Source: Candidatus Heimdallarchaeota archaeon (GTDB lineage: Archaea > Asgardarchaeota > Heimdallarchaeia > JABLTI01). Taken from it: a stretch of 64,000 nucleotides of DNA. The stretch's first letter is position 1. The number at the start of each line of letters is the position of its first letter. The stretch spans positions 32,001 through 96,000 of the forward strand of contig DXJV01000068.1 in NCBI GenBank assembly GCA_019056785.1. Direction: 5' to 3'. Below the pieces are notes generated by a model. The model was not told where the DNA came from. It saw only the letters and a program-made list of their open reading frames with translations, and made no database searches. Below are positions 1-64,000 of the stretch, one piece after another. The position numbers and the translations under genes were made by a program.

Positions 1-230
1 GTATTCTCCCTTACAAGTTCTTTCATTCGCTCAATAAGTTCGGGGAAGTTCTGCTGCAAGAATTCAATTGTATGCCCGGTGAGATTGAAACAAACAGTTC
101 CGTCACGCCATTCCTCTAAGGCGGCGATCATTGGTTCGTATGATTTTTCCACGACGACCGGCAGCTTCTTTCGTGGAATTTCTGCATAATCAGCATTCCA
201 ATGTAGAATAACACTTACATTTTCGGTCAA
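1..230 (-). CDS. Glycoside hydrolase family 57 protein (alpha-galactosidase-like), 5' part; runs off window edge
   Basis: Not in ORF track. Manual translation from TTG at 230: MTENVSVILHWNADYAEIPRKKLPVVVEKSYEPMIAALEEW...FNLTGHTIEFL, resembling the GH57 N-terminus (HxNxxYAEIP...NITG). Start overlaps the MFS stop (TTGA). Confidence 0.75.
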   Translation of the reverse strand, partial: MTENVSVILHWNADYAEIPRKKLPVVVEKSYEPMIAALEEWRDGTVCFNLTGHTIEFLQQNFPELIERMKELVREN

Positions 231-1744
231 GTATTTCCCTCCTTTTCTTTCAATTCACTTTCTGTTGTCATTACTGTGGTATTCTCACTTTCTTGCAATT
301 CTATTCTCCTTCGCATCAATTTATCTTTCGCAGCATCTCTATCTTTTGGATAGGTAAAGTAAATAAAGGAATAAAATAAAAGGCAGATAACCCACGGAAC
401 AACAGTAGCAATAAGCATTGCATAACTTAACGCATAGACATTATTGACTGTTCCTGAAATTGTTGCATTTGCATTTTTATCATAGCCAAATAAATGATCT
501 GCGATAAGTCCAACAATTAATGTCCCAGTTGCAGCAACGCTTCCTTCGAATAATCGGTCGACAGAGAATGCCGTTCCCCGAATTTCAGGTTCAAATAATT
601 CACTGAATATCGGATTATTAGTTGCTGGTGCACTCCAACTTATCAAAAAGCCGGTGAGGATACCAAGAATAATGAAGATAAAGAGTGTTGTTGTTGGTGG
701 AATGATTCCTTGTGAAACGTATTTTGGAACGATCAGGAATTTTGGAATTATCAAGAAAAGAATAAACATCATTGGTATCCCGGAAAAGACCGAAAATTGT
801 GCAATAAGAATACGCCCTTTGTTTGGCCATTTCTTCTCTGCCTTGTCGCCGATCACACCTCCAAAGAGGTTGCCAAAAGCAGCCCCGATGGCAACAACCG
901 CAAAAGCAATTCCCGCCATAAAGCTATCTATTCCCATTGTTTCTAACCACAGAATCATAAATAAGATAGAATTCCAGGGAATTGACCCGGCAACGCCTTG
1001 AGCAACGATTAACATGAAGGTTTTATTTGATAAAATGGTGCCAAAGTCTTTGAACCTGAATTTCCTTCGCTTTTCTTCTGTGATGATTCCCAACTCATCT
1101 GAGAGACCTCTTTGAGGATTCTTCCCGAAAATTAATACAAAAACCCCCAGAAGAAGGCTTAGAATGCCCAACGAAACAAGCACGACCCGCCACCCTTCAA
1201 AGCCAAGAACGGTTTTATCTCCCAAGAGTGTCGCATAAAGTGTTCCTACAATAGCTCCAAGCACCGTTGTGAGTCCGAGCATTCCAAAAGCTCTCCCCCT
1301 TTTTGATTGGGGGAAATAATCAGCTATTAATGATTGGGAGGTGGGAACAATAACTGCAAGGCCTATACCTGTCAGAGCGCGAACACTCATTATCCCGGCA
1401 AAAGAATTCAACGTGCCTAAAATGATGGTAAGGCTACCCCAAATGAAGCAACCGATAGCTAAAATCAATTTTCGCGAGAATCGGTCAGAGAGCCATCCCC
1501 AAAAGGGGCTGCTTATGGCTTGTAGCAATGCTCGGGCGGTTGTGATACTTCCCATACTTGTAGCGTCACTTAATCCCAGAGAGGTAGCTATGGGGTTATA
1601 CATTGATGACAATACTTGTCCATCAGCTTGATCGATTATGTTTGCAGTATTAATCAAAGCTTGAGTGGCCGTTCTCTCCCGTTTCAATCTTTTTTCTTGT
1701 TCGGATAAAGTTTGTTTTATTTTACTATCATCATCGCTTGTCAT
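227..1744 (-). CDS. MFS transporter (probably sugar uptake, coupled to GH57)
   Basis: About 12 TM segments, MFS motif A GWLSDRFSRK, IADYFPQSKRGRAFG. Confidence 0.9.
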   Translation of the reverse strand: MTSDDDSKIKQTLSEQEKRLKRERTATQALINTANIIDQADGQVLSSMYNPIATSLGLSDATSMGSITTARALLQAISSPFWGWLSDRFSRKLILAIGCFIWGSLTIILGTLNSFAGIMSVRALTGIGLAVIVPTSQSLIADYFPQSKRGRAFGMLGLTTVLGAIVGTLYATLLGDKTVLGFEGWRVVLVSLGILSLLLGVFVLIFGKNPQRGLSDELGIITEEKRRKFRFKDFGTILSNKTFMLIVAQGVAGSIPWNSILFMILWLETMGIDSFMAGIAFAVVAIGAAFGNLFGGVIGDKAEKKWPNKGRILIAQFSVFSGIPMMFILFLIIPKFLIVPKYVSQGIIPPTTTLFIFIILGILTGFLISWSAPATNNPIFSELFEPEIRGTAFSVDRLFEGSVAATGTLIVGLIADHLFGYDKNANATISGTVNNVYALSYAMLIATVVPWVICLLFYSFIYFTYPKDRDAAKDKLMRRRIELQESENTTVMTTESELKEKEGNT

Positions 1745-1903
1745 TCTTGTTGTCCGGCTTTTTTTCCTTTGAATTTTTTTGATATATTATCTTTCTAATC
1801 TATTTAAGCAATTTCCTCTTCTTGGCGACAATTTCAATTGTTTTCGAAATGAATATATGTAATGATAGGGCTGAATCTTTTATAGGCAATAAGGGGACAA
1901 GCT

Positions 1904-2791
1904 ATGAAAAAAATCACTGAAAAATGCTTCATCATTTTTCTTCTGGGTAGCCTTCTTTGTTTTACTTTCATTTCCCTCCCCACAATGACAACAGAAGATG
2001 GTTTGGTCCCCAGAAACAAATCAACCATGGCAACAGCAACAGACCATTCACTCCAACTGCTCGAATTTTCCCATTATAACCATGTGATTTATGCTAATTA
2101 TTCTGTCATTTCCTTTAGCGTCCTTTTTGAAGGACCAGAAGTGAATATCTCAACTGTTTATGCTCACTATTCTCTGGAGCAACAAAACTGGGCCTCAATT
2201 TCTCTCACTCGCTCTAGGACAGTCTCTGAATATCAGGCAATTTTCTCAGGACAAATCGGTCCCTTTGCTCAGGCAGGTGAGTATTATCTTAAAATTAATG
2301 CCACAAGATTTAGTGTGGAACATGCAAGCCTTTATTTACAATTTGAAGTTGTAAAAGCTATTGGAATCGTTTTCGTTGATTTCTCTTTTGATATACACCT
2401 CGACACCGAGAATAATCAATATGCCGACCTCCAAATAACTGTCTTTGGCGAAGATGTTCTTTCTGAAAGTGTCTATGTTGTACCAACCTTGCCAAATAAA
2501 GTTGTAAATAAAACCAAACTCTATCTTTTAGAAGGAACAAATTACACTTATGTCGGTAAAATAAGCCCAATTAATACTTGGTTGGACAAGACACCACTGA
2601 CTTTTCTGGCAAATACTTCATCAGGAATACAATACAAGAGCTCGACATTCTTTCTACTAAAAGGGCTGGTCTCTGTTCCCGAAAGCTTTTGGCGCAGCAA
2701 ATTTCCGGCGATTTTAATTAGTTCAATATTAATACTTTCCATGTCAACAATCTTTATCATGGCTCGCCGCAAACCGCCAAAAACATTCTGA
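1904..2791 (+). CDS. Hypothetical secreted protein with C-terminal membrane anchor
   Basis: N-terminal signal-like segment, beta-rich body, C-terminal TM helix followed by RRKPPK. Confidence 0.7.
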   Translation: MKKITEKCFIIFLLGSLLCFTFISLPTMTTEDGLVPRNKSTMATATDHSLQLLEFSHYNHVIYANYSVISFSVLFEGPEVNISTVYAHYSLEQQNWASISLTRSRTVSEYQAIFSGQIGPFAQAGEYYLKINATRFSVEHASLYLQFEVVKAIGIVFVDFSFDIHLDTENNQYADLQITVFGEDVLSESVYVVPTLPNKVVNKTKLYLLEGTNYTYVGKISPINTWLDKTPLTFLANTSSGIQYKSSTFFLLKGLVSVPESFWRSKFPAILISSILILSMSTIFIMARRKPPKTF

Positions 2792-2826
2792 TAAAAAAAA
2801 AGAAAAATGGTTGTAACTGGTGATTC

Positions 2827-3840
2827 TTACAACTTATCTTCTCGTAAATCAATAATCGCTTCTGCATCAGGTCCTGTGCCGATCAAGGTTACTGGTATAT
2901 TTGTTTCTCGTTCAATATTTGCAATGAACTCTAGTGCTGCGGGGGAAAGCTCTTCCTTCTTTGTTGCATTTGCTACCTCTGGAAAAACGATGTCCAATTT
3001 TGTAAGAGCGATTTGTGTTGCACCATTTAATCTTACAGCCTTCCTCGCAATTTCAAAGTCAATCGGCGCAGCTCGTCGAGCACGCCCAGTCACAGTACCA
3101 AATTCCATCCAACCCTTCTTTTTCATTTCCTCTTCGGAGAGTGTTCCTGGCATTGGTCCTTCTCCAACTCGAGTCATGAAGGCTTTAAAGACGGCAATTA
3201 CCTCATCAACTTTTGTTGGACCAATACCGACATCTGCACAAATTTGCGAAGCAGAGACATCTTTACTTGTCACATAGGGATAAGTCCCATGAAAAAGAGA
3301 GAGCATTGTCCCCTGGGTTCCTTCCAGTAAAACATTTTTTCCGGCAGCAATTGCTTCATTTATTTCTTTAGAGACATCTGTAAGATAGGGGGTTAATTCA
3401 GGGATTTCTTTTGCAAGGCGTAAGGTTCTTCGTGCTCTTGCTTCATTCGCCGGTCCGCAGCCGGTCCCTGTGCTACCGATTTTTTTACTGAGATGCTTAT
3501 CATGTTGATCCTTTTCTTTATGCTCTTTCTCAATAATACCTGCTTGAAAGTCCACTCCAATACGGTCCTTACAACCTGTGAGTTCTACTTCACGCAGAAA
3601 AATCTCCGGGTCAACTAAAACGCCCGCACCGATGAGTAATCGTGACTTTTCACTTGTAAACCCACTGGGGATCATTCGCAAACCGTATTTTTTCCCTTGA
3701 TAGACCACAGTATGGCCGGCATTTGTGCCGACACCACCGCGAGCAATGATTGCGGGATGTTCGTGATACGCAATATAGCTGATAATCTTTCCTTTACCTT
3801 CATCGCCCCAAAAAGCGCCAATAATAATTGTTGTTGTCAT
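2827..3840 (-). CDS. purA: Adenylosuccinate synthetase (short archaeal type)
   Basis: GAFWGDEGKGK, NAGHT, LEGTQG, GTVTGRARR, TKLD motifs; 337 aa. Confidence 0.97.
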   Translation of the reverse strand: MTTTIIIGAFWGDEGKGKIISYIAYHEHPAIIARGGVGTNAGHTVVYQGKKYGLRMIPSGFTSEKSRLLIGAGVLVDPEIFLREVELTGCKDRIGVDFQAGIIEKEHKEKDQHDKHLSKKIGSTGTGCGPANEARARRTLRLAKEIPELTPYLTDVSKEINEAIAAGKNVLLEGTQGTMLSLFHGTYPYVTSKDVSASQICADVGIGPTKVDEVIAVFKAFMTRVGEGPMPGTLSEEEMKKKGWMEFGTVTGRARRAAPIDFEIARKAVRLNGATQIALTKLDIVFPEVANATKKEELSPAALEFIANIERETNIPVTLIGTGPDAEAIIDLREDKL

Positions 3841-4110
3841 AGTTCTCGTGAGAAAAGCTCTCCTTTTTTAATAAAGTCCTATTGTTAACATCAATGTGAT
3901 AATCCTTTGCAATTGTGCTTCTCGAAGTCTCCAGTAGAAATCCTTACGAAAAAATTGATTTATAGCGAAAGATTAATAATCAGTTGATGGTGGTAAAGAT
4001 TATTTAAAGAGTAAGCGAGTTTGATACCGGTCTTCCCGAACTGCAATTCTCCATGCTTTTCTCGCGAACCTCGATAAAAGAATTGTTAAACAAATATGTG
4101 TGTGAACAAA

Positions 4111-5559
4111 ATGGTTGAAATTATCCCTAAAAAAGTTGCAAAATATATCTATGAAATACCGGCCTCTACTCGGAATTACATGAAAGTTCCTGTGAAAATT
4201 TTTGCAAATGAAAGTATAATTAAAGCTATGGAGCAAAAAATGTTTCTCCAAGCAACCCATGTCGCTTGGTTGCCAGGCATTTACAAACATTCCCTCGTGT
4301 TGCCTGATGGGCACATGGGCTATGGATTTCCCATAGGTGGAGTCGCTGCCACGGATTACAACGAAGGAGTAGTAAGTCCTGGGGGCGTTGGTTATGATAT
4401 TAATTGTGGTGTAAGGTTACTGCGAACGAACATGAAAAAAGAAGACATTATCCCCCACGCAAAAGAGCTTACTGAACGGCTCTTTAAGAATATCCCCGCA
4501 GGTCTGGGATCAAAAGCAAAAATCCATCTTAACCGCTCAGAACTAGATGAACTGTTAACAGAAGGTGCAAAGTATTGTGTAAAACGAGGACTCGGCTGGG
4601 AAGAAGATCTTGAACACTGCGAAGAAAATGGTGCCTTGGCAAATGCTGACCCTGAAAAAGTCTCTGCAAAAGCCATCTCAAGGGGGATGCCTCAAGCGGG
4701 TAGCTTAGGAAGTGGTAACCATTTCCTTGAAATACAATTCGTTGACAAAATTTATGACCCCACGCTTGCAAAGGCGATGGGCATTTATGAAGAGAATCAA
4801 GTTATGATTATGATTCATACTGGGAGTCGAGGTTTAGGTCATCAAATCTGTGGCGACTATTTGCGAAAACTCGAACAACAAATGCCAAAATACAATCTTA
4901 CGCCTCCTGATCGTCAACTAGCTTGCGTACCAACACAAAGTGAAGAGGGGCAGGATTATTTGAAAGCCATGGCTTGTGGTGCAAACTTTGCTTGGGGGAA
5001 CAGACAAATGATCTTACATTGGGTACGAGAAACATTTGAACAAAAATTCAAACAATCAGCAGAAGACCTTGATATGCATTTAATTTATGATGTAGCACAT
5101 AACATCGCTAAAATAGAAGAACACGATATCGATGGGAAAAGACGAAAAGTAGTTACTCACCGAAAAGGAGCAACTCGAGCTTTCCCCGCAAATCACCCTG
5201 CAGTGCCAAAAGCATATCAAACTATTGGTCAACCTGTCATCCTCCCAGGTAGTATGGGTACAGCATCCTATGTACTTATTGGTCAACCAAAAGGAATGGA
5301 AGCAAGCTTTGGTAGCACTGCACATGGTGCTGGCCGAGTGTTAAGCCGTTCTGCCGCGCTCAAACGCTTCTGGGGCGATAAGGTCAGGTCCGAACTTAAA
5401 GGGCAAGGCATAGAAGTTAAATCTGCACATCCAAAAATCTTGGCTGAAGAGGCTCCGGGCGTCTACAAGGACATCGATGCTGTTGCAGAAGTCAGCGATA
5501 GTGTTGGTATCGGAAAAAGAGTGGCCCGATTAAAACCCATTGCTGTTGTTAAAGGTTAA
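4111..5559 (+). CDS. rtcB: RNA-splicing ligase RtcB
   Basis: PDGHMGYGFPIGGV, GYDINCG, GSGNHFLE, HTGSRG, HRKGATRA, HGAGR motifs; ATG at 4111 preferred over 4096; no intein-size insertion. Confidence 0.97.
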   Translation: MVEIIPKKVAKYIYEIPASTRNYMKVPVKIFANESIIKAMEQKMFLQATHVAWLPGIYKHSLVLPDGHMGYGFPIGGVAATDYNEGVVSPGGVGYDINCGVRLLRTNMKKEDIIPHAKELTERLFKNIPAGLGSKAKIHLNRSELDELLTEGAKYCVKRGLGWEEDLEHCEENGALANADPEKVSAKAISRGMPQAGSLGSGNHFLEIQFVDKIYDPTLAKAMGIYEENQVMIMIHTGSRGLGHQICGDYLRKLEQQMPKYNLTPPDRQLACVPTQSEEGQDYLKAMACGANFAWGNRQMILHWVRETFEQKFKQSAEDLDMHLIYDVAHNIAKIEEHDIDGKRRKVVTHRKGATRAFPANHPAVPKAYQTIGQPVILPGSMGTASYVLIGQPKGMEASFGSTAHGAGRVLSRSAALKRFWGDKVRSELKGQGIEVKSAHPKILAEEAPGVYKDIDAVAEVSDSVGIGKRVARLKPIAVVKG

Positions 5560-5670
5560 GTTCTTCCCCTCTTTTTTTCTCTTTTTTCCGGCGATTTGTA
5601 CAACATTCAACATAATTTTATTAGTAAAAAAATTTTTAATAGTGGACTATTTTTGAAAATACGACTGCAA

Positions 5671-7065
5671 ATGTTACAACGGAATCAATTAAAACTGCTA
5701 ATGCCTATAAATATTTATCATACGATGGCGCATATTTTCCCGTATTTTTTGCCCATTTTGTGTCAAGTAATTCGTGATGAGGTAGACTTTCTCAATTATA
5801 CTCGTGCCGGCATAATTGCTATGGTGAGTATTGTTGTAATGATTCCTTCCACCATTGTTTTAGGGGTTGTAGGGGACAAAATCCGCAAATGGCGTTTAGA
5901 GCTGATCGCTGTGGGGTTTTTGATCATTGTCTCTCATACTTTCATTATTTATGTTGCCAATTCATTTGCAGTTTTAATAGTCGCAGCTGTGGTTGCAGGT
6001 TTAGGTGCGTCCATTTTTCATCCAATTGCTTTGCCATTGCTTTCACAAGAGTTTGGTGCAGATCGGAATGTTGCTCATAGTATCAACCTCATTTTTGGGA
6101 CATTCGGCTCGATCACCACACCAATAATGACCATTGGATTGTCAAGTTGGTTGGGATGGAGGACCACAACATTAATCCTGGGTATTTTTGGTTTGCTTGT
6201 TGCTCCGATTCTAATAACAACCTCACTGCTAACAAAAAAATACCTGGTTTACACCCCACAAAAAGAGATTATTACAAATGAAGATGTGATCCCAATAGAT
6301 ACAAAGGAGAAAAAACGTACAAGAAAACCCCTTCTAAGCTTCATTTCCGGACCATTTATTGCGCTTGTTTTTGTGCTGGTATTGCGAAGTGGGATTTTTA
6401 GGATTATGAATACTTTCACCTCATTCATCTTTGAGGATCGCTTTGGTGCATCTGAGTTTCACTCTGCAATGATCATGTCTCTTGTTCTTGGCTCCGGAGG
6501 CGTTGCAGCACTTATAAGCGGATTTGTGTCCAAGAAAAAAGGAAGTCTTAAAACATTTCTCTTTTCGATGGGAGCGACGGTTTTGGCATCCATTGCCGTC
6601 GTAATTTTTGTAGGGACAATGGACTTGGCAAACCTTCAAATAAATACTGGCTTACTGGTGGTTGCAATTCTCCTCTTTGTTTTCCTCTCTACATCATTCT
6701 ATTTTTCCAATCCCTCAGCAAATTCCTTACAGGCAGAGATAATTCCCCTCGAAATCCTCGGGACCGTTTATGGTATTATTGTCGCCATAATGACTGGCTT
6801 CTCGGCTGTTATTCCGGTTATTTTTGGTGCAATTGTCGACCAGGGGTATTCGCTTCCTTATGAATACTTGTTACCAATCATTCTCTCTCTCATACCATTT
6901 TTATTGTTAATTTATATGAAATCTAAGATCGGATTAAAGACGCCCGATCAAGTGGAGAAGGAACGACTCGAAAAAACGAATGCTCTCTTAGAAGCCATTG
7001 AGAAGAGAAAAAAAGGAGAAACACTCAACCAAAAAATTCAAACAGAATCAAACTCGCAGCCATAA
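5671..7065 (+). CDS. MFS transporter
   Basis: About 12 TM segments, GASIFHP motif; ATG at 5671 is the likely start (ORF opens at 5596). Confidence 0.85.
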   Translation: MLQRNQLKLLMPINIYHTMAHIFPYFLPILCQVIRDEVDFLNYTRAGIIAMVSIVVMIPSTIVLGVVGDKIRKWRLELIAVGFLIIVSHTFIIYVANSFAVLIVAAVVAGLGASIFHPIALPLLSQEFGADRNVAHSINLIFGTFGSITTPIMTIGLSSWLGWRTTTLILGIFGLLVAPILITTSLLTKKYLVYTPQKEIITNEDVIPIDTKEKKRTRKPLLSFISGPFIALVFVLVLRSGIFRIMNTFTSFIFEDRFGASEFHSAMIMSLVLGSGGVAALISGFVSKKKGSLKTFLFSMGATVLASIAVVIFVGTMDLANLQINTGLLVVAILLFVFLSTSFYFSNPSANSLQAEIIPLEILGTVYGIIVAIMTGFSAVIPVIFGAIVDQGYSLPYEYLLPIILSLIPFLLLIYMKSKIGLKTPDQVEKERLEKTNALLEAIEKRKKGETLNQKIQTESNSQP

Positions 7066-7909
7066 TTACCATACCAATAACCACTCCCGCCATCACAACA
7101 TCGCCTTTCCCATACTCTCTGGCTACCGGTAGAAGTTCGTCTAATGAAATATAGACCATAATTCCTGCAACAAATGCCAAACTTCCGCCGAGGAGTTGAT
7201 CGAAATGGCTAGCAATAAACTGGTTTTGCTCTAAAAGTTTCATAAGGCCGAAGGCAAGGGCTGCGCCAATTGGTTCAGCAATACCTGATGCCATAGAGAG
7301 CCAGAAGCTTTTCCATTTATTTTTTGTAGCATAAAAAATTGGTATGGAAACACTGATCCCTTCTGGGATGTTATGAATGGCAATGGCAATAGCAATGGTA
7401 ACTCCAAGGTTAATGTCTCCCAAAGCAGTTGCAAAAGTAGCCATGCCTTCTGGGAAATTGTGGATAGCTATTGCAAGAGCAGTAATAATTCCTGTTCGCT
7501 TTAATTTTAAGTCCTTAGTTGCTTCCACTTCTGATTGCTCCACTCGCGCTTTGACAATTCCGTCTCCACATTCTTCACCACAGCATTCTGCTTGTATCTC
7601 TGTGATAGCAGCTTCACCTCGAGGCATGTGATGTGGATTTTCCTTATGAGGAATGATTAAATCTATAGCGAAAACAACACCAATTCCAAGAAAGAAGGCA
7701 AGATAAAGCCAATAGCTTTGAAGCGACTCTGCAGCTGAGGGAAGCAACTCTGCAAAAGAGACGAGCACCATCACACCCACTGATAGGCCCAGGAAAAATG
7801 CCAGAAAAGATTTCCGGAAACGTTTAAAGAAGAAAGGGACGGCACTTCCAATCCCTGTAGATAACCCTGCAAATGTTGTTAAAAGGAATGCAGCTAAAAC
7901 AATTTTCAT
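7025..7909 (-). CDS. zupT: ZIP family zinc/metal transporter
   Basis: IHNFPEG and IHNIPEG motifs, His/Cys-rich loop, DELLP. Confidence 0.92.
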   Translation of the reverse strand: MKIVLAAFLLTTFAGLSTGIGSAVPFFFKRFRKSFLAFFLGLSVGVMVLVSFAELLPSAAESLQSYWLYLAFFLGIGVVFAIDLIIPHKENPHHMPRGEAAITEIQAECCGEECGDGIVKARVEQSEVEATKDLKLKRTGIITALAIAIHNFPEGMATFATALGDINLGVTIAIAIAIHNIPEGISVSIPIFYATKNKWKSFWLSMASGIAEPIGAALAFGLMKLLEQNQFIASHFDQLLGGSLAFVAGIMVYISLDELLPVAREYGKGDVVMAGVVIGMVIMAASLILFEFFG

Positions 7910-8023
7910 TTAGAGCCACCAGAGATATTTAACTATTAAAGTAATTTATCCCGGGAATTTAAGGATTTGTGGTGTTAATTTCTGAAGAATTACTTTTTTG
8001 AAGTATGGATGGTTAAATAACAC

Positions 8024-8629
8024 ATGAACATAATTGACCTGGTCGAAGGGAGCTACGATAAAATTGCTGCGAAATATGCCAGTGCGAGGATTGCCCAAAT
8101 CATTCCAAAGGAAGTAGTGCGCTTTTCATCTGCCCTTCCGACTGCAGGAAAAGTTCTTGATGTGGGCTGTGGAGTGGGTTTGCCGGCAGCAAAATTCCTT
8201 GTTGGGCAAGGGTTCCGAGTTATAGGTATTGATATTTCTCAAAGAATGATTGATCTTGCGCAAGCAAATGTTCCACAAGCAACGTTTGTTAAAAAGAACA
8301 TTCTTACGCTAGACTTTGCTGATGATTCGTTTGACGGATTGATATGCATTGATACGTTATGGCATGTCCCGAAAAACAATCACCTCTTCATTTTCCAGAA
8401 TTTCGCTCGCATCCTTAAAAATAATGGGCTGTTGTTAATTAATACCAAAGCACAAGCAATGGAAGGCATGGAGGATTTTTATGGCGAACCGATGTTTTGG
8501 AGCAATTACCCCCCAACGAAAACACTTGAGTTGTTGGAAAAGGCGAAATATAAAGTTGCTTTTAAAACATCCTTAAAACGAGAGAAAAGTGACACTTTTT
8601 GGGTTTTAGCAACAATTCAAAAAAAATAA
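8024..8629 (+). CDS. Class I SAM-dependent methyltransferase
   Basis: VLDVGCGVG, GIDIS, LKNNG motifs. Confidence 0.9.
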   Translation: MNIIDLVEGSYDKIAAKYASARIAQIIPKEVVRFSSALPTAGKVLDVGCGVGLPAAKFLVGQGFRVIGIDISQRMIDLAQANVPQATFVKKNILTLDFADDSFDGLICIDTLWHVPKNNHLFIFQNFARILKNNGLLLINTKAQAMEGMEDFYGEPMFWSNYPPTKTLELLEKAKYKVAFKTSLKREKSDTFWVLATIQKK

Positions 8630-8707
8630 AGATTAAGACTCGAGTTTTAATGTGCAAAGGTTCTTAAGAATAGATCAGTACTTGTTACTTATGTCTGAAC
8701 CAAAAAA

Positions 8708-9190
8708 GTGGATCCAATCCCACTTGTCTTTAGTGTTACCTCGATGATCTTTAGTTTCATAGGAGCAATTTTAGCGTTCTTTACGGATTTTGGTTGGTGG
8801 AATGTTGGTTATTCTTGGAGTTATTATTTTTTCATTGGTTCTGAAATGGCACCAGCATGGGCACAATTTTTCCTGTTTCTCTTCGGTTTTCTATTCCTTC
8901 TCTTACTCTTGCTTTCCATTCTAAAACTCATCTGTTCGCTAGGTAAGCTCAGCGACAAAATTGACAAAATCGTTATTTTTGGTGGCATTGGCTTATCAGC
9001 AGTAACTTTCATCTACAATCTATTGTTGGTAGGAATTTTTGCCAGCTTTGCCGCAGGAGACTGGTGGGGTATGTCAACAAGTTTCTACGATGGTCTTGTC
9101 GGGCCGATCATTATTGGAATTTTCTTTGTCGTTCAATTGGTCTATAAAAACAAAGGATCTAAAGGAAAGGTAAGTTACAATTTACACTAA
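8708..9190 (+). CDS. Hypothetical 4-TM membrane protein
   Basis: Four hydrophobic segments; start uncertain (GTG 8708, or ATG 8691 with a missing A). Confidence 0.7.
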   Translation: MDPIPLVFSVTSMIFSFIGAILAFFTDFGWWNVGYSWSYYFFIGSEMAPAWAQFFLFLFGFLFLLLLLLSILKLICSLGKLSDKIDKIVIFGGIGLSAVTFIYNLLLVGIFASFAAGDWWGMSTSFYDGLVGPIIIGIFFVVQLVYKNKGSKGKVSYNLH

Positions 9191-9351
9191 ACCACTTTCT
9201 GGAAATAACTATAGAAAGCATGCCAAAAAACTTGAAGAAAAGAATACACAGGAAGGAATACGGTCCTATTTGAAATTTAAAAAAGCTAACTCTGGCAATT
9301 GTTGGATATTGAGCAACGAATTTTCAAGAATTCTCGTGTATAAAGAGTGAT

Positions 9352-9564
9352 TTATTGAAGTTTTCTTTTTATTAACATAATCTCTTTATCAGAGTCCGCA
9401 AGACCGGTAACAGTCATTTTGGTTAGTTGTTGGCAAATGACACATGGAGATGGTTCGCGCTTTCGGCTTCTTCGCAACAGGAAAATTTCCAATTTCGTTT
9501 TTCGTTCAGCTGCACAATGCTCACAGAGGGGAAATTCAAATCGAAGTTTGTTTTGTTCCTTCAT
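9352..9564 (-). CDS. Small putative zinc-finger protein
   Basis: 70 aa with CEHC and CVIC pairs; fills an otherwise empty gap. Confidence 0.55.
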   Translation of the reverse strand: MKEQNKLRFEFPLCEHCAAERKTKLEIFLLRRSRKREPSPCVICQQLTKMTVTGLADSDKEIMLIKRKLQ

Positions 9565-9714
9565 AATATCAATAATACAAGCTTTATGGCAAAAAAGGTT
9601 TTCTTTTCGAAAAATGAATTTATCTTCCTTTGTCTTGGCTCAAAAAATAAAGAGAACACTCTCTATACAATAAATTAATTGTATATATTCTTGATGAGAA
9701 TGTGGTAAGTAAAA

Positions 9715-10509
9715 ATGGAAGAAGAACGCCTTTCAGAACATGAATCAGTAAGAATAGTCTATAAAAAACTACGAAAAGAATCTGTTGAACAATCAGAATC
9801 CCACAGCCGCTTGTTTATTCGGTTGGAACAAGAAGGAATAACCAACATTTGGGGCAGGTATGCGGATCAAGGTTTAGCCTTTGGCCAACCAGACCGAAGG
9901 TGCTATTTCTGTCAATCTGGGGGCGATGTGATTTATGTTCCAATGCCCCTTGCCGTGCCAATGTAGAAAAAGATCGTCGGGGTGTCTGCGGGATGACAGG
10001 AGACGGCATAGCAATGCGAATGATGCGCTTAAGAAACGTTATGGGAACAGCAACATATCAATACCACACAGAACAAACAATTAAAACAATGAGAGCAATT
10101 GCGCAAGGAAAAACACCCTTTCAAATTGCAGAGCCGGAAAATTAAAGGCATTTGTAAAAAGACTAGGGATAACAATTGGTGAAGATTGGAAGAAAGGCGT
10201 GAAGAAGCTATGTGATTTTGTGGAAAAGAATTCAATAAAAAATACGACGAACCAAGCACTCTCGTTGAAATTTTAGCACCAGAGGAACGAAAAGCAACGA
10301 TAGATGCAATTTTCGCTTTAGCATATGGTCTTTATACCTACGTAAATCCCATTCCCACGGTCACCGGCGGACTAAACCTCGTGAAACTACTCACAGAGGA
10401 CTTGAAGGACATCACCGGTGGACTCCTAAGCGTAGAACCAGATACTGTGAAAGCAGTTGATGGCATCGAAAAACATATCCTCACCAAGCGAAAGAAATTG
10501 GGGCTATGA
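9715..10509 (+). pseudogene. cooS: Anaerobic Ni-CO dehydrogenase catalytic subunit pseudogene (three frameshifts plus large internal deletion)
   Basis: N-terminal pieces RCYFCQSG / RCDLCSNAPC...RGVCG...RNVMG..TYQYH joined at ~10290 to the CooS C-terminus KATIDAIFALAYGLYTYVNPIPTVTGG...KRKKLGL* (TGA ends 10509); single-base losses near 9919-9923, 10138-10141 and 10224-10227. Confidence 0.88.
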
Positions 10510-10516
10510 TTTTTTA

Positions 10517-12223
10517 TTAAAAGCCTATTCGCTTTTTACTCAAAAATTGATCTTTAATTTTAGTGCAAAACTCTTTAGTTGCTATTCTTTCTCTTGCTAT
10601 TTTCCCATTCTCGAGCATAATAACTCTACTGTTTGGGATGAGTGATAGCAAATCATGAGTTACAACTATGGCTGAGGCGCCTGTACCCATAATATAATCT
10701 ACAAGGAGGCTCATTACTTTGTGTTTGTTCATTTCGTCTAGATTGGCAGTGGGCTCATCTAGAAGTAAAATCTCCGGTGCTTGCAATAATCCTAAGAGAA
10801 ATGAAGCTCTTTTTCTTTCTCCTAATGAAAATTTTGCGACATCTTGATCTGTGATTTCGTCTAATGTGAGAAAGTGAAGAAGAAAATCCTTTTCATAGAA
10901 TGCCCTTTCCTTTTGAGTCTTGTGAACATTAAGGAAATAATTGAGATTTTCATCAAGGGTCATAGAAGGATACAAATTAACATATTGAGATAAATAATAC
11001 ATTTTTTGAGCGCGAACTTTTTCAACAAGAGATTGATTTGAAGAAGAGATAGCCTTGCCAAAGAGCTCTAAAGAACCATTAAAATCCAAGTCCATCCCAG
11101 AAAGAATGTTCAAAAAAGTGGTCTTCCCAGAGCCTGAAGGCCCAATTAAAAACACCAATTCACTTGGAAGAAGTTGGAGATTTATCCCATCAAGGATAAG
11201 CTGATCATTCGGAGAATGATACCACTTTTGTAAATTCTTACATGCTAGGATGGGTGTTACCCCCTTCTTGTGCTTTTTTGGATGAAATCCTGAGATTTTT
11301 ACAAATTGAGGATGTTCTACTTCTTTAAACGCTTCTGAGCCTTGTGGATTCTCGAGGAAGACTTTCTTTATTTCGTAATCAATAACGAATTTTACTTTCT
11401 TATCAAGAGCTAAAAGTTCCTTTATACGATTTGGTAAGAAAAGATAAGAAAAGCTATCAATATGCGAGACAAATATTTCTTTTGTCTGATTTTCCTTTTC
11501 TTGCTCTCCTTCTAAAAGATGTTCATTCAAGTCTTCTTGGGTATACACAGCACCCAACCTACCATTGAAGATTAGAAATGATTCGGAGACAACAGAAAAG
11601 TAAACAGGATCATGGCTTACCACTAAAATAGTTGTGCCTTCTTGTTGGTTTATTGCTTTCAATAACTCAAGGATAACTTGTGTGTTTTTTTTATCAAGTT
11701 GCCCCGTAGGCTCGTCTGCCAGCAAAATAGGCGGATTCGTTATAAGAGCAACAGCAAGACTCACTCGCATGCTTTCTCCCATGGAGAGCTGTTTGGCACG
11801 ATGCTGAGAGAGATGTTTGATTTCCATTCTTTCTAATGCATCTTCTACTACCTTTTTACCTTTTTCCCTGCTTTCCCCTAACAAGCGAAGGGGGATCAAG
11901 AGGTTTTGTTCAACAGATAATTCCGGAAACAAATTATAGTGTGGCATTTGATTAAGAAAGCCAATATTTTGAAGCCGAAATTGGTACAATTTTTTTGGTG
12001 TTAGTAAATCAATATCTTGAGACAACACATTTACTTTGCCACTCGTTGGTTGTTCTAAACCACTTAGAATTCTTAAGAGTGTGGACTTTCCAGCTCCACT
12101 TGGACCGATGATGGAAACAAAACTACTTTCTTCAACTGCCAAATCACATCCACTTAATGCGACAATGGATCGACCCAACTTAGGATTTGGATAAATTTTA
12201 GTTATTGCCTCTAATTTAATCAT
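10517..12223 (-). CDS. ABC ATP-binding protein with two fused LolD/MacB-type NBDs (cassette A)
   Basis: Two Walker A (GPSGAGKST, GPSGSGKTT), two DEPT Walker B, two H-loops; signatures LSMGE and FSLGE. Confidence 0.92.
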   Translation of the reverse strand: MIKLEAITKIYPNPKLGRSIVALSGCDLAVEESSFVSIIGPSGAGKSTLLRILSGLEQPTSGKVNVLSQDIDLLTPKKLYQFRLQNIGFLNQMPHYNLFPELSVEQNLLIPLRLLGESREKGKKVVEDALERMEIKHLSQHRAKQLSMGESMRVSLAVALITNPPILLADEPTGQLDKKNTQVILELLKAINQQEGTTILVVSHDPVYFSVVSESFLIFNGRLGAVYTQEDLNEHLLEGEQEKENQTKEIFVSHIDSFSYLFLPNRIKELLALDKKVKFVIDYEIKKVFLENPQGSEAFKEVEHPQFVKISGFHPKKHKKGVTPILACKNLQKWYHSPNDQLILDGINLQLLPSELVFLIGPSGSGKTTFLNILSGMDLDFNGSLELFGKAISSSNQSLVEKVRAQKMYYLSQYVNLYPSMTLDENLNYFLNVHKTQKERAFYEKDFLLHFLTLDEITDQDVAKFSLGERKRASFLLGLLQAPEILLLDEPTANLDEMNKHKVMSLLVDYIMGTGASAIVVTHDLLSLIPNSRVIMLENGKIARERIATKEFCTKIKDQFLSKKRIGF

Positions 12224-15150
12224 CAGGTTTCCTCCCTTATTGATGGCTGGAAGTTTAAGAACTTCTTTAGATAGAAATACCGAATACTAACATCAATTCC
12301 AATTATAACTACTATTAGAACAGAAAGATAAACAGAAATCTTGGAAAAATAGGGGACTTCAAGAACCCAATTATCCGCCTTAACAAGGATCTTTAGGAGA
12401 AAAGTAAGAGTACCAATACCAGCGGCACAGCCAATTGGGAACATTAATACTAGGAGAAGGAGATACTCGAGTAAGAATCCTTTTGAGATGTTTCTAATTG
12501 GAGTACCCCGATAACGCAATACAAGTATCTTTTCGCGGCGGTTGTTAAGTTCCTCTCTAGTTAATACAATATTTGTAGTGAAAAAGCTTATCGTTGCAAA
12601 GACACCCGAGGTAATTGATAAAGCAAAAATGCTGGTAGAAAAGGTGGGCAAGTACTTTGGATACCAATCAATCCATGTTGTTGGCAAAAAAGAATAGCCA
12701 AGAGCATCAACTTCTTGTAAAAATTGCTTAACTTCTACATGCTTTTCAAGTTTTACAAGAACAGCTTCTTCAATTATAATAATCAAGATGTCTTTTTGGT
12801 GGAGAAGGATGGTTTTAAAACCCCCTTCTGTCATCACAAGAAATGGAACCGTTCTTCCCTCTTCGTACTGTGCGTCCATTAACTCTTGATCATTCAGAAG
12901 AATCGGAAAGCGGTTAAAAGTTCCCCAAACAGTAAAATTAACTTTCACGAATTCATTTTCTGAAGCTGAGAGATTGTTTATTCCTATGGTGAGCAGACTC
13001 TCTCCTTGTTCAACTTCAATTCTATTGTTAAGAAAATCATCTTTTGATTGCGTTAGAATGGCATTAGTTCTATTGCAAAATTTCTCTAAACTATTTTTTG
13101 TGATCCCCATATGGTATTCTTTAGCATACGCTACAGTGGATCCAAAAGTGGGAGAAACAACAAGGACCTGGTAAACAACATTATAAATTGTCAATTGAAT
13201 AAAAGAATAATTGGCTGTAGAAGAGACCGAAGGAAGAGAAGAAACATCTGAAATAAAGCTCTCAGTAATAGAAGGTTGTTCTAAACGAAATGAAACATCA
13301 GAGCCGAGCATAAATCTTGCTGAATTAGCAGCGTGTTGAGTGAGGTAGGCCGGAAGAATGAACGATTGTAAGAGGATAAGGAAAAAGAGTCCAATAAAAA
13401 AAGATTGTTTTCTTTGATGCTGAAAGGCAAAAGACAGATTGTGTAATAAAATAGAGAATTTTTTAGAGACTTTTTCCCAGAGAGTTTGGGCGGTTGATAC
13501 CACTTTCAAGAGTAATATATTTATCAAAATAAAAAGAACGCAAACAACTACCATCGCAATAAAAAGATATGAAAAAGTGTTTAGAATGAAGCTTAAACTT
13601 GAAGTTAAATCTTCTTGAGCAAATAAAAATCTCTTTACTAGTAAAAAGGATGTTAACCCAATTAATCCAAACGTCGCCATTAAGCTGAAAATTAATAGCT
13701 GCATTTTCGATGTGTTTTTAGGATGAGTGGAGATAGAACTAAGGCGATTCGGGAAAGAAGCTTCAACTTGCTTGAGAAGAATTACCAAACTAATTAATGA
13801 AAAGCCAAAGATTATGATAAAAAACAGCAATGAGGGAAGAAAAACAGTAGCGAATGAAATGAGTTGTAATGGAAGAAAGTGTGATTTTAATAATAAGGTG
13901 ATTATCGCCAAATTACCATATGTTATAGGAAAGGCAAACAGAAGAGCGCAAAAAGCAGAAAGGGCCAACTCCAGAAATCGTGCCACTGAAAAAATTTTGA
14001 GAATGGTTTTTCTAGAAAAACCGCGAGTCAAAAAATTTGTGTAAATATCTGATGTTTTTAGAATGTTTGTCGAGACACTAAACCAAAGAATTGCTATTGA
14101 AAAAACTGTGACAAGGAGTCCAATTGCGATTAGACGGAACCACTGTTGCCGTATTTCACTTTTGAACGCCGCCATAAATTCAGCCAATTCTGGGCTCACG
14201 TTTGCGAAAAGCCCATGATAATAGGAGGGGCCTGAAAGTTTGGGCAAATTTTCTGCTGTCTTATAGAGTTCTTTTAAGTGAGAAATTTTGAAAGAAGAAA
14301 AATCATAAAGGAATTGGACATTAATGCTAATCTCAGAATATAATAATGCAGGGAAATAATGAAAGAAATCGGTTAGATAATCGATTGGGACTAAGAGTAA
14401 AGGGTGTTGAGAAATAAACCCCAAATTGCTACTTAAAGCGTGATGGAGAAAAGGATTTTCTGTGCTGAGTCTCCCTTCAAGGAGGAAATCATTCACTGAA
14501 AAATAGTTTGAGATACTAGCGTTTAAAGGGTTTATTAGAAAGGTGTTATTAATGAATACATCATCAATTTCTAAAGAAAATGGTAGAATAGAAATATTAT
14601 CCCCAATAGCGTAAGAATATTCGTACTCATCAGTTGGCAAATCGGTATTTCTCACCAAGATAACCTCATTATAGGCAACCGGCATCGTTTCGAAGGCAAA
14701 ATACTTGGAGGCTTGCATTAGAGTTTCATTTTCTAGGAACAGAACAGTTAGTGGTGCGAATGTTCCTTGTGCGAAAAATTGCATTTCTGCTTCGCATAAC
14801 ATTAATCGATCAGTTATATATCCTTCTAAGTTTGAATAAGAAATGATTTCTGTCACATCTTCGTCAATATTCTTTAGAAGGTCTGAGGGGATGTTGCTCG
14901 TGTTCGAAAGATAAGACTCACTCATCATGTAATACAGAGAATAATAGTCATCTTGTTCCAATGGGTGTAACGTTTGATATTCAGGTAAAAAAGAGGATTG
15001 CACACTTAGTCCGGTAAAAAGGGTAGGGAAGAATAAAAGGAAAGGAAGCATGAAACTTAAAAGATTAAAAGTTAATTGTCTCTTGTCACTAAAAGAAAAG
15101 GAAAATGCACTATAGAATAGTGCTTTGAAAGAGAGCTTTTCTTTGGACAT
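12223..15150 (-). CDS. FtsX/MacB-like ABC permease, doubled architecture (cassette A)
   Basis: Two TM/large extracellular loop/TM-bundle repeats, LGSDV and LRYRG-type motifs; 1-nt overlap with the ATPase. Confidence 0.8.
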   Translation of the reverse strand: MSKEKLSFKALFYSAFSFSFSDKRQLTFNLLSFMLPFLLFFPTLFTGLSVQSSFLPEYQTLHPLEQDDYYSLYYMMSESYLSNTSNIPSDLLKNIDEDVTEIISYSNLEGYITDRLMLCEAEMQFFAQGTFAPLTVLFLENETLMQASKYFAFETMPVAYNEVILVRNTDLPTDEYEYSYAIGDNISILPFSLEIDDVFINNTFLINPLNASISNYFSVNDFLLEGRLSTENPFLHHALSSNLGFISQHPLLLVPIDYLTDFFHYFPALLYSEISINVQFLYDFSSFKISHLKELYKTAENLPKLSGPSYYHGLFANVSPELAEFMAAFKSEIRQQWFRLIAIGLLVTVFSIAILWFSVSTNILKTSDIYTNFLTRGFSRKTILKIFSVARFLELALSAFCALLFAFPITYGNLAIITLLLKSHFLPLQLISFATVFLPSLLFFIIIFGFSLISLVILLKQVEASFPNRLSSISTHPKNTSKMQLLIFSLMATFGLIGLTSFLLVKRFLFAQEDLTSSLSFILNTFSYLFIAMVVVCVLFILINILLLKVVSTAQTLWEKVSKKFSILLHNLSFAFQHQRKQSFFIGLFFLILLQSFILPAYLTQHAANSARFMLGSDVSFRLEQPSITESFISDVSSLPSVSSTANYSFIQLTIYNVVYQVLVVSPTFGSTVAYAKEYHMGITKNSLEKFCNRTNAILTQSKDDFLNNRIEVEQGESLLTIGINNLSASENEFVKVNFTVWGTFNRFPILLNDQELMDAQYEEGRTVPFLVMTEGGFKTILLHQKDILIIIIEEAVLVKLEKHVEVKQFLQEVDALGYSFLPTTWIDWYPKYLPTFSTSIFALSITSGVFATISFFTTNIVLTREELNNRREKILVLRYRGTPIRNISKGFLLEYLLLLVLMFPIGCAAGIGTLTFLLKILVKADNWVLEVPYFSKISVYLSVLIVVIIGIDVSIRYFYLKKFLNFQPSIREET

Positions 15151-16595
15151 TAATTGCTTTCCCTCGGCCTTTTCTTTTTAAGGAAATAGAAGGTTAAACT
15201 TCCAATTAAGATTGATGGGGTTATAATCGAAGCAGTGATTATCAGCCGGAAATAAACGATCCTTATTGCTTTAATAAGGAATGGTTTTTTAATTTGGCTT
15301 GCAGCTGGTCCAAGGACACTAATAGCTGATATAATTTTAGACCCACCTCCAATAGAATGGTAGGGGGATGCATTTCCATAAATAAAACCTAGGAAGTACG
15401 AGTCAATAACCTCTTGGGTGTTAATATTCCACGAAAAACTACTATAAAATGGCTCATAATTTTCATCTAACCCTAAATCAACAAAATTCCAACTAGGGTT
15501 GTCCTCGGTTAGGTTATAACACCCCCTGTATAATCTAGGACCAATATGAGGCACATTCCTTAAATATAACAAGTTCACTTCGGAGCCATTCATCGCAACA
15601 TCAAAAAATTTTGGAGCAGTCTCGTAGTAAATCTCATTTGTAATATATTGGCCAAAAATTCCATAAGCATTTGTTGTAGTGCCCTGTAAAACAAATGTAT
15701 GTATTGTTTTATTATACTCAAAAAGGGCAAACTCTGATGAATAACCGATACTTGTAGGCAAAAAGTAGAAAAACTTGCCAGTGGTTTGATCGAAAAGCAA
15801 TCTCCCACTATTAATTTCATAATTTAGATAAGAGAATGAAATATTTATAGGGCTCATGAATGTTTGGGTAGTGAAATTAAAAGGTAAGAAGAGGTAATCG
15901 TCCTCTGCTGTAAGGTTTTTGAAGAGAAAATATGCGCAGTTAAGGGTTGTAGCATAGCAAGAGGAGACCGGCGTTATCTTTCCATTAAGTGTGAAAGTTT
16001 GTTTGTTTACCGTTGTACCTTTTATCTTCAGAGAAATTACTTCTGTTGCTTTACTCTCACTACTGATACTAGTAAGGAGAAAAACATTCTCGTTGTTCAA
16101 GAAGCGTATGCCAAGTAACTCTGGGTTGTAATAGTAATTCGAATATACATATTCATTGACATTTAAAAGAAAGATTTTTCTACTGAAATTTGTGGTGGCA
16201 TTGTAATAATAGTAATAATAATTGTGGTCGTATCTTTGATTGCTTTTGTTTTCTTCTGTTGCAAGATAAGCAACAGAAAAGGATTGATCTGCAAAAGCTG
16301 AGAAACATATTTCATTATTCAGATAAAACTCTTCTTGTATGATGTTTTTCTTAACTTTCCCCTCTTCAACTGAAAAGTGTATCAAGTCTTTTTTGTATTG
16401 TTGAATAGATGCATAAATCAAGTGAATGTTATTAGTACCAACCATTCCACCATAGATGCCAAATTCTCTATTCGATGTTACTACAATATTATTTAATGAC
16501 ATTGAAGTTGAAACAGCTAAAATTTCACAATTTGTCATTAAACAGATAGACATAAAAGCAATTCCCAGTAAGATTTTCTTTTCCATGCTTTTCAT
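15150..16595 (-). CDS. Secreted, C-terminally anchored beta-rich protein (cassette A accessory)
   Basis: Signal peptide, many NxS/T sequons, C-terminal TM plus KKKRPR; 1-nt overlap with the permease. Confidence 0.75.
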   Translation of the reverse strand: MKSMEKKILLGIAFMSICLMTNCEILAVSTSMSLNNIVVTSNREFGIYGGMVGTNNIHLIYASIQQYKKDLIHFSVEEGKVKKNIIQEEFYLNNEICFSAFADQSFSVAYLATEENKSNQRYDHNYYYYYYNATTNFSRKIFLLNVNEYVYSNYYYNPELLGIRFLNNENVFLLTSISSESKATEVISLKIKGTTVNKQTFTLNGKITPVSSCYATTLNCAYFLFKNLTAEDDYLFLPFNFTTQTFMSPINISFSYLNYEINSGRLLFDQTTGKFFYFLPTSIGYSSEFALFEYNKTIHTFVLQGTTTNAYGIFGQYITNEIYYETAPKFFDVAMNGSEVNLLYLRNVPHIGPRLYRGCYNLTEDNPSWNFVDLGLDENYEPFYSSFSWNINTQEVIDSYFLGFIYGNASPYHSIGGGSKIISAISVLGPAASQIKKPFLIKAIRIVYFRLIITASIITPSILIGSLTFYFLKKKRPRESN

Positions 16596-16659
16596 CTCTC
16601 ATTTAATTTTTACTTTTTTTCTATAAAGACCTTTTTAAAAAGAAATAAAACCTCCATTT

Positions 16660-17317
16660 TTACGGGGGCCAAGGATCAGGAAAAGTGACGTATGCTAAAA
16701 CATCCTCAATTTCATTGTCTGCTCCAGAGGAGAAATAGTCATCTATATGGCTCCAAAAAGAAGCCCAATCATCATGCGAAATATCCGCCATCGGTCCAGT
16801 AGGCATATTGATTGTCCCACCGCCAAGAGGCAATGGTATAACCGTTATTATAGAATTCCATTGTTGCGTATTGTGTGAATTGCCAGATACCGACTTTTAA
16901 ATCATCTCCTGCGCTTTCTCCGAAATTATATTTGTATGATTTGTCGCTATGAGAGCCATCATATACTGTTATTCGCATACTGAAATCGTTCCAGCTATCA
17001 CCATTAGAATTCGAAGCTACAATAATTAAAAAGTCCATGTAGTTTAAATATGGCATGAATGCTGAATCAGGTCCGCTTAAAGTCTCATAGATATCAAAAT
17101 CATCTTTTCCTGTAGTTTCATACGCGAAATACCTAGTTGCTTTTCCTCCTGTAGAAGGAACATCAACAAGTAAAATTAATACGCTGTCGCCATATAATCC
17201 AGACCCATTAAAATGAATCCGTATATTATCGACATAAGCTGAATTAACAAAAAAAGAATTCAAGCTAAGTATAGTCAATAATACGGCAAAGAGAACAAGA
17301 AATCTTTTCGTTTTCAT
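16660..17317 (-). pseudogene. Small secreted protein (cassette A cargo); ORF stops at 16772 but probably continues in the +1 frame to 16660
   Basis: Signal peptide MKTKRFLVLFAVLL, GGGAGG before ATG; after ...GGYFA* the shifted frame from 16773 reads DDWASFWSHIDDYFSSGADNEIEDVLAYVTFPDPWPP* with the same D/W/Y/F-rich composition. Confidence 0.6.
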
Positions 17318-17331
17318 TTTTTTCCTCCCAT

Positions 17332-17410
17332 AATTTTTCCTATTCCAAAACCAAGAATAGTTGTAAACACTAGGATTAATAAAAAAAAGGTTGTTTTCTT
17401 TTACGTAAAA
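17332..17410 (-). promoter_or_regulatory. Conserved cassette leader, copy A
   Basis: Reverse complement matches 27711-27791 with 4 substitutions and a 2-nt indel; contains palindrome TTTTACGTAAAA and TATA-like TTTATTAA. Confidence 0.9.
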
Positions 17411-17604
17411 AAAGCAAAACTTTTTTTAATTTTTGATAGCTATATCAAACAATTCTAAGAAATCATTGGTTCAAAATTAACTTAAGTATAAATTTTTTTG
17501 CGATTTTTATTTTGCATGATTTGAAGGACTTTTTTCTTCTCATCGCAACTATTTTAAAGAGAAAACGAGAGGGAAAAATAGAGCACAATTCATTTGTCTC
17601 TTAT

Positions 17605-17713
17605 GAGTCTGTAGCGCAGCTAGGATAGCGCGGCAGCCTTCTAAACGGCTCATGACGCAATCATGTTCGGGAGTCGTTGCAGGTCGAGGGTTCAAATCCC
17701 TCCAGACTCGCCA
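17605..17713 (+). tRNA. tRNA-Arg(UCU) with 31-nt intron and encoded CCA
   Basis: Acceptor GAGTCTG/CAGACTC, D-stem GCGC/GCGC, anticodon stem GCAGC/GTTGC with CT-TCT-A, T-arm GAGGG-TTCAAAT-CCCTC, GCCA then T-tract; intron ~17644-17674 or 17645-17675. Confidence 0.9.
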
Positions 17714-17727
17714 TTTTTCACTATAAG

Positions 17728-18456
17728 TCAAGCGTTCTTCTTAGGTTCTTTTCCGACTTTCTTCTTTGCTTTCTTTTCTTTCTGCTTTTTTTCGCTCTTC
17801 TTTTCCCCGGGGCGTTTTGTATTATATTTATAGCTAAAAGTTGTCACAATGTGAACAACTTTCTCTGCGACATAACTCATTTCTTGCAAGCTATCACGCA
17901 ATGAATTACCAATTAGTACTTCTGGGTCCTCAAATGAATATTCACACTTTCCTTCTACATCACAGAATTTGAATTCATAGAGCTCGCCGAGAAGTTTTTC
18001 GCACCCTTCTTTCAGCACTGCTGCTTTTTCCATTGCTAACTCGTAATCATCATAGAGTGCGTCAACATCTTCGTGCATTATTTTTGCTGTTTCAGAGATT
18101 TTTTTAAGGAGCTTCAAGAGACGTTTATAGTTCTCTTCTACGATTTGTTCTGCATATTCGGATAACAGCAATCGAACTTCTTTGCATTTCGACAACACTT
18201 CATTAATTCTTTGAAAGAGCTGGAATTTCTCGATCTCAATTTTTGTGTCCACTTGTCCATCTTGCATCAGTTTCAATAAAAGGTTTCGAACATTCTTCTC
18301 TTCCATCTCGAGGATTTCTAGCGTGTGGCAGGGTATTTTTGTGGAGTATTCAATATATAGTGCCTCAAAATATTTTGATGGGAGATAGGAGAATTGCAAT
18401 AATTTCTTCTCAATTTGTTTTTGAATTCCTCTGTAACCAAATAATCTACTAGCCAT
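17728..18456 (-). CDS. Divergent DUF47/PhoU-like helical protein with Lys-rich tail
   Basis: All-helical, directly downstream of PiT; ATG at 18456 lies just after the PiT stop (ORF opens at 18489). Confidence 0.6.
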   Translation of the reverse strand: MASRLFGYRGIQKQIEKKLLQFSYLPSKYFEALYIEYSTKIPCHTLEILEMEEKNVRNLLLKLMQDGQVDTKIEIEKFQLFQRINEVLSKCKEVRLLLSEYAEQIVEENYKRLLKLLKKISETAKIMHEDVDALYDDYELAMEKAAVLKEGCEKLLGELYEFKFCDVEGKCEYSFEDPEVLIGNSLRDSLQEMSYVAEKVVHIVTTFSYKYNTKRPGEKKSEKKQKEKKAKKKVGKEPKKNA

Positions 18457-18458
18457 GA

Positions 18459-19463
18459 TTAAAACAACCACCTTATTCCGTGATAGCATGCTACTGCAAT
18501 AATACCACTAATTAATGGCGTTAAAAGTACAAACAGCACAACCATCCGGATTGTTTTGAAATTTATCGGTTTATTCATCCCCATTCCCGCCCCCAGAAAA
18601 CTTGATACGAGGACCATTGTTCCTGAGACAGGAATACCCAATATAACTGCTGTAAAGACCACTAATGCTGCTGAGCCCTCTGTTACAAAAGCCGATTCCG
18701 GTGTTAGTTCCACAACCTCATTTCCTAAAGTTTTCAATACTTTCCAGCCAATAATGATCAACCCAAGCCCCAAACCTGCTCCTCCAATAAGTAAAGGAAT
18801 GCGCGAATACCAATAATCTGCGGCACCAACACGCCCTGTGGCAGTAAATAACGGGACAATGGGAGCAATTGCGTTGTTAATGTCATTACCTGCCCGTGAG
18901 AGCCCTGTCCAGACAACCATTAGAAGGAGAAACACACCAAAAACGGAGTTTGCTGTTTCATGTTGCCTTAAACTTCGCACGGTATTTTTTAGAATATATC
19001 TCACGAGTTTCATCAGTAAGAACGAGATGGTGAAGCCCAAAATCGGTGAAATAACCCAAGTGGTTAAAACCCTCCCCATTCCGGACCACCCCCACTCAAC
19101 TTTGTATCCCTGTGCAAAAGAAATGCCTAAGATAGCTCCTACGAGGGCTTCGGTAGAAGAAATAGGCAAACCAAAAACAGATGCAAGTATCAAACTGATG
19201 GACATAGCAACATAGATAGAAATGAGCACAGGGTCATCTTGCATGGGCAAATCAGGGGAAATGTTATTTCGCAATGTTTCGCCGACATTTTTAGAGAGAA
19301 AGAATCCGCCGATTATTGCGATTCCCGCGCCTAGGAATACCGCAGTACGAACTGTTAATCGTTTTACCCCCACTACTGAGGAAAACGTTTCATCATTAGC
19401 TCCAATAGCGAAGGCTAACATCAAGGAAACAATTACTATAACAATTAATATAACATCCACCAT
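18459..19463 (-). CDS. PiT family inorganic phosphate transporter
   Basis: GAND and GND signature motifs, GLPISST and GIPVSGT. Confidence 0.92.
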   Translation of the reverse strand: MVDVILIVIVIVSLMLAFAIGANDETFSSVVGVKRLTVRTAVFLGAGIAIIGGFFLSKNVGETLRNNISPDLPMQDDPVLISIYVAMSISLILASVFGLPISSTEALVGAILGISFAQGYKVEWGWSGMGRVLTTWVISPILGFTISFLLMKLVRYILKNTVRSLRQHETANSVFGVFLLLMVVWTGLSRAGNDINNAIAPIVPLFTATGRVGAADYWYSRIPLLIGGAGLGLGLIIIGWKVLKTLGNEVVELTPESAFVTEGSAALVVFTAVILGIPVSGTMVLVSSFLGAGMGMNKPINFKTIRMVVLFVLLTPLISGIIAVACYHGIRWLF

Positions 19464-19514
19464 TTTAAATCACTGGCTTGTTATTTCACTTTGTGTTCAA
19501 CTTCAATCTTCTTT

Positions 19515-20213
19515 TTAGACTTCGCTAATGACAATCGAACGCAAAACATCAGAGGCGTCTTCTGCCGCATTTGCAGCTAATTCAATATCTTTCATTGCAT
19601 GATCGAAAATATTCAATCCAGCAAAATTCTCTGCATAGTCTTTGTATTCAAAATAATGGTTTTTTAGTCGCGTATACAAGCCATCCATTTGATGCTCTAG
19701 AAAGCTGATTTCTGTAGTCAGGTCAATTGTTCGTTGAATGTCTTTGCGATATATGGATAGGGCTTCCGCCAGTTTATCTACTGCCATATTTAACAATTCA
19801 CAGCTTTTCATAATCTCCTCGAAAATATGTTTTGGCAATTTTACCTTATGCATGATTTGCACATTTATACCTGCCCTTTTTGCATTATTGGCGACCTCAT
19901 CAACCCGTTTAATAAATGTCAGAATATCAGCCCGGAGTTTTGGTTTTAGCGTTCCTTTAGTAAGTTCTAGCCACATGTCTGCCAGCAACTTATCTGCAGC
20001 GTTTTCTTCTGCTGACATTATCCCAATTTCTCTGTCAAGGTCGGTAAATTTTCCATCATACCATGCCTTAAATGCACGTGTTAAAGCTCTTGTGACAAGC
20101 TGGACGCGGGACAGATGTTCTGTCATTTTGTTCTGAATCTCTTGCTCGGCGCTTTTTCTGAAAAAACTACTGCGAAACTTCATAGCGTTCACCATAACTC
20201 GTTTGTCTTTCAT
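19515..20213 (-). CDS. DUF47 family phosphate transport regulator (PhoU-like)
   Basis: EENAAD, EHQMD, ANAAEDASD acidic helical motifs; upstream of PiT. Confidence 0.85.
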   Translation of the reverse strand: MKDKRVMVNAMKFRSSFFRKSAEQEIQNKMTEHLSRVQLVTRALTRAFKAWYDGKFTDLDREIGIMSAEENAADKLLADMWLELTKGTLKPKLRADILTFIKRVDEVANNAKRAGINVQIMHKVKLPKHIFEEIMKSCELLNMAVDKLAEALSIYRKDIQRTIDLTTEISFLEHQMDGLYTRLKNHYFEYKDYAENFAGLNIFDHAMKDIELAANAAEDASDVLRSIVISEV

Positions 20214-20317
20214 TTATTCATTTTGCCTAAAGGTGTTAAGAATAAAAAGATTGTTGTGGTAATTTCAAAAAAAATGGTCTTCTATCTAAAACGCGTAAAT
20301 GAAAAAAAGCAAGTGAA

Positions 20318-20686
20318 CTATCTCTTCTTAAGGCTTAGTGCTACAATGACTCCCAGGAATGTTAAGCCACTAAATGCTATTGGCAAGTATGTCGCTAGAA
20401 AGTTTATTTGCCCAACATAAGGATAAAATTCAATCTCAAGGTAGAGAGGATCTTGTTGGACGGCGGTAAAACCTTGGCCATTATCAATTTCAAAATAAAT
20501 CCCTGTGGCGATTTGAGCTACTTTCGTGTCAATACTCATATTATAGTGCCCATTATTATTGCTATATTTAGTTAACCAGATGTAGCCAAGATTACCATAA
20601 CTTTCTTGTTCTTCCGATGCCAATTGCTCATGATCCCAAAAATTCAATAATAAAGCATTGCAGGAATGGCCTATAGTATACAACAC
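20318..20686 (-). CDS. Hypothetical protein, probably a 5'-truncated remnant of a membrane-anchored surface protein
   Basis: C-terminal TM plus KKR but no signal peptide. Confidence 0.45.
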   Translation of the reverse strand: MLYTIGHSCNALLLNFWDHEQLASEEQESYGNLGYIWLTKYSNNNGHYNMSIDTKVAQIATGIYFEIDNGQGFTAVQQDPLYLEIEFYPYVGQINFLATYLPIAFSGLTFLGVIVALSLKKR

Positions 20687-20899
20687 TTCGGCGATGTTTT
20701 AAGTTTCTTCTTTAAAAGCTTAAGCAAAAACACCTTTTTCCCTCAAAAAGAAAGACAAGATCCGGCTCTTTCCTGGTTTACCTTTTTTTTTCAAGAAGTA
20801 CAAAACCCCTTACTTATCTATTTGCTTAACTTCCCAAAAGATAATAAAGGACAACTATTTATTTTGCATATTGATTAATTCCTTTCTTGGTGCTAAACC

Positions 20900-21781
20900 A
20901 TGGTCTCGCCGGATAATAGCATTAAGCGTGATGAGAATGATGGGGCTGACCAAAGAGCCCTGGCAATTGCTCTTGCTTCTGATCTATCTGACCGGCTGGA
21001 AATTGTGAGCGAGGAGTTTTTAAAGACCGAAAAAACTAAGATGGAAACAATCAACCTCTCCCATTGGTACAACGAAAAACGCGTCTTAGCTGGCATTAGT
21101 TTGCCTATTTTTAAGAATAAAGTTACCGCTATTATCGGCCCCTCAGGGTGTGGCAAGTCAACTTTTCTTCGCGACTTGAACCGTATGAATGACATTATCC
21201 CCACTGCCCGTATTTCGGGGGAAGTTTTATTGGATGGGCAAAATATCTATGACAATAAAATAGATGTTGTTTCCCTCCGAAAAAGAGTTGGCATGGTTTT
21301 TCAAAGACCAAACCCTTTTCCTATGTCTATTGAGAATAATGTCGCCTATGGTCCATATATCCATGGTGCACAACCTGAGGAGTTAGCAGCTATCGTTGAA
21401 AGCACCCTACGAAAAGCTGCTCTTTGGGAGGAGGTTCGCGACCGTTTACAGGACAATGCTTTATCCCTTTCGGGAGGACAGCAACAAAGGCTCTGTATTG
21501 CCCGTGCTTTGTCTGTTGAACCAGAAGTTATTTTATTTGATGAACCCTGTAGTGCTCTTGACCCGCATGCAACGGCGAAAATAGAAGACCTTATTACTAA
21601 TTTGAAAAAAGATTACACTGTGGTCATCGTTACCCATAATATGCAGCAGGCCGCCCGAGTGTCTGATTACACAACTTTCTTTAATTTTGGTGAGCTGATT
21701 GAATTTAATACAACGAGGAAGATCTTCAAGTCACCAGAACGAAAGATGACGGAAGAATATATTTCCGGGCGTTTTGGCTAA
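20900..21781 (+). CDS. pstB: Phosphate ABC transporter ATPase (copy 1)
   Basis: [41 protein letters not shown]. Confidence 0.96.
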
Positions 21782-21798
21782 TAAAGTGGTGGAACCTC

Positions 21799-22674
21799 TT
21801 GAATATTGTGAATAAAAAACTCTTAGCGAAGGAAACCAAGGAGGAGGACATTGTACCAGTTGATATGCGCGCTTTATTCAAAGATGAAACTGAAATTATT
21901 CCTGAAAAGCTTGTGAAAAAATATGAAATCCGAATGGCTGTCAAGAAACTGAGCCATTGGTATGGAAATAATCATGTTCTCTCCGGCATTTCGCTCCCCA
22001 TTTTCAAAAATAAAGTCACTGCTATTATTGGCCCCTCAGGCTGCGGAAAATCAACATTCCTTCGCGACTTGAACCGAATGAATGACCTTATCAAGATTTC
22101 GAGAGTTCGTGGAAAGGTCTATCTCGATGGCATTAACATTTATAGTGAAGGTATTGATCTAATCCAATTACGAAAGAAAATTGGCATGGTCTTCCAAAAA
22201 CCCAACCCCTTTCCCATGTCCATTCGTGATAATATTACCTATGGCCCCATTATTCATGGAATAAATAAGGCTTATCTTCCAGGGCTTATTAAAAGCTATT
22301 TAGTAAAAGCTGCTCTTTGGGATGAAGTTCATGACCGCTTATCTGAGAGTGCTTTCTCACTTTCGGGAGGGCAACAACAAAGATTATGCATTGCACGAGC
22401 TTTGTCAATCGAGCCGGAAGTTATCTTATTTGATGAACCCTGTAGCGCTCTCGACCCACATGCAACGGCAAAAATAGAGGATTTAATTACGAAATTGAAA
22501 GCCGAGTACACCGTGGTAATTGTCACTCATAACATGCAACAAGCGGCCCGGGTATCTGATTTCACGGCTTTCTTCAATTTGGGTGAGCTAATAGAATTTA
22601 ACTCTACCAGAGATCTCTTTCGAAGCCCCATAAGAAAAATAACAGAGGAATATATTTCCGGGCGTTTTGGCTAG
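21799..22674 (+). CDS. pstB: Phosphate ABC transporter ATPase (copy 2)
   Basis: Same PstB motifs; different N-terminal extension. Confidence 0.96.
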
Positions 22675-22689
22675 ATAGTTTTAAAATAA

Positions 22690-23406
22690 TTGCTGACTAA
22701 AAATAATGATAATAAATTGGTGAAAATATTGAATGAAACACGAAAAAGCTTTGGTGGTACTATTCGTTTCAAAGAACTGATGGATGAACTCAATAGTTAC
22801 CTTGGAAAGCTGACCGATTTAGTTATTGAAATGATAGAAAAAGGACATAAAGCACTCATTGAAGATGATGAGGGCTTATTTAAGAAAATTGAGGAAAACC
22901 TTTGCAAGGTTCATGAGCTTTCTTATCAAGTAGAAGACAGCGTCCAAAGCAGTTTGGCACTTCACCAACCGTTTGCAAGTGACCTTCGGTATATCTTATC
23001 AACTTTGAAAATCACCAACGAAATTCACCGCTCAGCACACGATGCAGTTCACATTGCCAATAGTACCACCTATGTTGATATTGCATTAAATAAGGAACTT
23101 ATCAAACGTGTGGTTGAATTAGCTAAGCGCGCGTCTCTAATGTTTGAGAAGAGCATTGATGCTTTTCGCCACCGGAAAGAACTTGATATTACGGAATGGA
23201 AAAAATTGGATGATCGCGTGGATTCACTCCACGCCAAACTTATCGATGACATCATCGCAAAAATCCAAAAAGAACCTTCTTGGGCACGAGCAGGTATGAG
23301 TCTTGTTTTGGCAACCAGATATATCGAACGGATAGCCGACCACGCCTGTAATATTGTCGAAGAAAGTATTTTTGTGGTGACAAGTAAACGCGTTAAAATC
23401 GAATGA
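22690..23406 (+). CDS. phoU: Phosphate uptake regulator PhoU
   Basis: HQPFASDLR, RYIERIADHACNI motifs. Confidence 0.93.
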   Translation: MLTKNNDNKLVKILNETRKSFGGTIRFKELMDELNSYLGKLTDLVIEMIEKGHKALIEDDEGLFKKIEENLCKVHELSYQVEDSVQSSLALHQPFASDLRYILSTLKITNEIHRSAHDAVHIANSTTYVDIALNKELIKRVVELAKRASLMFEKSIDAFRHRKELDITEWKKLDDRVDSLHAKLIDDIIAKIQKEPSWARAGMSLVLATRYIERIADHACNIVEESIFVVTSKRVKIE

Positions 23407-23484
23407 ATCACTCTTGGAGTCTATCCAGGAAACCATACACAAAATTATTATGTAAAAAACCAATCAACAGAACACAAAAAAATC

Positions 23485-24423
23485 GTGACAAAAATTGGTG
23501 AGAAAAAAATGTCCTTTGGTCGTCCTTCCAAACAAACCGTCTGGATTTTAATTGCATTAATACCGATAGCTGCTAGCTCGGGCTTCTTTCTGGGCTGGGC
23601 ACTCTATGGGGGTCATGGTGGTTTTGCAACCGTCACGCTTGAAATAAAAGGTTCAACAACGGTGGAACCAATTTGTCTTGCGACAGCGCCCATATTTGAA
23701 GCGACGCACCCAGGAATTCAGATTGGCATTTCTGCCGCAGGTTCAGGCACAGGCATTTCAGCTGTAATAGATGGAACCGCAGACATTGGAATGTCTTCTC
23801 GGCAAGTCAAAACCGAAGAAAATATCACGGCACACGAAGAAACTAATTTGTGGTTACGCTCCTTTCCGATCGCAAAAGATGCACTGGTAGTTATAACAAA
23901 TGCTGCAACAACAATCACACCTTTCGATATGAATCTCACGCTACTTCGAATGATCTTCAATGGCACCATCAGCAGTTGGGATCATCCTTCATTAGCCGGC
24001 CACGGTTTAACAGGAGCCATCCAAGTTATCGCCAGAGAATCAACCTCAGGAACACGCACAGCCTTCGATGAAATGGTCATGGGAGATGATGATTATGCAT
24101 CTGACTTCCAAGAAAAGGTTTCAAATCAAGAAGTACATGATGAAATTGCCAGCAATCCTCAAGCAATAGGCTATATTGGACTTGCATACATGAGCCCTAG
24201 TGTAAAAGATGTCCTCATTGATGGCATTAATGCTTCTAAAGAACATGTTCGGGATGGTAGTTATGAGCTTTCCCGGAGCCTTTTTCTGGTGACTCTTGGC
24301 ATCCCTAATGTTGATTCGCTCATCTGGGAATATGTACAATGGCATTTGAGTCCAACAGCTCAAAATTATGTTGAAGAACTTGGCTATATTGCTGTTCAAG
24401 CTAAGAGAGATGATTTTATTTAG
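23485..24423 (+). CDS. pstS: Phosphate-binding protein PstS
   Basis: KGSTTV, GSGTG, DIGMSSR, RESTSGT motifs; N-terminal TM anchor; true start may be ATG 23509. Confidence 0.94.
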   Translation: MTKIGEKKMSFGRPSKQTVWILIALIPIAASSGFFLGWALYGGHGGFATVTLEIKGSTTVEPICLATAPIFEATHPGIQIGISAAGSGTGISAVIDGTADIGMSSRQVKTEENITAHEETNLWLRSFPIAKDALVVITNAATTITPFDMNLTLLRMIFNGTISSWDHPSLAGHGLTGAIQVIARESTSGTRTAFDEMVMGDDDYASDFQEKVSNQEVHDEIASNPQAIGYIGLAYMSPSVKDVLIDGINASKEHVRDGSYELSRSLFLVTLGIPNVDSLIWEYVQWHLSPTAQNYVEELGYIAVQAKRDDFI

Positions 24424-24461
24424 ACGAGGAGGCGATAAACATATCTGAACCTCAAGACAAG

Positions 24462-25439
24462 TTGTCGGCTACCAAAAAAGAACTGGACGAAGCAAAAATG
24501 TCAGAACAACAACAAACCAGTGACGACTTAGCAAGCGATGAAGAAACCATTATCGCTATTGGAAAACAAAAAATCAGTTTTCAACATGTTGTTCTACTTC
24601 TTGCGGCAAGTTTGTCGGTGATTATTGTTGTTTTGGTGTTTATTTTCACTGTTCTCGAGGGATATAGGATCATCCCGGAATATGGTTTTATTGATTTTTT
24701 GTTTGGGCATGAATGGGACAGTCCACATGAGCAATATGGCATTCTTCCCATGATTGTTGGCACCATTCTTGTCGTTCTTATCGCTGCAGTAATAGCAATT
24801 CCTGTTGGTACAATGGCAGCAATGTATCTTTCAGAGATCGCCCCTGAAATCGTCCGGAAAATTATGAAGCCAATTATTGAGATATTAGCAAGCATCCCTT
24901 CGATAATCTATGGATTTATAGGTTGGCGAACGTTGGTATTATTTTTACAAAACCAATTGGGGTTCAAGTCTGGAAGGACGGCATTCACAGCTGGGGTCGT
25001 GCTTTCAATAATGATACTTCCAACAATAATTACTATCGCCGATGATTCCCTTAAGGCAGTTCCTCGAGCGTATCGTGAAGGCTCGTTTGCTCTAGGCGCT
25101 ACCAATTGGCAGACCATCCGTAAAGTCGTCTTGCCAGCCTCGAGTTCAGGCTTGACTGCAGCGTACATTCTTGGCTTTGGGAGAGCCATTGGAGAAACAA
25201 TGGCAGTATATTTTCTGGCAGGTGGAGGCAAGAATCTACAATGGAACATTTTCAGAGGTGTTGATACTTTGACTTCTTTGATTTTGAAACAACTGCCAGA
25301 AGCATCTATTGGAAGCGTAGAATACCATGCCATCTTTGGTGCCGCATGTGTCCTTTTTCTCATAACATTTTGTGTTAATCTCATAGGCGACTTGCTTATC
25401 AGACGTTTCTCTAAAAAATTCAGAGGTGCAAGTAAATGA
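24462..25439 (+). CDS. pstC: Phosphate ABC permease PstC
   Basis: LASIPSIIYG, GRAIGETMAV motifs. Confidence 0.95.
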   Translation: MSATKKELDEAKMSEQQQTSDDLASDEETIIAIGKQKISFQHVVLLLAASLSVIIVVLVFIFTVLEGYRIIPEYGFIDFLFGHEWDSPHEQYGILPMIVGTILVVLIAAVIAIPVGTMAAMYLSEIAPEIVRKIMKPIIEILASIPSIIYGFIGWRTLVLFLQNQLGFKSGRTAFTAGVVLSIMILPTIITIADDSLKAVPRAYREGSFALGATNWQTIRKVVLPASSSGLTAAYILGFGRAIGETMAVYFLAGGGKNLQWNIFRGVDTLTSLILKQLPEASIGSVEYHAIFGAACVLFLITFCVNLIGDLLIRRFSKKFRGASK

Positions 25440-26368
25440 CTAAGGAAAAATCTGACAACTCCCTAACTGAAAAGGATGTTTCTTTCGATGACTTGCCGAA
25501 GAGGAAGCGTTTGCTTAATCCTAAACAGTCACAAAAAATCGGCTATAGCATGCTGCTTTCTTCAATCATTTTTATCGTCATTGTGTTGGGAGTTTTTCTT
25601 GGCTATATTATTATCAACGGTTTGAAAAGCATTAATTTCAAATTCATTTTCTCGAGTTATAATCCAACAGTAGGGCGTTATGGTTTATTCCCATCCATTA
25701 TGGGTACCTTTTTACTCATTATTGGCTCAATTGCTATCGCAGCGCCCCTTGGTTTGCTTGCTGCGATTTATCTTACAGAATATACTAAGGGAGGCATAAT
25801 TGTTTCTATAATTGACCAAGGCATTAATAATCTCGCAGGCGTACCTTCTGTGGTCATTGGTGTTTTTGGTTATGCATTATTTAGTGTTTATCTTAAGATG
25901 GGTTCATCTATGATTGCTGCTTGGCTGACGCTTGCTTGTATGCTCTTACCAACAATTATTAGAACATCCCAGGAAGCACTTCGAAGTGTGCCTCGTACAT
26001 ATCGGGAAGGTAGCTTTGCTCTTGGTGCAACCAAATGGCGAACAATTCGGTATGTTGTTCTTCCCCCTGCTTTGCCAGGGATAACAACTGGTATAATCCT
26101 TTCCCTAGGGCGTGCAGCTGGCGAGACTGCAGCGGTACTCTTCGTTGGTTCTGGCGTTTTTTTCAACAGATTTTTTAATGGTTTTAGTGGAACGTTCATG
26201 AACTTGCCCAATTTCCTATTAACACTTTACCGCTCAGCTGGGGGGTGGGAACAAGTGGGGGATGTAATGTGGCTAACAGCATTTGTTTTGATTTTAATTG
26301 TCTTCTCCTTCAATGCAGTGGCAATTGTTATAAGAAATCGTTCGGAAAAGCAACGCGGCAGCTATTAA
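25436..26368 (+). CDS. pstA: Phosphate ABC permease PstA
   Basis: LAGVPSVVIG, GRAAGETA motifs; ATGA overlap with pstC. Confidence 0.95.
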   Translation: MTKEKSDNSLTEKDVSFDDLPKRKRLLNPKQSQKIGYSMLLSSIIFIVIVLGVFLGYIIINGLKSINFKFIFSSYNPTVGRYGLFPSIMGTFLLIIGSIAIAAPLGLLAAIYLTEYTKGGIIVSIIDQGINNLAGVPSVVIGVFGYALFSVYLKMGSSMIAAWLTLACMLLPTIIRTSQEALRSVPRTYREGSFALGATKWRTIRYVVLPPALPGITTGIILSLGRAAGETAAVLFVGSGVFFNRFFNGFSGTFMNLPNFLLTLYRSAGGWEQVGDVMWLTAFVLILIVFSFNAVAIVIRNRSEKQRGSY

Positions 26369-26412
26369 ACCTTCGCGGCAATCTCGAGAGAAAAAAAAAG
26401 AGAAAAGTGGAA

Positions 26413-27648
26413 TTAAATCCCGTTAGGGCTAACTCCAATGGGATTACTCGAGACACAAAATTCTATGCAATAGCGACAGTTTCCAGCATCCCAGTAATTC
26501 CACCACCACCAACCATTATTAGCAAAGTCGAGCATGGAATTTGCCCACCAGTTAAATGGTGAAAGTTGGTCATCAGAATCCGGCCACGAATCATCCTCCC
26601 AAGCTTGCGTGTTAATCTTTAAGGGGTGCGTTTTGGGGATGAGAACATATGCCATTGTCTTTTTCCAGTAGATATATCCTGCGCCATCACGTTTCACTAT
26701 ACCATAGAAATCTTCAGTCACATAGCCGGACCCACCGTAACCGTCACCGACATACCATTTCATGTACATTTCGCCTGCCCCTTTTGGCCAGGGGTCAGAA
26801 TCGATTTCATAATAAACGCCAACAAGGTTAATTTTCACATAATAACAATCGTTTGGATCCCAATCGCTTGTCTCAACAACATAAGTGTCACTATCTTCAT
26901 AGAGGTCTGAGGGGGAGACACCATAGGCTGTTTCCCAGGACCAGTTATCACCATCAGGATCTAGGTCAATGCCAAACAAGTCTTTGTATGCAGCCCAAGC
27001 AAGTTCAGAACAATACCAACCATCAACACCAGAAAGACTATTTGTGCCATCAATTTGCTTTGAGGTCCAACCCCAATCATAGACTGGTCCAACAGGATAA
27101 CCATCAAGACCGCCATCGAGTTTAGATTTGCACCAGTCAACTGCTTGTTGTCTTTGAGCGTTAGTTAGCCCCGCAACACGGATTGCAACTGCTATCTCAG
27201 CATGCTCATTCACGCCTTCAAGCCACGTCGAATAGCCCAAACCATTTCCGGCATTGTCACTTTTAGTCGAATGGATAACATATGGTGTTCCGACAGGCAT
27301 CCAACAATGCTGATCTCTATCCCAAATTTGCTCGCCCGGCTGAACGAAGCCAGCAAAAATTTCCGTGTGTGAAAACTCACCAGGGATCAAATAATCGAAA
27401 AATGATCCTGCTGTTCCAAGCAAGATAATATCTCCCGGTACCAACCCATTATATAATAAGCTGTTTTTCCCATCATCAGCAAATTTAAGGTCAGCTTGGG
27501 CCCCCTCTGTACTTTGAGTTGATAGCCTAACTAAATTGCCCGGCATGGGAATTTGATTGATATTAATGGAAAGCGGGATTATCAAAAGGATCATTCCACT
27601 CAAAAATAGGAATAAGAATATTGATCGTTTTTTATCTCCTATCATCAA
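26413..27648 (-). CDS. Secreted permuted papain-like NlpC/P60 (YaeF/YiiX-like) enzyme with C-terminal beta-sandwich domain
   Basis: Signal/TM, PGDIIL...FSHTEIF (His), YCSELAWAAY (Cys), VSPSDL; His-before-Cys order marks the permuted family. Confidence 0.85.
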   Translation of the reverse strand: MMIGDKKRSIFLFLFLSGMILLIIPLSININQIPMPGNLVRLSTQSTEGAQADLKFADDGKNSLLYNGLVPGDIILLGTAGSFFDYLIPGEFSHTEIFAGFVQPGEQIWDRDQHCWMPVGTPYVIHSTKSDNAGNGLGYSTWLEGVNEHAEIAVAIRVAGLTNAQRQQAVDWCKSKLDGGLDGYPVGPVYDWGWTSKQIDGTNSLSGVDGWYCSELAWAAYKDLFGIDLDPDGDNWSWETAYGVSPSDLYEDSDTYVVETSDWDPNDCYYVKINLVGVYYEIDSDPWPKGAGEMYMKWYVGDGYGGSGYVTEDFYGIVKRDGAGYIYWKKTMAYVLIPKTHPLKINTQAWEDDSWPDSDDQLSPFNWWANSMLDFANNGWWWWNYWDAGNCRYCIEFCVSSNPIGVSPNGI

Positions 27649-27710
27649 AAACCTTCCTTAGAGTTAATTGCAAAGCTATATCTGTAAAAGAACCTTAAAG
27701 GGTTCCACTT

Positions 27711-27791
27711 TTTTACGTAAAAGAAAACAACCTTTTTATTTTATTAATCCCAGCGTTTACAACCATTCTTAGTTTTGGAATAGGAAAAATT
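27711..27791 (+). promoter_or_regulatory. Conserved cassette leader, copy B
   Basis: Near-identical to the reverse complement of 17332-17410. Confidence 0.9.
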
Positions 27792-27804
27792 GTGAGTTGG
27801 AAAA

Positions 27805-28335
27805 ATGAATCGTAGAAAGAAAGTTGTTTTAACGGCATTAGTTTTAAGCATTATGACATTGGCAGGTCTGGGGGCACTGAGGACTATTTCAGACACCATC
27901 ACTTTAAAGAAAATCAGAGTTTACGTTTATTCCATAGATATTTATGACGACTTCCGGACAGGAAGCTATGAACTATTGCTTAGCTTCAAGTTTATGCGTC
28001 ATTTTGGCGATTTTGGCGGGCATCTTATTAATAACGATGACCAATATCCTAAAACAAACACCTACTTTGAAAGTTGTGAAACCTTCGATGGCGGAGTTGA
28101 AGAGATAAAATATTGTTATGAATACTTTGATTACAGCTATTGTAAACCATTAGGCAAGGCAAATGGCATCGTTCTGGTAACTTTTCGTGTAAAGAAAAAT
28201 GTCTTTAGCCATGAAGATCTCGTTTGGGGCTTAGGTGGGCTAGATGATACTTATGGCGTATACTACGAGAAAACCCTCTATTTTAAAAAATATAATGGAG
28301 GATTAATAATAAAGTATATGTTTTTAGAGGTATAA
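27805..28335 (+). CDS. Small secreted protein (cassette B cargo)
   Basis: Basic N-terminus plus hydrophobic signal, Tyr/Phe-rich mature region, 176 aa. Confidence 0.8.
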   Translation: MNRRKKVVLTALVLSIMTLAGLGALRTISDTITLKKIRVYVYSIDIYDDFRTGSYELLLSFKFMRHFGDFGGHLINNDDQYPKTNTYFESCETFDGGVEEIKYCYEYFDYSYCKPLGKANGIVLVTFRVKKNVFSHEDLVWGLGGLDDTYGVYYEKTLYFKKYNGGLIIKYMFLEV

Positions 28336-28413
28336 AGTGAAAAATAACCCCCCCTCTTTTCCTTTTTTATAAAAAGAGAAGGATGGTAGAAAAGAAATTG
28401 TGAGGTGTAATAA

Positions 28414-31122
28414 ATGGAGTTTATTTATAGATTATTTGCACGTAGAAAATATCTACTGAGGAGTTTCTTTATTATAAGTTTGCTTGTGTTTGCCTCATTA
28501 ACTGTTACATTCTTACCCCAAATAGTTAACCCACATATCCTTAGAAAATACTTAAATGATTTTGTTGTTGGGCATTCAACTGTAGCTCAAAACACCACGA
28601 CAGCAGACTATGACTTTAGATTTTTGATCCATTCAAACACACCTTCTTTTCTCAATAATATGAACAGCATCGCTGAAAAGGTTTCACAAAAGGTTTATGG
28701 CATGTATCAGGTTGATGAAATAATTTTCTTCACATATTTTTCATTAGCAATTCTTAATATTTCGAATTCTGATTCTTTCTTAATTGGTGTTTCAACAGAA
28801 TTTTATCAAGCACTCACCAACTCTTGTTTATATCCTCATACTCCCGGCGCCATTTTGCTTTCACAATTTCAGAATGATTCACTTGGTACTTATCAGGTAT
28901 CACTTCTTGGGATAGATGCCACACTCAATGTTACAAATAAGATTCTAGCAAGTAACTTTACTACTGCGTTCCCTAATTTTGAGCACTTTCTTCGTGATTA
29001 TTTGCTGTCCATGCGATTACCAGATCGACTTTTTTTTATGCCAATTAACGAATTGATAATACAATATGATATACTTATACAAAGTATTTGCAGCACTTGT
29101 TATTCTCTGCAAGGATATATCCTTTTCACCCAGAATCAGAAAGACATTATTTGCTGGTCAAGGGATTCTTTAAAGATGGTTAAGCAATTTGAAACCTTAT
29201 TTATGAATGAACTCAAAGTAGTTAGTACTATTACTTTTTTTTCCATGAGCCATAACGTTTACATCGAAGAGAATATCATCTCAAAAACTGCTTATGCTTT
29301 TATCAGCACAATTCAGTTGATAGTTTGGACTATCTCAATTATTTTATGTTTGCTAACGATAAAGAAACTTCAGAGTTGTAATTTCAAACATGAACTTCGA
29401 ATATTGTTCGCCGGCAAACGTTGGCATCAACGCCTTTCATATCACCTCCTAGAAAGCTTGATGCTAAGCTTCGCTAGTGTTCTTGTTGCTTCTGCTTTTC
29501 TTTTCCCTTTTCTAAAAGCTCTAATGCTTTTTCAAATGTCTTTTTCTTTTTCGACTACGTTCCTGCTTCATCTCTGTCTGATTCATACTTTTGTTTTCTT
29601 TAGTATATTCAGTGTTTTCATAGATTTTGAGTTCTTTTTACATAGGAATATAGAACATTATTCTGAAAAAATCGAATATCGACTCTTTGCTAAAATTCCT
29701 AGGCCAATTAAGTGGTTGATCCCTTTCATAGCTGTGCTAATTTTTTGGTCCATCCGAACAGACTGCCTTGCTTTGCTTATGTATGTGTCCTTTGTAGTTA
29801 TTTCCTTCTTTGTAGGTTTACTGACTGCCTTGTTTGCGCGGATAATGCTATCTCTTGGGATGCGACATTATTATAAAAAGAAGGAACGTTTGGATAATCC
29901 ACTTAGCTCAAAATTTATCTTATTAAAGCTTTGGCACAAACGTTTGAAAACTAAGCTATTTACTCATACTTTTGTTTTGGTATTAGTTTGTTCGGCTTTT
30001 CTCTTCATGAATTATTCCGCAGATGCAAAACGAAGTGAATATTTATGGTGGATGGGGGCGGAAATAGGGGTTAATGTTCCCGCAGAAAATACTTCTGCCA
30101 TAACTAATGCTTTGGATGGCATCCCCAAAATAATCGATTTTACCCCGAAAATTATTTTCAACCGATACTCTAAAGGAGATGAAGTTTTTAGTTATAGATT
30201 TAATGGGTCGACAATAATAGAAGTTAGCAGCAGCTACATGGGGGAACGCATTGATGGAATAGTTGGGCTTAATTTTTCGGATTATTTTCAATTTTATAAT
30301 GATTGGAATAAAAAAGGGTGGTTGAAGGATGGTGAGCTAAAAGGATTTGATGAACAGACAATTTTTGTTTCTCAAGCAATTCATGCTATGGGGATTAAGG
30401 TTGGTGACACTGTTTCCTTTTATAACAGCTCCTATAATTTTACCGTCAAGGGGATAATAGGCGCCTGGCCTTCAATAACAGATCAATATGGAACAATAAG
30501 CTCGTCTAAGCAACTCTTTATTATTGACTTGGGTTTTCTTCAAGGATTTCTAAAGGCGAGTAACATATCCTACAACATTCATTATAAGGTCCATACTGCT
30601 GAGAGAGACATTCAGACTGTGGTGGATATTTTATCTGGAATTACCACTATATCAATTAATGAGTTGGAATATTTAAATTTGGAAGTGTTTGTAGGGATAC
30701 GAAAGATCTTCTTAAATCCGATGATTATTTTAGCTCAATTATTGCTCTTTTTATGGGGTGGTTTATTCCTATATGAGAATTTTGAACGGGATACTTTAAA
30801 CTCAAAAATTAAACAATTAGGCATTATTGCCCTCATAAAAGACAATAAACGCCCTCTTTCTTGGTATCTGTTTTTCGAAGGAAGTTTACTTTACCTTGCC
30901 TTCTTTTTTGTTTTTGTAGTGATGTTTGCGATTACCTTTAGCTTCTTGCAAGGCTTTGGTGTGCTTTATAATATGAAAACGATTGTAATTTCCCGCTATA
31001 CTATCTACAATTCGATTTTCTTGCTCATCTATTATCTTGGGTTGTTAATTTTTCAACCTTTGATTGAATATCGCAAATTAAAAGAGCTAAATCTAAGCTT
31101 GCTATATCGACATTCGGAATAG
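28414..31122 (+). CDS. FtsX/MacB-like ABC permease, doubled architecture (cassette B)
   Basis: Two extracellular loops with TM bundles, MGAEI and GIKVGDTV...VKGII motifs; followed by two ATPases. Confidence 0.8.
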   Translation: MEFIYRLFARRKYLLRSFFIISLLVFASLTVTFLPQIVNPHILRKYLNDFVVGHSTVAQNTTTADYDFRFLIHSNTPSFLNNMNSIAEKVSQKVYGMYQVDEIIFFTYFSLAILNISNSDSFLIGVSTEFYQALTNSCLYPHTPGAILLSQFQNDSLGTYQVSLLGIDATLNVTNKILASNFTTAFPNFEHFLRDYLLSMRLPDRLFFMPINELIIQYDILIQSICSTCYSLQGYILFTQNQKDIICWSRDSLKMVKQFETLFMNELKVVSTITFFSMSHNVYIEENIISKTAYAFISTIQLIVWTISIILCLLTIKKLQSCNFKHELRILFAGKRWHQRLSYHLLESLMLSFASVLVASAFLFPFLKALMLFQMSFSFSTTFLLHLCLIHTFVFFSIFSVFIDFEFFLHRNIEHYSEKIEYRLFAKIPRPIKWLIPFIAVLIFWSIRTDCLALLMYVSFVVISFFVGLLTALFARIMLSLGMRHYYKKKERLDNPLSSKFILLKLWHKRLKTKLFTHTFVLVLVCSAFLFMNYSADAKRSEYLWWMGAEIGVNVPAENTSAITNALDGIPKIIDFTPKIIFNRYSKGDEVFSYRFNGSTIIEVSSSYMGERIDGIVGLNFSDYFQFYNDWNKKGWLKDGELKGFDEQTIFVSQAIHAMGIKVGDTVSFYNSSYNFTVKGIIGAWPSITDQYGTISSSKQLFIIDLGFLQGFLKASNISYNIHYKVHTAERDIQTVVDILSGITTISINELEYLNLEVFVGIRKIFLNPMIILAQLLLFLWGGLFLYENFERDTLNSKIKQLGIIALIKDNKRPLSWYLFFEGSLLYLAFFFVFVVMFAITFSFLQGFGVLYNMKTIVISRYTIYNSIFLLIYYLGLLIFQPLIEYRKLKELNLSLLYRHSE

Positions 31123-31123
31123 G

Positions 31124-31834
31124 ATGGTGGAAAAAATTACAGAAGAAAAAACACTTGTCGTACATGATTTGACTAAAATCTTTGCCCATCCATCAAAAAA
31201 AGACACCAATTTTTCTCTTTTTGCAGGTGCTTCTTTTAGAATGACCAATAATGCCCCCAATTTCTTATTGGGGGTTTCAGGTTCAGGGAAAACTACATTA
31301 CTTCGAATTCTCTCGTCGCTTGAGCCCATTAATGCGGGGGAGTTATTCTTGAATGAGATTGCCATTCATCTTCTCAGGGGAAAGGAAAAAACTGCCTTTT
31401 TACGGAACCTTGGAACTATGGATCAATTTCCGGCAAATAATCTTGCGTTGTCTCTTTCTGTCAGGCAAAATTTAGATTATACACTGACCCTTTATACCTC
31501 TTTAACACGAGAAGAACGGCAAAAACGAATTAAAGAATTCATTTCTCTCGTAGGGTTAGAACGACATCTCGAACGGCGCACTTTAGTTCTTTCAGGGGGA
31601 GAGCTCCGCCGTTTGGCTTTACTTTGTAGTTTAATCTATGAGCCTGAGTTGCTCTTATGCGATGAGCCGACCTCGCAACTAGATCATAACAATAAGCAGC
31701 TGGTTATTCGGTGCATTGAAGAACTTCAGTCTATTTCTAACGCGTTAATAGTGATTGCTACTCACGACCGGACAATTAGTAATAAAAATCCAACCTATGA
31801 GATAATTGATAGGAGGATACAAAAATGTCAGTAG
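31124..31834 (+). CDS. ABC ATP-binding protein (cassette B, NBD1)
   Basis: GVSGSGKTT, LSGGE, LLCDEPT, ATHD. Confidence 0.92.
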   Translation: MVEKITEEKTLVVHDLTKIFAHPSKKDTNFSLFAGASFRMTNNAPNFLLGVSGSGKTTLLRILSSLEPINAGELFLNEIAIHLLRGKEKTAFLRNLGTMDQFPANNLALSLSVRQNLDYTLTLYTSLTREERQKRIKEFISLVGLERHLERRTLVLSGGELRRLALLCSLIYEPELLLCDEPTSQLDHNNKQLVIRCIEELQSISNALIVIATHDRTISNKNPTYEIIDRRIQKCQ

Positions 31835-32496
31835 TTTCATTAAAGAATATTACTTATAGTGTAGAAGACAAGCATTCAAAAGAATTGATATCTATCTTGG
31901 AAGACGTTAATTTACAAGTAGCGGTTGGAGAATTCCATTTGATAACAGGCCCTTCAGGTTCAGGAAAAACCACTCTGTTACAAATCATTGCCACTATTCT
32001 TCAACCGACAGCTGGGGAGTTAACATTATTCAAAAGAAATGTTACTCGAAACAATTATTCTTCTGCAGACCTTTTCGTCATTAGACCGAAAATTGGTTTT
32101 TTATTTCAAAGTGTCTATCTACCAGAGAATTTAACAGTAAAAGAGTATTTGGAAGTTCAAACTTCGTTATCAAATATTGGTCTTATTTCTGCTAGAAGCA
32201 AGTTCAATGAACTTCTAAGTCAATTTGGAATTTCTTCAATATTAAACTGTAAGCCATCGACTTTAAGCGGCGGTGAAAAACAGCGAGTTGCTTTGGTGGG
32301 TTTGTTAGCCAGAGACATTGAGTTGCTTTTACTTGATGAACCAACGGGGTCATTAGATTATGAAAATCGTAAGAACCTTTGGGAGTTAATTTTCAAATTA
32401 AAAAAGAAATTAACGATTATTGCTGTAACTCATGATGAATCTATTGTCTCTAAAGTGGATGTGCATCACAAATTAGATTATGGTCATTTGCTTTGA
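31825..32496 (+). CDS. ABC ATP-binding protein (cassette B, NBD2)
   Basis: GPSGSGKTT, LSGGEKQR, LLLDEPT, VTHD. Confidence 0.93.
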   Translation: MSVVSLKNITYSVEDKHSKELISILEDVNLQVAVGEFHLITGPSGSGKTTLLQIIATILQPTAGELTLFKRNVTRNNYSSADLFVIRPKIGFLFQSVYLPENLTVKEYLEVQTSLSNIGLISARSKFNELLSQFGISSILNCKPSTLSGGEKQRVALVGLLARDIELLLLDEPTGSLDYENRKNLWELIFKLKKKLTIIAVTHDESIVSKVDVHHKLDYGHLL

Positions 32497-32609
32497 ATTA
32501 GCCACTCTTGTTTTCAGCTTAAAAAAGACAAGAAAATTGTGTTTGTCAATAATTTTTTATAGGAACTTTTTTCTGTCCTTTTACCATCTTTACTCTTAGA
32601 TGTGAGATT

Positions 32610-33620
32610 ATGACACACACAAAAGGGGCAATTGCTACTACAAGTTCTCATTCCGCCTTTTACAACATTATTCCTGGTGCTCTTGAGGAAGGTCTCGAGG
32701 CATATGCTATCTGTTTCGACCGCGACTGGGCATTATGGTCGCAATATCCCAAGCTTCTTGAAAAGATTCATGTTATTCGAGTGAAACATTACAATGACGC
32801 TGAGAAGATTGTAGGAGCATTCAATTCGATCGAGGAGGATGTAATTATTGTTCCCCACGGTTCCTTTGTGAGATATCTCCCGGTAAAGCACTTAAAACAA
32901 CTAACCCACCCCATTTTTGGCGGGATAAAAATTCTAGGTTACGAAGGCGATAGAGATAAAAATGCCGCACTTTTACAAGAGTCAAACATTCTTACGCCCC
33001 GCATTTTCAAAAAGCCGGCTGAGATAGACCGGCCTGTCATGGCAAAACTTCATGGCGCTGAAGGCGGGAAAGGATACTTCATTGCTGCTAATAAAACAGA
33101 ATTTCTTGCAAAGAGCAAAGATAAACAGATTGATTTTATTCAAGAATATGTCAACGGTGTTTCTATTTATGCTCATTATTTCAGCTCACCACTTTACAAC
33201 CGATGTGAACTTCTCGGGTTTGACCGGCGATTAGAATCGAATGCAAATTCGCAATTTCTTCCGCCCTTTATTCCCCCAACTTTTACTGTGGTTGGTAATG
33301 TTCCAATTGTTGTTCGCGAGTCGCTTGTTCCTGAATTCCTGCGAATGGGGCAGAACTTCGCTGCGAAAACAGGCTTGGTTGGACCGTTTTGCCTCGAGAC
33401 AATTGTTACGCCGGACTTGAAAATTTACGTTTTCGAATTTTCCGGGAGAATTGTTGCCGGCACCACCGTTTGGGTTCCTTTTGGGAATACATATGCAAAC
33501 ACTCTTTGGGGCGAACCTATGTATATGGGTAAGCGCATTGCCCGCGAAATTAAGGAAGCTTTCAAGCGTGATAAAATCGCCAATATTATTGTTGATTCAC
33601 CTAATTTGGAGGAATTATAA
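32610..33620 (+). CDS. purP: PurP-family ATP-grasp protein (formate-dependent AICAR formyltransferase-like)
   Basis: SSHSA, VPHGSF, GGKGYF, VRESL, GPFCLE, RIVAGT motifs. Confidence 0.88.
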   Translation: MTHTKGAIATTSSHSAFYNIIPGALEEGLEAYAICFDRDWALWSQYPKLLEKIHVIRVKHYNDAEKIVGAFNSIEEDVIIVPHGSFVRYLPVKHLKQLTHPIFGGIKILGYEGDRDKNAALLQESNILTPRIFKKPAEIDRPVMAKLHGAEGGKGYFIAANKTEFLAKSKDKQIDFIQEYVNGVSIYAHYFSSPLYNRCELLGFDRRLESNANSQFLPPFIPPTFTVVGNVPIVVRESLVPEFLRMGQNFAAKTGLVGPFCLETIVTPDLKIYVFEFSGRIVAGTTVWVPFGNTYANTLWGEPMYMGKRIAREIKEAFKRDKIANIIVDSPNLEEL

Positions 33621-33623
33621 GAG

Positions 33624-34886
33624 ATGATTAAAAGAGTAGAAATGCAAGAAGTAGTTGAAAGTTACCAATCAAAACCAACTATCGTTATTTTTGGCAGCCA
33701 TTCTGCTATCGAAACGGGCTTAGCATCTAAAAAGATGGGGCTAAAAAATCTGGTTGTTGTCAAACGTGGGCGAGAGCGCCAGTATCTTGCTGAACAAAGT
33801 CATCTTTTTGATGAGGCAGTAGTTCTTGATGATTGGAAAGACATGCTCGAAGCATCTGTCATTAATAAACTCAAGAAGAAAAATGGTCTTGTAATTCCCA
33901 ATCGCTCAATGGTAGTCTACTTGGGCGCTGAGAATGTCGAGAACTCCTTGGACTTGCCGCTCTATGGCAGTCGTGCTATGTTGAAAACTGAGGATCGGAC
34001 GACAAATGAAAAAGCATACATCGATCAATACGGCCTTCTTAAACGGGCAGGTATTCGTACCCCTCGAGAAATTGATAAAAATAATTTAGGAATTGTTGGC
34101 ATAGACAAAGAGGTTCCCGTGGCCCTCGTCAAGGTCCAACAAGCAGGAAATCCTCTGGAACGAGCGTTCTTTTACATCACTTCTGAGGAAGACTATTACC
34201 GGCAAGCCAAAGCATTGAAAGAAAAGGGTTTGATTAATGATCAAACACTCGAAGAAGCAAGAATTGAAGAATTCATTATTGGCCCCTACTTTAATTGTAA
34301 TGGTTGGGCCTCAGGATTAATGAAGAGCAAAGCCACACCGTATGAAAGCCAAAATGGCATTTCTTGGTTGAATCTGGAAAACGATCCGTTTGAAAATCCG
34401 GCGACTGACTGGGATTTTGTTGGTTTTGGTCAAAGGTTACAAACGAACAGTAGCGGCTTTCTCCACTTGCCGGCAAAAATACAACTCCAAATTGGAGAGA
34501 AAATTAAGATAAAGAACGAAGAAATTGGTCATACAATGAGTACGATGCGGGAATCCAAAATGAATGAAGTTGTCGGCTCTATCCCGCAGTTTTTAAAGAC
34601 AGCCGAAGAAGTTTACCCGCCGGGAATGATTGGGTTATTCGGGCTACAAGGTGCTGTCCCCATAAATCCCAAGACAAACCGACCCGAATGGGTTGTCTTT
34701 GATGTAAGCATGCGTGTTCCTGGCGACCCTGCTATTGCCGCAAGCCCGCAAATGAATAGCTTAACAATAAAATATCAAAAATATTTACCAAAAGGTGTTA
34801 CCTACATTACTTCTCCCCTCGACCTTCCTATGATAGAAATTTTACAGGCTTTCAAGACCAATCAACAAACAAAGATTGTCACCTGA
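33624..34886 (+). CDS. Second, divergent PurP-like protein
   Basis: GSHSA, PNRS, ERAFF, TMRES, PPGMIGLFGLQ, FDVSMRVPG motifs. Confidence 0.85.
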   Translation: MIKRVEMQEVVESYQSKPTIVIFGSHSAIETGLASKKMGLKNLVVVKRGRERQYLAEQSHLFDEAVVLDDWKDMLEASVINKLKKKNGLVIPNRSMVVYLGAENVENSLDLPLYGSRAMLKTEDRTTNEKAYIDQYGLLKRAGIRTPREIDKNNLGIVGIDKEVPVALVKVQQAGNPLERAFFYITSEEDYYRQAKALKEKGLINDQTLEEARIEEFIIGPYFNCNGWASGLMKSKATPYESQNGISWLNLENDPFENPATDWDFVGFGQRLQTNSSGFLHLPAKIQLQIGEKIKIKNEEIGHTMSTMRESKMNEVVGSIPQFLKTAEEVYPPGMIGLFGLQGAVPINPKTNRPEWVVFDVSMRVPGDPAIAASPQMNSLTIKYQKYLPKGVTYITSPLDLPMIEILQAFKTNQQTKIVT

Positions 34887-34952
34887 AATGCTTTGAATTA
34901 AAAGAAAAAACGAAGAGATGATAAAGTATCTCTTTTAAAAGAGATTCTAACT

Positions 34953-36842
34953 TTAGTCATCCTCTTTTTCTACATCAATGGGTATGTCCGGGATCTTGAA
35001 TTCTTCTTCGAGGTCTTCTTTCTTCTCCTCTTCTTTTTCCTCCTCTTTGACTTCTTCGAGTGTAGGCACTTCTGGAATCTTTAGCGTTTCTTCTTTAACT
35101 TCGGGTTCAGGCTCAACAGGCGGTTCTCCTTCAGGTTGGCTTAATGCACTTTCCTCGATTTTTTCCAGTTTCTCGATGATTTCTTCTTTTTCTTCTTCTA
35201 TCTCCTCTTGTTGCTCCAGATAGAACTCTGTTAACTCATCTTCGATTGTCTGAATGCCCTGGACCACTTGTTGTTTCAGAGCATCTTGCACTTCGATGAT
35301 GTCTTCTTGAAGTTCTCTTAGCTCTTCTCTTTTGGTCTGCAACGAAATCAGCGATAAAAGTTCTTCTTGAGTATCTCTAAGAGTGTGCCAATCCTTGTAA
35401 CGATCAAAGGGATATTGCAATTTTACTCGCGCAACAAGACGTGAGCTATCGCCTTCTATCCAGGTGCTTTTTGACCAAAGGTTCGTTATTTGCTGTTCAC
35501 CTTTGTGTTCTCTATTTCGAAGGTTCCAAAGAATCCGTAAGCGGTCAAAGGTTAAATGATGCATTTTTAACAATTCTTCTGCGCTTTTTTCTTCGAGTTC
35601 TTCCCAGAGGGCCATTTTTTCTTCCCAAGTTCTATTCCGCGACCAGACCATGAGTACAATAAACATTGGGATTACAATAAATGCTCCGATTTGTGATAAC
35701 AATTGATAGCCTGGACTTAAAGCTGTGAGATCCAGAATGGCAATATTAAATCGCGCAAGGATATAGAGTGTATAAGCCGCAATTACTATTATCCAGAGGG
35801 AAACATTAATGTAGATATTTGAAAAGAAACGAATGATAGGGCTTGGTTTAATATAGACCCGGAAGGCATGCCAAGAACGGTCGATAAGGAACCAGGGATG
35901 CTCTTTTCTCTCATCATCTGGCATAAAAGCAAGCTTTTCTTTGGGGACAAACATCGTTTTATAATGGAAGTAATCGAATTGTGCGCCGTCCAATACCCAC
36001 TCACCAGCATCATTCTTAACAAGGAAGATGAGTAATGGAGCATAGTCCATGGGGTGGGAGAAGCGTTCAACAAAGGATTTTTCACCCCTGAGATAGAAAT
36101 CTGCACCGATAAAGAGGATGATTATTCCAAGAAGCAAGGAAAGCCAAGCACTAATAGGTATCAATGCAAAGAAATCTGTTTTCCCGGCTATTTCTAAAAT
36201 GGCGTATTCCAATCCCGTCGTCCAGAAGAGTATACCCGGGACAACAAAACCCACCATACTATCAGGCACCGTTTTCCAATTTTTAATGCCAACAATGTTA
36301 CGTTTTATCATCCCTTCAAATACCGTCCAAATCCCTAGGCAAATGAAGAGGGTGCCAGCAACTAATAACATCAAATATTTAGTCAAAGAATCTGCTGGGC
36401 CAACGGGATAGAGTTCTGAAAACTGCCACAAAAAGAGTGTTGCGATGAAGAAAGGAACGCTTAAGAAAATAAACTGAAAGGGGAATAATTGCCGCGTCCA
36501 AAGAATAAAATATTGCAATGAAAGGGTTTTCGCTTGGGCCGGGCTGGAGGCATCTCCAATTACTCTGAAGAACGTTCCGCCGCCGATTTTCCAGCGCTTT
36601 AATTCAGTTTGTAATTCACGAGTTCGCATGGTTACTTTTGGGCGAAATCGGTGTTCAATCTCGAGAGTTTGATCTGTAAGGTCATAATTGTCTTCTTTTA
36701 GATTAAGATAAACTTCTGCTCCTTCTTCGGGGCGAAGTCTGAAGAGGGCTTTTTTAAGCGTTTCTGTTGGCCAATCATCAAGGCTGTCATAAAACACCTC
36801 TTTCAGATCCTTGATAGTTGGTTCTTGCTCTGTTTCTACCAT
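34953..36842 (-). CDS. Hypothetical multi-pass membrane protein with coiled coil and very acidic C-terminal tail
   Basis: About 6 TM segments; E-rich C-terminus. Confidence 0.75.
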   Translation of the reverse strand: MVETEQEPTIKDLKEVFYDSLDDWPTETLKKALFRLRPEEGAEVYLNLKEDNYDLTDQTLEIEHRFRPKVTMRTRELQTELKRWKIGGGTFFRVIGDASSPAQAKTLSLQYFILWTRQLFPFQFIFLSVPFFIATLFLWQFSELYPVGPADSLTKYLMLLVAGTLFICLGIWTVFEGMIKRNIVGIKNWKTVPDSMVGFVVPGILFWTTGLEYAILEIAGKTDFFALIPISAWLSLLLGIIILFIGADFYLRGEKSFVERFSHPMDYAPLLIFLVKNDAGEWVLDGAQFDYFHYKTMFVPKEKLAFMPDDERKEHPWFLIDRSWHAFRVYIKPSPIIRFFSNIYINVSLWIIVIAAYTLYILARFNIAILDLTALSPGYQLLSQIGAFIVIPMFIVLMVWSRNRTWEEKMALWEELEEKSAEELLKMHHLTFDRLRILWNLRNREHKGEQQITNLWSKSTWIEGDSSRLVARVKLQYPFDRYKDWHTLRDTQEELLSLISLQTKREELRELQEDIIEVQDALKQQVVQGIQTIEDELTEFYLEQQEEIEEEKEEIIEKLEKIEESALSQPEGEPPVEPEPEVKEETLKIPEVPTLEEVKEEEKEEEKKEDLEEEFKIPDIPIDVEKEDD

Positions 36843-36845
36843 GGT

Positions 36846-37283
36846 TTATTTCATCTCCAATTTAACTCTTAATCTTTTTCCGAGGTCGTCATTGTTGAGG
36901 GCAAGAATTCTAATTGCCAGGTGGGCAGCGTTTTTCCCATTATCTATACCCACTGTGGCAACCGGAATGCCCGAAGGCATCTGGACAATGGACAACAATG
37001 CATCCAGTCCGCCCAATTTGGCTGAAACGGGTACACCAATGACTACTCGTTTCGTTTTACTCGCACAAACACCTGGCAAGGCAGCGGCCAAGCCTGCAAT
37101 TGCGATTATCACTTTTGCAGGCGTTTTCGACAAATAGTCATCAAGTTCCTTGGCATTTCGATGAGCTGAAAGAACAACCGCCGTATGAGGGACTTCAAAT
37201 TCTTTCAAAATGGCGACGACTTTTTCAACAATCTCATTATCTGATTTCGAGCCAGAAATAATCGCTACAACTGGTTCCGTCAT
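36846..37283 (-). CDS. purE: AIR carboxylase PurE (probably class II)
   Basis: [37 protein letters not shown]. Confidence 0.93.
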
Positions 37284-37350
37284 AATTTTGTTTTCCTCGC
37301 CTTTTTTTTGTATCTTTTATTTGTTTTTTACTATCTTTTAACCTTTCTAG

Positions 37351-38280
37351 TTAATTCTTTCGTAAAAATTTCAATAACTCTCTTCTCGTTTGAGGGCCGC
37401 TTCTTGCGCCAATTTCTTGAATACAGATAGCTGAACAAGCAGCGGCAATTCGCCCCACCTCTTTAAGCGCTCTTTGACGGATGAGGCCATAAAGCATACC
37501 TGCTGTAAATGCATCACCCGCTCCGGTAGTGTCTCGCACCTGAACATTGAAGCTTGGGATCGTAAGGCGCTCTTTATAGGAAAAGAGCATTGCCCCCTCC
37601 TTCCCTTTCGTTACCGCAATAATTCTTCCTTTCTTCTCTCTGGCAAAATTACTGGCAACTTCTGAAATCTCTTCTTCAGTGCACCGGAATATCTGACCAA
37701 ATTCTCTCTGACTTGCAACGAGAAGGTTTGCATGTTGTGCCAGCCGGAAAGCACGGCTTGGGTTTTGGGCGATGAGTGCTCCTGGGCTAAGGGCAAAATT
37801 AATCTCAACCTCACTCTCGAGAAGGGCTTCGATGGCACTAACATTACGTAAATCTGAAAGGGAGACCCATTTAGCCTTCGAAAAGAACTCCACAGGCAAT
37901 TCTTCAGGTGTTATTGTGTCTGCAGCGCCACTATAAGCAAGAATAATTCGTTCACCACTATTATCAACACAAATGTAACAAGAGCCGGTATGTGTTTGCT
38001 CTGAAATAATTAATGTGTCATCAATATGCACTCCTTCTTTCTGCAAGTCATCACGTAACATCGTTCCGAAATAATCATTCCCAATTTTCCCAGAAAAGGC
38101 TGTTTTTAACCCTAAGCGACTACAAAGAACTGCCACATTTGCTGCCGCACCACCTGGAAGCATCTGAAATTCTCGGACAAAAGCCTCACTATCTTTTTCG
38201 GGGAATTCATCAACTTGAGCAATCATGTCAATTAATACTGCACCTATAGAAATGACATCATAGACTTCTGTCAAAGACAT
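37351..38280 (-). CDS. PfkB/ribokinase family carbohydrate or nucleoside kinase
   Basis: GGAAANVA, DTTGAGDAF motifs. Confidence 0.92.
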   Translation of the reverse strand: MSLTEVYDVISIGAVLIDMIAQVDEFPEKDSEAFVREFQMLPGGAAANVAVLCSRLGLKTAFSGKIGNDYFGTMLRDDLQKEGVHIDDTLIISEQTHTGSCYICVDNSGERIILAYSGAADTITPEELPVEFFSKAKWVSLSDLRNVSAIEALLESEVEINFALSPGALIAQNPSRAFRLAQHANLLVASQREFGQIFRCTEEEISEVASNFAREKKGRIIAVTKGKEGAMLFSYKERLTIPSFNVQVRDTTGAGDAFTAGMLYGLIRQRALKEVGRIAAACSAICIQEIGARSGPQTRRELLKFLRKN

Positions 38281-38308
38281 TCACATCCTATTTACTTAAA
38301 AGACAAAA

Positions 38309-39766
38309 TCACTCTTTTAAAGTTCTTCTGTTCCTAAACTTTTCTCTTTTTCGTGAGGGGTTGATATCACTTGGTCTATTTGGCAGGGCGAAAAATATTG
38401 GCAAGAGGATAGTCATTCCGCCTATCAGAATAAACATCGGCGTAAGAAAGCCATAGGGTTGAGGGATCGCATCATACAAGAACCCGGCGATAAACCCTCC
38501 GGGAAGCCAACCTATTGAGCGGAAAATGGCAATTGAGTTATAGACCTTACTTTTCCGTTCACGATTGACGTTCGTGAAGAGAGCAATTGTTGAGGGAATC
38601 CACAAGGAGATTGAGATTCCCAGTAACACACGAGCGAGTATCATTATCCAATAAAACCAGGGGAAAAAGGTGAAACAAATAGACAAAATCACCCAACCCA
38701 ATCCGCAGAGCTCCGAAATAAACAAAAAAAGCTTTGCGCCATGCTTGTCGATGAACCGGCCAAAATACATAAACAATAAGACGGTTAAACTGGTGATCAT
38801 TGTTAGAAGGCTGATGTCTTTATCAGTAAATGCGTAGGGGCCAAATAGGTCTTCATCTTGCAGCCCCGCCCAGTGTACGCCCATGGCTATAGACCATAAA
38901 AAGGCGTCCAAAAGAAAGGCAAAGGAAACCTTCAAAACCCACTTGTTTTTAAAAGTCTCAACAAAGCCTTTGAAAAAGTTGCTCTTTGTTTGGGGGAGTA
39001 TTTTTTCGATGTGTTTTTCCGGTGCGGGTTCTTCCTCTTTAGGTTCTGCCGCCATTTGTTCCTTTTTCTCTTTTGTTTTTATTTCCTCTTTTAATAGCTT
39101 TTTTGACGGATCAGTTACCGTTGCGACCATTACTATTGCAATAATTGAATAGACTATTGCCCCATAGAGATAATAATAGGCACGCTCTTGATTGGTGTAA
39201 CTAACGCGCATAACATAGGTAAGAATGAAAATAAGTACTGCAATCAGCACCTCACCAAAGAGTCCAAAAAAGGAGATAAGGGAAGCAATCGCTCCTTTCT
39301 TTTTTTCTCCTGCTGTCTCTGTTAAAATAATATTCGCAGGTGATTCATTAATCGACAATGCTAAGCTTAAAATTAACGAAGCAAAGATCACCCAACCGAT
39401 GTGTTTTGGTGTAAAAATAAAGACTGTGAAAGCAACCGCCATGAGGATTTGACCAAAAACCCATGTGCCTTTATAGCCTATGAAACCATTTAAAAAATCT
39501 GACAGGATTAAACCCAAAACAGCTAAAATCGAAGCGACAGTTGCAACAATACCAAACAACTTTTCAGAATCTTTAATCTCGAGAAAATACAAGCTGTAAA
39601 AAATAAAGTGAATAATATTGGCTGAACTTACAAAAAAAGCGGAGATTGTTAGGAATTGAATATTGCGTTTTCTTTCCTTTTTTGTTAGCAACTGTATCCC
39701 GGCTGTAGGGTCCTCTTGCGTTTTCATTGCGAGTTCTTCATCTTTTAAATACTCAGCCATTTGCAA
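38309..39766 (-). CDS. MFS transporter
   Basis: About 12 TM segments with central hydrophilic loop, GRFIDKHGAK. Confidence 0.85.
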   Translation of the reverse strand: MQMAEYLKDEELAMKTQEDPTAGIQLLTKKERKRNIQFLTISAFFVSSANIIHFIFYSLYFLEIKDSEKLFGIVATVASILAVLGLILSDFLNGFIGYKGTWVFGQILMAVAFTVFIFTPKHIGWVIFASLILSLALSINESPANIILTETAGEKKKGAIASLISFFGLFGEVLIAVLIFILTYVMRVSYTNQERAYYYLYGAIVYSIIAIVMVATVTDPSKKLLKEEIKTKEKKEQMAAEPKEEEPAPEKHIEKILPQTKSNFFKGFVETFKNKWVLKVSFAFLLDAFLWSIAMGVHWAGLQDEDLFGPYAFTDKDISLLTMITSLTVLLFMYFGRFIDKHGAKLFLFISELCGLGWVILSICFTFFPWFYWIMILARVLLGISISLWIPSTIALFTNVNRERKSKVYNSIAIFRSIGWLPGGFIAGFLYDAIPQPYGFLTPMFILIGGMTILLPIFFALPNRPSDINPSRKREKFRNRRTLKE

Positions 39767-39858
39767 GTTCTCCTCAACTGCCCGGGAAAGAAGCTAAGAA
39801 AAGCTTCTAAGGAAAAATTTGTTCAAGGTTTAAATTTTTTCTCTTTTGTTTTCATAAC

Positions 39859-40842
39859 TTAGGTAAGCGAAGCTGCCTTTTGCCTTAGAATCTTTCTGTA
39901 TTTCTTCTGACGATTTAGAACATTCTGAAAATCTTCAGAATTGAGTTCATGAAGTAAATCATAAAATACTTCCCGTTGCGCCATTTCTTCTTCCGGGAGC
40001 CCCTTTATAAACTGCTCATAATCTGGAAATGATCGAAAAAGATTGATCAACCCCTCTATTGACCGACCGGAATAAGCGACCGTTGCAGGCTTCAAGGAAT
40101 ATTCATTCCCATTAAAAGAAACTGCAAGGCCACCATTGTCACGAACAAATTCAAGCATCTGGATGTCAGTAATACTATCACCAACAGCAATTGCTTCATC
40201 TGCCCTCTTTCCAAGAGAAGCCAAAATGTCTTTGACGTACTTACGCTTTCTTCCGCCACCACAAACGATTGTACGCTGAAAAAGTGCTCCGAAAGGCGAT
40301 TGGGGCATTTTTTCGAAGAAGAAACGGTCGAGTTCACTCTTCACAGCGGGTAAGCCTTCTCGAAGATATTTTGGAAAAATCTCTTCAAACAATTCATTTA
40401 AGAGACTTGTATCTTTTGGTTTGAGATGGAAGTCAAGGGTTGTACATCTGACATTCTCAATTGGATGAGCCAATTTTCTCGCAATAGTGTGAGCGTGTTG
40501 TGTATAGCTTGTAGAAATAATGTAAGCGGGGACTTTTTCCTCATGGAGATAATCGAACAATTTCTTAGCGCCGGGCGTTAGCTCTGCGTTCTGAGAAATT
40601 TCAAGCAAGAGCTCTTCATCCCCGTAAGAAACAATTATTGGTGCAATTAATTTGAGTGTATCTCCTGGCCAGTAATCTTTTTTTCTATCTACTAAGAAGA
40701 GCTCATCGTCATAAAGGCTGATCATTTTAAAAAGTTGATAGAAATCTTCTTGCTTTCCTAAGCTCTTGCCAATGGTCGCCAGCACATCGGCTGCGTGATC
40801 TATTGGGCAGAGCGGCCCTTCAAGGTCGAAAAAGATTATCAT
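39859..40842 (-). CDS. HAD-superfamily hydrolase (COG4030-like)
   Basis: DLEGP motif I, ISTSY motif II, GDSITD motif IV, FNGNEY. Confidence 0.8.
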   Translation of the reverse strand: MIIFFDLEGPLCPIDHAADVLATIGKSLGKQEDFYQLFKMISLYDDELFLVDRKKDYWPGDTLKLIAPIIVSYGDEELLLEISQNAELTPGAKKLFDYLHEEKVPAYIISTSYTQHAHTIARKLAHPIENVRCTTLDFHLKPKDTSLLNELFEEIFPKYLREGLPAVKSELDRFFFEKMPQSPFGALFQRTIVCGGGRKRKYVKDILASLGKRADEAIAVGDSITDIQMLEFVRDNGGLAVSFNGNEYSLKPATVAYSGRSIEGLINLFRSFPDYEQFIKGLPEEEMAQREVFYDLLHELNSEDFQNVLNRQKKYRKILRQKAASLT

Positions 40843-42176
40843 AAAACATTCAACTCTTTAAGATGAGTGACTCGTTTTTGTATGAGTTCTTCTGTTCCGA
40901 CATCTTTTCGATGGAAGAGTGGGCCGTTTACGAAACTTGTTGCTTTTTCAGCTTTTTTCTCGGCTTCGCTTATGGACTCTGCAATCCCAACAATTGCTAT
41001 TGCTCTCGAGGTTGTGGTAATAATCTTTCCTGGTTCAATTTCATTTACTGAGGAATAGAACAATTCAACTTGTTCCTCTTTTATTTGTTCATAATTGATT
41101 TCAATAGGCTCTTCCTTTTTTGGCGCGACCGGATATCCTTCTGGAACCAGATATTTGCAAACGGTGGCTTTCTTTTCAAACTCTACTTTTATACTTGCCA
41201 AATCACCCTTTATCATTGCCATAAAGATATCGATTAAAGGTGTTTTCAAGAGTGGCAAGACATTCATTGCTTCCGGGTCGCCAAACCGAGCATTAAATTC
41301 GATGAGTTTCAAGCCCTTCGGTGTTAGCATAAAACCACCATAAAGAATGCCGATATATTCTTCTCCCGTTTCTTGCTTGATAGCTTTTGCAGTTTGTTTG
41401 ACAATTTCTAAAGCTTTTTGAACAACTTCGGCCGAGATGAATGGAAGAAGGTGGTCTTCCGCACTATAAGAACCCATACCTCCCGTATTGGGTCCTTTAT
41501 CTCCTTCATAGGCTCGCTTGTGGTCCTGGGCTATTGGTGTGGGAACAACTTGTTCGCCGGCAACAAAACATTGTAATGAGAACTCTTCACCCTCGAGTAA
41601 CTCTTCTATTACAACTGCTTCCCCTTTGTCAAACACTTCTTGACAGTATTTTATAACTTCCTCGAGATTCTTTAAGTGCTCTCCCATCAATTTTACGCCT
41701 TTTCCTCCGGCCAACCCGTCTCGTTTTACTGCCACCTTCCCAACAGCATCAACATATTTGGAAATCTCCTCGAGTGGTGTATCGGGCAGAAAAATCCGAT
41801 AGGCAGGGAGCCCGGCTATATTGTATTTTTGCATTAATTTTCTTGTAAAACTTTTTGATGATTCAATCTTTGCGGCTGCTTTTTTTGGCCCGATAGCCGG
41901 CACGCCCAATTCGTGTAAGAAGTCCACAATACCATCAGCCAAAGGGTTTTCCGGACCTATAACCGCCAATGCTGGTTGGACTTTCTTAACGAAGGCTTCT
42001 AAAGCTTGGAAATCATTCAATTTAGCAAGTTCAATGGCAGTTGCTAAACGTGCTATTCCGGGATTTTTGGCTTTCATAAAAGCGTAGAGTTCTAAATCGC
42101 TTTTTTTCAAGCTTTTGGCAATCGCATGTTCCCGTGCTCCTTGCCCCACAAGCAAGACTTTTATTTTCTCAGCCAT
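40839..42176 (-). CDS. purD: Phosphoribosylamine-glycine ligase
   Basis: GAREHA, GPENPL, GLAGGKGV, QDHKR, GPNTGGMG, EFNARFGDPE. Confidence 0.97.
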   Translation of the reverse strand: MAEKIKVLLVGQGAREHAIAKSLKKSDLELYAFMKAKNPGIARLATAIELAKLNDFQALEAFVKKVQPALAVIGPENPLADGIVDFLHELGVPAIGPKKAAAKIESSKSFTRKLMQKYNIAGLPAYRIFLPDTPLEEISKYVDAVGKVAVKRDGLAGGKGVKLMGEHLKNLEEVIKYCQEVFDKGEAVVIEELLEGEEFSLQCFVAGEQVVPTPIAQDHKRAYEGDKGPNTGGMGSYSAEDHLLPFISAEVVQKALEIVKQTAKAIKQETGEEYIGILYGGFMLTPKGLKLIEFNARFGDPEAMNVLPLLKTPLIDIFMAMIKGDLASIKVEFEKKATVCKYLVPEGYPVAPKKEEPIEINYEQIKEEQVELFYSSVNEIEPGKIITTTSRAIAIVGIAESISEAEKKAEKATSFVNGPLFHRKDVGTEELIQKRVTHLKELNVL

Positions 42177-42387
42177 CTTTCTTATCTCTCACAATCCATT
42201 TGTGTTTTACACTACCAACTTCCTCTTTAAAATTTTATTCTCATTTTAAAACCACCTTCACCTTAAACTAAAAAAAGGAAGAAAGAATTGGAAAAGTGAA
42301 TTTGAAATTAGTGCTTTTAGTGTCCTTTAGAGATAGGTGTTGTTATTAGTTGGGATGTTCAAGTATTAGTTACACCAACCATCTGAG

Positions 42388-42717
42388 CTATTCTTCGAGA
42401 AAGAGAAAGTCATCTTTGATGAGTAGACGATAAATGGTGGTGTTTTTAGCCTTTTTAAACCAGCCTGCCAGTGTGCCTGGTTGTTTTAGCAATTCGCCTG
42501 TCTTGAGGTTAAAGATGGCCCCGTGCAAGGGGCATTGGATGGTTTTATCCACCAGTTTTCCCTTTGCCAAATTTCCTTTCAAGTGAGTGCACTTTCGATC
42601 GATCGCATAAAAAGTGTCTTCAACTTTAAAGACAGCGATATCTTTCTTTCCCACTCGGAAAGTTTTAACATTCTCTTCTCCAAATTCAGAAACCGCGCAG
42701 AGTTTTATTTGGGGCAT
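42388..42717 (-). CDS. Rieske [2Fe-2S] ferredoxin
   Basis: CTH...CPLHG ligands; ATG at 42717 preferred (ORF opens at 42729). Confidence 0.9.
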   Translation of the reverse strand: MPQIKLCAVSEFGEENVKTFRVGKKDIAVFKVEDTFYAIDRKCTHLKGNLAKGKLVDKTIQCPLHGAIFNLKTGELLKQPGTLAGWFKKAKNTTIYRLLIKDDFLFLEE

Positions 42718-42878
42718 TAAATCTTCCACAACTATTCTTTTTACAACTACTAATTATTTTAACAATTAAAATTTTATCCCCAAAAAGGCCCTTAATGAAA
42801 GAAAGTACATTCGAAAATTTACCAAAAGACATTTTAATTGAGAGAAAAAAGCTGCTCGCAATCATACATTAGTAAAGG

Positions 42879-44249
42879 ATGTTCGTTTTAATGGCAGAAG
42901 AATATTTGGACACCCCACTTGATTATGGCGAAGAAGAGATCAATTATTTCATACCGAAAGGTGCCAATGCAAAAGTGCTGGAAATTACAGGTGACTTCCC
43001 AGAAATAACAAATATTGAAGAAGCACTTACCAAAGTTTTAGAACAACCTCTCGATAGCCCTCCACTCAAAGAAGTGATTGCAAAACATTATTCAAAAGGG
43101 AAAACGGTTATCATTCTGGTTGATGACAACACACGACCAAACATACATTCGCGAATTTTGTTGCCGGTTCTCTTTCCGAAATTGCTAGAATATGGTATCG
43201 AGGCAAAAGACATCAAAATTTTGGTGGCGAGCGGAACCCATCGTCCACCAACTGATGATGAAATTGAACGGAAAATTTTAGGAAAAGAAATCTGGGCAAA
43301 ATACCGGGAACATGTTATCATTCACAATTGTGATGAGGGTGTCACTAAAATCGGCGTTTCAACGCGAGGAACACCCATTTATTTGAATAACGATGCTCTT
43401 AATGCGTGCTTAATCATTCCAATGACAGACTCTGAATATCATTACTTTGCAGGTGTCGCTGGAACGGTGAAACAATTTTTCCCGGGTATTGCCGGTCGGA
43501 AAACCATTAGCATCAACCATCCCAAGGCTTTCTCAAAGGAAACAGGATTCAAACCTGAGTGCAGATTAGGAAATACCAAAGGGAACCCTGTCATCCAAGA
43601 CATGAAAGAAATGGTTCAGAAAGTGATGGAGACGAAAGCTGTTTTCTGTATTGACACTGTCCTTCATCAAAAGAAAATTGTTTATCTCAATGCAGGCAAT
43701 ATTGTCTCACTTCATGAAAAAGCCCGCGAAATCCTAAAACCCTTACGCATTATAGAAGTGGAACGTGGTGGAGACCTTGTTATCGTTACTACAGGTGAAT
43801 TGGGCTTAAACCTCTACCAAGCTGGAAAAGGAGTACATGCTGCTTGGAATGCTGCAAAGAAAGGTGGAAAAATCCTGCTCCTTGCACGAGCACAAGACGG
43901 CGTTGGCAACAAAGCTTACCATGAAACTATGCTTGCAGTTAAAGATATGGATTTGGATGAAGCACTCGCGTGGGTAGTGGCAAACAAATGTAGCGAAGAA
44001 ACATTCAAAATTGGCAACCAAAAACCAGTGGACCTTTTACGTATCCTGAAAGAAAACCAAATTGATATGATTACAGAGATGGACCACACTGAACTGAAGA
44101 ACACCTTTAGAATTAATGGTATAGGGATCCAGGGCTCAGTTCAAGAAACATTAAGAAATTACGTGAAAAAATTCCTCGAAGAAAAACCCGACGGCCTTAT
44201 TTACATAATGGCAGATGCAGGCATCTACGTGATGCCGAAAGAAGCATAA
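42879..44249 (+). CDS. larA: LarA-family nickel-pincer racemase/epimerase
   Basis: DNTRP, GTHR, HYFAGxxGxxK, NH, NLYQAGK motifs; substrate unknown. Confidence 0.85.
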   Translation: MFVLMAEEYLDTPLDYGEEEINYFIPKGANAKVLEITGDFPEITNIEEALTKVLEQPLDSPPLKEVIAKHYSKGKTVIILVDDNTRPNIHSRILLPVLFPKLLEYGIEAKDIKILVASGTHRPPTDDEIERKILGKEIWAKYREHVIIHNCDEGVTKIGVSTRGTPIYLNNDALNACLIIPMTDSEYHYFAGVAGTVKQFFPGIAGRKTISINHPKAFSKETGFKPECRLGNTKGNPVIQDMKEMVQKVMETKAVFCIDTVLHQKKIVYLNAGNIVSLHEKAREILKPLRIIEVERGGDLVIVTTGELGLNLYQAGKGVHAAWNAAKKGGKILLLARAQDGVGNKAYHETMLAVKDMDLDEALAWVVANKCSEETFKIGNQKPVDLLRILKENQIDMITEMDHTELKNTFRINGIGIQGSVQETLRNYVKKFLEEKPDGLIYIMADAGIYVMPKEA

Positions 44250-44433
44250 GCTCTTCTTTCCTTTTTCTTTTTTTATTAGTGAAAATCCTTTCATTCTCTT
44301 GAATGACTTTTGTTTAATTCTGATGGGAAAGTTAAAATAACAGATAAAATCCCTTCTGCATAAGGAGCACACGCTAATTTAGCAACAATTGTTCCTTCCT
44401 TAGAATAATCGTTTTAAAAGTGTGTGAAGAAAC

Positions 44434-44694
44434 TTGGCCGATTTTAAATGTGAAATCATTATTGAAGGAAAAAAGAATGCTCGTGACCCTGAAGGGGAAA
44501 CGATCATGCGAGATTTGATGATTAAGCATGGCTATGACATGGTTCACTCTGTTCGTAGCGGCAAAATCTTGAGAGTCAATTTAACAGCCAAAGATGCAAA
44601 AGAAGCAGAGGCTATCTGTTGGAAAATGGTCAATGAGTTGCGAATTTATAATCCCGTAGCTCATTCTTGTACTATTAAGGTCCTAACAGAATAG
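44434..44694 (+). CDS. purS: FGAM synthase subunit PurS
   Basis: DPEG and NPV motifs, 86 aa, upstream of purQ; TTG start. Confidence 0.92.
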   Translation: MADFKCEIIIEGKKNARDPEGETIMRDLMIKHGYDMVHSVRSGKILRVNLTAKDAKEAEAICWKMVNELRIYNPVAHSCTIKVLTE

Positions 44695-44721
44695 AAGGAA
44701 AGACGCTCGGTGAGTAGTTAA

Positions 44722-45441
44722 ATGCCAATGAAAGTTATTGTCATTCAATTTTCAGGTTCAACTTGCGATCGCGACCTTGTTTATGCCATGCGCGAAATAA
44801 TGGGTTGGGAAGTTGACCTTGTCTGGTATAAAGAAGTGACCCACAAATTAGACAATTATGATGCAATTTTTCTTCCCGGAGGTTTTACTTATGGAGATTA
44901 TCTCCGCGCAGGGGTTATTGCGGCCTATACACCTGTAATGCAAGAAGTGAAGACTCTTGCAAAGGAAGGGATGCCTGTCTTTGGCATTTGTAATGGCTTC
45001 CAGATCTTGGTGGAATCACAATTGCTTCCAGGAGCTTTGATTGGCAATGATACACTTCGCTTCAGTTGCAAGTGGGTCAATCTTCGAGTGGAGACATCCA
45101 GAAGTGCGGCGACAAAGTTAGGGGTAAAAGGCGACCTCTGGCGAATACCAATTGCACATGGTGAAGGGCGGTACTTTATAGACGAAAAGGGATTGAAAGA
45201 ATTAATTGATAATGATCAAATTGTCTGGCGATACGTTAATGAACATAGTGAACCAACTAAAGAAAGCAATCCAAATGGTTCCATTGATAATATTGCCGGC
45301 ATTTGCAACCTCGAGGGAAACGTTGTTGGATTAATGCCACATCCAGAGCGTGCGGCAGAGAGTATTCTCAGTCCCTGGGAAACAGACCATGGGCGGCTTT
45401 ATTTTAAATCCATTGAGAATTTCCATCGGGAGATGATGTAA
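44722..45441 (+). CDS. purQ: FGAM synthase glutaminase PurQ
   Basis: [31 protein letters not shown]. Confidence 0.97.
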
Positions 45442-45443
45442 GA

Positions 45444-47693
45444 ATGACGCAAGAAACAGTGAAGAAAAACGAACTAAACCTTACAAAAGAGGAAAAAGAA
45501 GCAGTGTTTACCACTTTAAAACGTGACCTTACGCTCCCTGAAGCAGCAATGTTAGAAGTAATGAATTCTGAGCACTGCAGTTATAAAAGTTCGCGGCCTG
45601 TATTGCCAAAATTACCAACAGAGGGGCCTCAGGTGATTTGTGGTCCGGGCGAGGATGCAGGTGTGGTGGATATAGGTGATGGATTAGCTCTGGTGTTTAA
45701 ACTCGAGTCACATAACCACCCCAGTGCCTTAGATCCTTACAATGGCGCGGCAACGGGCATTGGTGGCATCATTCGGGACATTCTTTGTATGGGAGCTAGA
45801 CCCATTGGGTTGCTAGACAGCTTTCGTTTTGGTCCACTCTCAAATCCACACACAAAATGGTTATTAAAATGGGTGACGAAAGGAGTTGGCGATTATGGCA
45901 ATTGTGTTGGAATTGCAAATGCAGGTGGCGAAATTGAATTTGACCCCTCGTTCCAGGTAAATTGCCTTATAAATGTTGGCTGTTTTGGGGTCATGAGAAA
46001 AGAGGAACTGGCATTAAGTCGCGCAACCACTCCTGGAGACAAACTTATCCTTCTTGGAGGATCAACTGGTCGAGATGGCATCGGTGGTGCATCCTTCGCT
46101 TCTAAAAATATAACAGATGAATCTGAAAGTGATAGAGGGGCAGTGCAAATTGGTGACCCCTACATGAAAAAGCTCATTATTGATGCAACTCTCGAGGCAA
46201 TACAAGTGGGACTAGTGGCCGGTTTGAAAGATCTTGGCGCTGCGGGGGTTACTTGCTCGATTTCAGAAACTGCTGATGCAGGCGGGACTGGCACTGAAAT
46301 AGATCTTGAAAAAATAAGGATACGCGAAAGTGACATGGAACCTTGGGAGATTCTTGTGAGTGAATCGCAAGAACGAATGTTCTTTATCGTTAAACCTGAG
46401 AATGTTGAAAAAATTAGTGCAATATTTAAGAAGTATGACTTACCCTATGAAATTTTGGGAACTGTGACAGATTCCGGGCATTGTGTCGTGAAATATAAAG
46501 GACAAAAAATTGTGGATTTGCCTGCTCATCTTTTAACCAAACCTCCCACAACCAAACGAAAGACAAGAAAACCAAAGTATCTTTCTAAATTGGATCAAAA
46601 ATGGCTTCCCAAGGAACCAAAAGTAGAAGAGTACAATGACCTTTGTCGAAGATTAATGGCAAGCGACAATATCATAAGTAGAGAGTGGGTCTATCGGCAA
46701 TATGATACCGAAATAGGATTGCATTCTGTTGTAAAATCAGGGGAAGGAGACGCCGGTGTGTTTCGGCTCCAAGAATTTGGAACAAAAAGAGGGGTAGCAG
46801 TTACGTTTGATGGCAACTCAAGTCAGTGTTATTTAGACCCTTACAATGGCTCAGCAGCACTTCTTGTTGAAGCGTGCTGTAATATTGCAGCTGTGGGGGC
46901 CAAACCGCTGGCATTTACAGACTGCTTGAACTTTGGCAACCCCGAAGATCCAGAGGTGTTCTGGACATTTGAAAAAGCAGTTGAAGGGTTAGCAGATGCA
47001 GCCAAAGTATTAGAAGTACCATGTGTCGGGGGGAATGTGAGTTTCTATAATCACGACGAAGCTAATAATGTTGCAGTTAAACCTTCACCAGTGGTTTTTG
47101 TTGCAGGCGTTCTTGAAGATGCCACAAAAGCTGTAAATAAAAAACTCAAAGCTGCGGACGAATTTATTTTCCTCGTAGGGGAAACGAAAACAGAACTTGG
47201 CGGTTCAGAATATGCTAAAGTGGCTTATAACTCAGAAAATGGCCTTGTACCACAGGTTGACTTGTCGAAAGCAAAACTAATCATTCAAGACATTATCAAA
47301 GTTATCAAAGAAGGGTTAGTGACTGCTTGTCATGATATTTCTAAAGGCGGCTTTTTTGTAGCATTAACTGAAATGGCCCTAGCCGGGAATCTCGGTTTTG
47401 ATATCAACTTACGACGGATAGTAGCAGATACGGAACGGAGCGACATTAAACTCTTCTCAGAAACACCGGCACGTTTCATTATCACAACAAAAGAAGAGAA
47501 CATTGAGAAAATCATTGCTACGTTTGCTCGACACGAAATCCCTGCCTCCTTCCTTGGGAAAGTGAGTTCTGAAAAACGGCTAGTAATCCAGGACAAAGAT
47601 AAGCAGCTTGTCAATCTTTCATTAGATGAGATAAATCAAGTGTGGAAATATCGTTTGGAAGAAGAGATGGAAGGGAAGAAAGAAGAGAGGTAA
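45444..47693 (+). CDS. purL: FGAM synthase subunit PurL (small form)
   Basis: SEHCSYKSS, ESHNHPS, TGRDGIGGA, SESQERM, LNFGNP, GGNVSFYN. Confidence 0.97.
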   Translation: MTQETVKKNELNLTKEEKEAVFTTLKRDLTLPEAAMLEVMNSEHCSYKSSRPVLPKLPTEGPQVICGPGEDAGVVDIGDGLALVFKLESHNHPSALDPYNGAATGIGGIIRDILCMGARPIGLLDSFRFGPLSNPHTKWLLKWVTKGVGDYGNCVGIANAGGEIEFDPSFQVNCLINVGCFGVMRKEELALSRATTPGDKLILLGGSTGRDGIGGASFASKNITDESESDRGAVQIGDPYMKKLIIDATLEAIQVGLVAGLKDLGAAGVTCSISETADAGGTGTEIDLEKIRIRESDMEPWEILVSESQERMFFIVKPENVEKISAIFKKYDLPYEILGTVTDSGHCVVKYKGQKIVDLPAHLLTKPPTTKRKTRKPKYLSKLDQKWLPKEPKVEEYNDLCRRLMASDNIISREWVYRQYDTEIGLHSVVKSGEGDAGVFRLQEFGTKRGVAVTFDGNSSQCYLDPYNGSAALLVEACCNIAAVGAKPLAFTDCLNFGNPEDPEVFWTFEKAVEGLADAAKVLEVPCVGGNVSFYNHDEANNVAVKPSPVVFVAGVLEDATKAVNKKLKAADEFIFLVGETKTELGGSEYAKVAYNSENGLVPQVDLSKAKLIIQDIIKVIKEGLVTACHDISKGGFFVALTEMALAGNLGFDINLRRIVADTERSDIKLFSETPARFIITTKEENIEKIIATFARHEIPASFLGKVSSEKRLVIQDKDKQLVNLSLDEINQVWKYRLEEEMEGKKEER

Positions 47694-47727
47694 TAATCCA
47701 GATAGTTTTCAAACCCACCATTTTTTC

Positions 47728-48231
47728 TCATTCTTTTTCATTAAATCTGTTATCAGCAGAAATGCGAAGCTGTTGGGCCAATTTTTCATCATGACCTTCC
47801 AGCCAGCCGGCCTTCGACCCAGGGAAAACATCAAAATAATGAATATATGGTTTAATATCAAGAAGAGGAGTACCATCAAGAACATCAAGGTTTTTAATGT
47901 AAAGTTTGTTTCCAACAATTTTTTCTAGTTCCACAACGGTAATGCCTATTGCGTTTGGCCTTCGAGGACCCCTAAGAGCGAAAACACCATGAGGAACGTC
48001 TTCTAGATAAGGCTTGGTTTTCAAGTTAAAACCTTTTGCTTTATGAAAATGGTAGAGTAGAATCAGATGAGAAAATGCCTCTAGCCCCTCCAGCCCCTCA
48101 CAAAATTCGTTAAAAAGCTCAATTACGCCTTTCGTTCCGGTAGCAAATTTTGCTTGTATTGGTGTGCCTTGTTGTTCCTTAAAGGGGGAACGAATAACAC
48201 CAATGGGTTTATACTTAATGAATTTCTTCAT
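47728..48231 (-). CDS. tsaA: tRNA (t6A37) N6-methyltransferase TrmO/TsaA
   Basis: PIGVIRSPF, GVFALRGPRRPNAIG, LDVLDGTPLLDIKPY; real start ATG 48231, not 48360. Confidence 0.9.
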   Translation of the reverse strand: MKKFIKYKPIGVIRSPFKEQQGTPIQAKFATGTKGVIELFNEFCEGLEGLEAFSHLILLYHFHKAKGFNLKTKPYLEDVPHGVFALRGPRRPNAIGITVVELEKIVGNKLYIKNLDVLDGTPLLDIKPYIHYFDVFPGSKAGWLEGHDEKLAQQLRISADNRFNEKE

Positions 48232-48347
48232 GATACTATTCCACTCGCCGTATTTAGTTAATACAATTGATTTTCCAAAAAAGAATCTAGTGGTTATTTT
48301 GAACATAATTTTTTTCCCCCTCTCAAAAAACGAAAGAGAAAAACAAA

Positions 48348-49847
48348 ATGGCTGCTTCAACGCTATCTAAAAGCTTTAAAAGAACAGTAAAAATAGCTTC
48401 ATATGAGGATGCTTCTTTGTCGATTAAAGACCATTGTGGCATAATTGGTATTCGTACAACTAAACGAATCAATGACCTTGGTTTTTTAATTTATCAAGGA
48501 TTGCTTGCTTTACAACACCGAGGACAGTCCAGTGCAGGGATAACGGTCGTAAATAAGAAAAACATGAAAACCATCTCAGATCTCGGCTTTGTAAAAGATA
48601 TTTTTGATAAGAATACCCTTGCAGCATTAAAAGGGAAATTCGGCATTGGGCATGTTCGCTATCCAACTGCGGGGACAGACTTAGCTGTTGGGATCCAACC
48701 CTTTGGTTTGCTCACGAAACAATTTAAGTTGTCAATTGCTTTTAATGGTACGATTTCTAATTTTGAAGAAGTACGGAACTTCCTCATGGAAGAAGGCTTT
48801 CGCTTTAGCCACGACACTGACACTGAAGTTATTGGCAAACTACTCGATTATGCTTTGGAGCTCCATGATGGTGACCTCTTAAAAGCATGCAGAGTATTGT
48901 ATGACAAACTCGCCGGCGCATTTTCAATTCTCTTTGCAACAAATCGGGGTGAAATGGTTGCCCTTCGAGATCCCCTTGGCTTCAAACCACTGGTTTATGG
49001 AAAATCAAAGGAAGGAGATATTGTTATAGCTTCTGAAACAATCGGGCTATCTATTGTGGGCGCTAAATTTGAAGCTGACGTGAAACCTGGCGAAGCATTA
49101 ATTATCACTGAAAAGAATTTTAAAAAGAAACGGTTAGTTGAACGCAGCAGCTATGCACATTGTATGTTTGAATGGGTCTATTTTGCTCGACCGGATGCGA
49201 TAATCGATGGCATCTCTGCCTATGAAGCCCGAGAGAGAATTGGCCGAGCGCTTGGAAAATTGTTTTTAGAACGCAACTTTCAAGCTGATCTTGTCGTACC
49301 TATTCCTGACTCAGGACGGATAGCCGCCATTGGTTTTGCAAAGGAAACGGGTATTGAATATACCGAAGCACTTATCCGGAATCGCTATATTGGCAGAACC
49401 TTCATTATGCCCCGACAATCAGCTCGGGAAGAAGCCGTGAAATTAAAATTGAATATCATGTCAAATCTCATAAAGGGGAAGAATGTCGTTCTTGTGGATG
49501 ACTCCATTGTTCGCGGCACCACTTCAAAAGGCATTATTAAGATGGTTCGAGATGCAGGTGCGAAAAAAGTCTTCTTGGCGGTAAGTTGCCCCAAACTAAT
49601 TAATCCATGCTTTATGGGGACAGACTTTCCAACAGAGCGAGAGCTGATCGCTTGTGGACGAACTGATGAGGAGATTGCCGAGATTTTAGGGGTAGATGCG
49701 GTTATTTATAACACTGTTCCTTTGCTGGTAGACTCTATCGGTTTTGATAAATGGCCCGAAAATAAGAACCTCTGTCTGGCATGTTTAACGGGGGAATATC
49801 CCATAGATGCACCCATTTCGAAAGCGCTGCACCAACGAGAGTCTTAA
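48348..49847 (+). CDS. purF: Amidophosphoribosyltransferase (Fe-S type with propeptide)
   Basis: H|CGIIG, LQHRGQ, GHVRY, CMFEWVYFARPD, VDDSIVRGTT, CLAC. Confidence 0.97.
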   Translation: MAASTLSKSFKRTVKIASYEDASLSIKDHCGIIGIRTTKRINDLGFLIYQGLLALQHRGQSSAGITVVNKKNMKTISDLGFVKDIFDKNTLAALKGKFGIGHVRYPTAGTDLAVGIQPFGLLTKQFKLSIAFNGTISNFEEVRNFLMEEGFRFSHDTDTEVIGKLLDYALELHDGDLLKACRVLYDKLAGAFSILFATNRGEMVALRDPLGFKPLVYGKSKEGDIVIASETIGLSIVGAKFEADVKPGEALIITEKNFKKKRLVERSSYAHCMFEWVYFARPDAIIDGISAYEARERIGRALGKLFLERNFQADLVVPIPDSGRIAAIGFAKETGIEYTEALIRNRYIGRTFIMPRQSAREEAVKLKLNIMSNLIKGKNVVLVDDSIVRGTTSKGIIKMVRDAGAKKVFLAVSCPKLINPCFMGTDFPTERELIACGRTDEEIAEILGVDAVIYNTVPLLVDSIGFDKWPENKNLCLACLTGEYPIDAPISKALHQRES

Positions 49848-49922
49848 GGAGAGCAATTATGTGGCAATTTTTGAAACTATAGAAAGCCCCTTGAGATTTT
49901 TTTCCAAGAAAAATAGTTTATA

Positions 49923-49948
49923 AACTGTTGCGAGAGATTGTTTATAAT
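49923..49948 (+). promoter_or_regulatory. Putative BRE/TATA promoter of module 1
   Basis: AACTGTTGCGAGAGATTGTTTATAAT matches 52296-52321 at 21 of 26 positions. Confidence 0.65.
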
Positions 49949-50000
49949 CTTTCAAAAGCATTTAATATATAGAATTAATACTGAGGTTAGAGTTAAAGCT

Positions 50001-50990
50001 ATGTCAAAAAAAAGAATGACTGCCTATTATACAATCTTTCTTATTGTAAATCTAGTTATCTTATCTATAATACCAATACACACTAATGGAAGTGCGTTCA
50101 TTAGTGTTCATACTAGCTTTGATAGGATCTCTATTACCTCTTCAAAAATGGCGTTCATTATTAATAATTTTCGACCTCAATTCACTTGGTGGCATGATAA
50201 TGTGAGTGCTCCCGATGAGATTTTTAATGTTTTTTTTTTGGGATTGTATGAATATTTTGGCCCGGATGACTATTTATCTGGCACCGGTGAATTGGGAGGG
50301 TTAAGTTACAATTTGGACACGAGCAACTGGGAGTATAAAATCACTGAAACGGTTTCCGAGGTTAAGGTCAATTTAACGCTCACGGGATTGGCAAATGATG
50401 CTTCACTCTCATTTATAATTCACATTTCCGAGCAGGAGCGAGCTTTAACATATACCGGTTATTACATTGCTGCATTTACTGAAGCATGGCTTGAAATTAT
50501 TATCAATAATTGGAAGTTAACACCCGGCGCGAAGGGCGTTGCAATAAAATCTGAAGTATTCGAATCCGCAAATACTTTTGGAACAACTGTTGTTAATGAT
50601 AGCTCTCAAACAATGAATAATCTTGATTCGTTGTATTTTATTAGTTTCCCGGGGACAGCAATTGACAAAGCTTACTTCAAGTGGGTTATGCTTGCTGATT
50701 ATTTCAATGAAACGAACGACTTCTTAATAGCTAAATACCTTGGAAAAGCCTTCTTTAATAACACCTATGACCCGGAATATGCCACTGCAACTCACCTCTG
50801 GCTTTCGTATCCAAAAGTTAGCACCATCCTGACAATTAAGCATAATACGATCTTAGGAGTGTATAAAACAACACCTAGCCCAAGTTATAATGTCGGTGTA
50901 CCACTAGCCTTTGTAGCCGGACTTACGAGCACAATTTTCATTCTTTTAATTGTTAGAAGGAAATGTCGTACAGAAAAATTGCCTTTTTAA
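50001..50990 (+). CDS. Secreted, C-terminally anchored protein (paralog of 52408-53367)
   Basis: Signal peptide, PxFxWW, ELGG, LTLxGLxN, AYxKW, YP motifs shared with paralog; ATG 50001 (ORF opens at 49938). Confidence 0.8.
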   Translation: MSKKRMTAYYTIFLIVNLVILSIIPIHTNGSAFISVHTSFDRISITSSKMAFIINNFRPQFTWWHDNVSAPDEIFNVFFLGLYEYFGPDDYLSGTGELGGLSYNLDTSNWEYKITETVSEVKVNLTLTGLANDASLSFIIHISEQERALTYTGYYIAAFTEAWLEIIINNWKLTPGAKGVAIKSEVFESANTFGTTVVNDSSQTMNNLDSLYFISFPGTAIDKAYFKWVMLADYFNETNDFLIAKYLGKAFFNNTYDPEYATATHLWLSYPKVSTILTIKHNTILGVYKTTPSPSYNVGVPLAFVAGLTSTIFILLIVRRKCRTEKLPF

Positions 50991-51038
50991 CCTTTTTTTC
51001 TTTAGAGACATTATCCTTTTAAGTTATCTTTTAGTAAT

Positions 51039-52229
51039 ATGAATAGAGAAAAAGTAAGAACCGTTACGAGTTATTTGGAGTTAAAACTGTTGGTGGGAAT
51101 CATTAAACAGAAACCTCATTTGACTTTTGCTCTCCTGCTTGTTCTATTTTGTACAATGGTTTTCGTTGAGTTTTATCAACACCCCCTGCAATCAACAGCT
51201 GCAGCAGAAACGCCCCCTATAATTATCAACAATCCTTCCCTCGAAGTAATTCAGGGACATTTTATACTCTATCATACAATGGGACTCAAAATCCAAAATG
51301 ATTATTCCTTACAAGTCATTTCAACACTTGTTGTCGAAAATAATGATTCTCAACCGATTGATTTTTTCATTTTTCTTATTAATAAATCAGTCAATACCGT
51401 TTTTGTGTATGACCCAATTGGCCCATTGAGTTTTACATGGACAAAAAATGATGCTACTCACTCGAGTGCCCTAAATATTTCCATGCGCTATCCCCTATTA
51501 GAAGATGACAAATACGTCCTTTCAATCTCCTATGAAATTGATCCAAGTGCACAAGCCACTTATTTGTTTTTCATCTCGGATTTTGGTGGTTACTACAATC
51601 TGGAATTTCCTCTAATACATTCCATTCGAACAGAACATTTTCAGTTGGAAATTTCTTTGCCGGGAGGGCATCTCTTACTCTCGGGCCCTTCTCCCCGTCC
51701 TGTTTTCCCCTATCCCACAAAAATAGACATTGTAGACAACCATGTTAAATTGATTTGGATTTACAACTCAATTGACCTTAATTATGATTATTCCTACTTT
51801 GTCAGATTCAATAAAACTGCTTTAGGGACTGCACCTGTTATTTATATACAACTTCCCAAAGCCTTCTTTGCTTACTTAACCCTAAGTTTCCTCCTGGGAA
51901 CCATTGCCAGTGGCACAATTTTCTATTTTATTCTAAAGAAGCGCGTCCAACCAACAAAAACCAAATTAGTCAGTTCGCTGTTATCAGAAGCCGAACAAGC
52001 AGTAATTCAAGCAATTAATGAGGAGGGGGGAATGTCCATCCAACGAAAAATCTGTGAACGAACCGGCTTTTCTAAGTCTAAAGTCTCACAAATTTTGCTC
52101 AAACTTGAAGAAAAAGATGTTCTAAAGCGTGAACGGTGGGGGCGAACAAACCGCGTTACCATCACCAATCCTTCCTTCCTTAAAATTGATTTGAATGCCA
52201 AGGAACAAGTGAAAGAAGAACAATCTTAG
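51039..52229 (+). CDS. Membrane-anchored winged-HTH regulator with extracellular domain (COG2512-like)
   Basis: Signal/TM, beta-rich ectodomain, TM, then QRKICERTGFSKSKVSQILLKLEEK...GRTNRV. Confidence 0.85.
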   Translation: MNREKVRTVTSYLELKLLVGIIKQKPHLTFALLLVLFCTMVFVEFYQHPLQSTAAAETPPIIINNPSLEVIQGHFILYHTMGLKIQNDYSLQVISTLVVENNDSQPIDFFIFLINKSVNTVFVYDPIGPLSFTWTKNDATHSSALNISMRYPLLEDDKYVLSISYEIDPSAQATYLFFISDFGGYYNLEFPLIHSIRTEHFQLEISLPGGHLLLSGPSPRPVFPYPTKIDIVDNHVKLIWIYNSIDLNYDYSYFVRFNKTALGTAPVIYIQLPKAFFAYLTLSFLLGTIASGTIFYFILKKRVQPTKTKLVSSLLSEAEQAVIQAINEEGGMSIQRKICERTGFSKSKVSQILLKLEEKDVLKRERWGRTNRVTITNPSFLKIDLNAKEQVKEEQS

Positions 52230-52258
52230 ATGGACAGTGCTATTTTTTTCTTTTGAAG

Positions 52259-52321
52259 TATTTACCCATTGCAAACCTTATGTAAACCTAACTTGAACCA
52301 TTGTGAGAGATTCTTTTTAAT
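52259..52321 (+). promoter_or_regulatory. Four 11-bp periodic direct repeats followed by BRE/TATA of module 2
   Basis: TATTTACCCAT / TGCAAACCTTA / TGTAAACCTAA / CTTGAACCATT, then GAGAGATTCTTTTTAAT. Confidence 0.6.
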
Positions 52322-52407
52322 TAGTTTTATCCCCAATAATTAGTAGAAATAAATCAAACGCTATTCTTATCCAAAAGTAGCCTGTTTAAACGATCGGAGG
52401 AAACAAA

Positions 52408-53367
52408 ATGAACATCCAGAAAAAAGTATCTGTGCTTGGAGGGCTTCTTACATTTGCCATCCTCGTCTCAGCATTAGTACCCACTGTGTCTGCTAAAACA
52501 AACAAAATTCATGTTTCACATGGCTCAGAAGGGATTTTAGTACAAACGGAATATTTAACCTTGAAAATTCTGGATAATAGTCCAAATTTCATTTGGTGGC
52601 TTGGCAATCAGAGCTCTGCAGATGAAATATATCAAGTGAATTTCCATCTAATCCAAGAATTCTTTGGAAGTGACTCAATCCTAGACAACATTACCGAATT
52701 AGGGGGGATTGCTTATATCTTTAAGGGGAATCAATGGTCCGTCGATATAGTTGAGAGCGATGCCGCTGTTCAGGTTACCCTTACTTTAGCAGGACTCTCA
52801 AATGGTGCGATGATCCAATTCATTATTACTGTGTTTGAAGAAGATCAAACATTACCAAACACAGAAATCAAAGGATTGTCAGAGGTTAAAATAGATATCA
52901 TTGTTGATAATTGGCATTTTAGTAAGGACGCTAAAGGATATGCAATCCAAACGATCATTTCGGAAATGCAACATAAACATCAAATGCGCATTCGAAATGG
53001 CACTCAAACTGAAAATGGTAACCACCATCGAACAATGCAATTCGAAAACATAGAACACGGCACAAAGAAAGTCGCTTATTATAAATGGGCAACTTTTGCT
53101 AATGTCTATTCAAACGACACCCTCATTGATACCATTGACGTTGGAACATTTTACTCTATTGATATTCCTCGTATTCCTGGCCCAGCGAGTGGCAGCCCAA
53201 ATGTCTTCTTAACTTATCCTAATTATGGCAATGGGTATAAACTCGTCCACGATCCCTCGGTTGGCGTTTATCCAAACTCCCTGTCAATTCCACTCTCAAC
53301 CATAGCTATTCTCGGGGGTTTGGTAATGATTGTAGCCATCGCTGTAATAATAAAGAAACGAAAATAG
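52408..53367 (+). CDS. Secreted, C-terminally anchored protein
   Basis: GGAGG before ATG, signal peptide, YPNYG...LVHDPSVGV, TM plus KKRK. Confidence 0.85.
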   Translation: MNIQKKVSVLGGLLTFAILVSALVPTVSAKTNKIHVSHGSEGILVQTEYLTLKILDNSPNFIWWLGNQSSADEIYQVNFHLIQEFFGSDSILDNITELGGIAYIFKGNQWSVDIVESDAAVQVTLTLAGLSNGAMIQFIITVFEEDQTLPNTEIKGLSEVKIDIIVDNWHFSKDAKGYAIQTIISEMQHKHQMRIRNGTQTENGNHHRTMQFENIEHGTKKVAYYKWATFANVYSNDTLIDTIDVGTFYSIDIPRIPGPASGSPNVFLTYPNYGNGYKLVHDPSVGVYPNSLSIPLSTIAILGGLVMIVAIAVIIKKRK

Positions 53368-53377
53368 TTTTTCTCTT

Positions 53378-53410
53378 GATGTGGTCCGGGTTGTATGCCG
53401 GGGCCACATC
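53378..53410 (+). terminator. GC-rich intercistronic stem-loop
   Basis: GATGTGGTCCGG-loop-CCGGGGCCACATC, 10 nt after the stop codon, preceded by a T-tract. Confidence 0.55.
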
Positions 53411-53462
53411 ACCCTCTAAATCAAAAGAATCTTATTGCTAACAGATTTAATATTTATTAGTA

Positions 53463-54560
53463 GTGAAGGTTGATGCTCAAATGATGAAGCTAAAAGCTAT
53501 CCTTATTCATGTTTTCCTCTCATTAGCTCTTCTTACCTCTCTGTCACACTCTCAACATATGAGTTCCCTACCACTGGCTACCCCCTCGGGGGAGCTCAGG
53601 CCACCTTTCTCACAAACAATTAACCTTGCAACGAGTAATAATGAAACCTTGCTCAGCCATGTGATGGAGGTTGATATTCAAATAGATTTCACCGTCAAAG
53701 TAACCTCAACTTTTGTTCTTGCTAATAACAACAGCTATCCCATTTCCAACTTTCTTTTGACTATCAATATGACCATCTTTTCTGTCTTTTGCTCTGACCC
53801 TTTGGGCCCCCTCGATTTTCAATGGATGGTCGCCCCTGAATTTGGCAACCTAATTAATATCTCTATGCGCTTCCCTCTCCTTTCAAATAATATCTACGTC
53901 TTTTCTGTTACATATGTTATAGATCATATAATTTATCATAATGAGGGGTCCTTGGATTATTATGGACTAGACTTTGAGGTAACCCACCCTCGAAACACTG
54001 AAACCTTTGTTCTGGACCTCTCTCTACCAGTGTATGCTACTATTGTAAAGGATGCCCCTTTTGAACCTATTTTCCCCTCAGCTAACAAGATTTACAAAGA
54101 AAATGAAGTTGTGACCGTAGAGTGGCAATTGGACCAACGTATTGCCAATGAAACAGATATCTTCCTTGTTAGATTTGCTTTTGGGGTTGAAAATACCGGC
54201 AATAACTTTCCTTACAATGCCCTTTTTTACCCTCTGACAGTATTATTCAGTCTTCTTGTTGGAGGGGCCATTGTTTTTCTCGTTTTACATTTTAGGAATA
54301 AACCTGTTGAAAAAGAACTTGTAACAGCTCTTCTCACAAATACAGAACAAGAAATCATTAAAGCCATCAATGCAGATGGTGGCATTTCCACCCAAAGAAG
54401 GATCTGTGAAAAAACAGGCTATTCAAAGTCTAAAGTCTCACAAATTTTAACAAAACTTGAAGAAAAAAAGGTTCTTAAACGCGAGCGATGGGGCCGTACA
54501 AATAAAGTCACAATTACAAACAGCTCAATGCGACAACTGGGGATGTTGGAGTCCAAATAA
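53463..54560 (+). CDS. Membrane-anchored winged-HTH regulator (paralog of 51039-52229)
   Basis: Same architecture; QRRICEKTGYSKSKVSQILTKLEEK...GRTNKV. Confidence 0.85.
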   Translation: MKVDAQMMKLKAILIHVFLSLALLTSLSHSQHMSSLPLATPSGELRPPFSQTINLATSNNETLLSHVMEVDIQIDFTVKVTSTFVLANNNSYPISNFLLTINMTIFSVFCSDPLGPLDFQWMVAPEFGNLINISMRFPLLSNNIYVFSVTYVIDHIIYHNEGSLDYYGLDFEVTHPRNTETFVLDLSLPVYATIVKDAPFEPIFPSANKIYKENEVVTVEWQLDQRIANETDIFLVRFAFGVENTGNNFPYNALFYPLTVLFSLLVGGAIVFLVLHFRNKPVEKELVTALLTNTEQEIIKAINADGGISTQRRICEKTGYSKSKVSQILTKLEEKKVLKRERWGRTNKVTITNSSMRQLGMLESK

Positions 54561-54621
54561 GAAAAGACCATTATACGCGTTAGATACTTTCAAATAAGAG
54601 AAATAGAGTTACCAATACCAA

Positions 54622-55392
54622 ATGCCTCAACAACAATTCACAATCATTCCCGGTGCAGAACCATTTCGTTTAAAGGGTAAAGGGCCGAAAGTCTTACTCA
54701 TCCACGGCTTTACTGCCAGCCCGACAGAAATGCGCCCAATTGGTGATTTCCTCCATTCAAAAGGAGCGGATGTTTATTCTGTTCTACTGGCAGGACATGG
54801 CACGACGCCTGAAGATCTTCAAACTAAGAAATGGCCTGATTGGTGGGGATCAGTAAAGAACGCCTTCGAAACAATCGATGGTTGCGAGTTTGTCATAGGC
54901 TTTTCCACAGGAGCGCTTCTTGCAAGCCGTCTTGCAGTTGAATATCGCGAGCAATTAAAAGGAGTCATTCTTATCTCCACTTTTTTGAAGATAAAACCAT
55001 TAATTCTCTCAAGGTTATCTTTTCTCTTTCCGATAATTAAACGTTTAAAACCATATATCAATAAAAGCGCTGAAACCGAGCAATTTTTCAAAAAGCATCA
55101 TTTGATTAGTTATTTAAAATACCCTATGGCCGCAGTTGAGGAAGCAATAAAATTAGTGAAATTCACTAAAAAACATGTTCTTCCAAGAGTAACCATTCCG
55201 ACACTGGTAATTCAAGGTGCAAAAGACGATCGCATCCATCCCTCAAGTAGTAAACTATTGATGCGTTTACTTTCAACAGAGAATAAGCGCTTAGTTATGC
55301 TTCCCAATTCTCAGCATATAGTTTCTGTTGGACCTGATAGAGAGCTTCTTTTCAATACCATTTATAAGTTTATAAGTACACTCGAGAAGTAA
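54622..55392 (+). CDS. Alpha/beta-hydrolase carboxylesterase/lipase
   Basis: LIHGFT, GFSTG nucleophile elbow, QGAKD, SQH. Confidence 0.9.
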   Translation: MPQQQFTIIPGAEPFRLKGKGPKVLLIHGFTASPTEMRPIGDFLHSKGADVYSVLLAGHGTTPEDLQTKKWPDWWGSVKNAFETIDGCEFVIGFSTGALLASRLAVEYREQLKGVILISTFLKIKPLILSRLSFLFPIIKRLKPYINKSAETEQFFKKHHLISYLKYPMAAVEEAIKLVKFTKKHVLPRVTIPTLVIQGAKDDRIHPSSSKLLMRLLSTENKRLVMLPNSQHIVSVGPDRELLFNTIYKFISTLEK

Positions 55393-55500
55393 ACTGAATG
55401 AAAATTTAATTGCTCTTTAGAAATACTTAAGATTCACTCTATTGCAGAGTTTCATTAAGAACAGCTGCGAGCAAAGGCTTTGAAAAAAGTGGTGGCATAG

Positions 55501-56580
55501 ATGAATAAGAAGAAAGGACTAACCTACAAAGACTCCGGTGTTGATATCTTTGAAGAAGGGGAAGCAATTGACCAAATCTGGCGCCTTCTCCCTAAAACAT
55601 TTCAATTGAACCCGAAAGTGAAATTTCTCCCAGCTATTTCCCATTATGGCGGCATTGTTGATATTGGTATGCCAGATAAATATCTCGTCGTCACTGTTGA
55701 TGGGGTAGGCTCCAAAGTTCTCATCGCTGAGATGTTAGAAAAATACGACACTGTTGGCATTGATTGTATTGCGATGAATGTTAATGACCTCATTTGTGTT
55801 GGCGCTGAACCACTTGTTTTTGTGGACTATTTCGCAATAGAACAACCAAATAGTCACATGGCCTATCAAATCACACAAGGCTTAGTGAAAGGAGCCGAGC
55901 AAGCAAAAATGGTTATTATTGGTGGCGAAACAGCCACTCTTCCGGACATTATTCGAGGTGTAGACGGGAAGGGATTTGACCTCGCTGGTACAGCAATTGG
56001 TATTGTTGACAAAAACAAACTTCTTTTAGGGGACAAAATCCAACCGGGTGATGCCATCTTTGGCATTGCAAGCAGTGGGCTTCATTCCAATGGTTATTCA
56101 CTTGTCCGAAAAGTCTTGTTGGAAAAACATGCAATTACTGACACTGTTAATGGCATTAGCTTAGCAGAAGAGCTTCTTCGCCCAACAGCAATTTATGTTC
56201 AAGAGGTGCTTGAATTAATTGACAAGGTAGAGCTTCATGGCTTAGCAAATATAACCGGTGGGGCTTTTCTTAAGCTTGCACGTCTTTTGCGTCAGTCAAA
56301 AGAAGAGATTGGCGTTCTTCTCAACAACCTTCCGGAACCACCACTCATTTTCAAATTAATTCAATCACTGGGAAACATCTCGAACAAGGAAATGTATCAA
56401 ACCCTTAATATGGGAATTGGCTTTTGCATTATCGCACCGCCAAAGGCTTTTACTAAGATCAAAGAGATTTGTACAAAATATAACAAAACCGTTTATCAGA
56501 TAGGTAAAATTACGAATAAAAAGCAAATTACTATCAAATTGCCTTCTGAAACACTTGATTACCCAACCAACAAATATTAA
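55501..56580 (+). CDS. purM: AIR synthetase
   Basis: TYKDSGVD, DGVGSK, MNVND, GGETA, SSGLHSNGYS, NMGIG. Confidence 0.97.
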   Translation: MNKKKGLTYKDSGVDIFEEGEAIDQIWRLLPKTFQLNPKVKFLPAISHYGGIVDIGMPDKYLVVTVDGVGSKVLIAEMLEKYDTVGIDCIAMNVNDLICVGAEPLVFVDYFAIEQPNSHMAYQITQGLVKGAEQAKMVIIGGETATLPDIIRGVDGKGFDLAGTAIGIVDKNKLLLGDKIQPGDAIFGIASSGLHSNGYSLVRKVLLEKHAITDTVNGISLAEELLRPTAIYVQEVLELIDKVELHGLANITGGAFLKLARLLRQSKEEIGVLLNNLPEPPLIFKLIQSLGNISNKEMYQTLNMGIGFCIIAPPKAFTKIKEICTKYNKTVYQIGKITNKKQITIKLPSETLDYPTNKY

Positions 56581-56587
56581 TTCCTCT

Positions 56588-57331
56588 CTAAAGAACCAAC
56601 GGCAAATTGTCCTTAGTAATAATTCCTTTGTGAAACGCTGTTGCTATTAAACAGCCACCTACTGCCATTTTTTTAAGTGCAATAACATCAGTAATATTTC
56701 TAACTCCTCCCCCGGCAAAAATTGGTGTCTTAGGTTTTCTAGCTAAAATCTCGAGGAGTGGTTTGCTAATTGGCCCGGTGCTTTTTCCAACCTTTCGAAT
56801 GTCCAAAACAATTACAGCATAAAGTTGCAGCGGCTCAATAAACTCGAGAAGTTCGAGTAACGGCATTTTTTGTAGTCGTTCATTTTTTGCCAGTATTTGT
56901 CCATTCACCAAATCAATACTAACAAGAATTTTCTCACCACCGACGACTTTGACGAGCTCAGAGACAGTCTCGAGTGATTCTATTGTCTCCGTTCCAAGAA
57001 TGACTTTATCCACGCCCCACGAAAACAATTTTATTGCTTCATTAACAGTTTCAACTCCTCCATCCAACATAATTTTCCATCTTTTGTTTTGAGCAATTTG
57101 CCGGATGCTATTTTCATTGCAATTACTATTTTCTGTTTTTTGTATTAGATTAAGATCTGCGATATAAAATGTCTTTAAACCAAGTTTCTCAGCGAAATTA
57201 CTCGCAACAATAAATGGCTCCGGACTTGAGGAAATAATAGATTGCTCTATTGGTCGGTAGTTCTTTCGCTTGCCTGCAACACCGTGAACTACAACACCAT
57301 CTAAAATGTCTAGGACAGGAATAACTTTCAT
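56588..57331 (-). CDS. HisA/HisF-related TIM-barrel protein (non-histidine clade)
   Basis: IPVLDILDGVVVHGVAGKRKNYRPI, YIADL, ILGTET, GGGVR. Confidence 0.8.
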   Translation of the reverse strand: MKVIPVLDILDGVVVHGVAGKRKNYRPIEQSIISSSPEPFIVASNFAEKLGLKTFYIADLNLIQKTENSNCNENSIRQIAQNKRWKIMLDGGVETVNEAIKLFSWGVDKVILGTETIESLETVSELVKVVGGEKILVSIDLVNGQILAKNERLQKMPLLELLEFIEPLQLYAVIVLDIRKVGKSTGPISKPLLEILARKPKTPIFAGGGVRNITDVIALKKMAVGGCLIATAFHKGIITKDNLPLVL

Positions 57332-57444
57332 GAGTAAAGCAACCCGACTTTTAAATTAAATCTTTTTAGGCATTAAGTGAAAAAAGTTTTAATAAGGCTC
57401 GCAACCTTATCATTTCAAAGCATTTTACGGGGCATTCACTATAA

Positions 57445-58701
57445 ATGGACAGGATTCGAAGTGGCTTGTTTTCTGCAATTACTAATGTTCCTTTTCGGGC
57501 TGGGAAATTAGCAATAGAACGTGTCAATAGCCAAACAATGGACTCAAATCCTGCTCTCTGTCTTGTTTTTTTCTCGGAACGGTATGCAGACCCTGAGCTA
57601 GTCCATGGTATCATCCAAAAAATCAACCCTGATGTTGTAGCTGGTTGTTCAACAAATGGAGAAATCGCTGCTGGTTATTGGCGTGAAAGTGTGATCGCCA
57701 TTTCGCTTTCAACAGATTTCATGCGATTTGGTATTGCAGTTGAAGCTAACGAAAAACTGGCTAACGCTAATGATGGAATAGTTTACGAGGATTTCTACAA
57801 GCGAGCATTAACAGACTTACGCAATAAGCTTCTCTTTCAAGAGAACAAAATGGTTCTGCCAGTGAATCCAAAACACATGAACCCAGATTTTGGCTTGTTG
57901 TTTCTTCCAGGAACGGACCCTGACAGCGAACCAAAAGCGAATACCGTTATCCAAGGACTCCGGAAATATCTCGGTGAAATCCCCCTAATAGGGGGGAGTA
58001 TTGGTGATGACTACAATTATGAGAATGGTTATGTTATTTTTAAAGATGAATTTCTCGAGAATCACACATTACTTATCCTTGGCCGGTCCGATTTGGAATT
58101 CTCTATGGCACAAGTCCATGGCTATCACATTAAAAAAGAGTTCACTGTTACAAAAGCGATCAATAATCGCATAGTTTCTCTTAACAATGAACCAGCCTCT
58201 TTGGTTTATTTCCGCGAATTAAATTTACCTGTCGTTGAGATCTCCGATTTACGAGATGAAATTTGTGCTTTGAATCCTTTCGGTATTAAAGATCAATCTA
58301 CAGGAGAACTTCAAATCCTTTTCCCTATGTCACGGGGGAAAGAAGCAAAAGAATTGACTGTTTCTCAAGTAATCCCTGAAGGCGCAACAATCTATTTTAC
58401 CGAAGCAGAACTTGACGCTGCAAAAAAAGCCTCCCTAGATGCAATCAAAAAAGCGTATGTCGATGGCGCCATCAAGGACCCTCGTTTGGGCATTCTCTTT
58501 TCATGTGGGGGACGAAGTACATTCTATTTTGATCGCGCATTAGCAGAGATTGAAGAAATTAAAAAACGCTTCAAATATACAAATATTGGTGGTGCCTACC
58601 TCTATGGCACCCTTTGTGGAAAGAACAATTGGGTTTCAGAAGGCTCCAGTAGTGTTTTGTTGATTGGCAATGAACTCCGTAAGCGCCCGGAAATGAAATA
58701 G
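57445..58701 (+). CDS. Stand-alone FIST-domain protein
   Basis: GCSTNGEI, PLIGGSIGD, FSCGGR motifs. Confidence 0.88.
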   Translation: MDRIRSGLFSAITNVPFRAGKLAIERVNSQTMDSNPALCLVFFSERYADPELVHGIIQKINPDVVAGCSTNGEIAAGYWRESVIAISLSTDFMRFGIAVEANEKLANANDGIVYEDFYKRALTDLRNKLLFQENKMVLPVNPKHMNPDFGLLFLPGTDPDSEPKANTVIQGLRKYLGEIPLIGGSIGDDYNYENGYVIFKDEFLENHTLLILGRSDLEFSMAQVHGYHIKKEFTVTKAINNRIVSLNNEPASLVYFRELNLPVVEISDLRDEICALNPFGIKDQSTGELQILFPMSRGKEAKELTVSQVIPEGATIYFTEAELDAAKKASLDAIKKAYVDGAIKDPRLGILFSCGGRSTFYFDRALAEIEEIKKRFKYTNIGGAYLYGTLCGKNNWVSEGSSSVLLIGNELRKRPEMK

Positions 58702-58709
58702 TGGCAATA

Positions 58710-59693
58710 CTATTCTTTCGAAGAAACATTCTCTAGAAAGACATTGGCATTATGCCACCCCTCTCGCCGGAGGATTTCATTTGACATTCGGAGCACCTTG
58801 AGTTTCTTATGAAGGCAAACAAATTTCAACGGGAGGTTGCCAAGCGGTTCACCCATTGAATGAGCGGGGATGGTTTTTACGGCATTTGTTGAAATTACGA
58901 CCTTTTTTCCTCGCAGCACCTCCACTTTAGGGTGTTCAATATGTGTTCCATCTGAGAGTTTCCGTGAAGTGATTAAAGACTCGAACACACCCGTATTGCC
59001 TATAATGACGACATCCAATAGTCCATCGTCAATAATTGCATTGGGGGCGACTAATTTGCCATTGCCAACGCGCTGTCCATTACAAACCATCACTGAAAGG
59101 CACTTTTGATCTCTTACCTCTCGCCCATCATCGATATCAATATGCATGTGACGAGGTCGATATTGAAAGAAGGATTTTACCAAGCTAATGTTATAGCTTA
59201 TTCTGGAGTCTTTTCCGATGACTTTATTTGCTACAACAGCATCAATGCCCGCGCCGGTAACACCAAGGCAATATCTTTCCCCATCATTTATTTCGATGCA
59301 ATCCACGACACGGGTTTGTTTCTCGGTGAGCATTTGTATTATATCGTCAATTTTATTTGTCTGTCGCAGGCTGAAGGCATTATCATTTCCTCTTCCAGCC
59401 GGGATGATTCCCAAGGTTGTTTTAAAACCCGTTTGACCAATTGCGGTAACAATCTCATTAATTGTACCGTCCCCACCATAGGCAACGATGATTTTATGGT
59501 CACTAATAGACTCTTTTGTGATTCTAATGGCGTCATTCCGCCCTTTTGTCCATTCCACTTCAAAATCAAGTTGAGCCTCTTTTAATTTCTTCACGATTGC
59601 TGGCCAAGCTTTTCGTGCTTTTCCACCGAAAGTCACAGGATTACAAATGATTTTCAATTTTAGACACCATCCCAGTGTTATTGGAAGTAGCAA
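58710..59693 (-). CDS. Diacylglycerol/lipid kinase family protein
   Basis: NPVTFG, GGDGTINE, PAGRGND, DDGLLDV; start uncertain. Confidence 0.9.
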   Translation of the reverse strand: MLLPITLGWCLKLKIICNPVTFGGKARKAWPAIVKKLKEAQLDFEVEWTKGRNDAIRITKESISDHKIIVAYGGDGTINEIVTAIGQTGFKTTLGIIPAGRGNDNAFSLRQTNKIDDIIQMLTEKQTRVVDCIEINDGERYCLGVTGAGIDAVVANKVIGKDSRISYNISLVKSFFQYRPRHMHIDIDDGREVRDQKCLSVMVCNGQRVGNGKLVAPNAIIDDGLLDVVIIGNTGVFESLITSRKLSDGTHIEHPKVEVLRGKKVVISTNAVKTIPAHSMGEPLGNLPLKFVCLHKKLKVLRMSNEILRREGWHNANVFLENVSSKE

Positions 59694-59923
59694 TCAGTTC
59701 TGTCAGTTAAGCTACTTTTTCTCAAGAAAGTCTATTACTTTCCGCATTTTAAGTTTTGTCGCAAAAGAAAGCTTCTTTTAGGGACAAAAATAATTTGATA
59801 GTAGAAGATAAAAAAACTCTTAAAGAATTAACGAGTAAGAAAAGAGTATTATTTAATTCACAAATCATAACCAAACCAGAGTAAAAAAAGAGATTCCCAT
59901 AAAAAGGGGGTTAGCAAAGAAAA

Positions 59924-60676
59924 ATGCCCATTGCAAAACAAGTGATGATTCTTACAAAAGAGGGGTTATTACTCTTAGATCATAAATTTAGAACCGACGA
60001 CCATTTTTTTATCGATACAGATTCTGATTTGCTTTCAGGTATGCTTTCAGCCATTCTTTCTGTTGCAAAAGAAATGACCGGCGGGATCGTACAAACAATT
60101 AATCAAGACAAGTACAATGTGCTAGTCAGTGAAGGCGAACATATCTATGTTTTACTTTTTATTGATGAAGGGAGTAAAGAACTGAATAAAATTGCCAAAT
60201 TAATTGCGCGTGAATTTGAAAGCAAGTTTAAAGAAGAACTCGAGGAGCTTATTCCTGATCCTTCTGTCTTTCGCCCCTTTATAACGGAACTTGAAGCAAT
60301 CTACGCACAATTATTTAGAGTAGATGCCGAGCTTCTCTCGAAACTCATTCCGGAAGTAACTACTATAATGAATGTGTCGATTTTCGAGAAGCCTATGAAC
60401 CATCAAGTCTATTCCGGCCCACGCGATTCCTTTGTCAGCGAGTATGAACACAGCTACAATGAATTTATTATCAAATTGATTGAAACACAATCTGACCTCA
60501 CAGAAAAGACACTCGACTTCCCTAAAAGAGCGATCATTGAATTCATGGACAGGGTAATAATCTTAGAGGACTTGGGAACACATGTCTTGACAATCATTGG
60601 TAATGATAGAGATGAATTGATTAACAAAGTTAAAAAGATACGAAAAAAGGCCGGCATGGGAATTACTAGAAAATGA
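59924..60676 (+). CDS. Longin-domain protein with a second roadblock/longin-like domain
   Basis: ILTKEGLLL...DLLSGMLSAI...FESKF pattern typical of Asgard longin domains. Confidence 0.65.
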   Translation: MPIAKQVMILTKEGLLLLDHKFRTDDHFFIDTDSDLLSGMLSAILSVAKEMTGGIVQTINQDKYNVLVSEGEHIYVLLFIDEGSKELNKIAKLIAREFESKFKEELEELIPDPSVFRPFITELEAIYAQLFRVDAELLSKLIPEVTTIMNVSIFEKPMNHQVYSGPRDSFVSEYEHSYNEFIIKLIETQSDLTEKTLDFPKRAIIEFMDRVIILEDLGTHVLTIIGNDRDELINKVKKIRKKAGMGITRK

Positions 60677-60773
60677 TGCTCTTTTTTCTGAGCAGTAAAC
60701 TGAAGAGTCACAAAACAGTAACCTTTTAAAAGCTAAAAAAGGAAAAAAGAAAAAAAGAATGGTCGGATGAATT

Positions 60774-61322
60774 TTGAGAGATAGACTGAAAAAATTGTGG
60801 CCTGAAATTAGCTGGATAAAAGATGAGCAGCTAAAAGAAGCTGTTTACCAAACATGGGAAAAAGCACTGGAGCAGAGCGTTCTGACTCCTGATGACCTGG
60901 AAACAATTCCCTTCACCTTACTAATCAAAGATTGTAAAGTAACTTTTATGGAACATAAGCGAGCGGTCGTACATATCGCTGTGGAATCTGCAAAAGTGAT
61001 GCAGAAATTCTTCGGTGAGAAATTGCCCATTAATATGGATAAACTCATTGCAGGGGCGATTCTCATTGATGTTGGCAAATTAATTGAGTACGTCAAAAAA
61101 GATGGAAAAGCCATTGTTGGAAAGATAGGTAAACTCTTGCGGCATCCCTTTACAGGAGTAGCGCTAGCGATGAGCTGTGGCGTGCCAGAAGATGTTTGCC
61201 ATATGATTGCTGCACACTCGAAAGAGGGCGACCTCGGAAAAAGAACCGTGGAAGCAATCATCGTTCATCATGCAGACTTTATCAGCTATGAACCATTTAA
61301 AGAAGATGTTTTACGATTCTAA
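60774..61322 (+). CDS. HD-domain phosphohydrolase-like protein
   Basis: EH...LIDVGK...RH...AHS...HAD; the HD dyad reads ID. Confidence 0.8.
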   Translation: MRDRLKKLWPEISWIKDEQLKEAVYQTWEKALEQSVLTPDDLETIPFTLLIKDCKVTFMEHKRAVVHIAVESAKVMQKFFGEKLPINMDKLIAGAILIDVGKLIEYVKKDGKAIVGKIGKLLRHPFTGVALAMSCGVPEDVCHMIAAHSKEGDLGKRTVEAIIVHHADFISYEPFKEDVLRF

Positions 61323-61375
61323 AAAAACAGTGCAAATCGCAGAAACATTACAGACAAAAGGAGCGGAAAGAGCCA

Positions 61376-62044
61376 TTACTTGTGGCGCGTCATCCGTTGG
61401 ATGAACCGCTCAACTCTTTTTCGAGGGAGCCTAACTGGTTTGCGATGTGTGGGAATGGCATAATCCCAATCGTAGTCCAAGACAGTTGATAATGTCTGGC
61501 GCCAGAGAGAAAAATCATCGTGATATTTTTTAAAGACAGGGTGGAGCAGGCCAAATAAGCGCATGAAAAGGTCACCGGCAAGAAGAATACGTTCTTCCTC
61601 TAAGAGAAGACAAAGATGACCAAAAGTATGCCCTGGGGTGTGAATGGCACGAAGCTTGAGTGTAGCGTCAACATATTCATCATGCTTGACTGTGCGAGTA
61701 ATGTGGATAGTGTTACGAGAGGGTTCTGGAAGAAATTCTGAGAAATGTTCAGCAGTATGCTCATGAGCAACAAGCGGTATAGAACGACCGCCAAGAGCCG
61801 AAAGAAGCGCTGGTAAGCCACCAATATGATCTGGATGGCGGTGCGTAAAAACAATTAGTGAAAGACGAGTAAGAGCCTCATCGCCAAGGGCAGCAAAGCC
61901 ATGGAAAAGATGCGTAGCAGAAGGGTCAAGACCAGCATCAACTAAAAGAAGAGACCTATCGGGACGTTCGAGAACAAAAACAGACTCACTTTTGAGAAGA
62001 GAACCAGAAAACGAAACAAGAGTTGGGGAAAAACGGCGAAGCAA
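61376..62044 (-). CDS. Metallo-beta-lactamase fold hydrolase
   Basis: THRHPDHIGG, TPGHT, AGD, PTH motifs. Confidence 0.9.
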   Translation of the reverse strand: MLRRFSPTLVSFSGSLLKSESVFVLERPDRSLLLVDAGLDPSATHLFHGFAALGDEALTRLSLIVFTHRHPDHIGGLPALLSALGGRSIPLVAHEHTAEHFSEFLPEPSRNTIHITRTVKHDEYVDATLKLRAIHTPGHTFGHLCLLLEEERILLAGDLFMRLFGLLHPVFKKYHDDFSLWRQTLSTVLDYDWDYAIPTHRKPVRLPRKRVERFIQRMTRHK

Positions 62045-62305
62045 GAGGGAATCACCAAAGAAGGAGAGACCCCAGTCCTAATAAAAATATCGTTGGAAAC
62101 AAAAAAGGAAAAAGCTGCTTCAAGAAAACCTAATCTAAAAATAACAATGAGAAAATTATTAGATGACTCTCAAGATAAAAGCCTCTGTTGGCGATCTCTT
62201 TCTTCAAATTGTCTTATCTTAAGAATAAATTAATAAAATAATACTAGACAAGAGTCTTAGATAATAATGGTAATCTCATTTGGAATTCAATGTTAAGTCA
62301 TTTAA

Positions 62306-63030
62306 TGGCGTAAAATCTATTGCTAGATAACAATCTGGTTATCGTTAGAAATCAAGATCCTTTGAATTTGGTGAATCTCGAGTTTTTGCTCTTAATGGTG
62401 TAGATATGGAGGTAAAAAAAAGGAGAGTTTGTGGTTATTCTTGGACCAAGTGGTGTAGGTAAAACAACTCTTCTAAACATGATTGGGGGTATTGATCTTC
62501 CAACGGAAGGGGAAGTTATTGTTGATGATGAACTAATAACTAGTTATAACCTCGAGGCGCTAAATGCTTATAGAAGGAATGATGTGGAGTAGGTGTTTCA
62601 ATTCTTTAATATTGTAGCAAGCCTTCGCGCCTGGGAAAATGTGGGGCTTGCTTTGGAGTTTCAAGGAAAATTGAAGCAAGCAGAAATAAAAGAACAAGCG
62701 TTTAAAATTCTGAAAAAAGTAGGATTAGAAGGAAAAGAAGACCGCTTCCCTAGCCAATTGTCTGGGGGGGAACAACAACGAGTAGCAATTGCTCGAGCGT
62801 TAATCAAGAAGCCAAAGATTGTGGTGGCTGACGAACCCACCGGCAACCTCGACTACTTAACCGGGCAGAGCGTTGCAGAATTAATGCGGGATCTTAATCG
62901 GCAAGAAGGGGTAACCTTTATTGTGGTTTCTCATGATTCAAACATCACAAAGTATGCAGATAGAGTTTTTCATCTTCGCATGGGTAAAATTGAGAGAATT
63001 GATGACCAATCGCAAAAAAATACCCCCTAA
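62306..63030 (+). pseudogene. LolD/MacB-type ABC ATPase pseudogene
   Basis: [14 protein letters not shown], extra A in the A8 run (62414-62421), [16 protein letters not shown], in-frame TAG at 62590-62592, then [17 protein letters not shown]; early TAA and another indel near the start. Confidence 0.85.
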
Positions 63031-63092
63031 GTCTGAGGGATAACCATACGGATTATAGTGCTTTTTCTCGTTCTTTCTTCTCTCTCCTTTTT

Positions 63093-64000
63093 CTATCGCC
63101 AATAAAAGTACATTGTTTTTGCTTTTTTCGGGAGTTCTATCCCAGACCAGTTAAAAAGATCGATCCCCAATTTTTTCTTAAAGAAAATGAAATTTGCTTT
63201 CACAAAAGGTTTGGCATTAAAATAAGGGATGTATGGTGTTTGCAAGCCTTTCCAACCTCTTTTAACTGCCTCTTGGGAGAGGAAGTTTGCCAGATCTCTT
63301 ATCTCTTTTTTCCTCAATTTATAAACATGTGCACTATCTAACCAGCCAAAGGGTATCTTTTTGCCAAATCCCGCAAGTAGAAATTCCCATGCAAGGATAT
63401 AGCCATCAACTTGACCATCTGTGTTTTCATGGATAACACAAAGAACATTCGGATTACCCAGCATCCATTTTAGAACTTCTTTCTCAGGAATAATAGAAAT
63501 GTCAGCACGCGCCACAAGCTCTTTTGTTAGGTTAAAGATTTCCTCAAAATCGTCAGGTTGGTAAAGTCGGAACACTGGCGAGTGCACCGGCTTGATTTTC
63601 TCTTTCAATTTAAAAACTAATTTTTCATACCATTTGACTTTCACTACTTGTGCGGCTGCTTCTGTGTCAAAAATACGAATCACATATTTATTTAAAGAAA
63701 CTAATCGCATAAGGGGGATGTTTGTCTCTCGTGCTACAGATTGTGAAGTATCTATTCCGTGTTGTTCGGGCTCATGAAAGGAAAAACCAGCTTCATAACC
63801 TGCTTGTTGCCCAAGCTCCAGCATTTTTTCCCCCATTGTTTTAGCCAAACCTTGCTTTTGATGTTTGGGGTGAACACAAAGCCAGGAGGGAATTGCGCTT
63901 TTGTAAACTTTCCCGTCAATTGAAAGGTTCTTATTAATCGTTCCTAAAAAACCAACTATTTCATTAGTTGGCTTATAAATTGCTCGTACAAAGAGTTCGC
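63093..64000 (-). CDS. Tandem-GNAT acyltransferase resembling N-myristoyltransferase (5' end outside window)
   Basis: Frame stays open to the window edge: ...IVGFLGTINKNLSIDGKVYKSAIPSWLCVHPKHQKQGLA...ENTDGQVDGY...LFNW. Confidence 0.7.
   Translation of the reverse strand, partial: ELFVRAIYKPTNEIVGFLGTINKNLSIDGKVYKSAIPSWLCVHPKHQKQGLAKTMGEKMLELGQQAGYEAGFSFHEPEQHGIDTSQSVARETNIPLMRLVSLNKYVIRIFDTEAAAQVVKVKWYEKLVFKLKEKIKPVHSPVFRLYQPDDFEEIFNLTKELVARADISIIPEKEVLKWMLGNPNVLCVIHENTDGQVDGYILAWEFLLAGFGKKIPFGWLDSAHVYKLRKKEIRDLANFLSQEAVKRGWKGLQTPYIPYFNAKPFVKANFIFFKKKLGIDLFNWSGIELPKKAKTMYFYWR

Follow-up and report, generated by a model that had tools for sequence, protein, structure and literature searches.

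Two operons of one design pair orphan exported proteins with candidate type VII ABC machines behind near-identical leaders in a Heimdallarchaeota archaeon

The window analyzed here, a 64,000-nucleotide stretch of a Candidatus Heimdallarchaeota contig, contains two operons, cassettes A and B, that are best read as type VII (MacB/FtsX/LolCDE-like) ABC machines, each dedicated to a fast-evolving exported protein, the cargo. We give an even chance to the proposal that these operons are driven together by one leader and serve, in all likelihood, microbial competition, with a secreted membrane-binding effector coupled to cognate self-protection.

Organization of the two cassettes

Cassette A (17317 to 10517, minus strand) is organized as a cargo gene (16660..17317), an anchored accessory protein (P0002, 481 aa; 15150..16595), a permease (P0003, 975 aa; 12223..15150), and a fused double ATPase with two ABC_tran domains (P0004, 568 aa; 10517..12223), and it is preceded by leader A (17318..17412, minus strand). 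Cassette B (27805 to 32496, plus strand) follows leader B (27709..27804, plus strand) and codes for a cargo (P0005, 176 aa; 27805..28335), a permease (P0006, 902 aa; 28414..31122), and two ATPases, each with an ABC_tran domain (ATPase 1, P0007, 236 aa, 31124..31834; ATPase 2, P0008, 223 aa, 31825..32496). No histidine kinase, response regulator, or other regulator adjoins either cassette. The positions and order of all eight genes agree with an earlier sequence-only reading of this DNA, which also gave each cassette two NBDs; these are separate genes in B, whereas in A both domains are fused in one protein. Its visual impression that the cassettes are AT-rich is borne out by a G+C content of 0.34 to 0.38 within them versus 0.39 to 0.42 in the surrounding DNA. 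The host assembly is 2.87 Mb and 82.5% complete.

The cassettes are best explained as two distantly related operons sharing one design. The sequence-only reading had described the cargos as unalignable and the permeases as very divergent, and neither pair has significant similarity by BLASTP or profile comparison. With hhalign, the cargos reach a probability of 3.5% and the whole permeases 38% over a single 49-column stretch; when the permeases are compared by segment, like-named pairs are best in three of five segments, all at 10% or less. The permeases are not demonstrably homologous by these comparisons, and the accessory families of the two cassette types are unrelated by HMM.

A shared leader with signs of gene conversion

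Leaders A and B are ~96 nt long and about 90% identical (E 1.4e-29), in keeping with the earlier claim of near identity, and form inverted repeats 10.3 kb apart. Exactly two copies are present in the assembly, on which count a multi-copy mobile element is rejected, and a search of 40 related genomes turned up no copy; in genome G001, a 36-nt stretch resembling the leader sits between unrelated genes that converge, and we took it for a chance match. The identity block is sharply bounded, with an operator-like palindrome, TTTTACGTAAAA, at one end (17399-17410 in leader A, 27711-27722 in leader B) and the ATG at the other. In leader A, a TATA-like element, TTTATTAA, is followed by a dyad and then by GGAGG upstream of the ATG, and leader B is the same element in the inverted orientation. 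The operator palindrome, TATA-like box, dyad, and ribosome-binding site are putative parts of a promoter and 5' untranslated module with a predicted transcription start. A riboswitch-like leader is not supported, since folding z-scores of -0.25 to -1.4 give no sign of structured RNA and an Rfam search matched tRNA only. The same palindrome occurs elsewhere in the genome before an unrelated small membrane protein gene, and the copy in leader B lies 63 nt from the start of a divergent papain-like gene (27648..26413) coding for a Peptidase_C92-like exported protein, a neighbor that is absent beside the other cassettes examined.

Data from a sister genome show that the two leaders recombine. The sister B leader differs from the B leader here at 10 sites (positions 43 to 93) and has the A-leader state at all 10, a pattern with P of about 5e-8 at the local divergence of 1% and 0.006 at the regional 4%. 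The 103 nt upstream of the B leader contain one difference between the two genomes, and cargo B is 99.1% identical. Paralogous leaders from the two genomes are 98.9% identical, compared with about 96% identity regionally, and at locus A the leader block is conserved, whereas the DNA directly upstream is about 61% identical. With the A state at the differing B sites, this four-way comparison shows that leaders A and B swap sequence by gene conversion. The suggestion that the cassettes are co-regulated or exchanged through the leader therefore stands in part: there is a common control region whose two copies recombine, but we found no evidence of cargo moving between A and B in the window, nor was inversion of the intervening 10.3-kb segment seen in the eight related contigs examined.

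A second, independent case is found in genome G010, where two B-type cassettes 23 kb apart have in common a 54-nt leader that is 96% identical between them and unlike leaders A and B in sequence; their cargos are 30%, permeases 28%, and ATPases about 50% identical. It is scarcely credible that the shared leader has no special meaning and brings no co-regulation, having either remained from a recent local duplication or arisen when a promoter fragment was captured by chance. Its two copies and missing RNA structure signal would fit such an origin, but the coding regions next to it do not align, and it therefore cannot be the relic of a recent cassette duplication. The cross-genome leader identity, the block kept at locus A, and the recurrence of the pattern in G010 with a different leader also speak against it.

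Permeases and ATPases

Both permeases have the same hydropathy plan: TM1, an outer domain of about 257 to 296 aa, three TM segments, two linker TM segments, one TM segment, a second outer domain of about 228 to 237 aa, and three TM segments. Each is thus predicted to be a fused pseudo-dimer with 10 TM segments in all and a pair of large outer domains. The earlier label of FtsX-type permeases holds by Pfam for permease A, which has two FtsX units: residues 830 to 975, scanned alone, match FtsX (PF02687) with 30.3 bits (cut-off, 25.5), and the first unit has a weak match of 12.3 bits (residues 330 to 470). FtsX matches are present in all five of its orthologues, which occur in four of 10 same-genus genomes. 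For permease B, the label becomes FtsX-like; it has no Pfam match, as a whole protein or in segments, and no HMM-level FtsX link of its own, but its ESM-Atlas neighbors (score 0.98) fall in clusters that are 92 to 100% FtsX, two of 14 relatives match MacB_PCD (best E 1.5e-4), and the predicted topology agrees. Sequence-profile searches of the PDB with both permease families gave no match at E up to 10.

Permease B has two further paralogues in the genome, and genomes of the genus carry as many as three. The genome has 27 FtsX domain matches, and it holds at least 14 other double-FtsX permeases besides the cassettes. The permeases also have a raised nonsynonymous-to-synonymous ratio (0.8 to 0.87, versus 0.2 to 0.4 for neighboring genes).

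The ATPases are of the LolD/FtsE/MacB kind, their best NCBIfam models being LolD, FtsE, L_ocin_972_ABC, and DevA; PDB relatives of ATPase 2 include MJ0796, YtrE, LolD, and BceA, and PsdA is also among the ATPase PDB relatives. The fused ATPase of cassette A is 99.5% identical (aa) to that of the sister genome. A link to lactococcin 972 had been proposed, and L_ocin_972_ABC (TIGR03608) is indeed the best NCBIfam model for both cassette B ATPases, but at 123.7 bits (ATPase 1) and 161.9 bits (ATPase 2) both are well below its cut-off of 254.85, and no lactococcin-972 family match accompanies them. The 269 bits of the fused ATPase A against this model are a sum over two domains.

Cargo and accessory proteins

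Cargo A was called as a 181-aa protein (ORF 17317..16772) owing to a single surplus T in a run of Ts near 16780; its missing tail continues in another frame to 16660, and the sister genome's intact orthologue, with 95% identity, is 218 aa long. The expectation of secreted cargos of ~180 to 220 aa is right in that both are of the exported type, but the 181-aa length results from this 1-nt insertion. Cargo A belongs to an orphan family unrelated to cargo B. AF2 yields a poor model of it (pLDDT 52), rich in beta structure and with a helix at the C terminus, and the best fold matches (VIA Z 4.7, to TerD and PLAT-like sandwiches) are uninformative; ESM-Atlas has no usable match. The accessory P0002 has no Pfam or NCBIfam match and at most weak beta-propeller leads. 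In cassettes of either type, the accessory combines a signal peptide with a large ectodomain, a C-terminal TM helix, and a basic tail; across accessory orthologues, the C-terminal anchor is conserved and the hypervariable part is the ectodomain.

Cargo B contains four cysteines and is modeled (AF2, pLDDT 69) as an N-terminal hydrophobic helix followed by a C2-like beta sandwich. The model resembles the cPLA2 C2 domain with a VIA Z of up to 9.7 (rmsd 2.7, 113 residues aligned), and nearly all of its best 50 VIA matches are C2 or C2-like domains, a list that leaves a likeness to Lcn972 neutral. Foldseek gives a best E of 2e-3 and the Atlas a TM of 0.53/0.66 to a C2 protein, and at the sequence level Pfam shows no C2 match. 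With a model of moderate confidence at this pLDDT and Z below 10, cargo B may be C2-like, in the sense of fold likeness, homology aside. C2 domains are a class that often binds lipids.

Across 1.84 billion proteins, 53 representative clusters belong to the cargo B family. One protein, P0053, is a marginal match to the family (E 1.3e-5) and lies outside any cassette. When cargo B was co-folded with permease B taken as two halves, the median score was 0.30 against a mark of 0.32, a result that is neutral either way. A lipobox Cys after the hydrophobic segment is absent from the cargo A family and from most members of the cargo B family, one of which has an LLAC motif.

Variation, loss, and pairing among relatives

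Cassette content varies between related genomes much as the sequence-only reading would have it, the A-type cargo and accessory being hypervariable and the leader and transporter kept. Between G008 and G010, A-type leaders are 88% identical (nt), cargos 41% (aa), accessories 51%, permeases 85%, and ATPases 92%; identity falls off where the cargo begins and is regained about 200 nt ahead of the accessory stop. The cargo and accessory of A-type orthologues form a sharply bounded hypervariable block between a conserved leader and transporter, with variation spanning the whole mature cargo and the accessory ectodomain. A-type cargo similarity does not track permease similarity: a broken second cargo at L025 is 80% and 67% identical to the cargo type of the window, and the permeases are 56% identical. 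Cargo types in A-type cassettes cross lineage boundaries, incongruently with the transporter.

In nine B-type cassettes, distances between cargos are correlated with those between permeases (Mantel r 0.53, p 0.001), consistent with the proposed cognate pairing of cargo and transporter in that the two are inherited together. Cargo B is less diverged than permease B between the sister genome and this one (98.9% and 97.0% aa identity, respectively), so hypervariability is a feature shown for A-type cassettes only. Five of 14 B-type cassettes have no cargo and one has a remnant, with the transporter kept; the frameshifted cargo A of the window fits the same pattern. The small protein could equally be a dispensable accessory. 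Cassettes are patchily distributed and multi-copy among relatives, and the same gene order is present in another family of the phylum (G247).

Discussion

That the exported module changes fast while the transporter platform is conserved suggests a role in microbial competition or in surface variation. In the competition reading, the first gene of each operon would code for a small beta-rich cargo, Sec-type exported or N-terminally anchored, an optional second gene for a C-terminally anchored surface protein, and the remaining genes for a type VII ABC machine in which a fused pseudo-dimeric permease is powered by two ATPase domains. Both operons would run from the same ~96-nt promoter and 5' untranslated module, its two inverted copies being kept alike by gene conversion and probably also by selection for co-regulation. 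Across the wider family, transporter, leader, and anchor may form a conserved platform on which the cargo and the accessory ectodomain diversify rapidly, are sometimes exchanged, and are often lost. Sec would export the cargo, and the ABC machine, rather than carrying it across the membrane, would engage it at the outer face, either freeing it from the membrane of the producer or removing it for the producer's protection; BceAB-type and lactococcin-972-type systems are thought to act in this way.

We infer the effector and immunity roles from the architecture and the evolutionary pattern. The idea of an archaeocin-like effector with its immunity finds no support from known families, in that Pfam and NCBIfam give no toxin, lactococcin-972, or immunity family match for cargo, accessory, or permease. 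A more specific version, possible but doubtful, is that a hypervariable effector (C2-like or another beta sandwich), with or without an anchored propeller-like partner, is recombined between the conserved leader and a type VII ABC platform that both releases the effector and protects the producer, with leaders homogenized so that the armory is co-regulated. This would be an undescribed conflict or recognition system of the Heimdall group; the papers searched on archaeocins, lactococcin 972 in archaea, Asgard FtsX and C2 domains, and archaeal type VII ABC machines contain no description of the cassette.

The same components could instead deploy and vary surface proteins, the ABC machine pulling N-terminally anchored cargo from the membrane and passing it to the surface layer or the accessory, much as LolCDE extracts lipoproteins from the membrane and hands them on, with diversity arising under virus pressure or for kin recognition rather than from a toxin role. 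The accessories of both types are built like archaeal surface proteins, the variable block covers the ectodomain with the anchor conserved, no toxin domain was found, and the many other double-FtsX permeases suggest general envelope roles. We nevertheless regard this as rather unlikely, with the cargo often lost from a retained transporter, a patchy and multi-copy distribution, most cargos without a lipobox, and a single-membrane archaeon that has no obvious need of Lol-like hand-over.

Defense against, or sensing of, foreign antimicrobials is distinctly improbable as the role, with a BceAB-like transporter shielding a membrane target, the small protein as its binding or sensing accessory, and the leader answering to one envelope-stress regulator. 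BceB-type permeases do have 10 TM segments with a two-TM linker, as predicted here, BceA and PsdA are among the ATPase relatives, some transporters stand without cargo, and the palindrome also precedes the unrelated membrane protein gene. However, no two-component system or other regulator adjoins the cassettes, the permeases have two outer domains where BceB has one, and a hypervariable, exchangeable cargo and accessory module is left unexplained. It is very improbable that the machine transports nothing and works by FtsEX-like mechanotransduction, motion of the outer domains switching on an extracellular enzyme, either the accessory or the papain-like amidase divergent from leader B. The best ATPase models do include FtsE, control by FtsEX systems is established for NlpC/P60-type hydrolases such as CwlO and RipC, and the Peptidase_C92-like protein starts close to the leader B palindrome; but that neighbor occurs at one locus only among the cassettes examined, a coiled-coil partner is absent, and cargo and accessory match no enzyme family.

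Asgard archaea are the closest known prokaryotic relatives of eukaryotes, but little is known of how they compete or recognize neighbors, and the proteins they export mostly lack annotation. The locus described here is a testable unit, with two orphan exported protein families that each have their own MacB/FtsX-type machine, a defined putative operator and promoter module, and recombination signatures in the leader conversion and in a bounded variable module whose alleles cross lineages, all in a small genome with a large expansion of duplicated-FtsX permeases. If the effector reading is true, the short list of known archaeal antagonism systems would gain a route of Sec plus a type VII ABC machine; if instead the surface reading is true, Asgard archaea would provide an example of programmed surface variation.

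Comparison with known systems

The lcn972 operon codes for a Sec-exported beta-sandwich bacteriocin, a large integral membrane protein, and an ABC ATPase, and lactococcin 972-type loci are like the cassettes in their order of a Sec-exported beta-rich protein, a polytopic membrane protein, and ABC ATPase(s), as well as in the best ATPase model of cassette B. They differ in that cargos A and B have no Lactococcin_972 match (Pfam/NCBIfam, E up to 0.01) and are two to three times larger, the permeases do not match the 7-TM bacteriocin-associated (putative immunity) family and are predicted to have two outer domains and 10 TM segments, the ATPases score far short of the model cut-off, there are two different ATPase domains, and the host is an archaeon. 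We know of no lcn972 locus that features a shared converting leader and a hypervariable cargo-accessory block.

Type VII ABC systems (MacB, LolCDE, FtsEX, BceAB, and YtrBCDEF) have in common with the cassettes FtsX units (FtsX-like in permease B), each with a predicted big outer domain following its first helix, LolD/FtsE/MacB-type ATPases, and, in BceB, a fused 10-TM plan. Unlike MacAB-TolC, the cassettes have no adaptor or outer-membrane partner; unlike LolCDE, they have no lipobox substrates (for most cargos); unlike FtsEX, they have no division or hydrolase-activator partner; and they depart from BceAB in the missing two-component system and in having a second outer domain, that of BceB lying between TM7 and TM8. 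They also differ from all of these in coupling the machine to a fast-evolving exported protein encoded alongside it. The acidobacterial duplicated orphan permeases (ADOP, TIGR03434) are a lineage-specific expansion of duplicated FtsX permeases of 800 to 1000 aa, mostly without adjacent ATPases; they would resemble the large duplicated-FtsX expansion here, and the cassettes differ in carrying two ATPase domains and a cargo gene.

Archaeal and bacterial conflict modules, among them the Thermococcales Ig-domain hypervariable module (PMC8416519) and polymorphic toxins (PMC3482391), can be compared with the cassettes. The cassettes differ from polymorphic toxins in that the whole small protein varies, where polymorphic toxins have a conserved N-terminal trafficking part with swappable C-terminal toxin tips, in the absence of toxin or immunity domains in Pfam and NCBIfam, and in a delivery that would use Sec and an ABC machine. 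What the cassettes and these modules seem to have in common is a bounded variable segment between conserved flanks, with tandem extra or broken copies (here at L025, G008, and G009), and alleles common across lineages in a patchy, multi-copy spread.

Organization of the two cassettes

Cassette A is transcribed leftward (17317 to 10517, minus strand) and codes for a small exported cargo protein (17317 to 16772, with its tail in another frame to 16660), an anchored accessory protein (16595 to 15150), a 975-aa permease (15150 to 12223), and a 568-aa fused protein with two ABC ATPase domains (12223 to 10517). Cassette B is transcribed rightward (27805 to 32496, plus strand) and codes for a cargo (27805 to 28335), a 902-aa permease (28414 to 31122), and ATPases from two overlapping genes (31124 to 31834 and 31825 to 32496). 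The G+C content of the cassettes is 0.34 to 0.38, compared with 0.39 to 0.42 in the surroundings, in agreement with the AT-richness noted by eye in the sequence-only reading. Cargo A is shortened by one extra T within a T-run, which may be genuine or an artefact of assembly; a 95%-identical orthologue is 218 aa long, and the DNA around the frameshift is otherwise nearly identical to that of the orthologue. The 78-nt spacer downstream of cargo B (28336 to 28413) contains a run of C, then T-tracts and an A/T palindrome, and is a candidate partial terminator that may set the cargo-to-transporter ratio.

Both permeases have the same predicted plan, with one transmembrane segment (TM), an outer domain of about 260 to 300 aa, three TM, two linker TM, one TM, a second outer domain of about 230 aa, and three TM. 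Their earlier description as FtsX-type is supported by Pfam for permease A, which matches FtsX above the cut-off at its C terminus and weakly in its first unit; permease B has no Pfam FtsX match, and its likeness comes from its nearest ESM-Atlas clusters, which are 935- to 985-aa Asgard proteins (92 to 100% FtsX). The best models for the ATPases are LolD, FtsE, the lactococcin-972 group, and DevA. The fused cassette A ATPase has the signature motifs LSMGE and FSLGE, both departing from LSGGQ, with apparently intact Walker A, Walker B, and H-loop motifs; the cassette B ATPases have LSGGE. Cargo A has a good signal-peptide-like N terminus and a poor structure model. The cargo B model (pLDDT 69) has an N-terminal helix and an eight-stranded sandwich; C2 and C2-like domains make up nearly all of its top structural matches (VIA Z up to 9.7; atlas TM 0.53/0.66; Foldseek best E 2e-3). 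The accessory protein gives only weak beta-propeller leads.

The genome as a whole has an unusual expansion of FtsX permeases, with 27 FtsX domain hits in 2.9 Mb and at least 14 further 800- to 1,000-aa duplicated-FtsX open reading frames (ORFs), besides three B-type permeases (relatives of that of cassette B) that are invisible to Pfam. Two double-FtsX permeases (contigs C45 and C58) are accompanied by fused double ATPases like that of cassette A, and at the C45 locus a 79-aa protein with a signal peptide is encoded upstream as well.

A common leader

These two operons of one design lie behind one common leader, a block of about 96 nt upstream of each cargo start codon (17318 to 17412, minus strand, for A; 27709 to 27804, plus strand, for B), with about 90% identity (E 1.4e-29). 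The 2.87-Mb assembly (82.5% complete) contains no other copy, and none was found in the 40 related genomes searched. The identity extends from a perfect 12-bp palindrome, TTTTACGTAAAA, which marks its exact upstream edge, to the ATG, and takes in a TATA-like TTTATTAA, a short dyad, and a purine-rich stretch of the ribosome-binding kind. This order of elements points to a putative regulatory module composed of operator, promoter, and 5' untranslated region; folding gave no sign of a structured RNA in the leader. As first judged by eye, the genes behind the leaders are highly diverged: neither the two cargos nor the two permeases have significant similarity by BLASTP or profiles, and the ATPases are about 33% identical. 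The leader is thus not the relic of a recent duplication, because that divergence extends through the adjoining genes.

The palindrome occurs four times in the genome, compared with about 0.8 expected. A third copy, in the extended form CCACTTTTTTACGTAAAAAGTGG (contig C11 near 129728; L003:1480-1530, minus strand), stands 7 nt ahead of a TATA-like box, and the gene of a 119-aa four-helix membrane protein begins about 100 nt downstream of the palindrome. This site suggests a small regulon, of which the membrane protein gene may be a further member. A secreted Peptidase_C92-like protein (permuted papain fold; 26413 to 27648, minus strand) is encoded divergently from cassette B, with its start codon 63 nt from the leader B palindrome, and its gene may use the same putative operator.

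The remaining space between the cassettes is occupied by a phosphate-uptake cluster, with a PHO4/PhoU_div pair and a pst operon containing tandem pstB-like ATPase genes (20900 to 21781 and 21799 to 22674, plus strand) that share 75 to 79% DNA identity along the greater part of their length. Between leader A and the following gene is a tRNA gene with an insert of intron size (17605 to 17710, plus strand; Rfam 53.3 bits, missed by ARAGORN).

Sequence exchange between the leaders

A sister genome, about 96% identical across the region, has both cassettes in the same order. In a four-way alignment of the leader core, leader A is 96.8% identical to the sister leader A and leader B is 89.6% identical to the sister leader B, but leader A here and leader B of the sister are 98.9% identical. 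All 10 sites unique to our leader B fall within core positions 43 to 93, and the sister leader B has the A state at each, although a two-base indel at core positions 29 to 30 still separates A from B in both genomes. The 103 nt directly upstream of leader B have one difference from the sister and cargo B is 99.1% identical; P for 10 differences in 96 nt is about 5e-8 if the local divergence of 1% is taken as the rate, and 0.006 with the regional 4%. The pattern bears the mark of a short tract of gene conversion between two inverted leader copies, which would most simply have run from A to B in the sister lineage, and shows that the leaders exchange sequence. The leader block is also under constraint, because at locus A the core is conserved despite only about 61% identity to the sister just upstream, from the leader to the tRNA gene.

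The pattern of divergent cassettes behind one common leader recurs in a related genome (G010), with two B-type cassettes 23 kb apart (identities of 30% for the cargos, 28% for the permeases, and about 50% for the ATPases). They share a 54-nt, 96%-identical leader that abuts the ATG and differs in sequence from the leader described here, with an additional conserved motif upstream of the TATA-like box.

Variable A-type cargos on a conserved platform

Relatives of cassette A (A-type) carry a variable cargo-plus-accessory block upon a conserved platform. At the same chromosomal locus in G008 and G010, two of the related genomes, identity is 83% (aa) for the upstream gene, 88% (nt) for the leader, 41% (aa) for the cargo, 51% (aa) for the accessory, 85% (aa) for the permease, and 92% (aa) for the ATPase. 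In 100-nt windows, identity drops from about 86% to 47 to 69% at the cargo start and regains 86 to 94% where the conserved C-terminal anchor of the accessory is encoded, about 200 nt ahead of its stop codon. Similarity between cargos does not track that between transporters: G010 and another A-type locus, L025, share 55% in the cargo and 78% in the permease, against 41% and 85% for G008 and G010.

L025 (L025:7728-17292) is a tandem partial duplicate, ordered as cargo, accessory, chimeric ORF, 62-aa ORF, second accessory, permease, and ATPase. The chimeric ORF joins a permease N terminus, in frame, to the middle part of a second, broken cargo, whose tail is in the 62-aa ORF in another frame; this second cargo is 80% and 67% identical to the cargo type of the window, even though the permeases share only 56%. 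The arrangement records a duplication followed by a deletion. Two divergent accessory copies are present in L025 and likewise in G009. Upstream of the G008 leader, an extra cargo A-like fragment (L057:3597-3884) repeats the first roughly 30 mature residues and is further evidence for putative recombination at the leader-cargo junction. In the comparison with the sister, no gene of cassette A has diverged more than its cargo (93.4% nt identity), and cargo B is not unusually diverged; the nonsynonymous-to-synonymous ratio is raised in both permeases, at 0.8 to 0.87, compared with 0.2 to 0.4 for their neighbours.

In another genome (G005:C48, 4978-12957; L060), an A-type permease is reduced to its C-terminal 433 aa and adjoins a block that consists of a LAGLIDADG-like ORF and ORFs of 245, 619, 203, and 288 aa, the 288-aa one being PDDEXK-like. 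The block, which also adjoins the L025 cassette (L025:41-6016), is probably a mobile element and the cause of the disruption.

Distribution and cargo-permease pairing

All genomes compared are metagenome-assembled and incomplete, and absences therefore mean not found in those searched. Permease A orthologues are present in four of 10 same-genus genomes, and with permease A as query none were found in 72 other genomes of the class. The permease B family is multicopy, with three copies in this genome (one on contig C98, which holds the window, and the others on C74 and C91) and up to three per genome in eight of 10 same-genus genomes; a different genus of the class and a different family of the phylum have single full-length relatives. 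A search of 5.8 billion sequence clusters yielded three relatives of cargo A, and a profile of cargo B retrieved 53 representative clusters from 1.84 billion proteins. The cargo is tied to its transporter, as the sequence-only reading anticipated: cargo B relatives are found shortly upstream of a B-type permease wherever the contig is long enough, and cargo and permease distances correlate across nine B-type cassettes (Mantel r 0.53, p 0.001), which indicates joint inheritance of the pair. Three B-type loci have a 255- to 277-aa anchored protein between cargo and permease. Five of 14 B-type cassettes lack a cargo within 1.5 kb, and one more has only a remnant.

Proposed mechanism and alternatives

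The leader would give both operons one input, and the cargo would exit the cytoplasm by Sec. The ABC machine may then act on the cargo at the outer face by mechanotransmission, which is established for MacB, LolCDE, FtsEX, and BceAB, either releasing it from the producer's membrane or removing it for self-protection. A conflict system would fit best, because diversification is fast and bounded, alleles cross lineages, broken and orphan copies occur, spread is patchy and multicopy, G+C content is low, and transporters are kept after cargo loss. Surface variation driven by viruses or kin recognition would fit nearly as well as conflict; BceAB-like defence and FtsEX-like control of an enzyme have a lower probability.

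Relation to known systems

No published description of such a cassette was found in the literature searched, and the cassettes do not qualify as a polymorphic toxin system. Among known arrangements, the lactococcin 972-type locus, to which the cassettes had been likened, comes closest. The likeness holds for the layout and does not extend to membership, since the cassette proteins qualify for none of the three families that define these loci. Cassette A belongs to the type VII ABC superfamily, and cassette B probably does too.

Follow-up and report, generated by a model that had tools for sequence, protein, structure and literature searches.

A near-exact repeat heading two FtsX/MacB-like ABC transporter operons in a Heimdallarchaeota archaeon is probably a shared promoter-leader module

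Archaeal promoters are organized around BRE and TATA elements, with palindromic transcription factor sites located beside or over the transcription start, as exemplified by the operators of Phr and of the TrmB and Lrp families. In paralogous gene families, upstream DNA can also evolve in concert through gene conversion, as in bacterial surface-protein families that combine conserved upstream or leader regions with divergent coding parts. At the level of RNA, 5'-terminal stem-loops stabilize bacterial mRNAs, the ompA leader being an example. In yet other systems, such as fimS and the capsule promoters of Bacteroides, promoters reside on invertible segments that are flanked by inverted repeats. 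The locus described here resembles each of these systems in some respects and differs from each in others.

The analysis concerns a 64,000-nucleotide stretch (hereafter, the window; positions 32,001 to 96,000, forward strand, of contig DXJV01000068.1, assembly GCA_019056785.1) from Candidatus Heimdallarchaeota archaeon, and coordinates refer to the window unless another contig or locus is named. A preliminary description of this DNA had reported an approximately 80-nt leader that is duplicated almost exactly, with 4 transitions and a 2-nt indel, from a perfect 12-bp palindrome to about 14 nt before the ATG. The alignment bears this out: 77 of the 83 aligned positions match (92.8%), the differences are 4 transitions and one 2-nt indel located within a T-run, and in both copies identity sets in at the palindrome TTTTACGTAAAA and fades ~14 nt 5' of the start codon. 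The genome-wide BLASTn search that was proposed at the same time finds exactly two copies of the unit in the entire assembly (2.87 Mb in 102 contigs, 82.5% complete), with an E value of 1.7e-25 against the whole assembly. The two copies constitute an inverted pair approximately 10.3 kb apart (pairs I1 and I2 of the repeat search, with 10.2-10.3 kb between the arms). The copies and the start codons that follow them are:

17329..17412, minus strand: promoter-leader unit, copy A, at the head of operon A (93% identity with copy B)
27709..27791, plus strand: promoter-leader unit, copy B, at the head of operon B
17317, minus strand: ATG of A1, the first gene of operon A
27805, plus strand: ATG of B1, the first gene of operon B

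In the 5' to 3' direction, the unit consists of the palindrome TTTTACGTAAAA, a T-rich, TATA-like box, the dyad CTATTCT-N7-GGAATAG, and a GGAGG ribosome-binding site within the purine-rich stretch that closes the unit (GGAGG itself is found in copy A). The individual elements are:

17399..17410, no strand assigned: palindrome TTTTACGTAAAA of copy A, a candidate regulator site ~20-25 bp upstream of the TATA-like box
27711..27722, no strand assigned: palindrome TTTTACGTAAAA of copy B, the core of GGTT-N10-ACGT-N10-AACC at 27697-27732 (pair I4)
17376..17388, minus strand: T-run and predicted TATA-like box TTTTTTTTATTAA of copy A, as read from the sequence
27733..27747, plus strand: T-run and predicted TATA-like box TTTTTATTTTATTAA of copy B, with the locus-specific 2-nt indel
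17340..17360, minus strand: dyad or small hairpin CTATTCT-TGGTTTT-GGAATAG of copy A, 7 pairs and a 7-nt loop
27763..27783, plus strand: dyad of copy B, CCATTCT-TAGTTTT-GGAATAG, in which a strain-specific T-to-C change creates a C.A mismatch and weakens the stem
17324..17328, minus strand: GGAGG ribosome-binding site of A1, 6 nt before the ATG

The palindrome of copy A, like that of copy B, is the core of a longer dyad, an imperfect one in this case (pair I3). The A/T-rich boxes lie 58-72 nt before the ATG in both copies, which leaves room for a transcription start ~26-28 nt downstream, and the leaders of related operons carry TTTAAATA, TTTATTAA or TTTTATAA at the equivalent place; the T-rich box is a candidate TATA box. 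A passage of PMC8553660 places the archaeal TATA box ~26-28 nt upstream of the transcription start. By this rule, the choice of octamer for the box determines where transcription would start, on the opening base of the dyad or within its loop, and the same choice decides whether the dyad would act as an RNA hairpin or as a DNA operator. The unit thus resembles known archaeal promoters in that an A/T-rich box is suitably spaced from a gene with a ribosome-binding site, a perfect 12-bp palindrome lies ~20-25 bp upstream of that box, and a second dyad is located near the expected start. The differences are that in the window the unit as a whole is found twice, at 93% identity, before two operons, and that the palindrome matches none of the operators with which it was compared.

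The repeat was originally described as preceding two unrelated genes. This holds for the first genes themselves: A1 and B1 show no homology by BLASTP, and a profile-profile comparison gives a probability of 1.3%. It does not hold for the operons that these genes open, which share their architecture and encode ATPases that are 32-34% identical between A and B. Both operons read outward from the segment between the copies:

10517..17317, minus strand: operon A (A1, A2, A3, A4)
16772-17317, minus strand: A1, 181 aa, frameshifted, with a signal-peptide-like N-terminus
15150-16595, minus strand: A2, 481 aa
12223-15150, minus strand: A3, 975 aa, FtsX-like permease (weak FtsX match)
10517-12223, minus strand: A4, 568 aa, two fused ABC ATPase domains
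27805..32496, plus strand: operon B (B1-B4)
27805-28335, plus strand: B1, 176 aa
28414-31122, plus strand: B2, 902-aa permease
31124-31834, plus strand: B3, ABC ATPase of the LolD/FtsE/MacB-like type
31825-32496, plus strand: B4, ABC ATPase of the LolD/FtsE/MacB-like type
17413..27708, no strand assigned: the 10.3-kb segment between the copies, with a pst/phoU/PHO4 phosphate cluster

The common plan of the two operons includes a small exported protein, a permease of ~900-975 amino acids similar to FtsX and MacB, and ABC ATPases that resemble the LolD/FtsE/bacteriocin-exporter type, i.e., the partners of FtsX/MacB-like permeases. The permeases A3 and B2 yield no BLASTP alignment with each other, searches of NCBIfam and PDB sequences detect no matches for either the permeases or the small proteins, and the AlphaFold model of A1 has a mean pLDDT of 44 and is unusable. 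Operons A and B are thus analogous systems whose first genes are unrelated by sequence. Near the end of A1 (16779-16781, minus strand), the window carries a one-base T insertion, GGATATTTCGC as against GGATATTCGC in a sister genome (~96% DNA identity), which shifts the last 39 codons, so that the predicted protein is 181 amino acids long in the window and 218 amino acids long in the sister. In copy B, the ribosome-site region (27794-27800) reads GAGTTGG in the window's strain and GAGAGG in all other B copies, and position 27764 of the dyad is C only in the window's B copy and T in all other B copies and in the related-species contig L056 discussed below. Together, the frameshift in A1 and the two changes in the B leader (GAGTTGG and the C.A mismatch) suggest that both operons may be decaying in the lineage of the window.

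The segment between the copies encodes an intron-bearing tRNA, divergent from operon A; a 253-aa protein without a family match; PHO4; PhoU_div; two pstB; phoU; pstS; pstC; pstA; and an exported Peptidase_C92 that is divergent from operon B. The tRNA gene (17605-17710, plus strand) is matched by Rfam at 53 bits and contains an insertion of ~31 nt after the anticodon loop; the loop can be read as CU-UCU-AA, which corresponds to tRNA-Arg(UCU), and ARAGORN reports no tRNA anywhere in the window despite the Rfam match. The two tandem pstB-like ATPase genes (21061-21780 and 21954-22673) are 76-79% identical at the DNA level over most of their length and 90% identical in the last 40 nt. Control of the operons by a Pho system, which the adjacency of phosphate genes could bring to mind, is unsupported: a BLAST search of the assembly shows no part of the unit in the pst promoters, and the A-type operons of a related genome, G010, adjoin PfkB and topoisomerase genes rather than pst genes.

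Evidence on the constraint that acts on the unit comes from L056, a contig of a related species with 72-79% DNA identity to the window, mostly over genes. Between L056 and the window, the Peptidase_C92 and PHO4 genes agree at 36-44% of their fourfold-degenerate sites, so that these sites are saturated, and the 60 nt upstream of the palindrome as well as the flanking intergenic DNA are unalignable. Nevertheless, the stretch that reaches from CTTTTTACG through the T-run matches at 31 of 31 positions, far above the neutral level and in the orthologous position. The 3' part of the unit is largely kept as well (GGAATAGGA...GAGGAAAAAAATG, including TTACAACTATT, TTTGGAATAGGA and GAGGAAAAAAATG). Full identity in the face of saturated fourfold sites indicates purifying selection, which would act on the 5' 31 nt of the unit. 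In L056, a deletion that extends from codon 13 of B1 as far as the tail of B4 has removed operon B and spared its leader, and operon A is missing altogether, along with its leader, with the tRNA gene and the phosphate cluster retained (the sites of operon loss are at 9780-10000 and 20791-20884 of L056). Since the 5' block has outlived operon B, its function may lie instead, or additionally, with the divergent Peptidase_C92 gene; the palindrome is located roughly midway between two outward-facing A/T-rich boxes. A Prismane gene is called at 653 aa in L056, where it runs off the end of the locus, as opposed to fragments of 115, 43 and 60 aa in the sister genome.

Operons of the A type are present in four other species of the genus (A3 is 54-56% identical to that of the window) and those of the B type in eight other species (B2, 26-41%), which implies that the split between the two types predates the genus. 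BLAST does not match the leader of the window to the orthologous A-type leaders of the related genomes G008 and G010, in which only the general plan, the GGAATA stem arm and the ribosome site, kept as TGGAG/GGAGG, are recognizable. Because orthologous leaders no longer align, the 93% match between A and B must stem from a later copying of one leader onto the other operon rather than from the old duplication of the operons. The stem arm GGAATA(G/A) is common to the unit of the window and the A-type leaders of G008 and G010, whereas the closest B-type orthologue (G004) contains an unrelated stem; this tentatively suggests that the copying proceeded from A to B.

A second case of a shared leader is found in G010. 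Here, two paralogous operons of the B type, located 23 kb apart on contig C24, have first genes that are 28% identical and a 124-nt leader that is 81% identical (L016 773-896 and L026 789-912), with the last ~70 nt almost identical between the copies. The identity begins at an upstream CGACAAAAA motif, which is followed by a TATA-like box, an 11-bp stem (CTAGTAATCAG-TTTTT-CTGATTATTAG) and a ribosome site, so that the sequence is unrelated to the unit of the window and the plan is alike. Of 16 leaders of the operon family in other genomes, 7 contain the motif CGACAAWAA (five independent lineages), compared with a genome rate of 0.009 per 200 nt. It lies 88-154 nt before the first gene (loci L034, L036, L041, L011, L016, L026 and L022), and in those leaders in which a TATA-like box can be clearly recognized, the box is ~17-27 nt downstream of the motif; in L011, it forms an 11-bp inverted pair. 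Thus, the operon family appears to have a common promoter design with an upstream motif, the place of which would be taken by the palindrome in the species group of the window. Of the interpretations offered in the preliminary description, that of a shared operator-promoter-5'UTR unit accordingly emerges as the best supported, given the position of the repeat, the 31 nt kept in L056, and the recurrence of the plan in other species.

Comparison of strains over the 97-99 nt from the palindrome to the ATG, including the window, the sister genome and a set of strains that are 98% identical to the window, gives the following counts:

B copy of the sister genome and A copy of the window (paralogues): 1 substitution, 1 indel
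B copy of the sister genome and B copy of the window (orthologues): 10 substitutions, 1 indel
B copy of the 98%-identical strains and B copy of the window: 7 substitutions, 0 indels

For scale, B1 and the adjacent peptidase gene retain 95-98% identity at fourfold sites between the 98%-identical strains and the window. That paralogues are closer than orthologues fits gene conversion between the copies, in a comparison that turns on approximately ten variable sites. With L056 as the outgroup, several of the changes specific to the B copy of the window (the stem mismatch; GAGAGG to GAGTTGG) appear to be derived, and the same is the case for most of the A/B differences; an ancestral state in which A and B were identical, followed by fast decay of the B leader in the window's strain, could explain the strain data equally well. 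Every B copy of the species group carries the 2-nt indel, which neither the A copies nor L056 possess, and such locus specificity implies that any conversion tracts were short. A passage of PMC11276520 describes efficient gene conversion in a haloarchaeon. In common with families that undergo concerted 5' evolution, the unit shows much greater similarity in the non-coding 5' region than in the coding sequences, abrupt limits to the identity, and paralogues that resemble each other more than orthologues do. It differs from them in that there are only two copies, these head whole transporter operons, the part coding for the signal peptide is not shared, and informative sites are few.

These observations raise the question of whether the identity of A and B is a mere by-product of recent ectopic gene conversion, with two independent promoters, no shared regulator and no selection for sharing. 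The sharp boundaries and the pattern across strains are compatible with such an origin, as is the proximity of the copies in both known cases, 10.3 kb apart in the window and 23 kb apart on one contig in G010. However, conversion alone leaves unexplained the 31 of 31 identical positions in L056, where the syntenic A site contains neither the operon nor the leader and neutral sites are saturated. Furthermore, in the G010 leaders the spacers have diverged while the motif, the TATA box and the hairpin are kept, which is the footprint of selection. We therefore consider conversion unaccompanied by selection to be an unlikely explanation. The original proposal was that conservation above that of the coding regions implied either selection or recent conversion; both seem to act, selection being indicated by L056 and conversion suggested by the excess similarity of paralogues.

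The second dyad noted in the preliminary description is indeed present in the sequence, and a stable RNA structure is not demonstrable, with z scores no better than -1.4. The hairpin of copy A has a folding energy of -6.4 kcal/mol (z = -1.4), which is unexceptional relative to shuffled sequences; over both copies and both strands, z ranges from -1.4 to +0.8, and for the hairpins from -0.2 to -1.4. Searched over the whole window at the gathering threshold, Rfam yields no match other than the unrelated tRNA, and at E values up to 10, only chance-level matches (11-19 bits) are obtained for 27600-27900. A known cis-regulatory RNA or riboswitch can accordingly be rejected, in the sense that no curated covariance model matches in the window. 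A broader possibility is that the conserved part is mainly an RNA element, i.e., a 5'-terminal stem-loop or leader that stabilizes the mRNA or binds a protein, a small RNA or a ligand, and that this RNA requirement accounts for the near-total conservation of bases. Most of the operons that open with a small exported protein possess a 7-11-bp stem ~20-25 nt before the start codon, with G.T pairs in several of these stems. In the A-type leaders of G008 and G010, the similar stem TTATTTC-N7-GGAATAA shows one compensatory change from A-T to G-C and one change from A-T to G.T, so that covariation amounts to a single compensatory pair. In both cases of shared leaders, the transcribed 3' part is the most nearly identical block. 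Nevertheless, besides the lack of an Rfam family, folding energies are indistinguishable from those of shuffled sequences, and the leaders of the operon family fold no better than control leaders (19 versus 944 leaders, p = 0.42). Moreover, the best-conserved 31 nt, as defined by L056, lie upstream of the TATA-like box and hence are probably untranscribed, and the alternative TATA assignment puts the transcription start inside the dyad. A stem-loop of the ompA type is comparable in that the short stem lies near the predicted 5' end and is followed by a purine-rich stretch and a ribosome site, and differs in that the stem in the window is weak and its presence in RNA is a prediction. A primarily RNA-level function of the unit thus seems decidedly unlikely.

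The inverted arrangement of the copies also called for an assessment of recombination, either inversion of the 10.3-kb phosphate segment or exchange of variable first genes; the original proposal had been a recombination site for cassette exchange. The segment is flanked by 83-bp inverted repeats, and the mosaic structure of the A-type operons of G008 and G010 (L034 and L036), in which the leader (86%) and A3 (85% at the amino acid level) are conserved and A1 (40%) and A2 (50%) are divergent, would fit homologous replacement. The fast divergence of A1 and A2 is explained equally well by diversifying selection on exported proteins. In G008, a partial duplicate of A1 is located just upstream (L034 2097-2384). 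Against recombination, the segment has the same orientation in more than ten contigs from different samples, in the sister genome and in L056, and inversion would leave each leader with the same following gene. No recombinase, integrase or invertase domain was detected among the scanned or precomputed genes between and beside the copies, where the few ORFs without a family encode proteins of 253, 122 and 70 aa (inside the segment) and 629 aa (beyond operon B). With fimS and the Bacteroides capsule promoters the locus shares inverted repeats that overlap promoter regions; it is unlike them in that the repeats enclose 10.3 kb of housekeeping phosphate genes, no recombinase is found, a single orientation is seen, and inversion would switch nothing. 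With one orientation in the assembled contigs, two copies, and no recombinase domain among the scanned or precomputed genes, a site-specific recombination site is unsupported, and a role of the copies in recombination of either kind is very improbable.

A related concern was that the element might be a MITE or a comparable small mobile repeat whose insertion ahead of two genes was fortuitous. A short non-coding repeat with a palindrome would be consistent with this. However, the search for dispersed copies found none: the unit occurs twice in the assembly, both times before an operon start and in the same register relative to the start codon, and is absent from 40 related genomes and, beyond the same species, from the metagenome collection. 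The DNA search of the 40 relatives returned only short, chance-level matches, the best of which (in G001) falls where two convergent genes end and has no related operon in its vicinity, and a scan with a 22-mer pattern detected one extra contig of the same species and one chance match in metagenomes and chance matches in two bacteria among species genomes. Terminal inverted repeats and target duplications are lacking, and the sole palindrome is an internal one located at the 5' edge. A mobile origin is hardly credible.

Whether the palindrome marks a wider regulon can be judged from its frequency. The 12-mer has 4 exact copies in the genome compared with ~0.8 expected; two of these are the copies of the unit, and of the two others, one lies inside a gene and one is part of a long, terminator-like palindrome. 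The 10-mer occurs 9 times compared with ~8 expected. These genome-wide counts lend no support to a regulon. A gene-poor part of contig C11 contains, at ~129718-129741, a near-perfect 23-bp palindrome, CCACTTTTTACGTAAAAAAGTGG, with a T-run after it; this palindrome has both the ACGT core and the CCACTTTTT flank in common with copy B and looks like a terminator hairpin.

Taken together, these results make it probable that the repeat is a shared promoter-leader module of two type VII (FtsX/MacB-like) ABC transporter operons that is under selection and has been partly homogenized by conversion. Under this interpretation, the palindrome TTTTACGTAAAA would be the site of a putative transcription factor; the T-rich, TATA-like box 20-25 bp downstream of it would drive the start of transcription; and a short dyad or stem-loop, positioned at the expected start or close to it, would be followed by the GGAGG ribosome site. 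The leader of one operon, tentatively that of A, would have been copied onto the other before the split from the L056 species, and the copies would since have been kept nearly identical by purifying selection and occasional conversion between the inverted copies. Given that the copies are kept alike, both operons would be expected to answer to the same regulator. The kind of feature is ordinary, a shared promoter before two related operons, and the locus is a new instance of that known kind.

A more far-reaching interpretation, which we regard as possible but doubtful, is that in Heimdallarchaeia, whole promoter-leader cassettes are repeatedly transplanted among paralogous operons of the FtsX/MacB type and held identical because a lineage-specific factor, either a protein or a small RNA, reads most of the unit, so that common control requires the whole cassette. 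Its basis is that the phenomenon is seen twice, in two species and with unrelated leader sequences. Gene regulation in Asgard archaea is little known, and the locus offers a compact, strongly conserved and directly testable promoter-leader unit. It also exemplifies the copying of a regulatory module from one operon to another and its subsequent maintenance, which has occurred twice independently within the genus. If cassettes are indeed transplanted in the proposed manner, the palindrome with the ACGT core, and likewise the CGACAAWAA motif, would belong to the first candidate operators of any Asgard archaeon.

Follow-up and report, generated by a model that had tools for sequence, protein, structure and literature searches.

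A probable distant homologue of eukaryotic N-myristoyltransferase within a prokaryotic family of tandem-GNAT proteins from an Asgard archaeon

N-myristoylation counts as a hallmark of eukaryotes, and where its enzyme, N-myristoyltransferase (NMT; EC 2.3.1.97), came from is unsettled. NMTs, such as human NMT1 and yeast Nmt1p, are covered by two Pfam models (PF01233 and PF02799) and consist of two fused GNAT lobes. Other multi-lobed GNAT proteins have been described, among them Eis, which has a third, SCP2-like domain, and MAB_4324 from Mycobacterium abscessus (PDB 7q3a), in which the GNAT unit is repeated in tandem. In NMT, according to the available text of PMC7048800, the oxyanion hole is made by the backbone of Phe247 and Leu248 (yeast Phe170 and Leu171), Asn246 and Thr282 are strictly conserved in the Gly2 pocket as a “catalyst platform,” and a Tyr180Phe/Asn246Ala double variant retains 89% activity. 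For the human NMT1 truncations deltaC2 and deltaC3, the residual kcat/Km is given there as 2.3% and 0.4%, respectively. In the passages on Asgard archaea and myristoylation that we searched, an Asgard homologue of NMT is not described. The protein analysed here, from a Heimdallarchaeota archaeon, is very likely a cytosolic two-GNAT-lobe enzyme and a true but distant homologue of NMT, belonging to a prokaryotic NMT-like family; that it works as a eukaryotic-type glycylpeptide myristoyltransferase is improbable.

The window, i.e., the whole stretch of 64,000 nucleotides that was analysed, corresponds to contig positions 32001-96000, and the frame listing places an NMT-like gene across its edge on the minus strand. 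A preliminary description of this DNA had noted that the frame ran past the called ORF as far as the edge, and the ORF listing indeed holds a minus-strand frame (63093..63998, 301 aa) with its 5′ end open at the window edge, of which the called ORF (63093..63848, 251 aa, TTG start) is merely the 3′ portion. On the contig the gene could be recovered complete, as had been proposed, with an ATG start, 364 aa, zero internal stops, and a TAG stop (protein P0002). In window numbering, the full gene spans 63093..64187 on the minus strand and extends past the edge. The 3′ 908 bases (63093..64000, minus strand) comprise codons 64-364 and the stop, plus two bases from codon 63, so that the window holds residues 64-364. 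The sequence strings on which the preliminary description was built, IVGFLGTI, WLCVHPKHQKQGLA, FRLYQPDDFEEIFNL, and ENTDGQVDGY, are each present in the translation, as is the terminal FVKANF...LFNW...MYFYWR followed by the stop. There are 117 homologues, with identities of 39 to 74% and full-length copies mostly of 360 to 367 aa; judged from this number and steady length, the gene is a real, maintained one.

The stop codon of the gene is TAG, and in-frame TAGs occur in two nearby genes, for which reason TAG read-through was tested. TAG terminated 307 of 1,802 long frames, and TAG-separated frame pairs (66) were fewer than those separated by TGA (119) or TAA (139). No tRNA with a CUA anticodon was among the 14 tRNAs detected, PylS gave zero matches above the cut-off, and a hypothetical read-through would add ca. 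40 residues overlapping the convergent ABC gene. On these grounds recoding was rejected, and the stop was taken as real.

The identity of the protein to NMTs is 12 to 15%. The NMT N-terminal domain model PF01233 passed its cut-off marginally (26.5 bits versus 25; residues 9-118 matching positions 22-129 of the 160 in the profile) and was outscored by the Eis-type GNAT model PF13527 (Acetyltransf_9, 29.7 bits), the top Pfam match. PF02799 (NMT_C) had zero matches in the protein at E-values up to 10, and a six-frame search of 400 genomes of the phylum, the source genome included, found it over the cut-off in none. The Pfam comparison proposed in the preliminary description was thus positive for the first NMT model and negative for the second. 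Searches against the PDB returned NMTs in all 13 phmmer matches (best E 0.012) and in the top 36 of 49 hmmsearch matches to a profile of 54 homologues (best E 2.9e-13), with the alignment of Plasmodium vivax NMT spanning profile positions 17-266. When the family was compared by hhalign with 12 true NMTs, the probability was 99.6% (E 1.4e-23, 313 columns), with P0002 residues 18-353 lying on residues 63-387 of a 396-aa NMT, and the family profile, run over 1.84 billion representatives, matched true NMTs from E 3e-10. The similarity between the family and NMT is far beyond chance. The consensus of the 12 true NMTs (KIVGFISAIP, INFLCVHKKLRxKRL, and YYLYNWK) agrees with the NMT motifs cited in the preliminary description. 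Of the pairings made with them, that of LFNW with YLYNW holds for close relatives only, the family consensus being LDxFNL, even if both hhalign and MAFFT place the two in shared columns.

The AF2 model of the protein (pLDDT 94.1, pTM 0.91) predicts two fused GNAT lobes with NMT topology along the whole chain. With Foldseek, all the matches listed were NMTs (E ca. 1e-21, TM 0.73-0.81). An unbiased fold search against representatives retrieved yeast NMT at Z 31.7 (2.8 Å, 339 residues) and Cryptosporidium parvum NMT at Z 29.7, and the best re-aligned NMT superposition reached Z 33.0 (2.6 Å, 340 residues, model 1..364). The suggested superposition with NMT thus gave a full-length match for the predicted structure, and, together with the hhalign alignment, which also spans both GNAT halves, it bears out the idea of a colinear prokaryotic relative of NMT. 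The protein is without the N-terminal extension of NMT, its model picking up NMT at residue 148 of the human enzyme and residue 71 of the yeast one. The N-terminal lobe (residues ca. 1-190, of which 64-190 are encoded at 63618..63998, minus strand) was delimited by the model secondary structure and by PF13527/PF01233 on residues 9-129 and would be the acyl-CoA-binding half. The C-terminal lobe (residues 206-364; 63096..63572, minus strand), predicted to be the acceptor-binding half, is without the CoA-loop Gly motif and carries two highly conserved stretches, LAGFGxxxPFGWLDxxH and GWxGLQTPYIPYF. The next folds after NMT were Eis, MshD, and other tandem GNATs, at Z values of 15 to 23. The best of these, MAB_4324 (Z 23.1, 3.6 Å, 305 residues), stands 8.6 Z units under the NMT value of the unbiased search; its alignment ends at model residue 347, leaving the chain end unmatched, and it is absent from the sequence-profile matches.

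The end of the chain, W363-R364 followed by TAG (63093..63101, minus strand), is fixed in the family and, in the model superposition, lies at the position of the NMT catalytic carboxylate. Without exception, the 54 aligned homologues terminate in this Arg; NMT ends, in contrast, are varied and mostly hydrophobic. Read from the first and last aligned residues of each superposition with the predicted model, residue 364 corresponds to the last residue of the NMTs of human (496), yeast (455), Aspergillus fumigatus (492), Leishmania major (421), P. vivax (410), and Candida albicans (451), while with the human deltaC3 truncation the superposition ends at model residue 361 versus 493. In the alignment, all 16 Asgard and all 49 other prokaryotic rows finish in one shared column. 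The modelled C terminus, whose failure to enter the active site had been named as a point against NMT likeness, therefore falls on the catalytic C-terminal residue of NMT, and the C-terminal carboxylate is predicted to be placed as in the NMT active site.

Conservation within the family was assessed over 54 aligned homologues. S101-W102-L103 (63879..63887, minus strand) align with NMT Asn246-Phe247-Leu248, both in the yeast NMT alignment and in the MAFFT block, so that W102 (conserved in at least 90%) and L103 would occupy the bulge of the oxyanion residues. Q110-K-Q-G113-L-A115 (63843..63860, minus strand) is a canonical pyrophosphate-binding loop of the Q/RxxGxA type, which we take to be the GNAT “motif A,” with G113 and A115 conserved in at least 90%; as in NMT, the CoA loop is confined to the N-lobe, but NMT has RxKRLA, without the Gly. 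A further difference is the family-specific element H138-E-P-E-Q-H-G144 (63756..63776, minus strand; E139 in at least 90%, G144 invariant), which follows the strand 133-138 and opens a helix (144-155), element and helix alike being absent from NMT. This region lies opposite a gap in NMT of 17 residues in the hhalign alignment and of 9-plus columns in MAFFT.

At the positions of the NMT substrate pockets, the alignments read as follows. The aromatics of the Ab-loop are present, as F32 for Tyr180 and F47 for Tyr192 (both conserved in at least 90%), with the hydroxyls lost. At the Asn246 position the family has S101 (S/A/C/G), while hhalign and MAFFT pair Thr282 with F137, where the residue is hydrophobic but variable, and phmmer pairs it with E132, a conserved Thr appearing in none of the alignments. 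From the acidic pocket that in NMT receives substrate residue 7, Asp183 corresponds to D35 (D in most rows) and Asp185 to a variable position; by residue count, Asp471 falls near K337/K338 (K338 in at least 90%), where the NMT used for counting is also without Asp.

The NMT-like family is patchy in Asgard archaea, under Heimdall- and Loki-group names, and one of its proteins (P0105) is carried by the cultured Asgard archaeon Lokiarchaeum ossiferum. Relatives of ca. 350 aa are found in bacteria such as Planctomycetota. These “GNAT family N-acetyltransferase” proteins of ca. 345 to 365 aa (Planctomycetota MAGs, loci L023-L036; Sigynarchaeota P0145) share with the Asgard family the length, the last column, the Gly-containing CoA loop, and, following the fifth strand, an [E/D]xGH element. 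They are linked to it by profile E-values of 1e-28 to 1e-10 and by Atlas structure matches with TM 0.81-0.87, and some pass the Pfam cut-offs for NMT (PF01233 in 19 of 53, PF02799 in 2 of 53). On the other hand, they form separate clades, with 16 to 33% identity among subgroups, chain ends of their own (…YLDxR, …YExQ[IV], and …HVLWR), and Trp for Phe at the Tyr180 position. A profile search with an alignment of distant relatives (A3) gave three matches only. We define here a prokaryotic NMT-like tandem-GNAT family, of ca. 345 to 365 aa, with a shared end column, an N-lobe Gly loop, and an acidic/His element, all of which the archaeal protein displays.

Phylogenetic trees grouped the NMT rows into a clade of their own that excludes the Asgard family, with a starred support of 99 in the first tree and 100/100 in a more careful one. 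The latter was left unrooted, since outgroups were judged too distant and liable to long-branch attraction, and the relation to NMT was judged by bootstrap split counts. Left out of it, mostly for long branches, were the Asgard P0090, the NMT rows P0223, P0257, and P0261, and the prokaryotic P0161, P0167, P0176, P0185, P0188, P0201, P0203, P0215, and P0259. The careful tree is a three-way star of NMT, the Asgard clade, and the others, which neither supports nor speaks against a sister relation of the Asgard family to NMT.

At this locus and those of 20 other genomes, no neighbour family recurred in more than 6 of 21 cases. The recurring ones, a methyltransferase (6/21), a GH20 hexosaminidase, an M28 peptidase, and a DinB_2 protein (5/21 each), were confined to closely related genomes. 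With no conserved neighbour, the context is uninformative on the substrate.

The reaction could proceed as follows. The N-lobe would bind acyl-CoA through the Q110xxG113xA115 loop, and the backbone of W102/L103 would polarise the thioester carbonyl. The chain end would thread back into the inter-lobe cleft, setting the carboxylate of R364 beside an incoming amino group held in an acceptor site provided by the conserved C-lobe. This carboxylate, alone or with the E139/H143 element, might remove the amine proton, allowing the amine to attack the thioester and yield an N-acylated product. The E139/H143 element could also be the real base, in which case the chain end would be merely structural. 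As for the acceptor, chances are close to even that it is a small amine (an amino acid, an amino sugar, a polyamine, or the head group of an amino-lipid); the amino group of a peptide or protein is almost as likely, and some other acceptor, or none, is unlikely.

How much of NMT function goes with the NMT likeness depends on the reading that is chosen. A functioning eukaryotic-type NMT, attaching long fatty acyl chains to the N-terminal glycine of Asgard proteins and standing as sister or ancestor to the eukaryotic enzyme, would account for the fold, Ab-loop aromatics, oxyanion bulge, and chain terminus, all of them NMT-like; in hhalign scores against NMT, moreover, the Asgard family (176, E 1.4e-23) exceeds two other prokaryotic subgroups (111, E 1.9e-14, and 119, E 5.6e-16), and the star tree would permit a sister relation to NMT if the root fell among the others. 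We nevertheless regard it as quite improbable, given that Asn246 and Thr282 are not retained, PF02799 is not matched, and the family is closer to another prokaryotic subgroup (hhalign 99.8%, score 214, E 2.2e-29) than to NMT. The split joining the Asgard family and NMT appeared in 19 of 1,000 bootstrap trees, and the NMT-like family is absent from several families of its own class (f5, 0/12; f6, 0/22). The Asgard Arf-family GTPases are without Gly2 or a myristoylation signal in the available text of two papers. Nor does the acyl-CoA-binding protein (PF00887) co-occur with the gene, being present in 13 of 400 genomes, mostly of f6 (10/22), and in no family bearing the NMT-like gene (f1, f3, f19, and f21). 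The label of an archaeal NMT-like protein given in the preliminary description accordingly stands in the sense of a distant homologue and not of the archaeal NMT, considering the missing PF02799, the two Gly-pocket residues that are not retained, the position outside the NMT clade, and the bacterial members.

At the other extreme, the resemblance might reflect the shared GNAT fold only, in an Eis-, MshD-, or FemABX-type tandem GNAT. The N-lobe does have PF13527 at the head of its Pfam matches, and Eis shares a multi-lobed architecture, found at Z 20.1 in the company of MshD and other tandem GNATs. Yet in the PDB profile search in which NMT reached 2.9e-13 Eis had an E-value of 0.41, and it superposes at an rmsd of 5.8 Å versus 2.6 to 2.8 Å for NMT. 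The NCBIfam Eis models are far below their cut-offs (NF002364, 11.1 bits versus 701; NF002369, 15.9 bits versus 463), and the protein has two lobes only, without the third domain of Eis. FemABX-type chains were found neither among the best 50 fold-search matches listed nor among the profile matches. The better match to Eis that had been considered as a possible outcome was therefore not what we obtained, NMT being ahead both by profile and by Z (31.7-33.0 versus 20.1); the computations point to a grouping with NMT from which Eis and MshD are excluded, and a fold-only explanation appears scarcely credible. That the NMT fold was kept with catalysis lost, or for a structural purpose only, is very improbable too, since G113, A115, W102, E139, and G144, along with the exact terminus of the chain, are 90 to 100% conserved over the 54 sequences and the length is constant across the 117 homologues. 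We thus prefer the reading of a distant NMT homologue within the prokaryotic NMT-like family.

The model suggests that the complete NMT architecture, including the unusual placement of the protein's own C terminus in the active site, exists in prokaryotes. Of the three prokaryotic groups compared, the conserved Asgard family resembles NMT most closely. It is conceivable, if rather unlikely, that the Asgard clade (the DWR-ended and Sigynarchaeota-type families) is sister to eukaryotic NMT, with N-terminal acylation of proteins taking place in Asgard archaea already. Were this true, N-terminal protein lipidation would be older than the eukaryotic cell, and NMT would have descended from such an enzyme, with HEPEQHG and the Gly of the CoA loop lost and the Thr282 platform gained. 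The presence of the family in the cultured Lokiarchaeum ossiferum opens the question of protein or amine acylation in Asgard archaea to work at the bench. Even with a small-molecule acceptor, the family would provide a natural outgroup for the evolution of the glycine specificity of NMT and of its Thr platform.

The frame from which the preliminary description had derived a relative of the eukaryotic N-myristoyltransferase (NMT) lies on the minus strand and is stop-free from its TAG stop codon (63093-63095) up to the window edge at 64000, the called ORF at 63093-63848 (TTG start) being just its 3' part. All the strings quoted from the translation are present in the frame at 63093-64000, and the full gene, whose recovery had been advised, was found whole on the contig, with an ATG start and 364 codons, residues 64 to 364 of the product (P0002) lying inside the window, which covers G000:C98:32001-96000. 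The genome holds one copy of the family (E ≤ 0.001). Immediately upstream, on the same strand and 172 bases apart, is the gene of a 243-aa DUF6884 protein (L002 3360-4091, minus strand, adjacent to the window); none of the other 20 loci compared was found to have it as a neighbour.

Two genes within about 5 kb carry in-frame TAG codons. An ABC-transporter ATPase gene (62431-63030, plus strand) is broken by one at 62590-62592 (…RRNDVE*VFQFFN…), after which the frame runs on for 145 more codons; proteins of this kind usually have an aromatic residue at this point of their …GFVFQ… stretch. The other, outside the window, is a cysteine synthase (CysK/CBS-like) gene (L002 4144-5064, minus strand, equal to G000:C98:97143-98063), with one TAG at L002 4585-4587, at the place where such proteins have the Trp of GPEIW. 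No genome-wide excess of TAG-split frames was found, tRNA-CUA was not among the 14 tRNAs detected in the genome, and PylS had no match over the cut-off there. Pseudogenes, assembly errors or rare recoding are candidate causes.

Pfam assigned PF13527 (Acetyltransf_9, 29.7 bits) and PF01233 (NMT N-terminal domain, 26.5 bits, cut-off 25) to the N-terminal half of P0002. PF02799 (NMT_C) had no Pfam match in the protein, nor any over the cut-off in the 400 genomes of the phylum, and NCBIfam Eis models reached 11 to 16 bits against cut-offs of 463 to 701. As a single sequence, P0002 matched only NMTs in the PDB, weakly (13 of 13, best E 0.012). With a profile of 54 family members (A1), the top 36 of 49 PDB matches were NMTs (best E 2.9e-13), the alignment with Plasmodium vivax NMT spanning profile positions 17-266, and Eis, one of the competitors named in the preliminary description, came in at E 0.41. 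Among 1.84 billion representative proteins the same profile found 303 at E ≤ 1e-3, 66 of which were scanned with Pfam; 13 were true NMTs with both domains strong (first at E 3e-10), and the other 53, mostly of 330-410 aa, included 19 over the PF01233 cut-off and 2 over that of PF02799. Profile-profile comparison of A1 with 12 of these true NMTs (A2) gave a probability of 99.6% (E 1.4e-23, score 176, 313 aligned columns), with P0002 residues 18-353 set against 63-387 of a 396-aa NMT, so that both lobes are covered. Together with the NMT-like fold, this shows the proposed homology to be right.

The AF2 model made from A1 had a mean pLDDT of 94.1 and a pTM of 0.91. The Foldseek matches listed from the PDB were all NMTs (E about 1e-21 to 1e-20, TM 0.73-0.81, 12-15% identity), and folds were also ranked by a search independent of Foldseek. 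Against the model, yeast NMT gave Z 31.7 (rmsd 2.8 Å, 339 aligned residues) and Cryptosporidium parvum NMT Z 29.7 (3.0 Å, 331 residues), followed by the tandem GNAT MAB_4324 (Z 23.1, 3.6 Å, 305 residues), Eis (Z 20.1, 5.8 Å, 295 residues) and other tandem GNATs (Z 15-20); re-aligning Foldseek's top 999 chains gave a best Z of 33.0 (2.6 Å, 340 residues). Model residue 364 pairs with the last residue of each full-length NMT among the entries listed (human 496, yeast 455, Aspergillus fumigatus 492, Leishmania major 421, P. vivax 410, Candida albicans 451). With human deltaC3, a truncation whose last residue is 493, the alignment stops at model residue 361, an internal control that places P0002 362-364 one-to-one with human 494-496. 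As a passage of PMC7048800 names the Gln496 carboxylate of human NMT1 as the catalytic base, the C-terminus does not lie outside the active site in the predicted model, as far as alignment ranges tell, in line with what had been expected of it.

A search of 5.8 billion proteins returned 117 homologues at 39-74% identity, the full-length ones mostly of 360-367 aa and annotated at source as no more than "GNAT family N-acetyltransferase" or "hypothetical protein." Organism names were attached to 31, of which 29 were of Asgard type (Heimdallarchaeota/Heimdallarchaeaceae, "Asgard group," Lokiarchaeota/Promethearchaeota, including Candidatus Lokiarchaeum ossiferum, and one Thorarchaeota), the remaining two being MAG labels, Bathyarchaeia and Zixibacteria. 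By six-frame search (E ≤ 1e-5), 61 of 400 genomes of the phylum had a match, several with two to four copies. Strong matches fell mainly in families f1 (11/11 genomes), f3 (27/31), f19 (11/14) and f21 (2/4); none was found in f5 (0/12), f6 (0/22) or f12 (0/19), and f20 had weak ones alone (2/135). The family is thus conserved but patchy within Asgard archaea. A1 has 20 invariant columns, and every sequence in it has Arg as its last residue, with Trp just before it in at least 90%. The P0002 gene is real and conserved. Separately, f20 genomes, in which the P0002 family is missing, hold open frames of 414-456 aa with weak PF02799 matches, all below the cut-off (E 6e-6 to 9e-4; G265:C107:2481-2720 and 10 more places, one of the 11 with stops inside the match), which may be another NMT-like paralogue family. 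In f6 (G057-G077), which shares its class with the genome of the window, PF00887 (acyl-CoA-binding protein) genes occur in 10 of 22 genomes; none was found in families carrying the NMT-like gene.

Many distant relatives of 345-365 aa stop at the same place (…Y(L/F)D(x)R, …YE(x)Q(I/V) or …HVLWR), and the chain ends share one alignment column in 16 of 16 Asgard and 49 of 49 other rows. Closest among the outgroup proteins is P0145 (profile E 1.3e-26), which carries the name Sigynarchaeota. The subgroup ending in HVLWR comes from bacteria, and the 14 loci found for it in species-representative genomes are all in Planctomycetota MAGs. In the ESM Atlas, bacterial clusters were nearest by features and structure (TM 0.87, 0.86 and 0.81), with those of eukaryotic NMTs ranking after them (TM 0.81 and 0.80); the commonest phyla, based on few members, were Myxococcota, Aminicenantota, Acidobacteriota and Pseudomonadota. 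Two unrooted trees, a quick one of 82 rows and a careful one of 69, agreed. True NMTs, the P0002 family and three Sigyn-type proteins each formed a single clade (100/100 in each case), the latter two clustered together (97/87; 972 of 1,000 bootstrap trees), and a branch with support 86/67 (862 of 1,000) set the other 37 rows apart. The tree is a three-way star of NMT, the Asgard clade and the others, so that a sister relation of NMT and the Asgard clade hinges on the position of the root; the P0002 family with NMT alone appeared in 19 of 1,000 bootstrap trees. The profile-profile scores agree with the tree: against NMT, the prokaryotic subgroup A4 scored 111 (E 1.9e-14) and the Planctomycetota subgroup A5 119 (E 5.6e-16), and A1 against A4 scored 214 (E 2.2e-29). 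By these scores the P0002 family is closer to NMT than A4 and A5 are, and closer still to A4.

For human NMT1, passages of PMC7048800 assign Tyr180, Tyr192, Asn246, Thr282, Leu495 and the Gln496 carboxylate to the Gly2 pocket, describe the oxyanion hole as formed by the Phe247/Leu248 backbone (Phe170/Leu171 in yeast), and list Asp183, Asp185 and Asp471 for substrate residue 7. We mapped residues through the printed alignment to yeast NMT (index plus 33 giving the residue number, with F170/L171, Y103, Y115, D106, D108 and N169 on the right letters) and through 80 rows aligned with MAFFT L-INS-i, and infer a human-yeast offset of 77. Tyr180 and Tyr192 correspond to F32 and F47, each at least 90% conserved in the family, Asp183 to D35 (mostly D among the rows), Asp185 to the variable Q40, Asn246 to S101 (S/A/C/G), Phe247/Leu248 to W102/L103 (W102 at least 90% conserved), and Thr282 to F137, variably hydrophobic, by hhalign and MAFFT; phmmer places it at E132 instead. 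The family thus retains the Ab-loop's aromatic frame, the bulge and the chain end, and lacks Asn246 and Thr282, the polar pair by which NMT holds the glycine amine. Where NMT has the CoA loop RxKRLA, the family, like other prokaryotic relatives, has the usual GNAT Q/RxxGxA (Q110-A115, with G113 and A115 at least 90% conserved), and no such loop is present in the C-lobe. Right after strand 133-138 and before helix 144-155 comes H-E-P-E-Q-H-G (E139 at least 90% conserved, G144 invariant), where NMT has a gap and other prokaryotic relatives have [E/D]xGH; the final Trp-Arg, fixed in the family, likewise differs from the varied ends of NMTs. The C-lobe is highly conserved (LAGFGxxxPFGWLDxxH, GWxGLQTPYIPYF and K338), which suggests one conserved acceptor.

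An M28-family peptidase gene directly adjoins the NMT-like gene, divergently transcribed, in four genomes of genus g8 (L003 3596-4864, minus strand, with counterparts in L005, L006 and L022) and lies further off at a fifth locus, L019. A peptidase beside an N-acyltransferase is suggestive of an N-terminal processing theme, in a pairing confined to one lineage. In 5 of 21 loci, which all belong to related genomes, the NMT-like gene has a GH20 beta-hexosaminidase gene no more than about 3 kb away (L002 5083-6609, minus strand, adjacent to the window, and L003, L005, L006 and L022). As the fold-search list includes some glucosamine N-acetyltransferases among the tandem GNATs, an amino-sugar acceptor is one idea.

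In the mechanism that we propose, the N-lobe would bind acyl-CoA, the thioester would be polarised at W102/L103, the R364 carboxylate, possibly with E139/H143, would remove a proton from the incoming amine, and the acceptor held by the C-lobe would become N-acylated. We give a small amine somewhat less than an even chance of being that acceptor, since Asn246 and Thr282 are lost, charged residues are fixed at R364, K338, E139 and H143, the superfamily occurs also in bacteria, and small-molecule tandem GNATs come next in structural similarity. A peptide or protein amine, for which the complete NMT-like cleft and Ab-loop and the lack of a conserved biosynthetic neighbour gene argue, is nearly as likely, and any other acceptor is improbable. 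Canonical glycine myristoylation is very unlikely; passages of two papers on Asgard Arf-family GTPases describe these as without Gly2 or a recognisable myristoylation site. The family had also been held relevant to the origin of protein lipidation; an evolutionary link of this Asgard family to eukaryotic lipidation is no more than possible.
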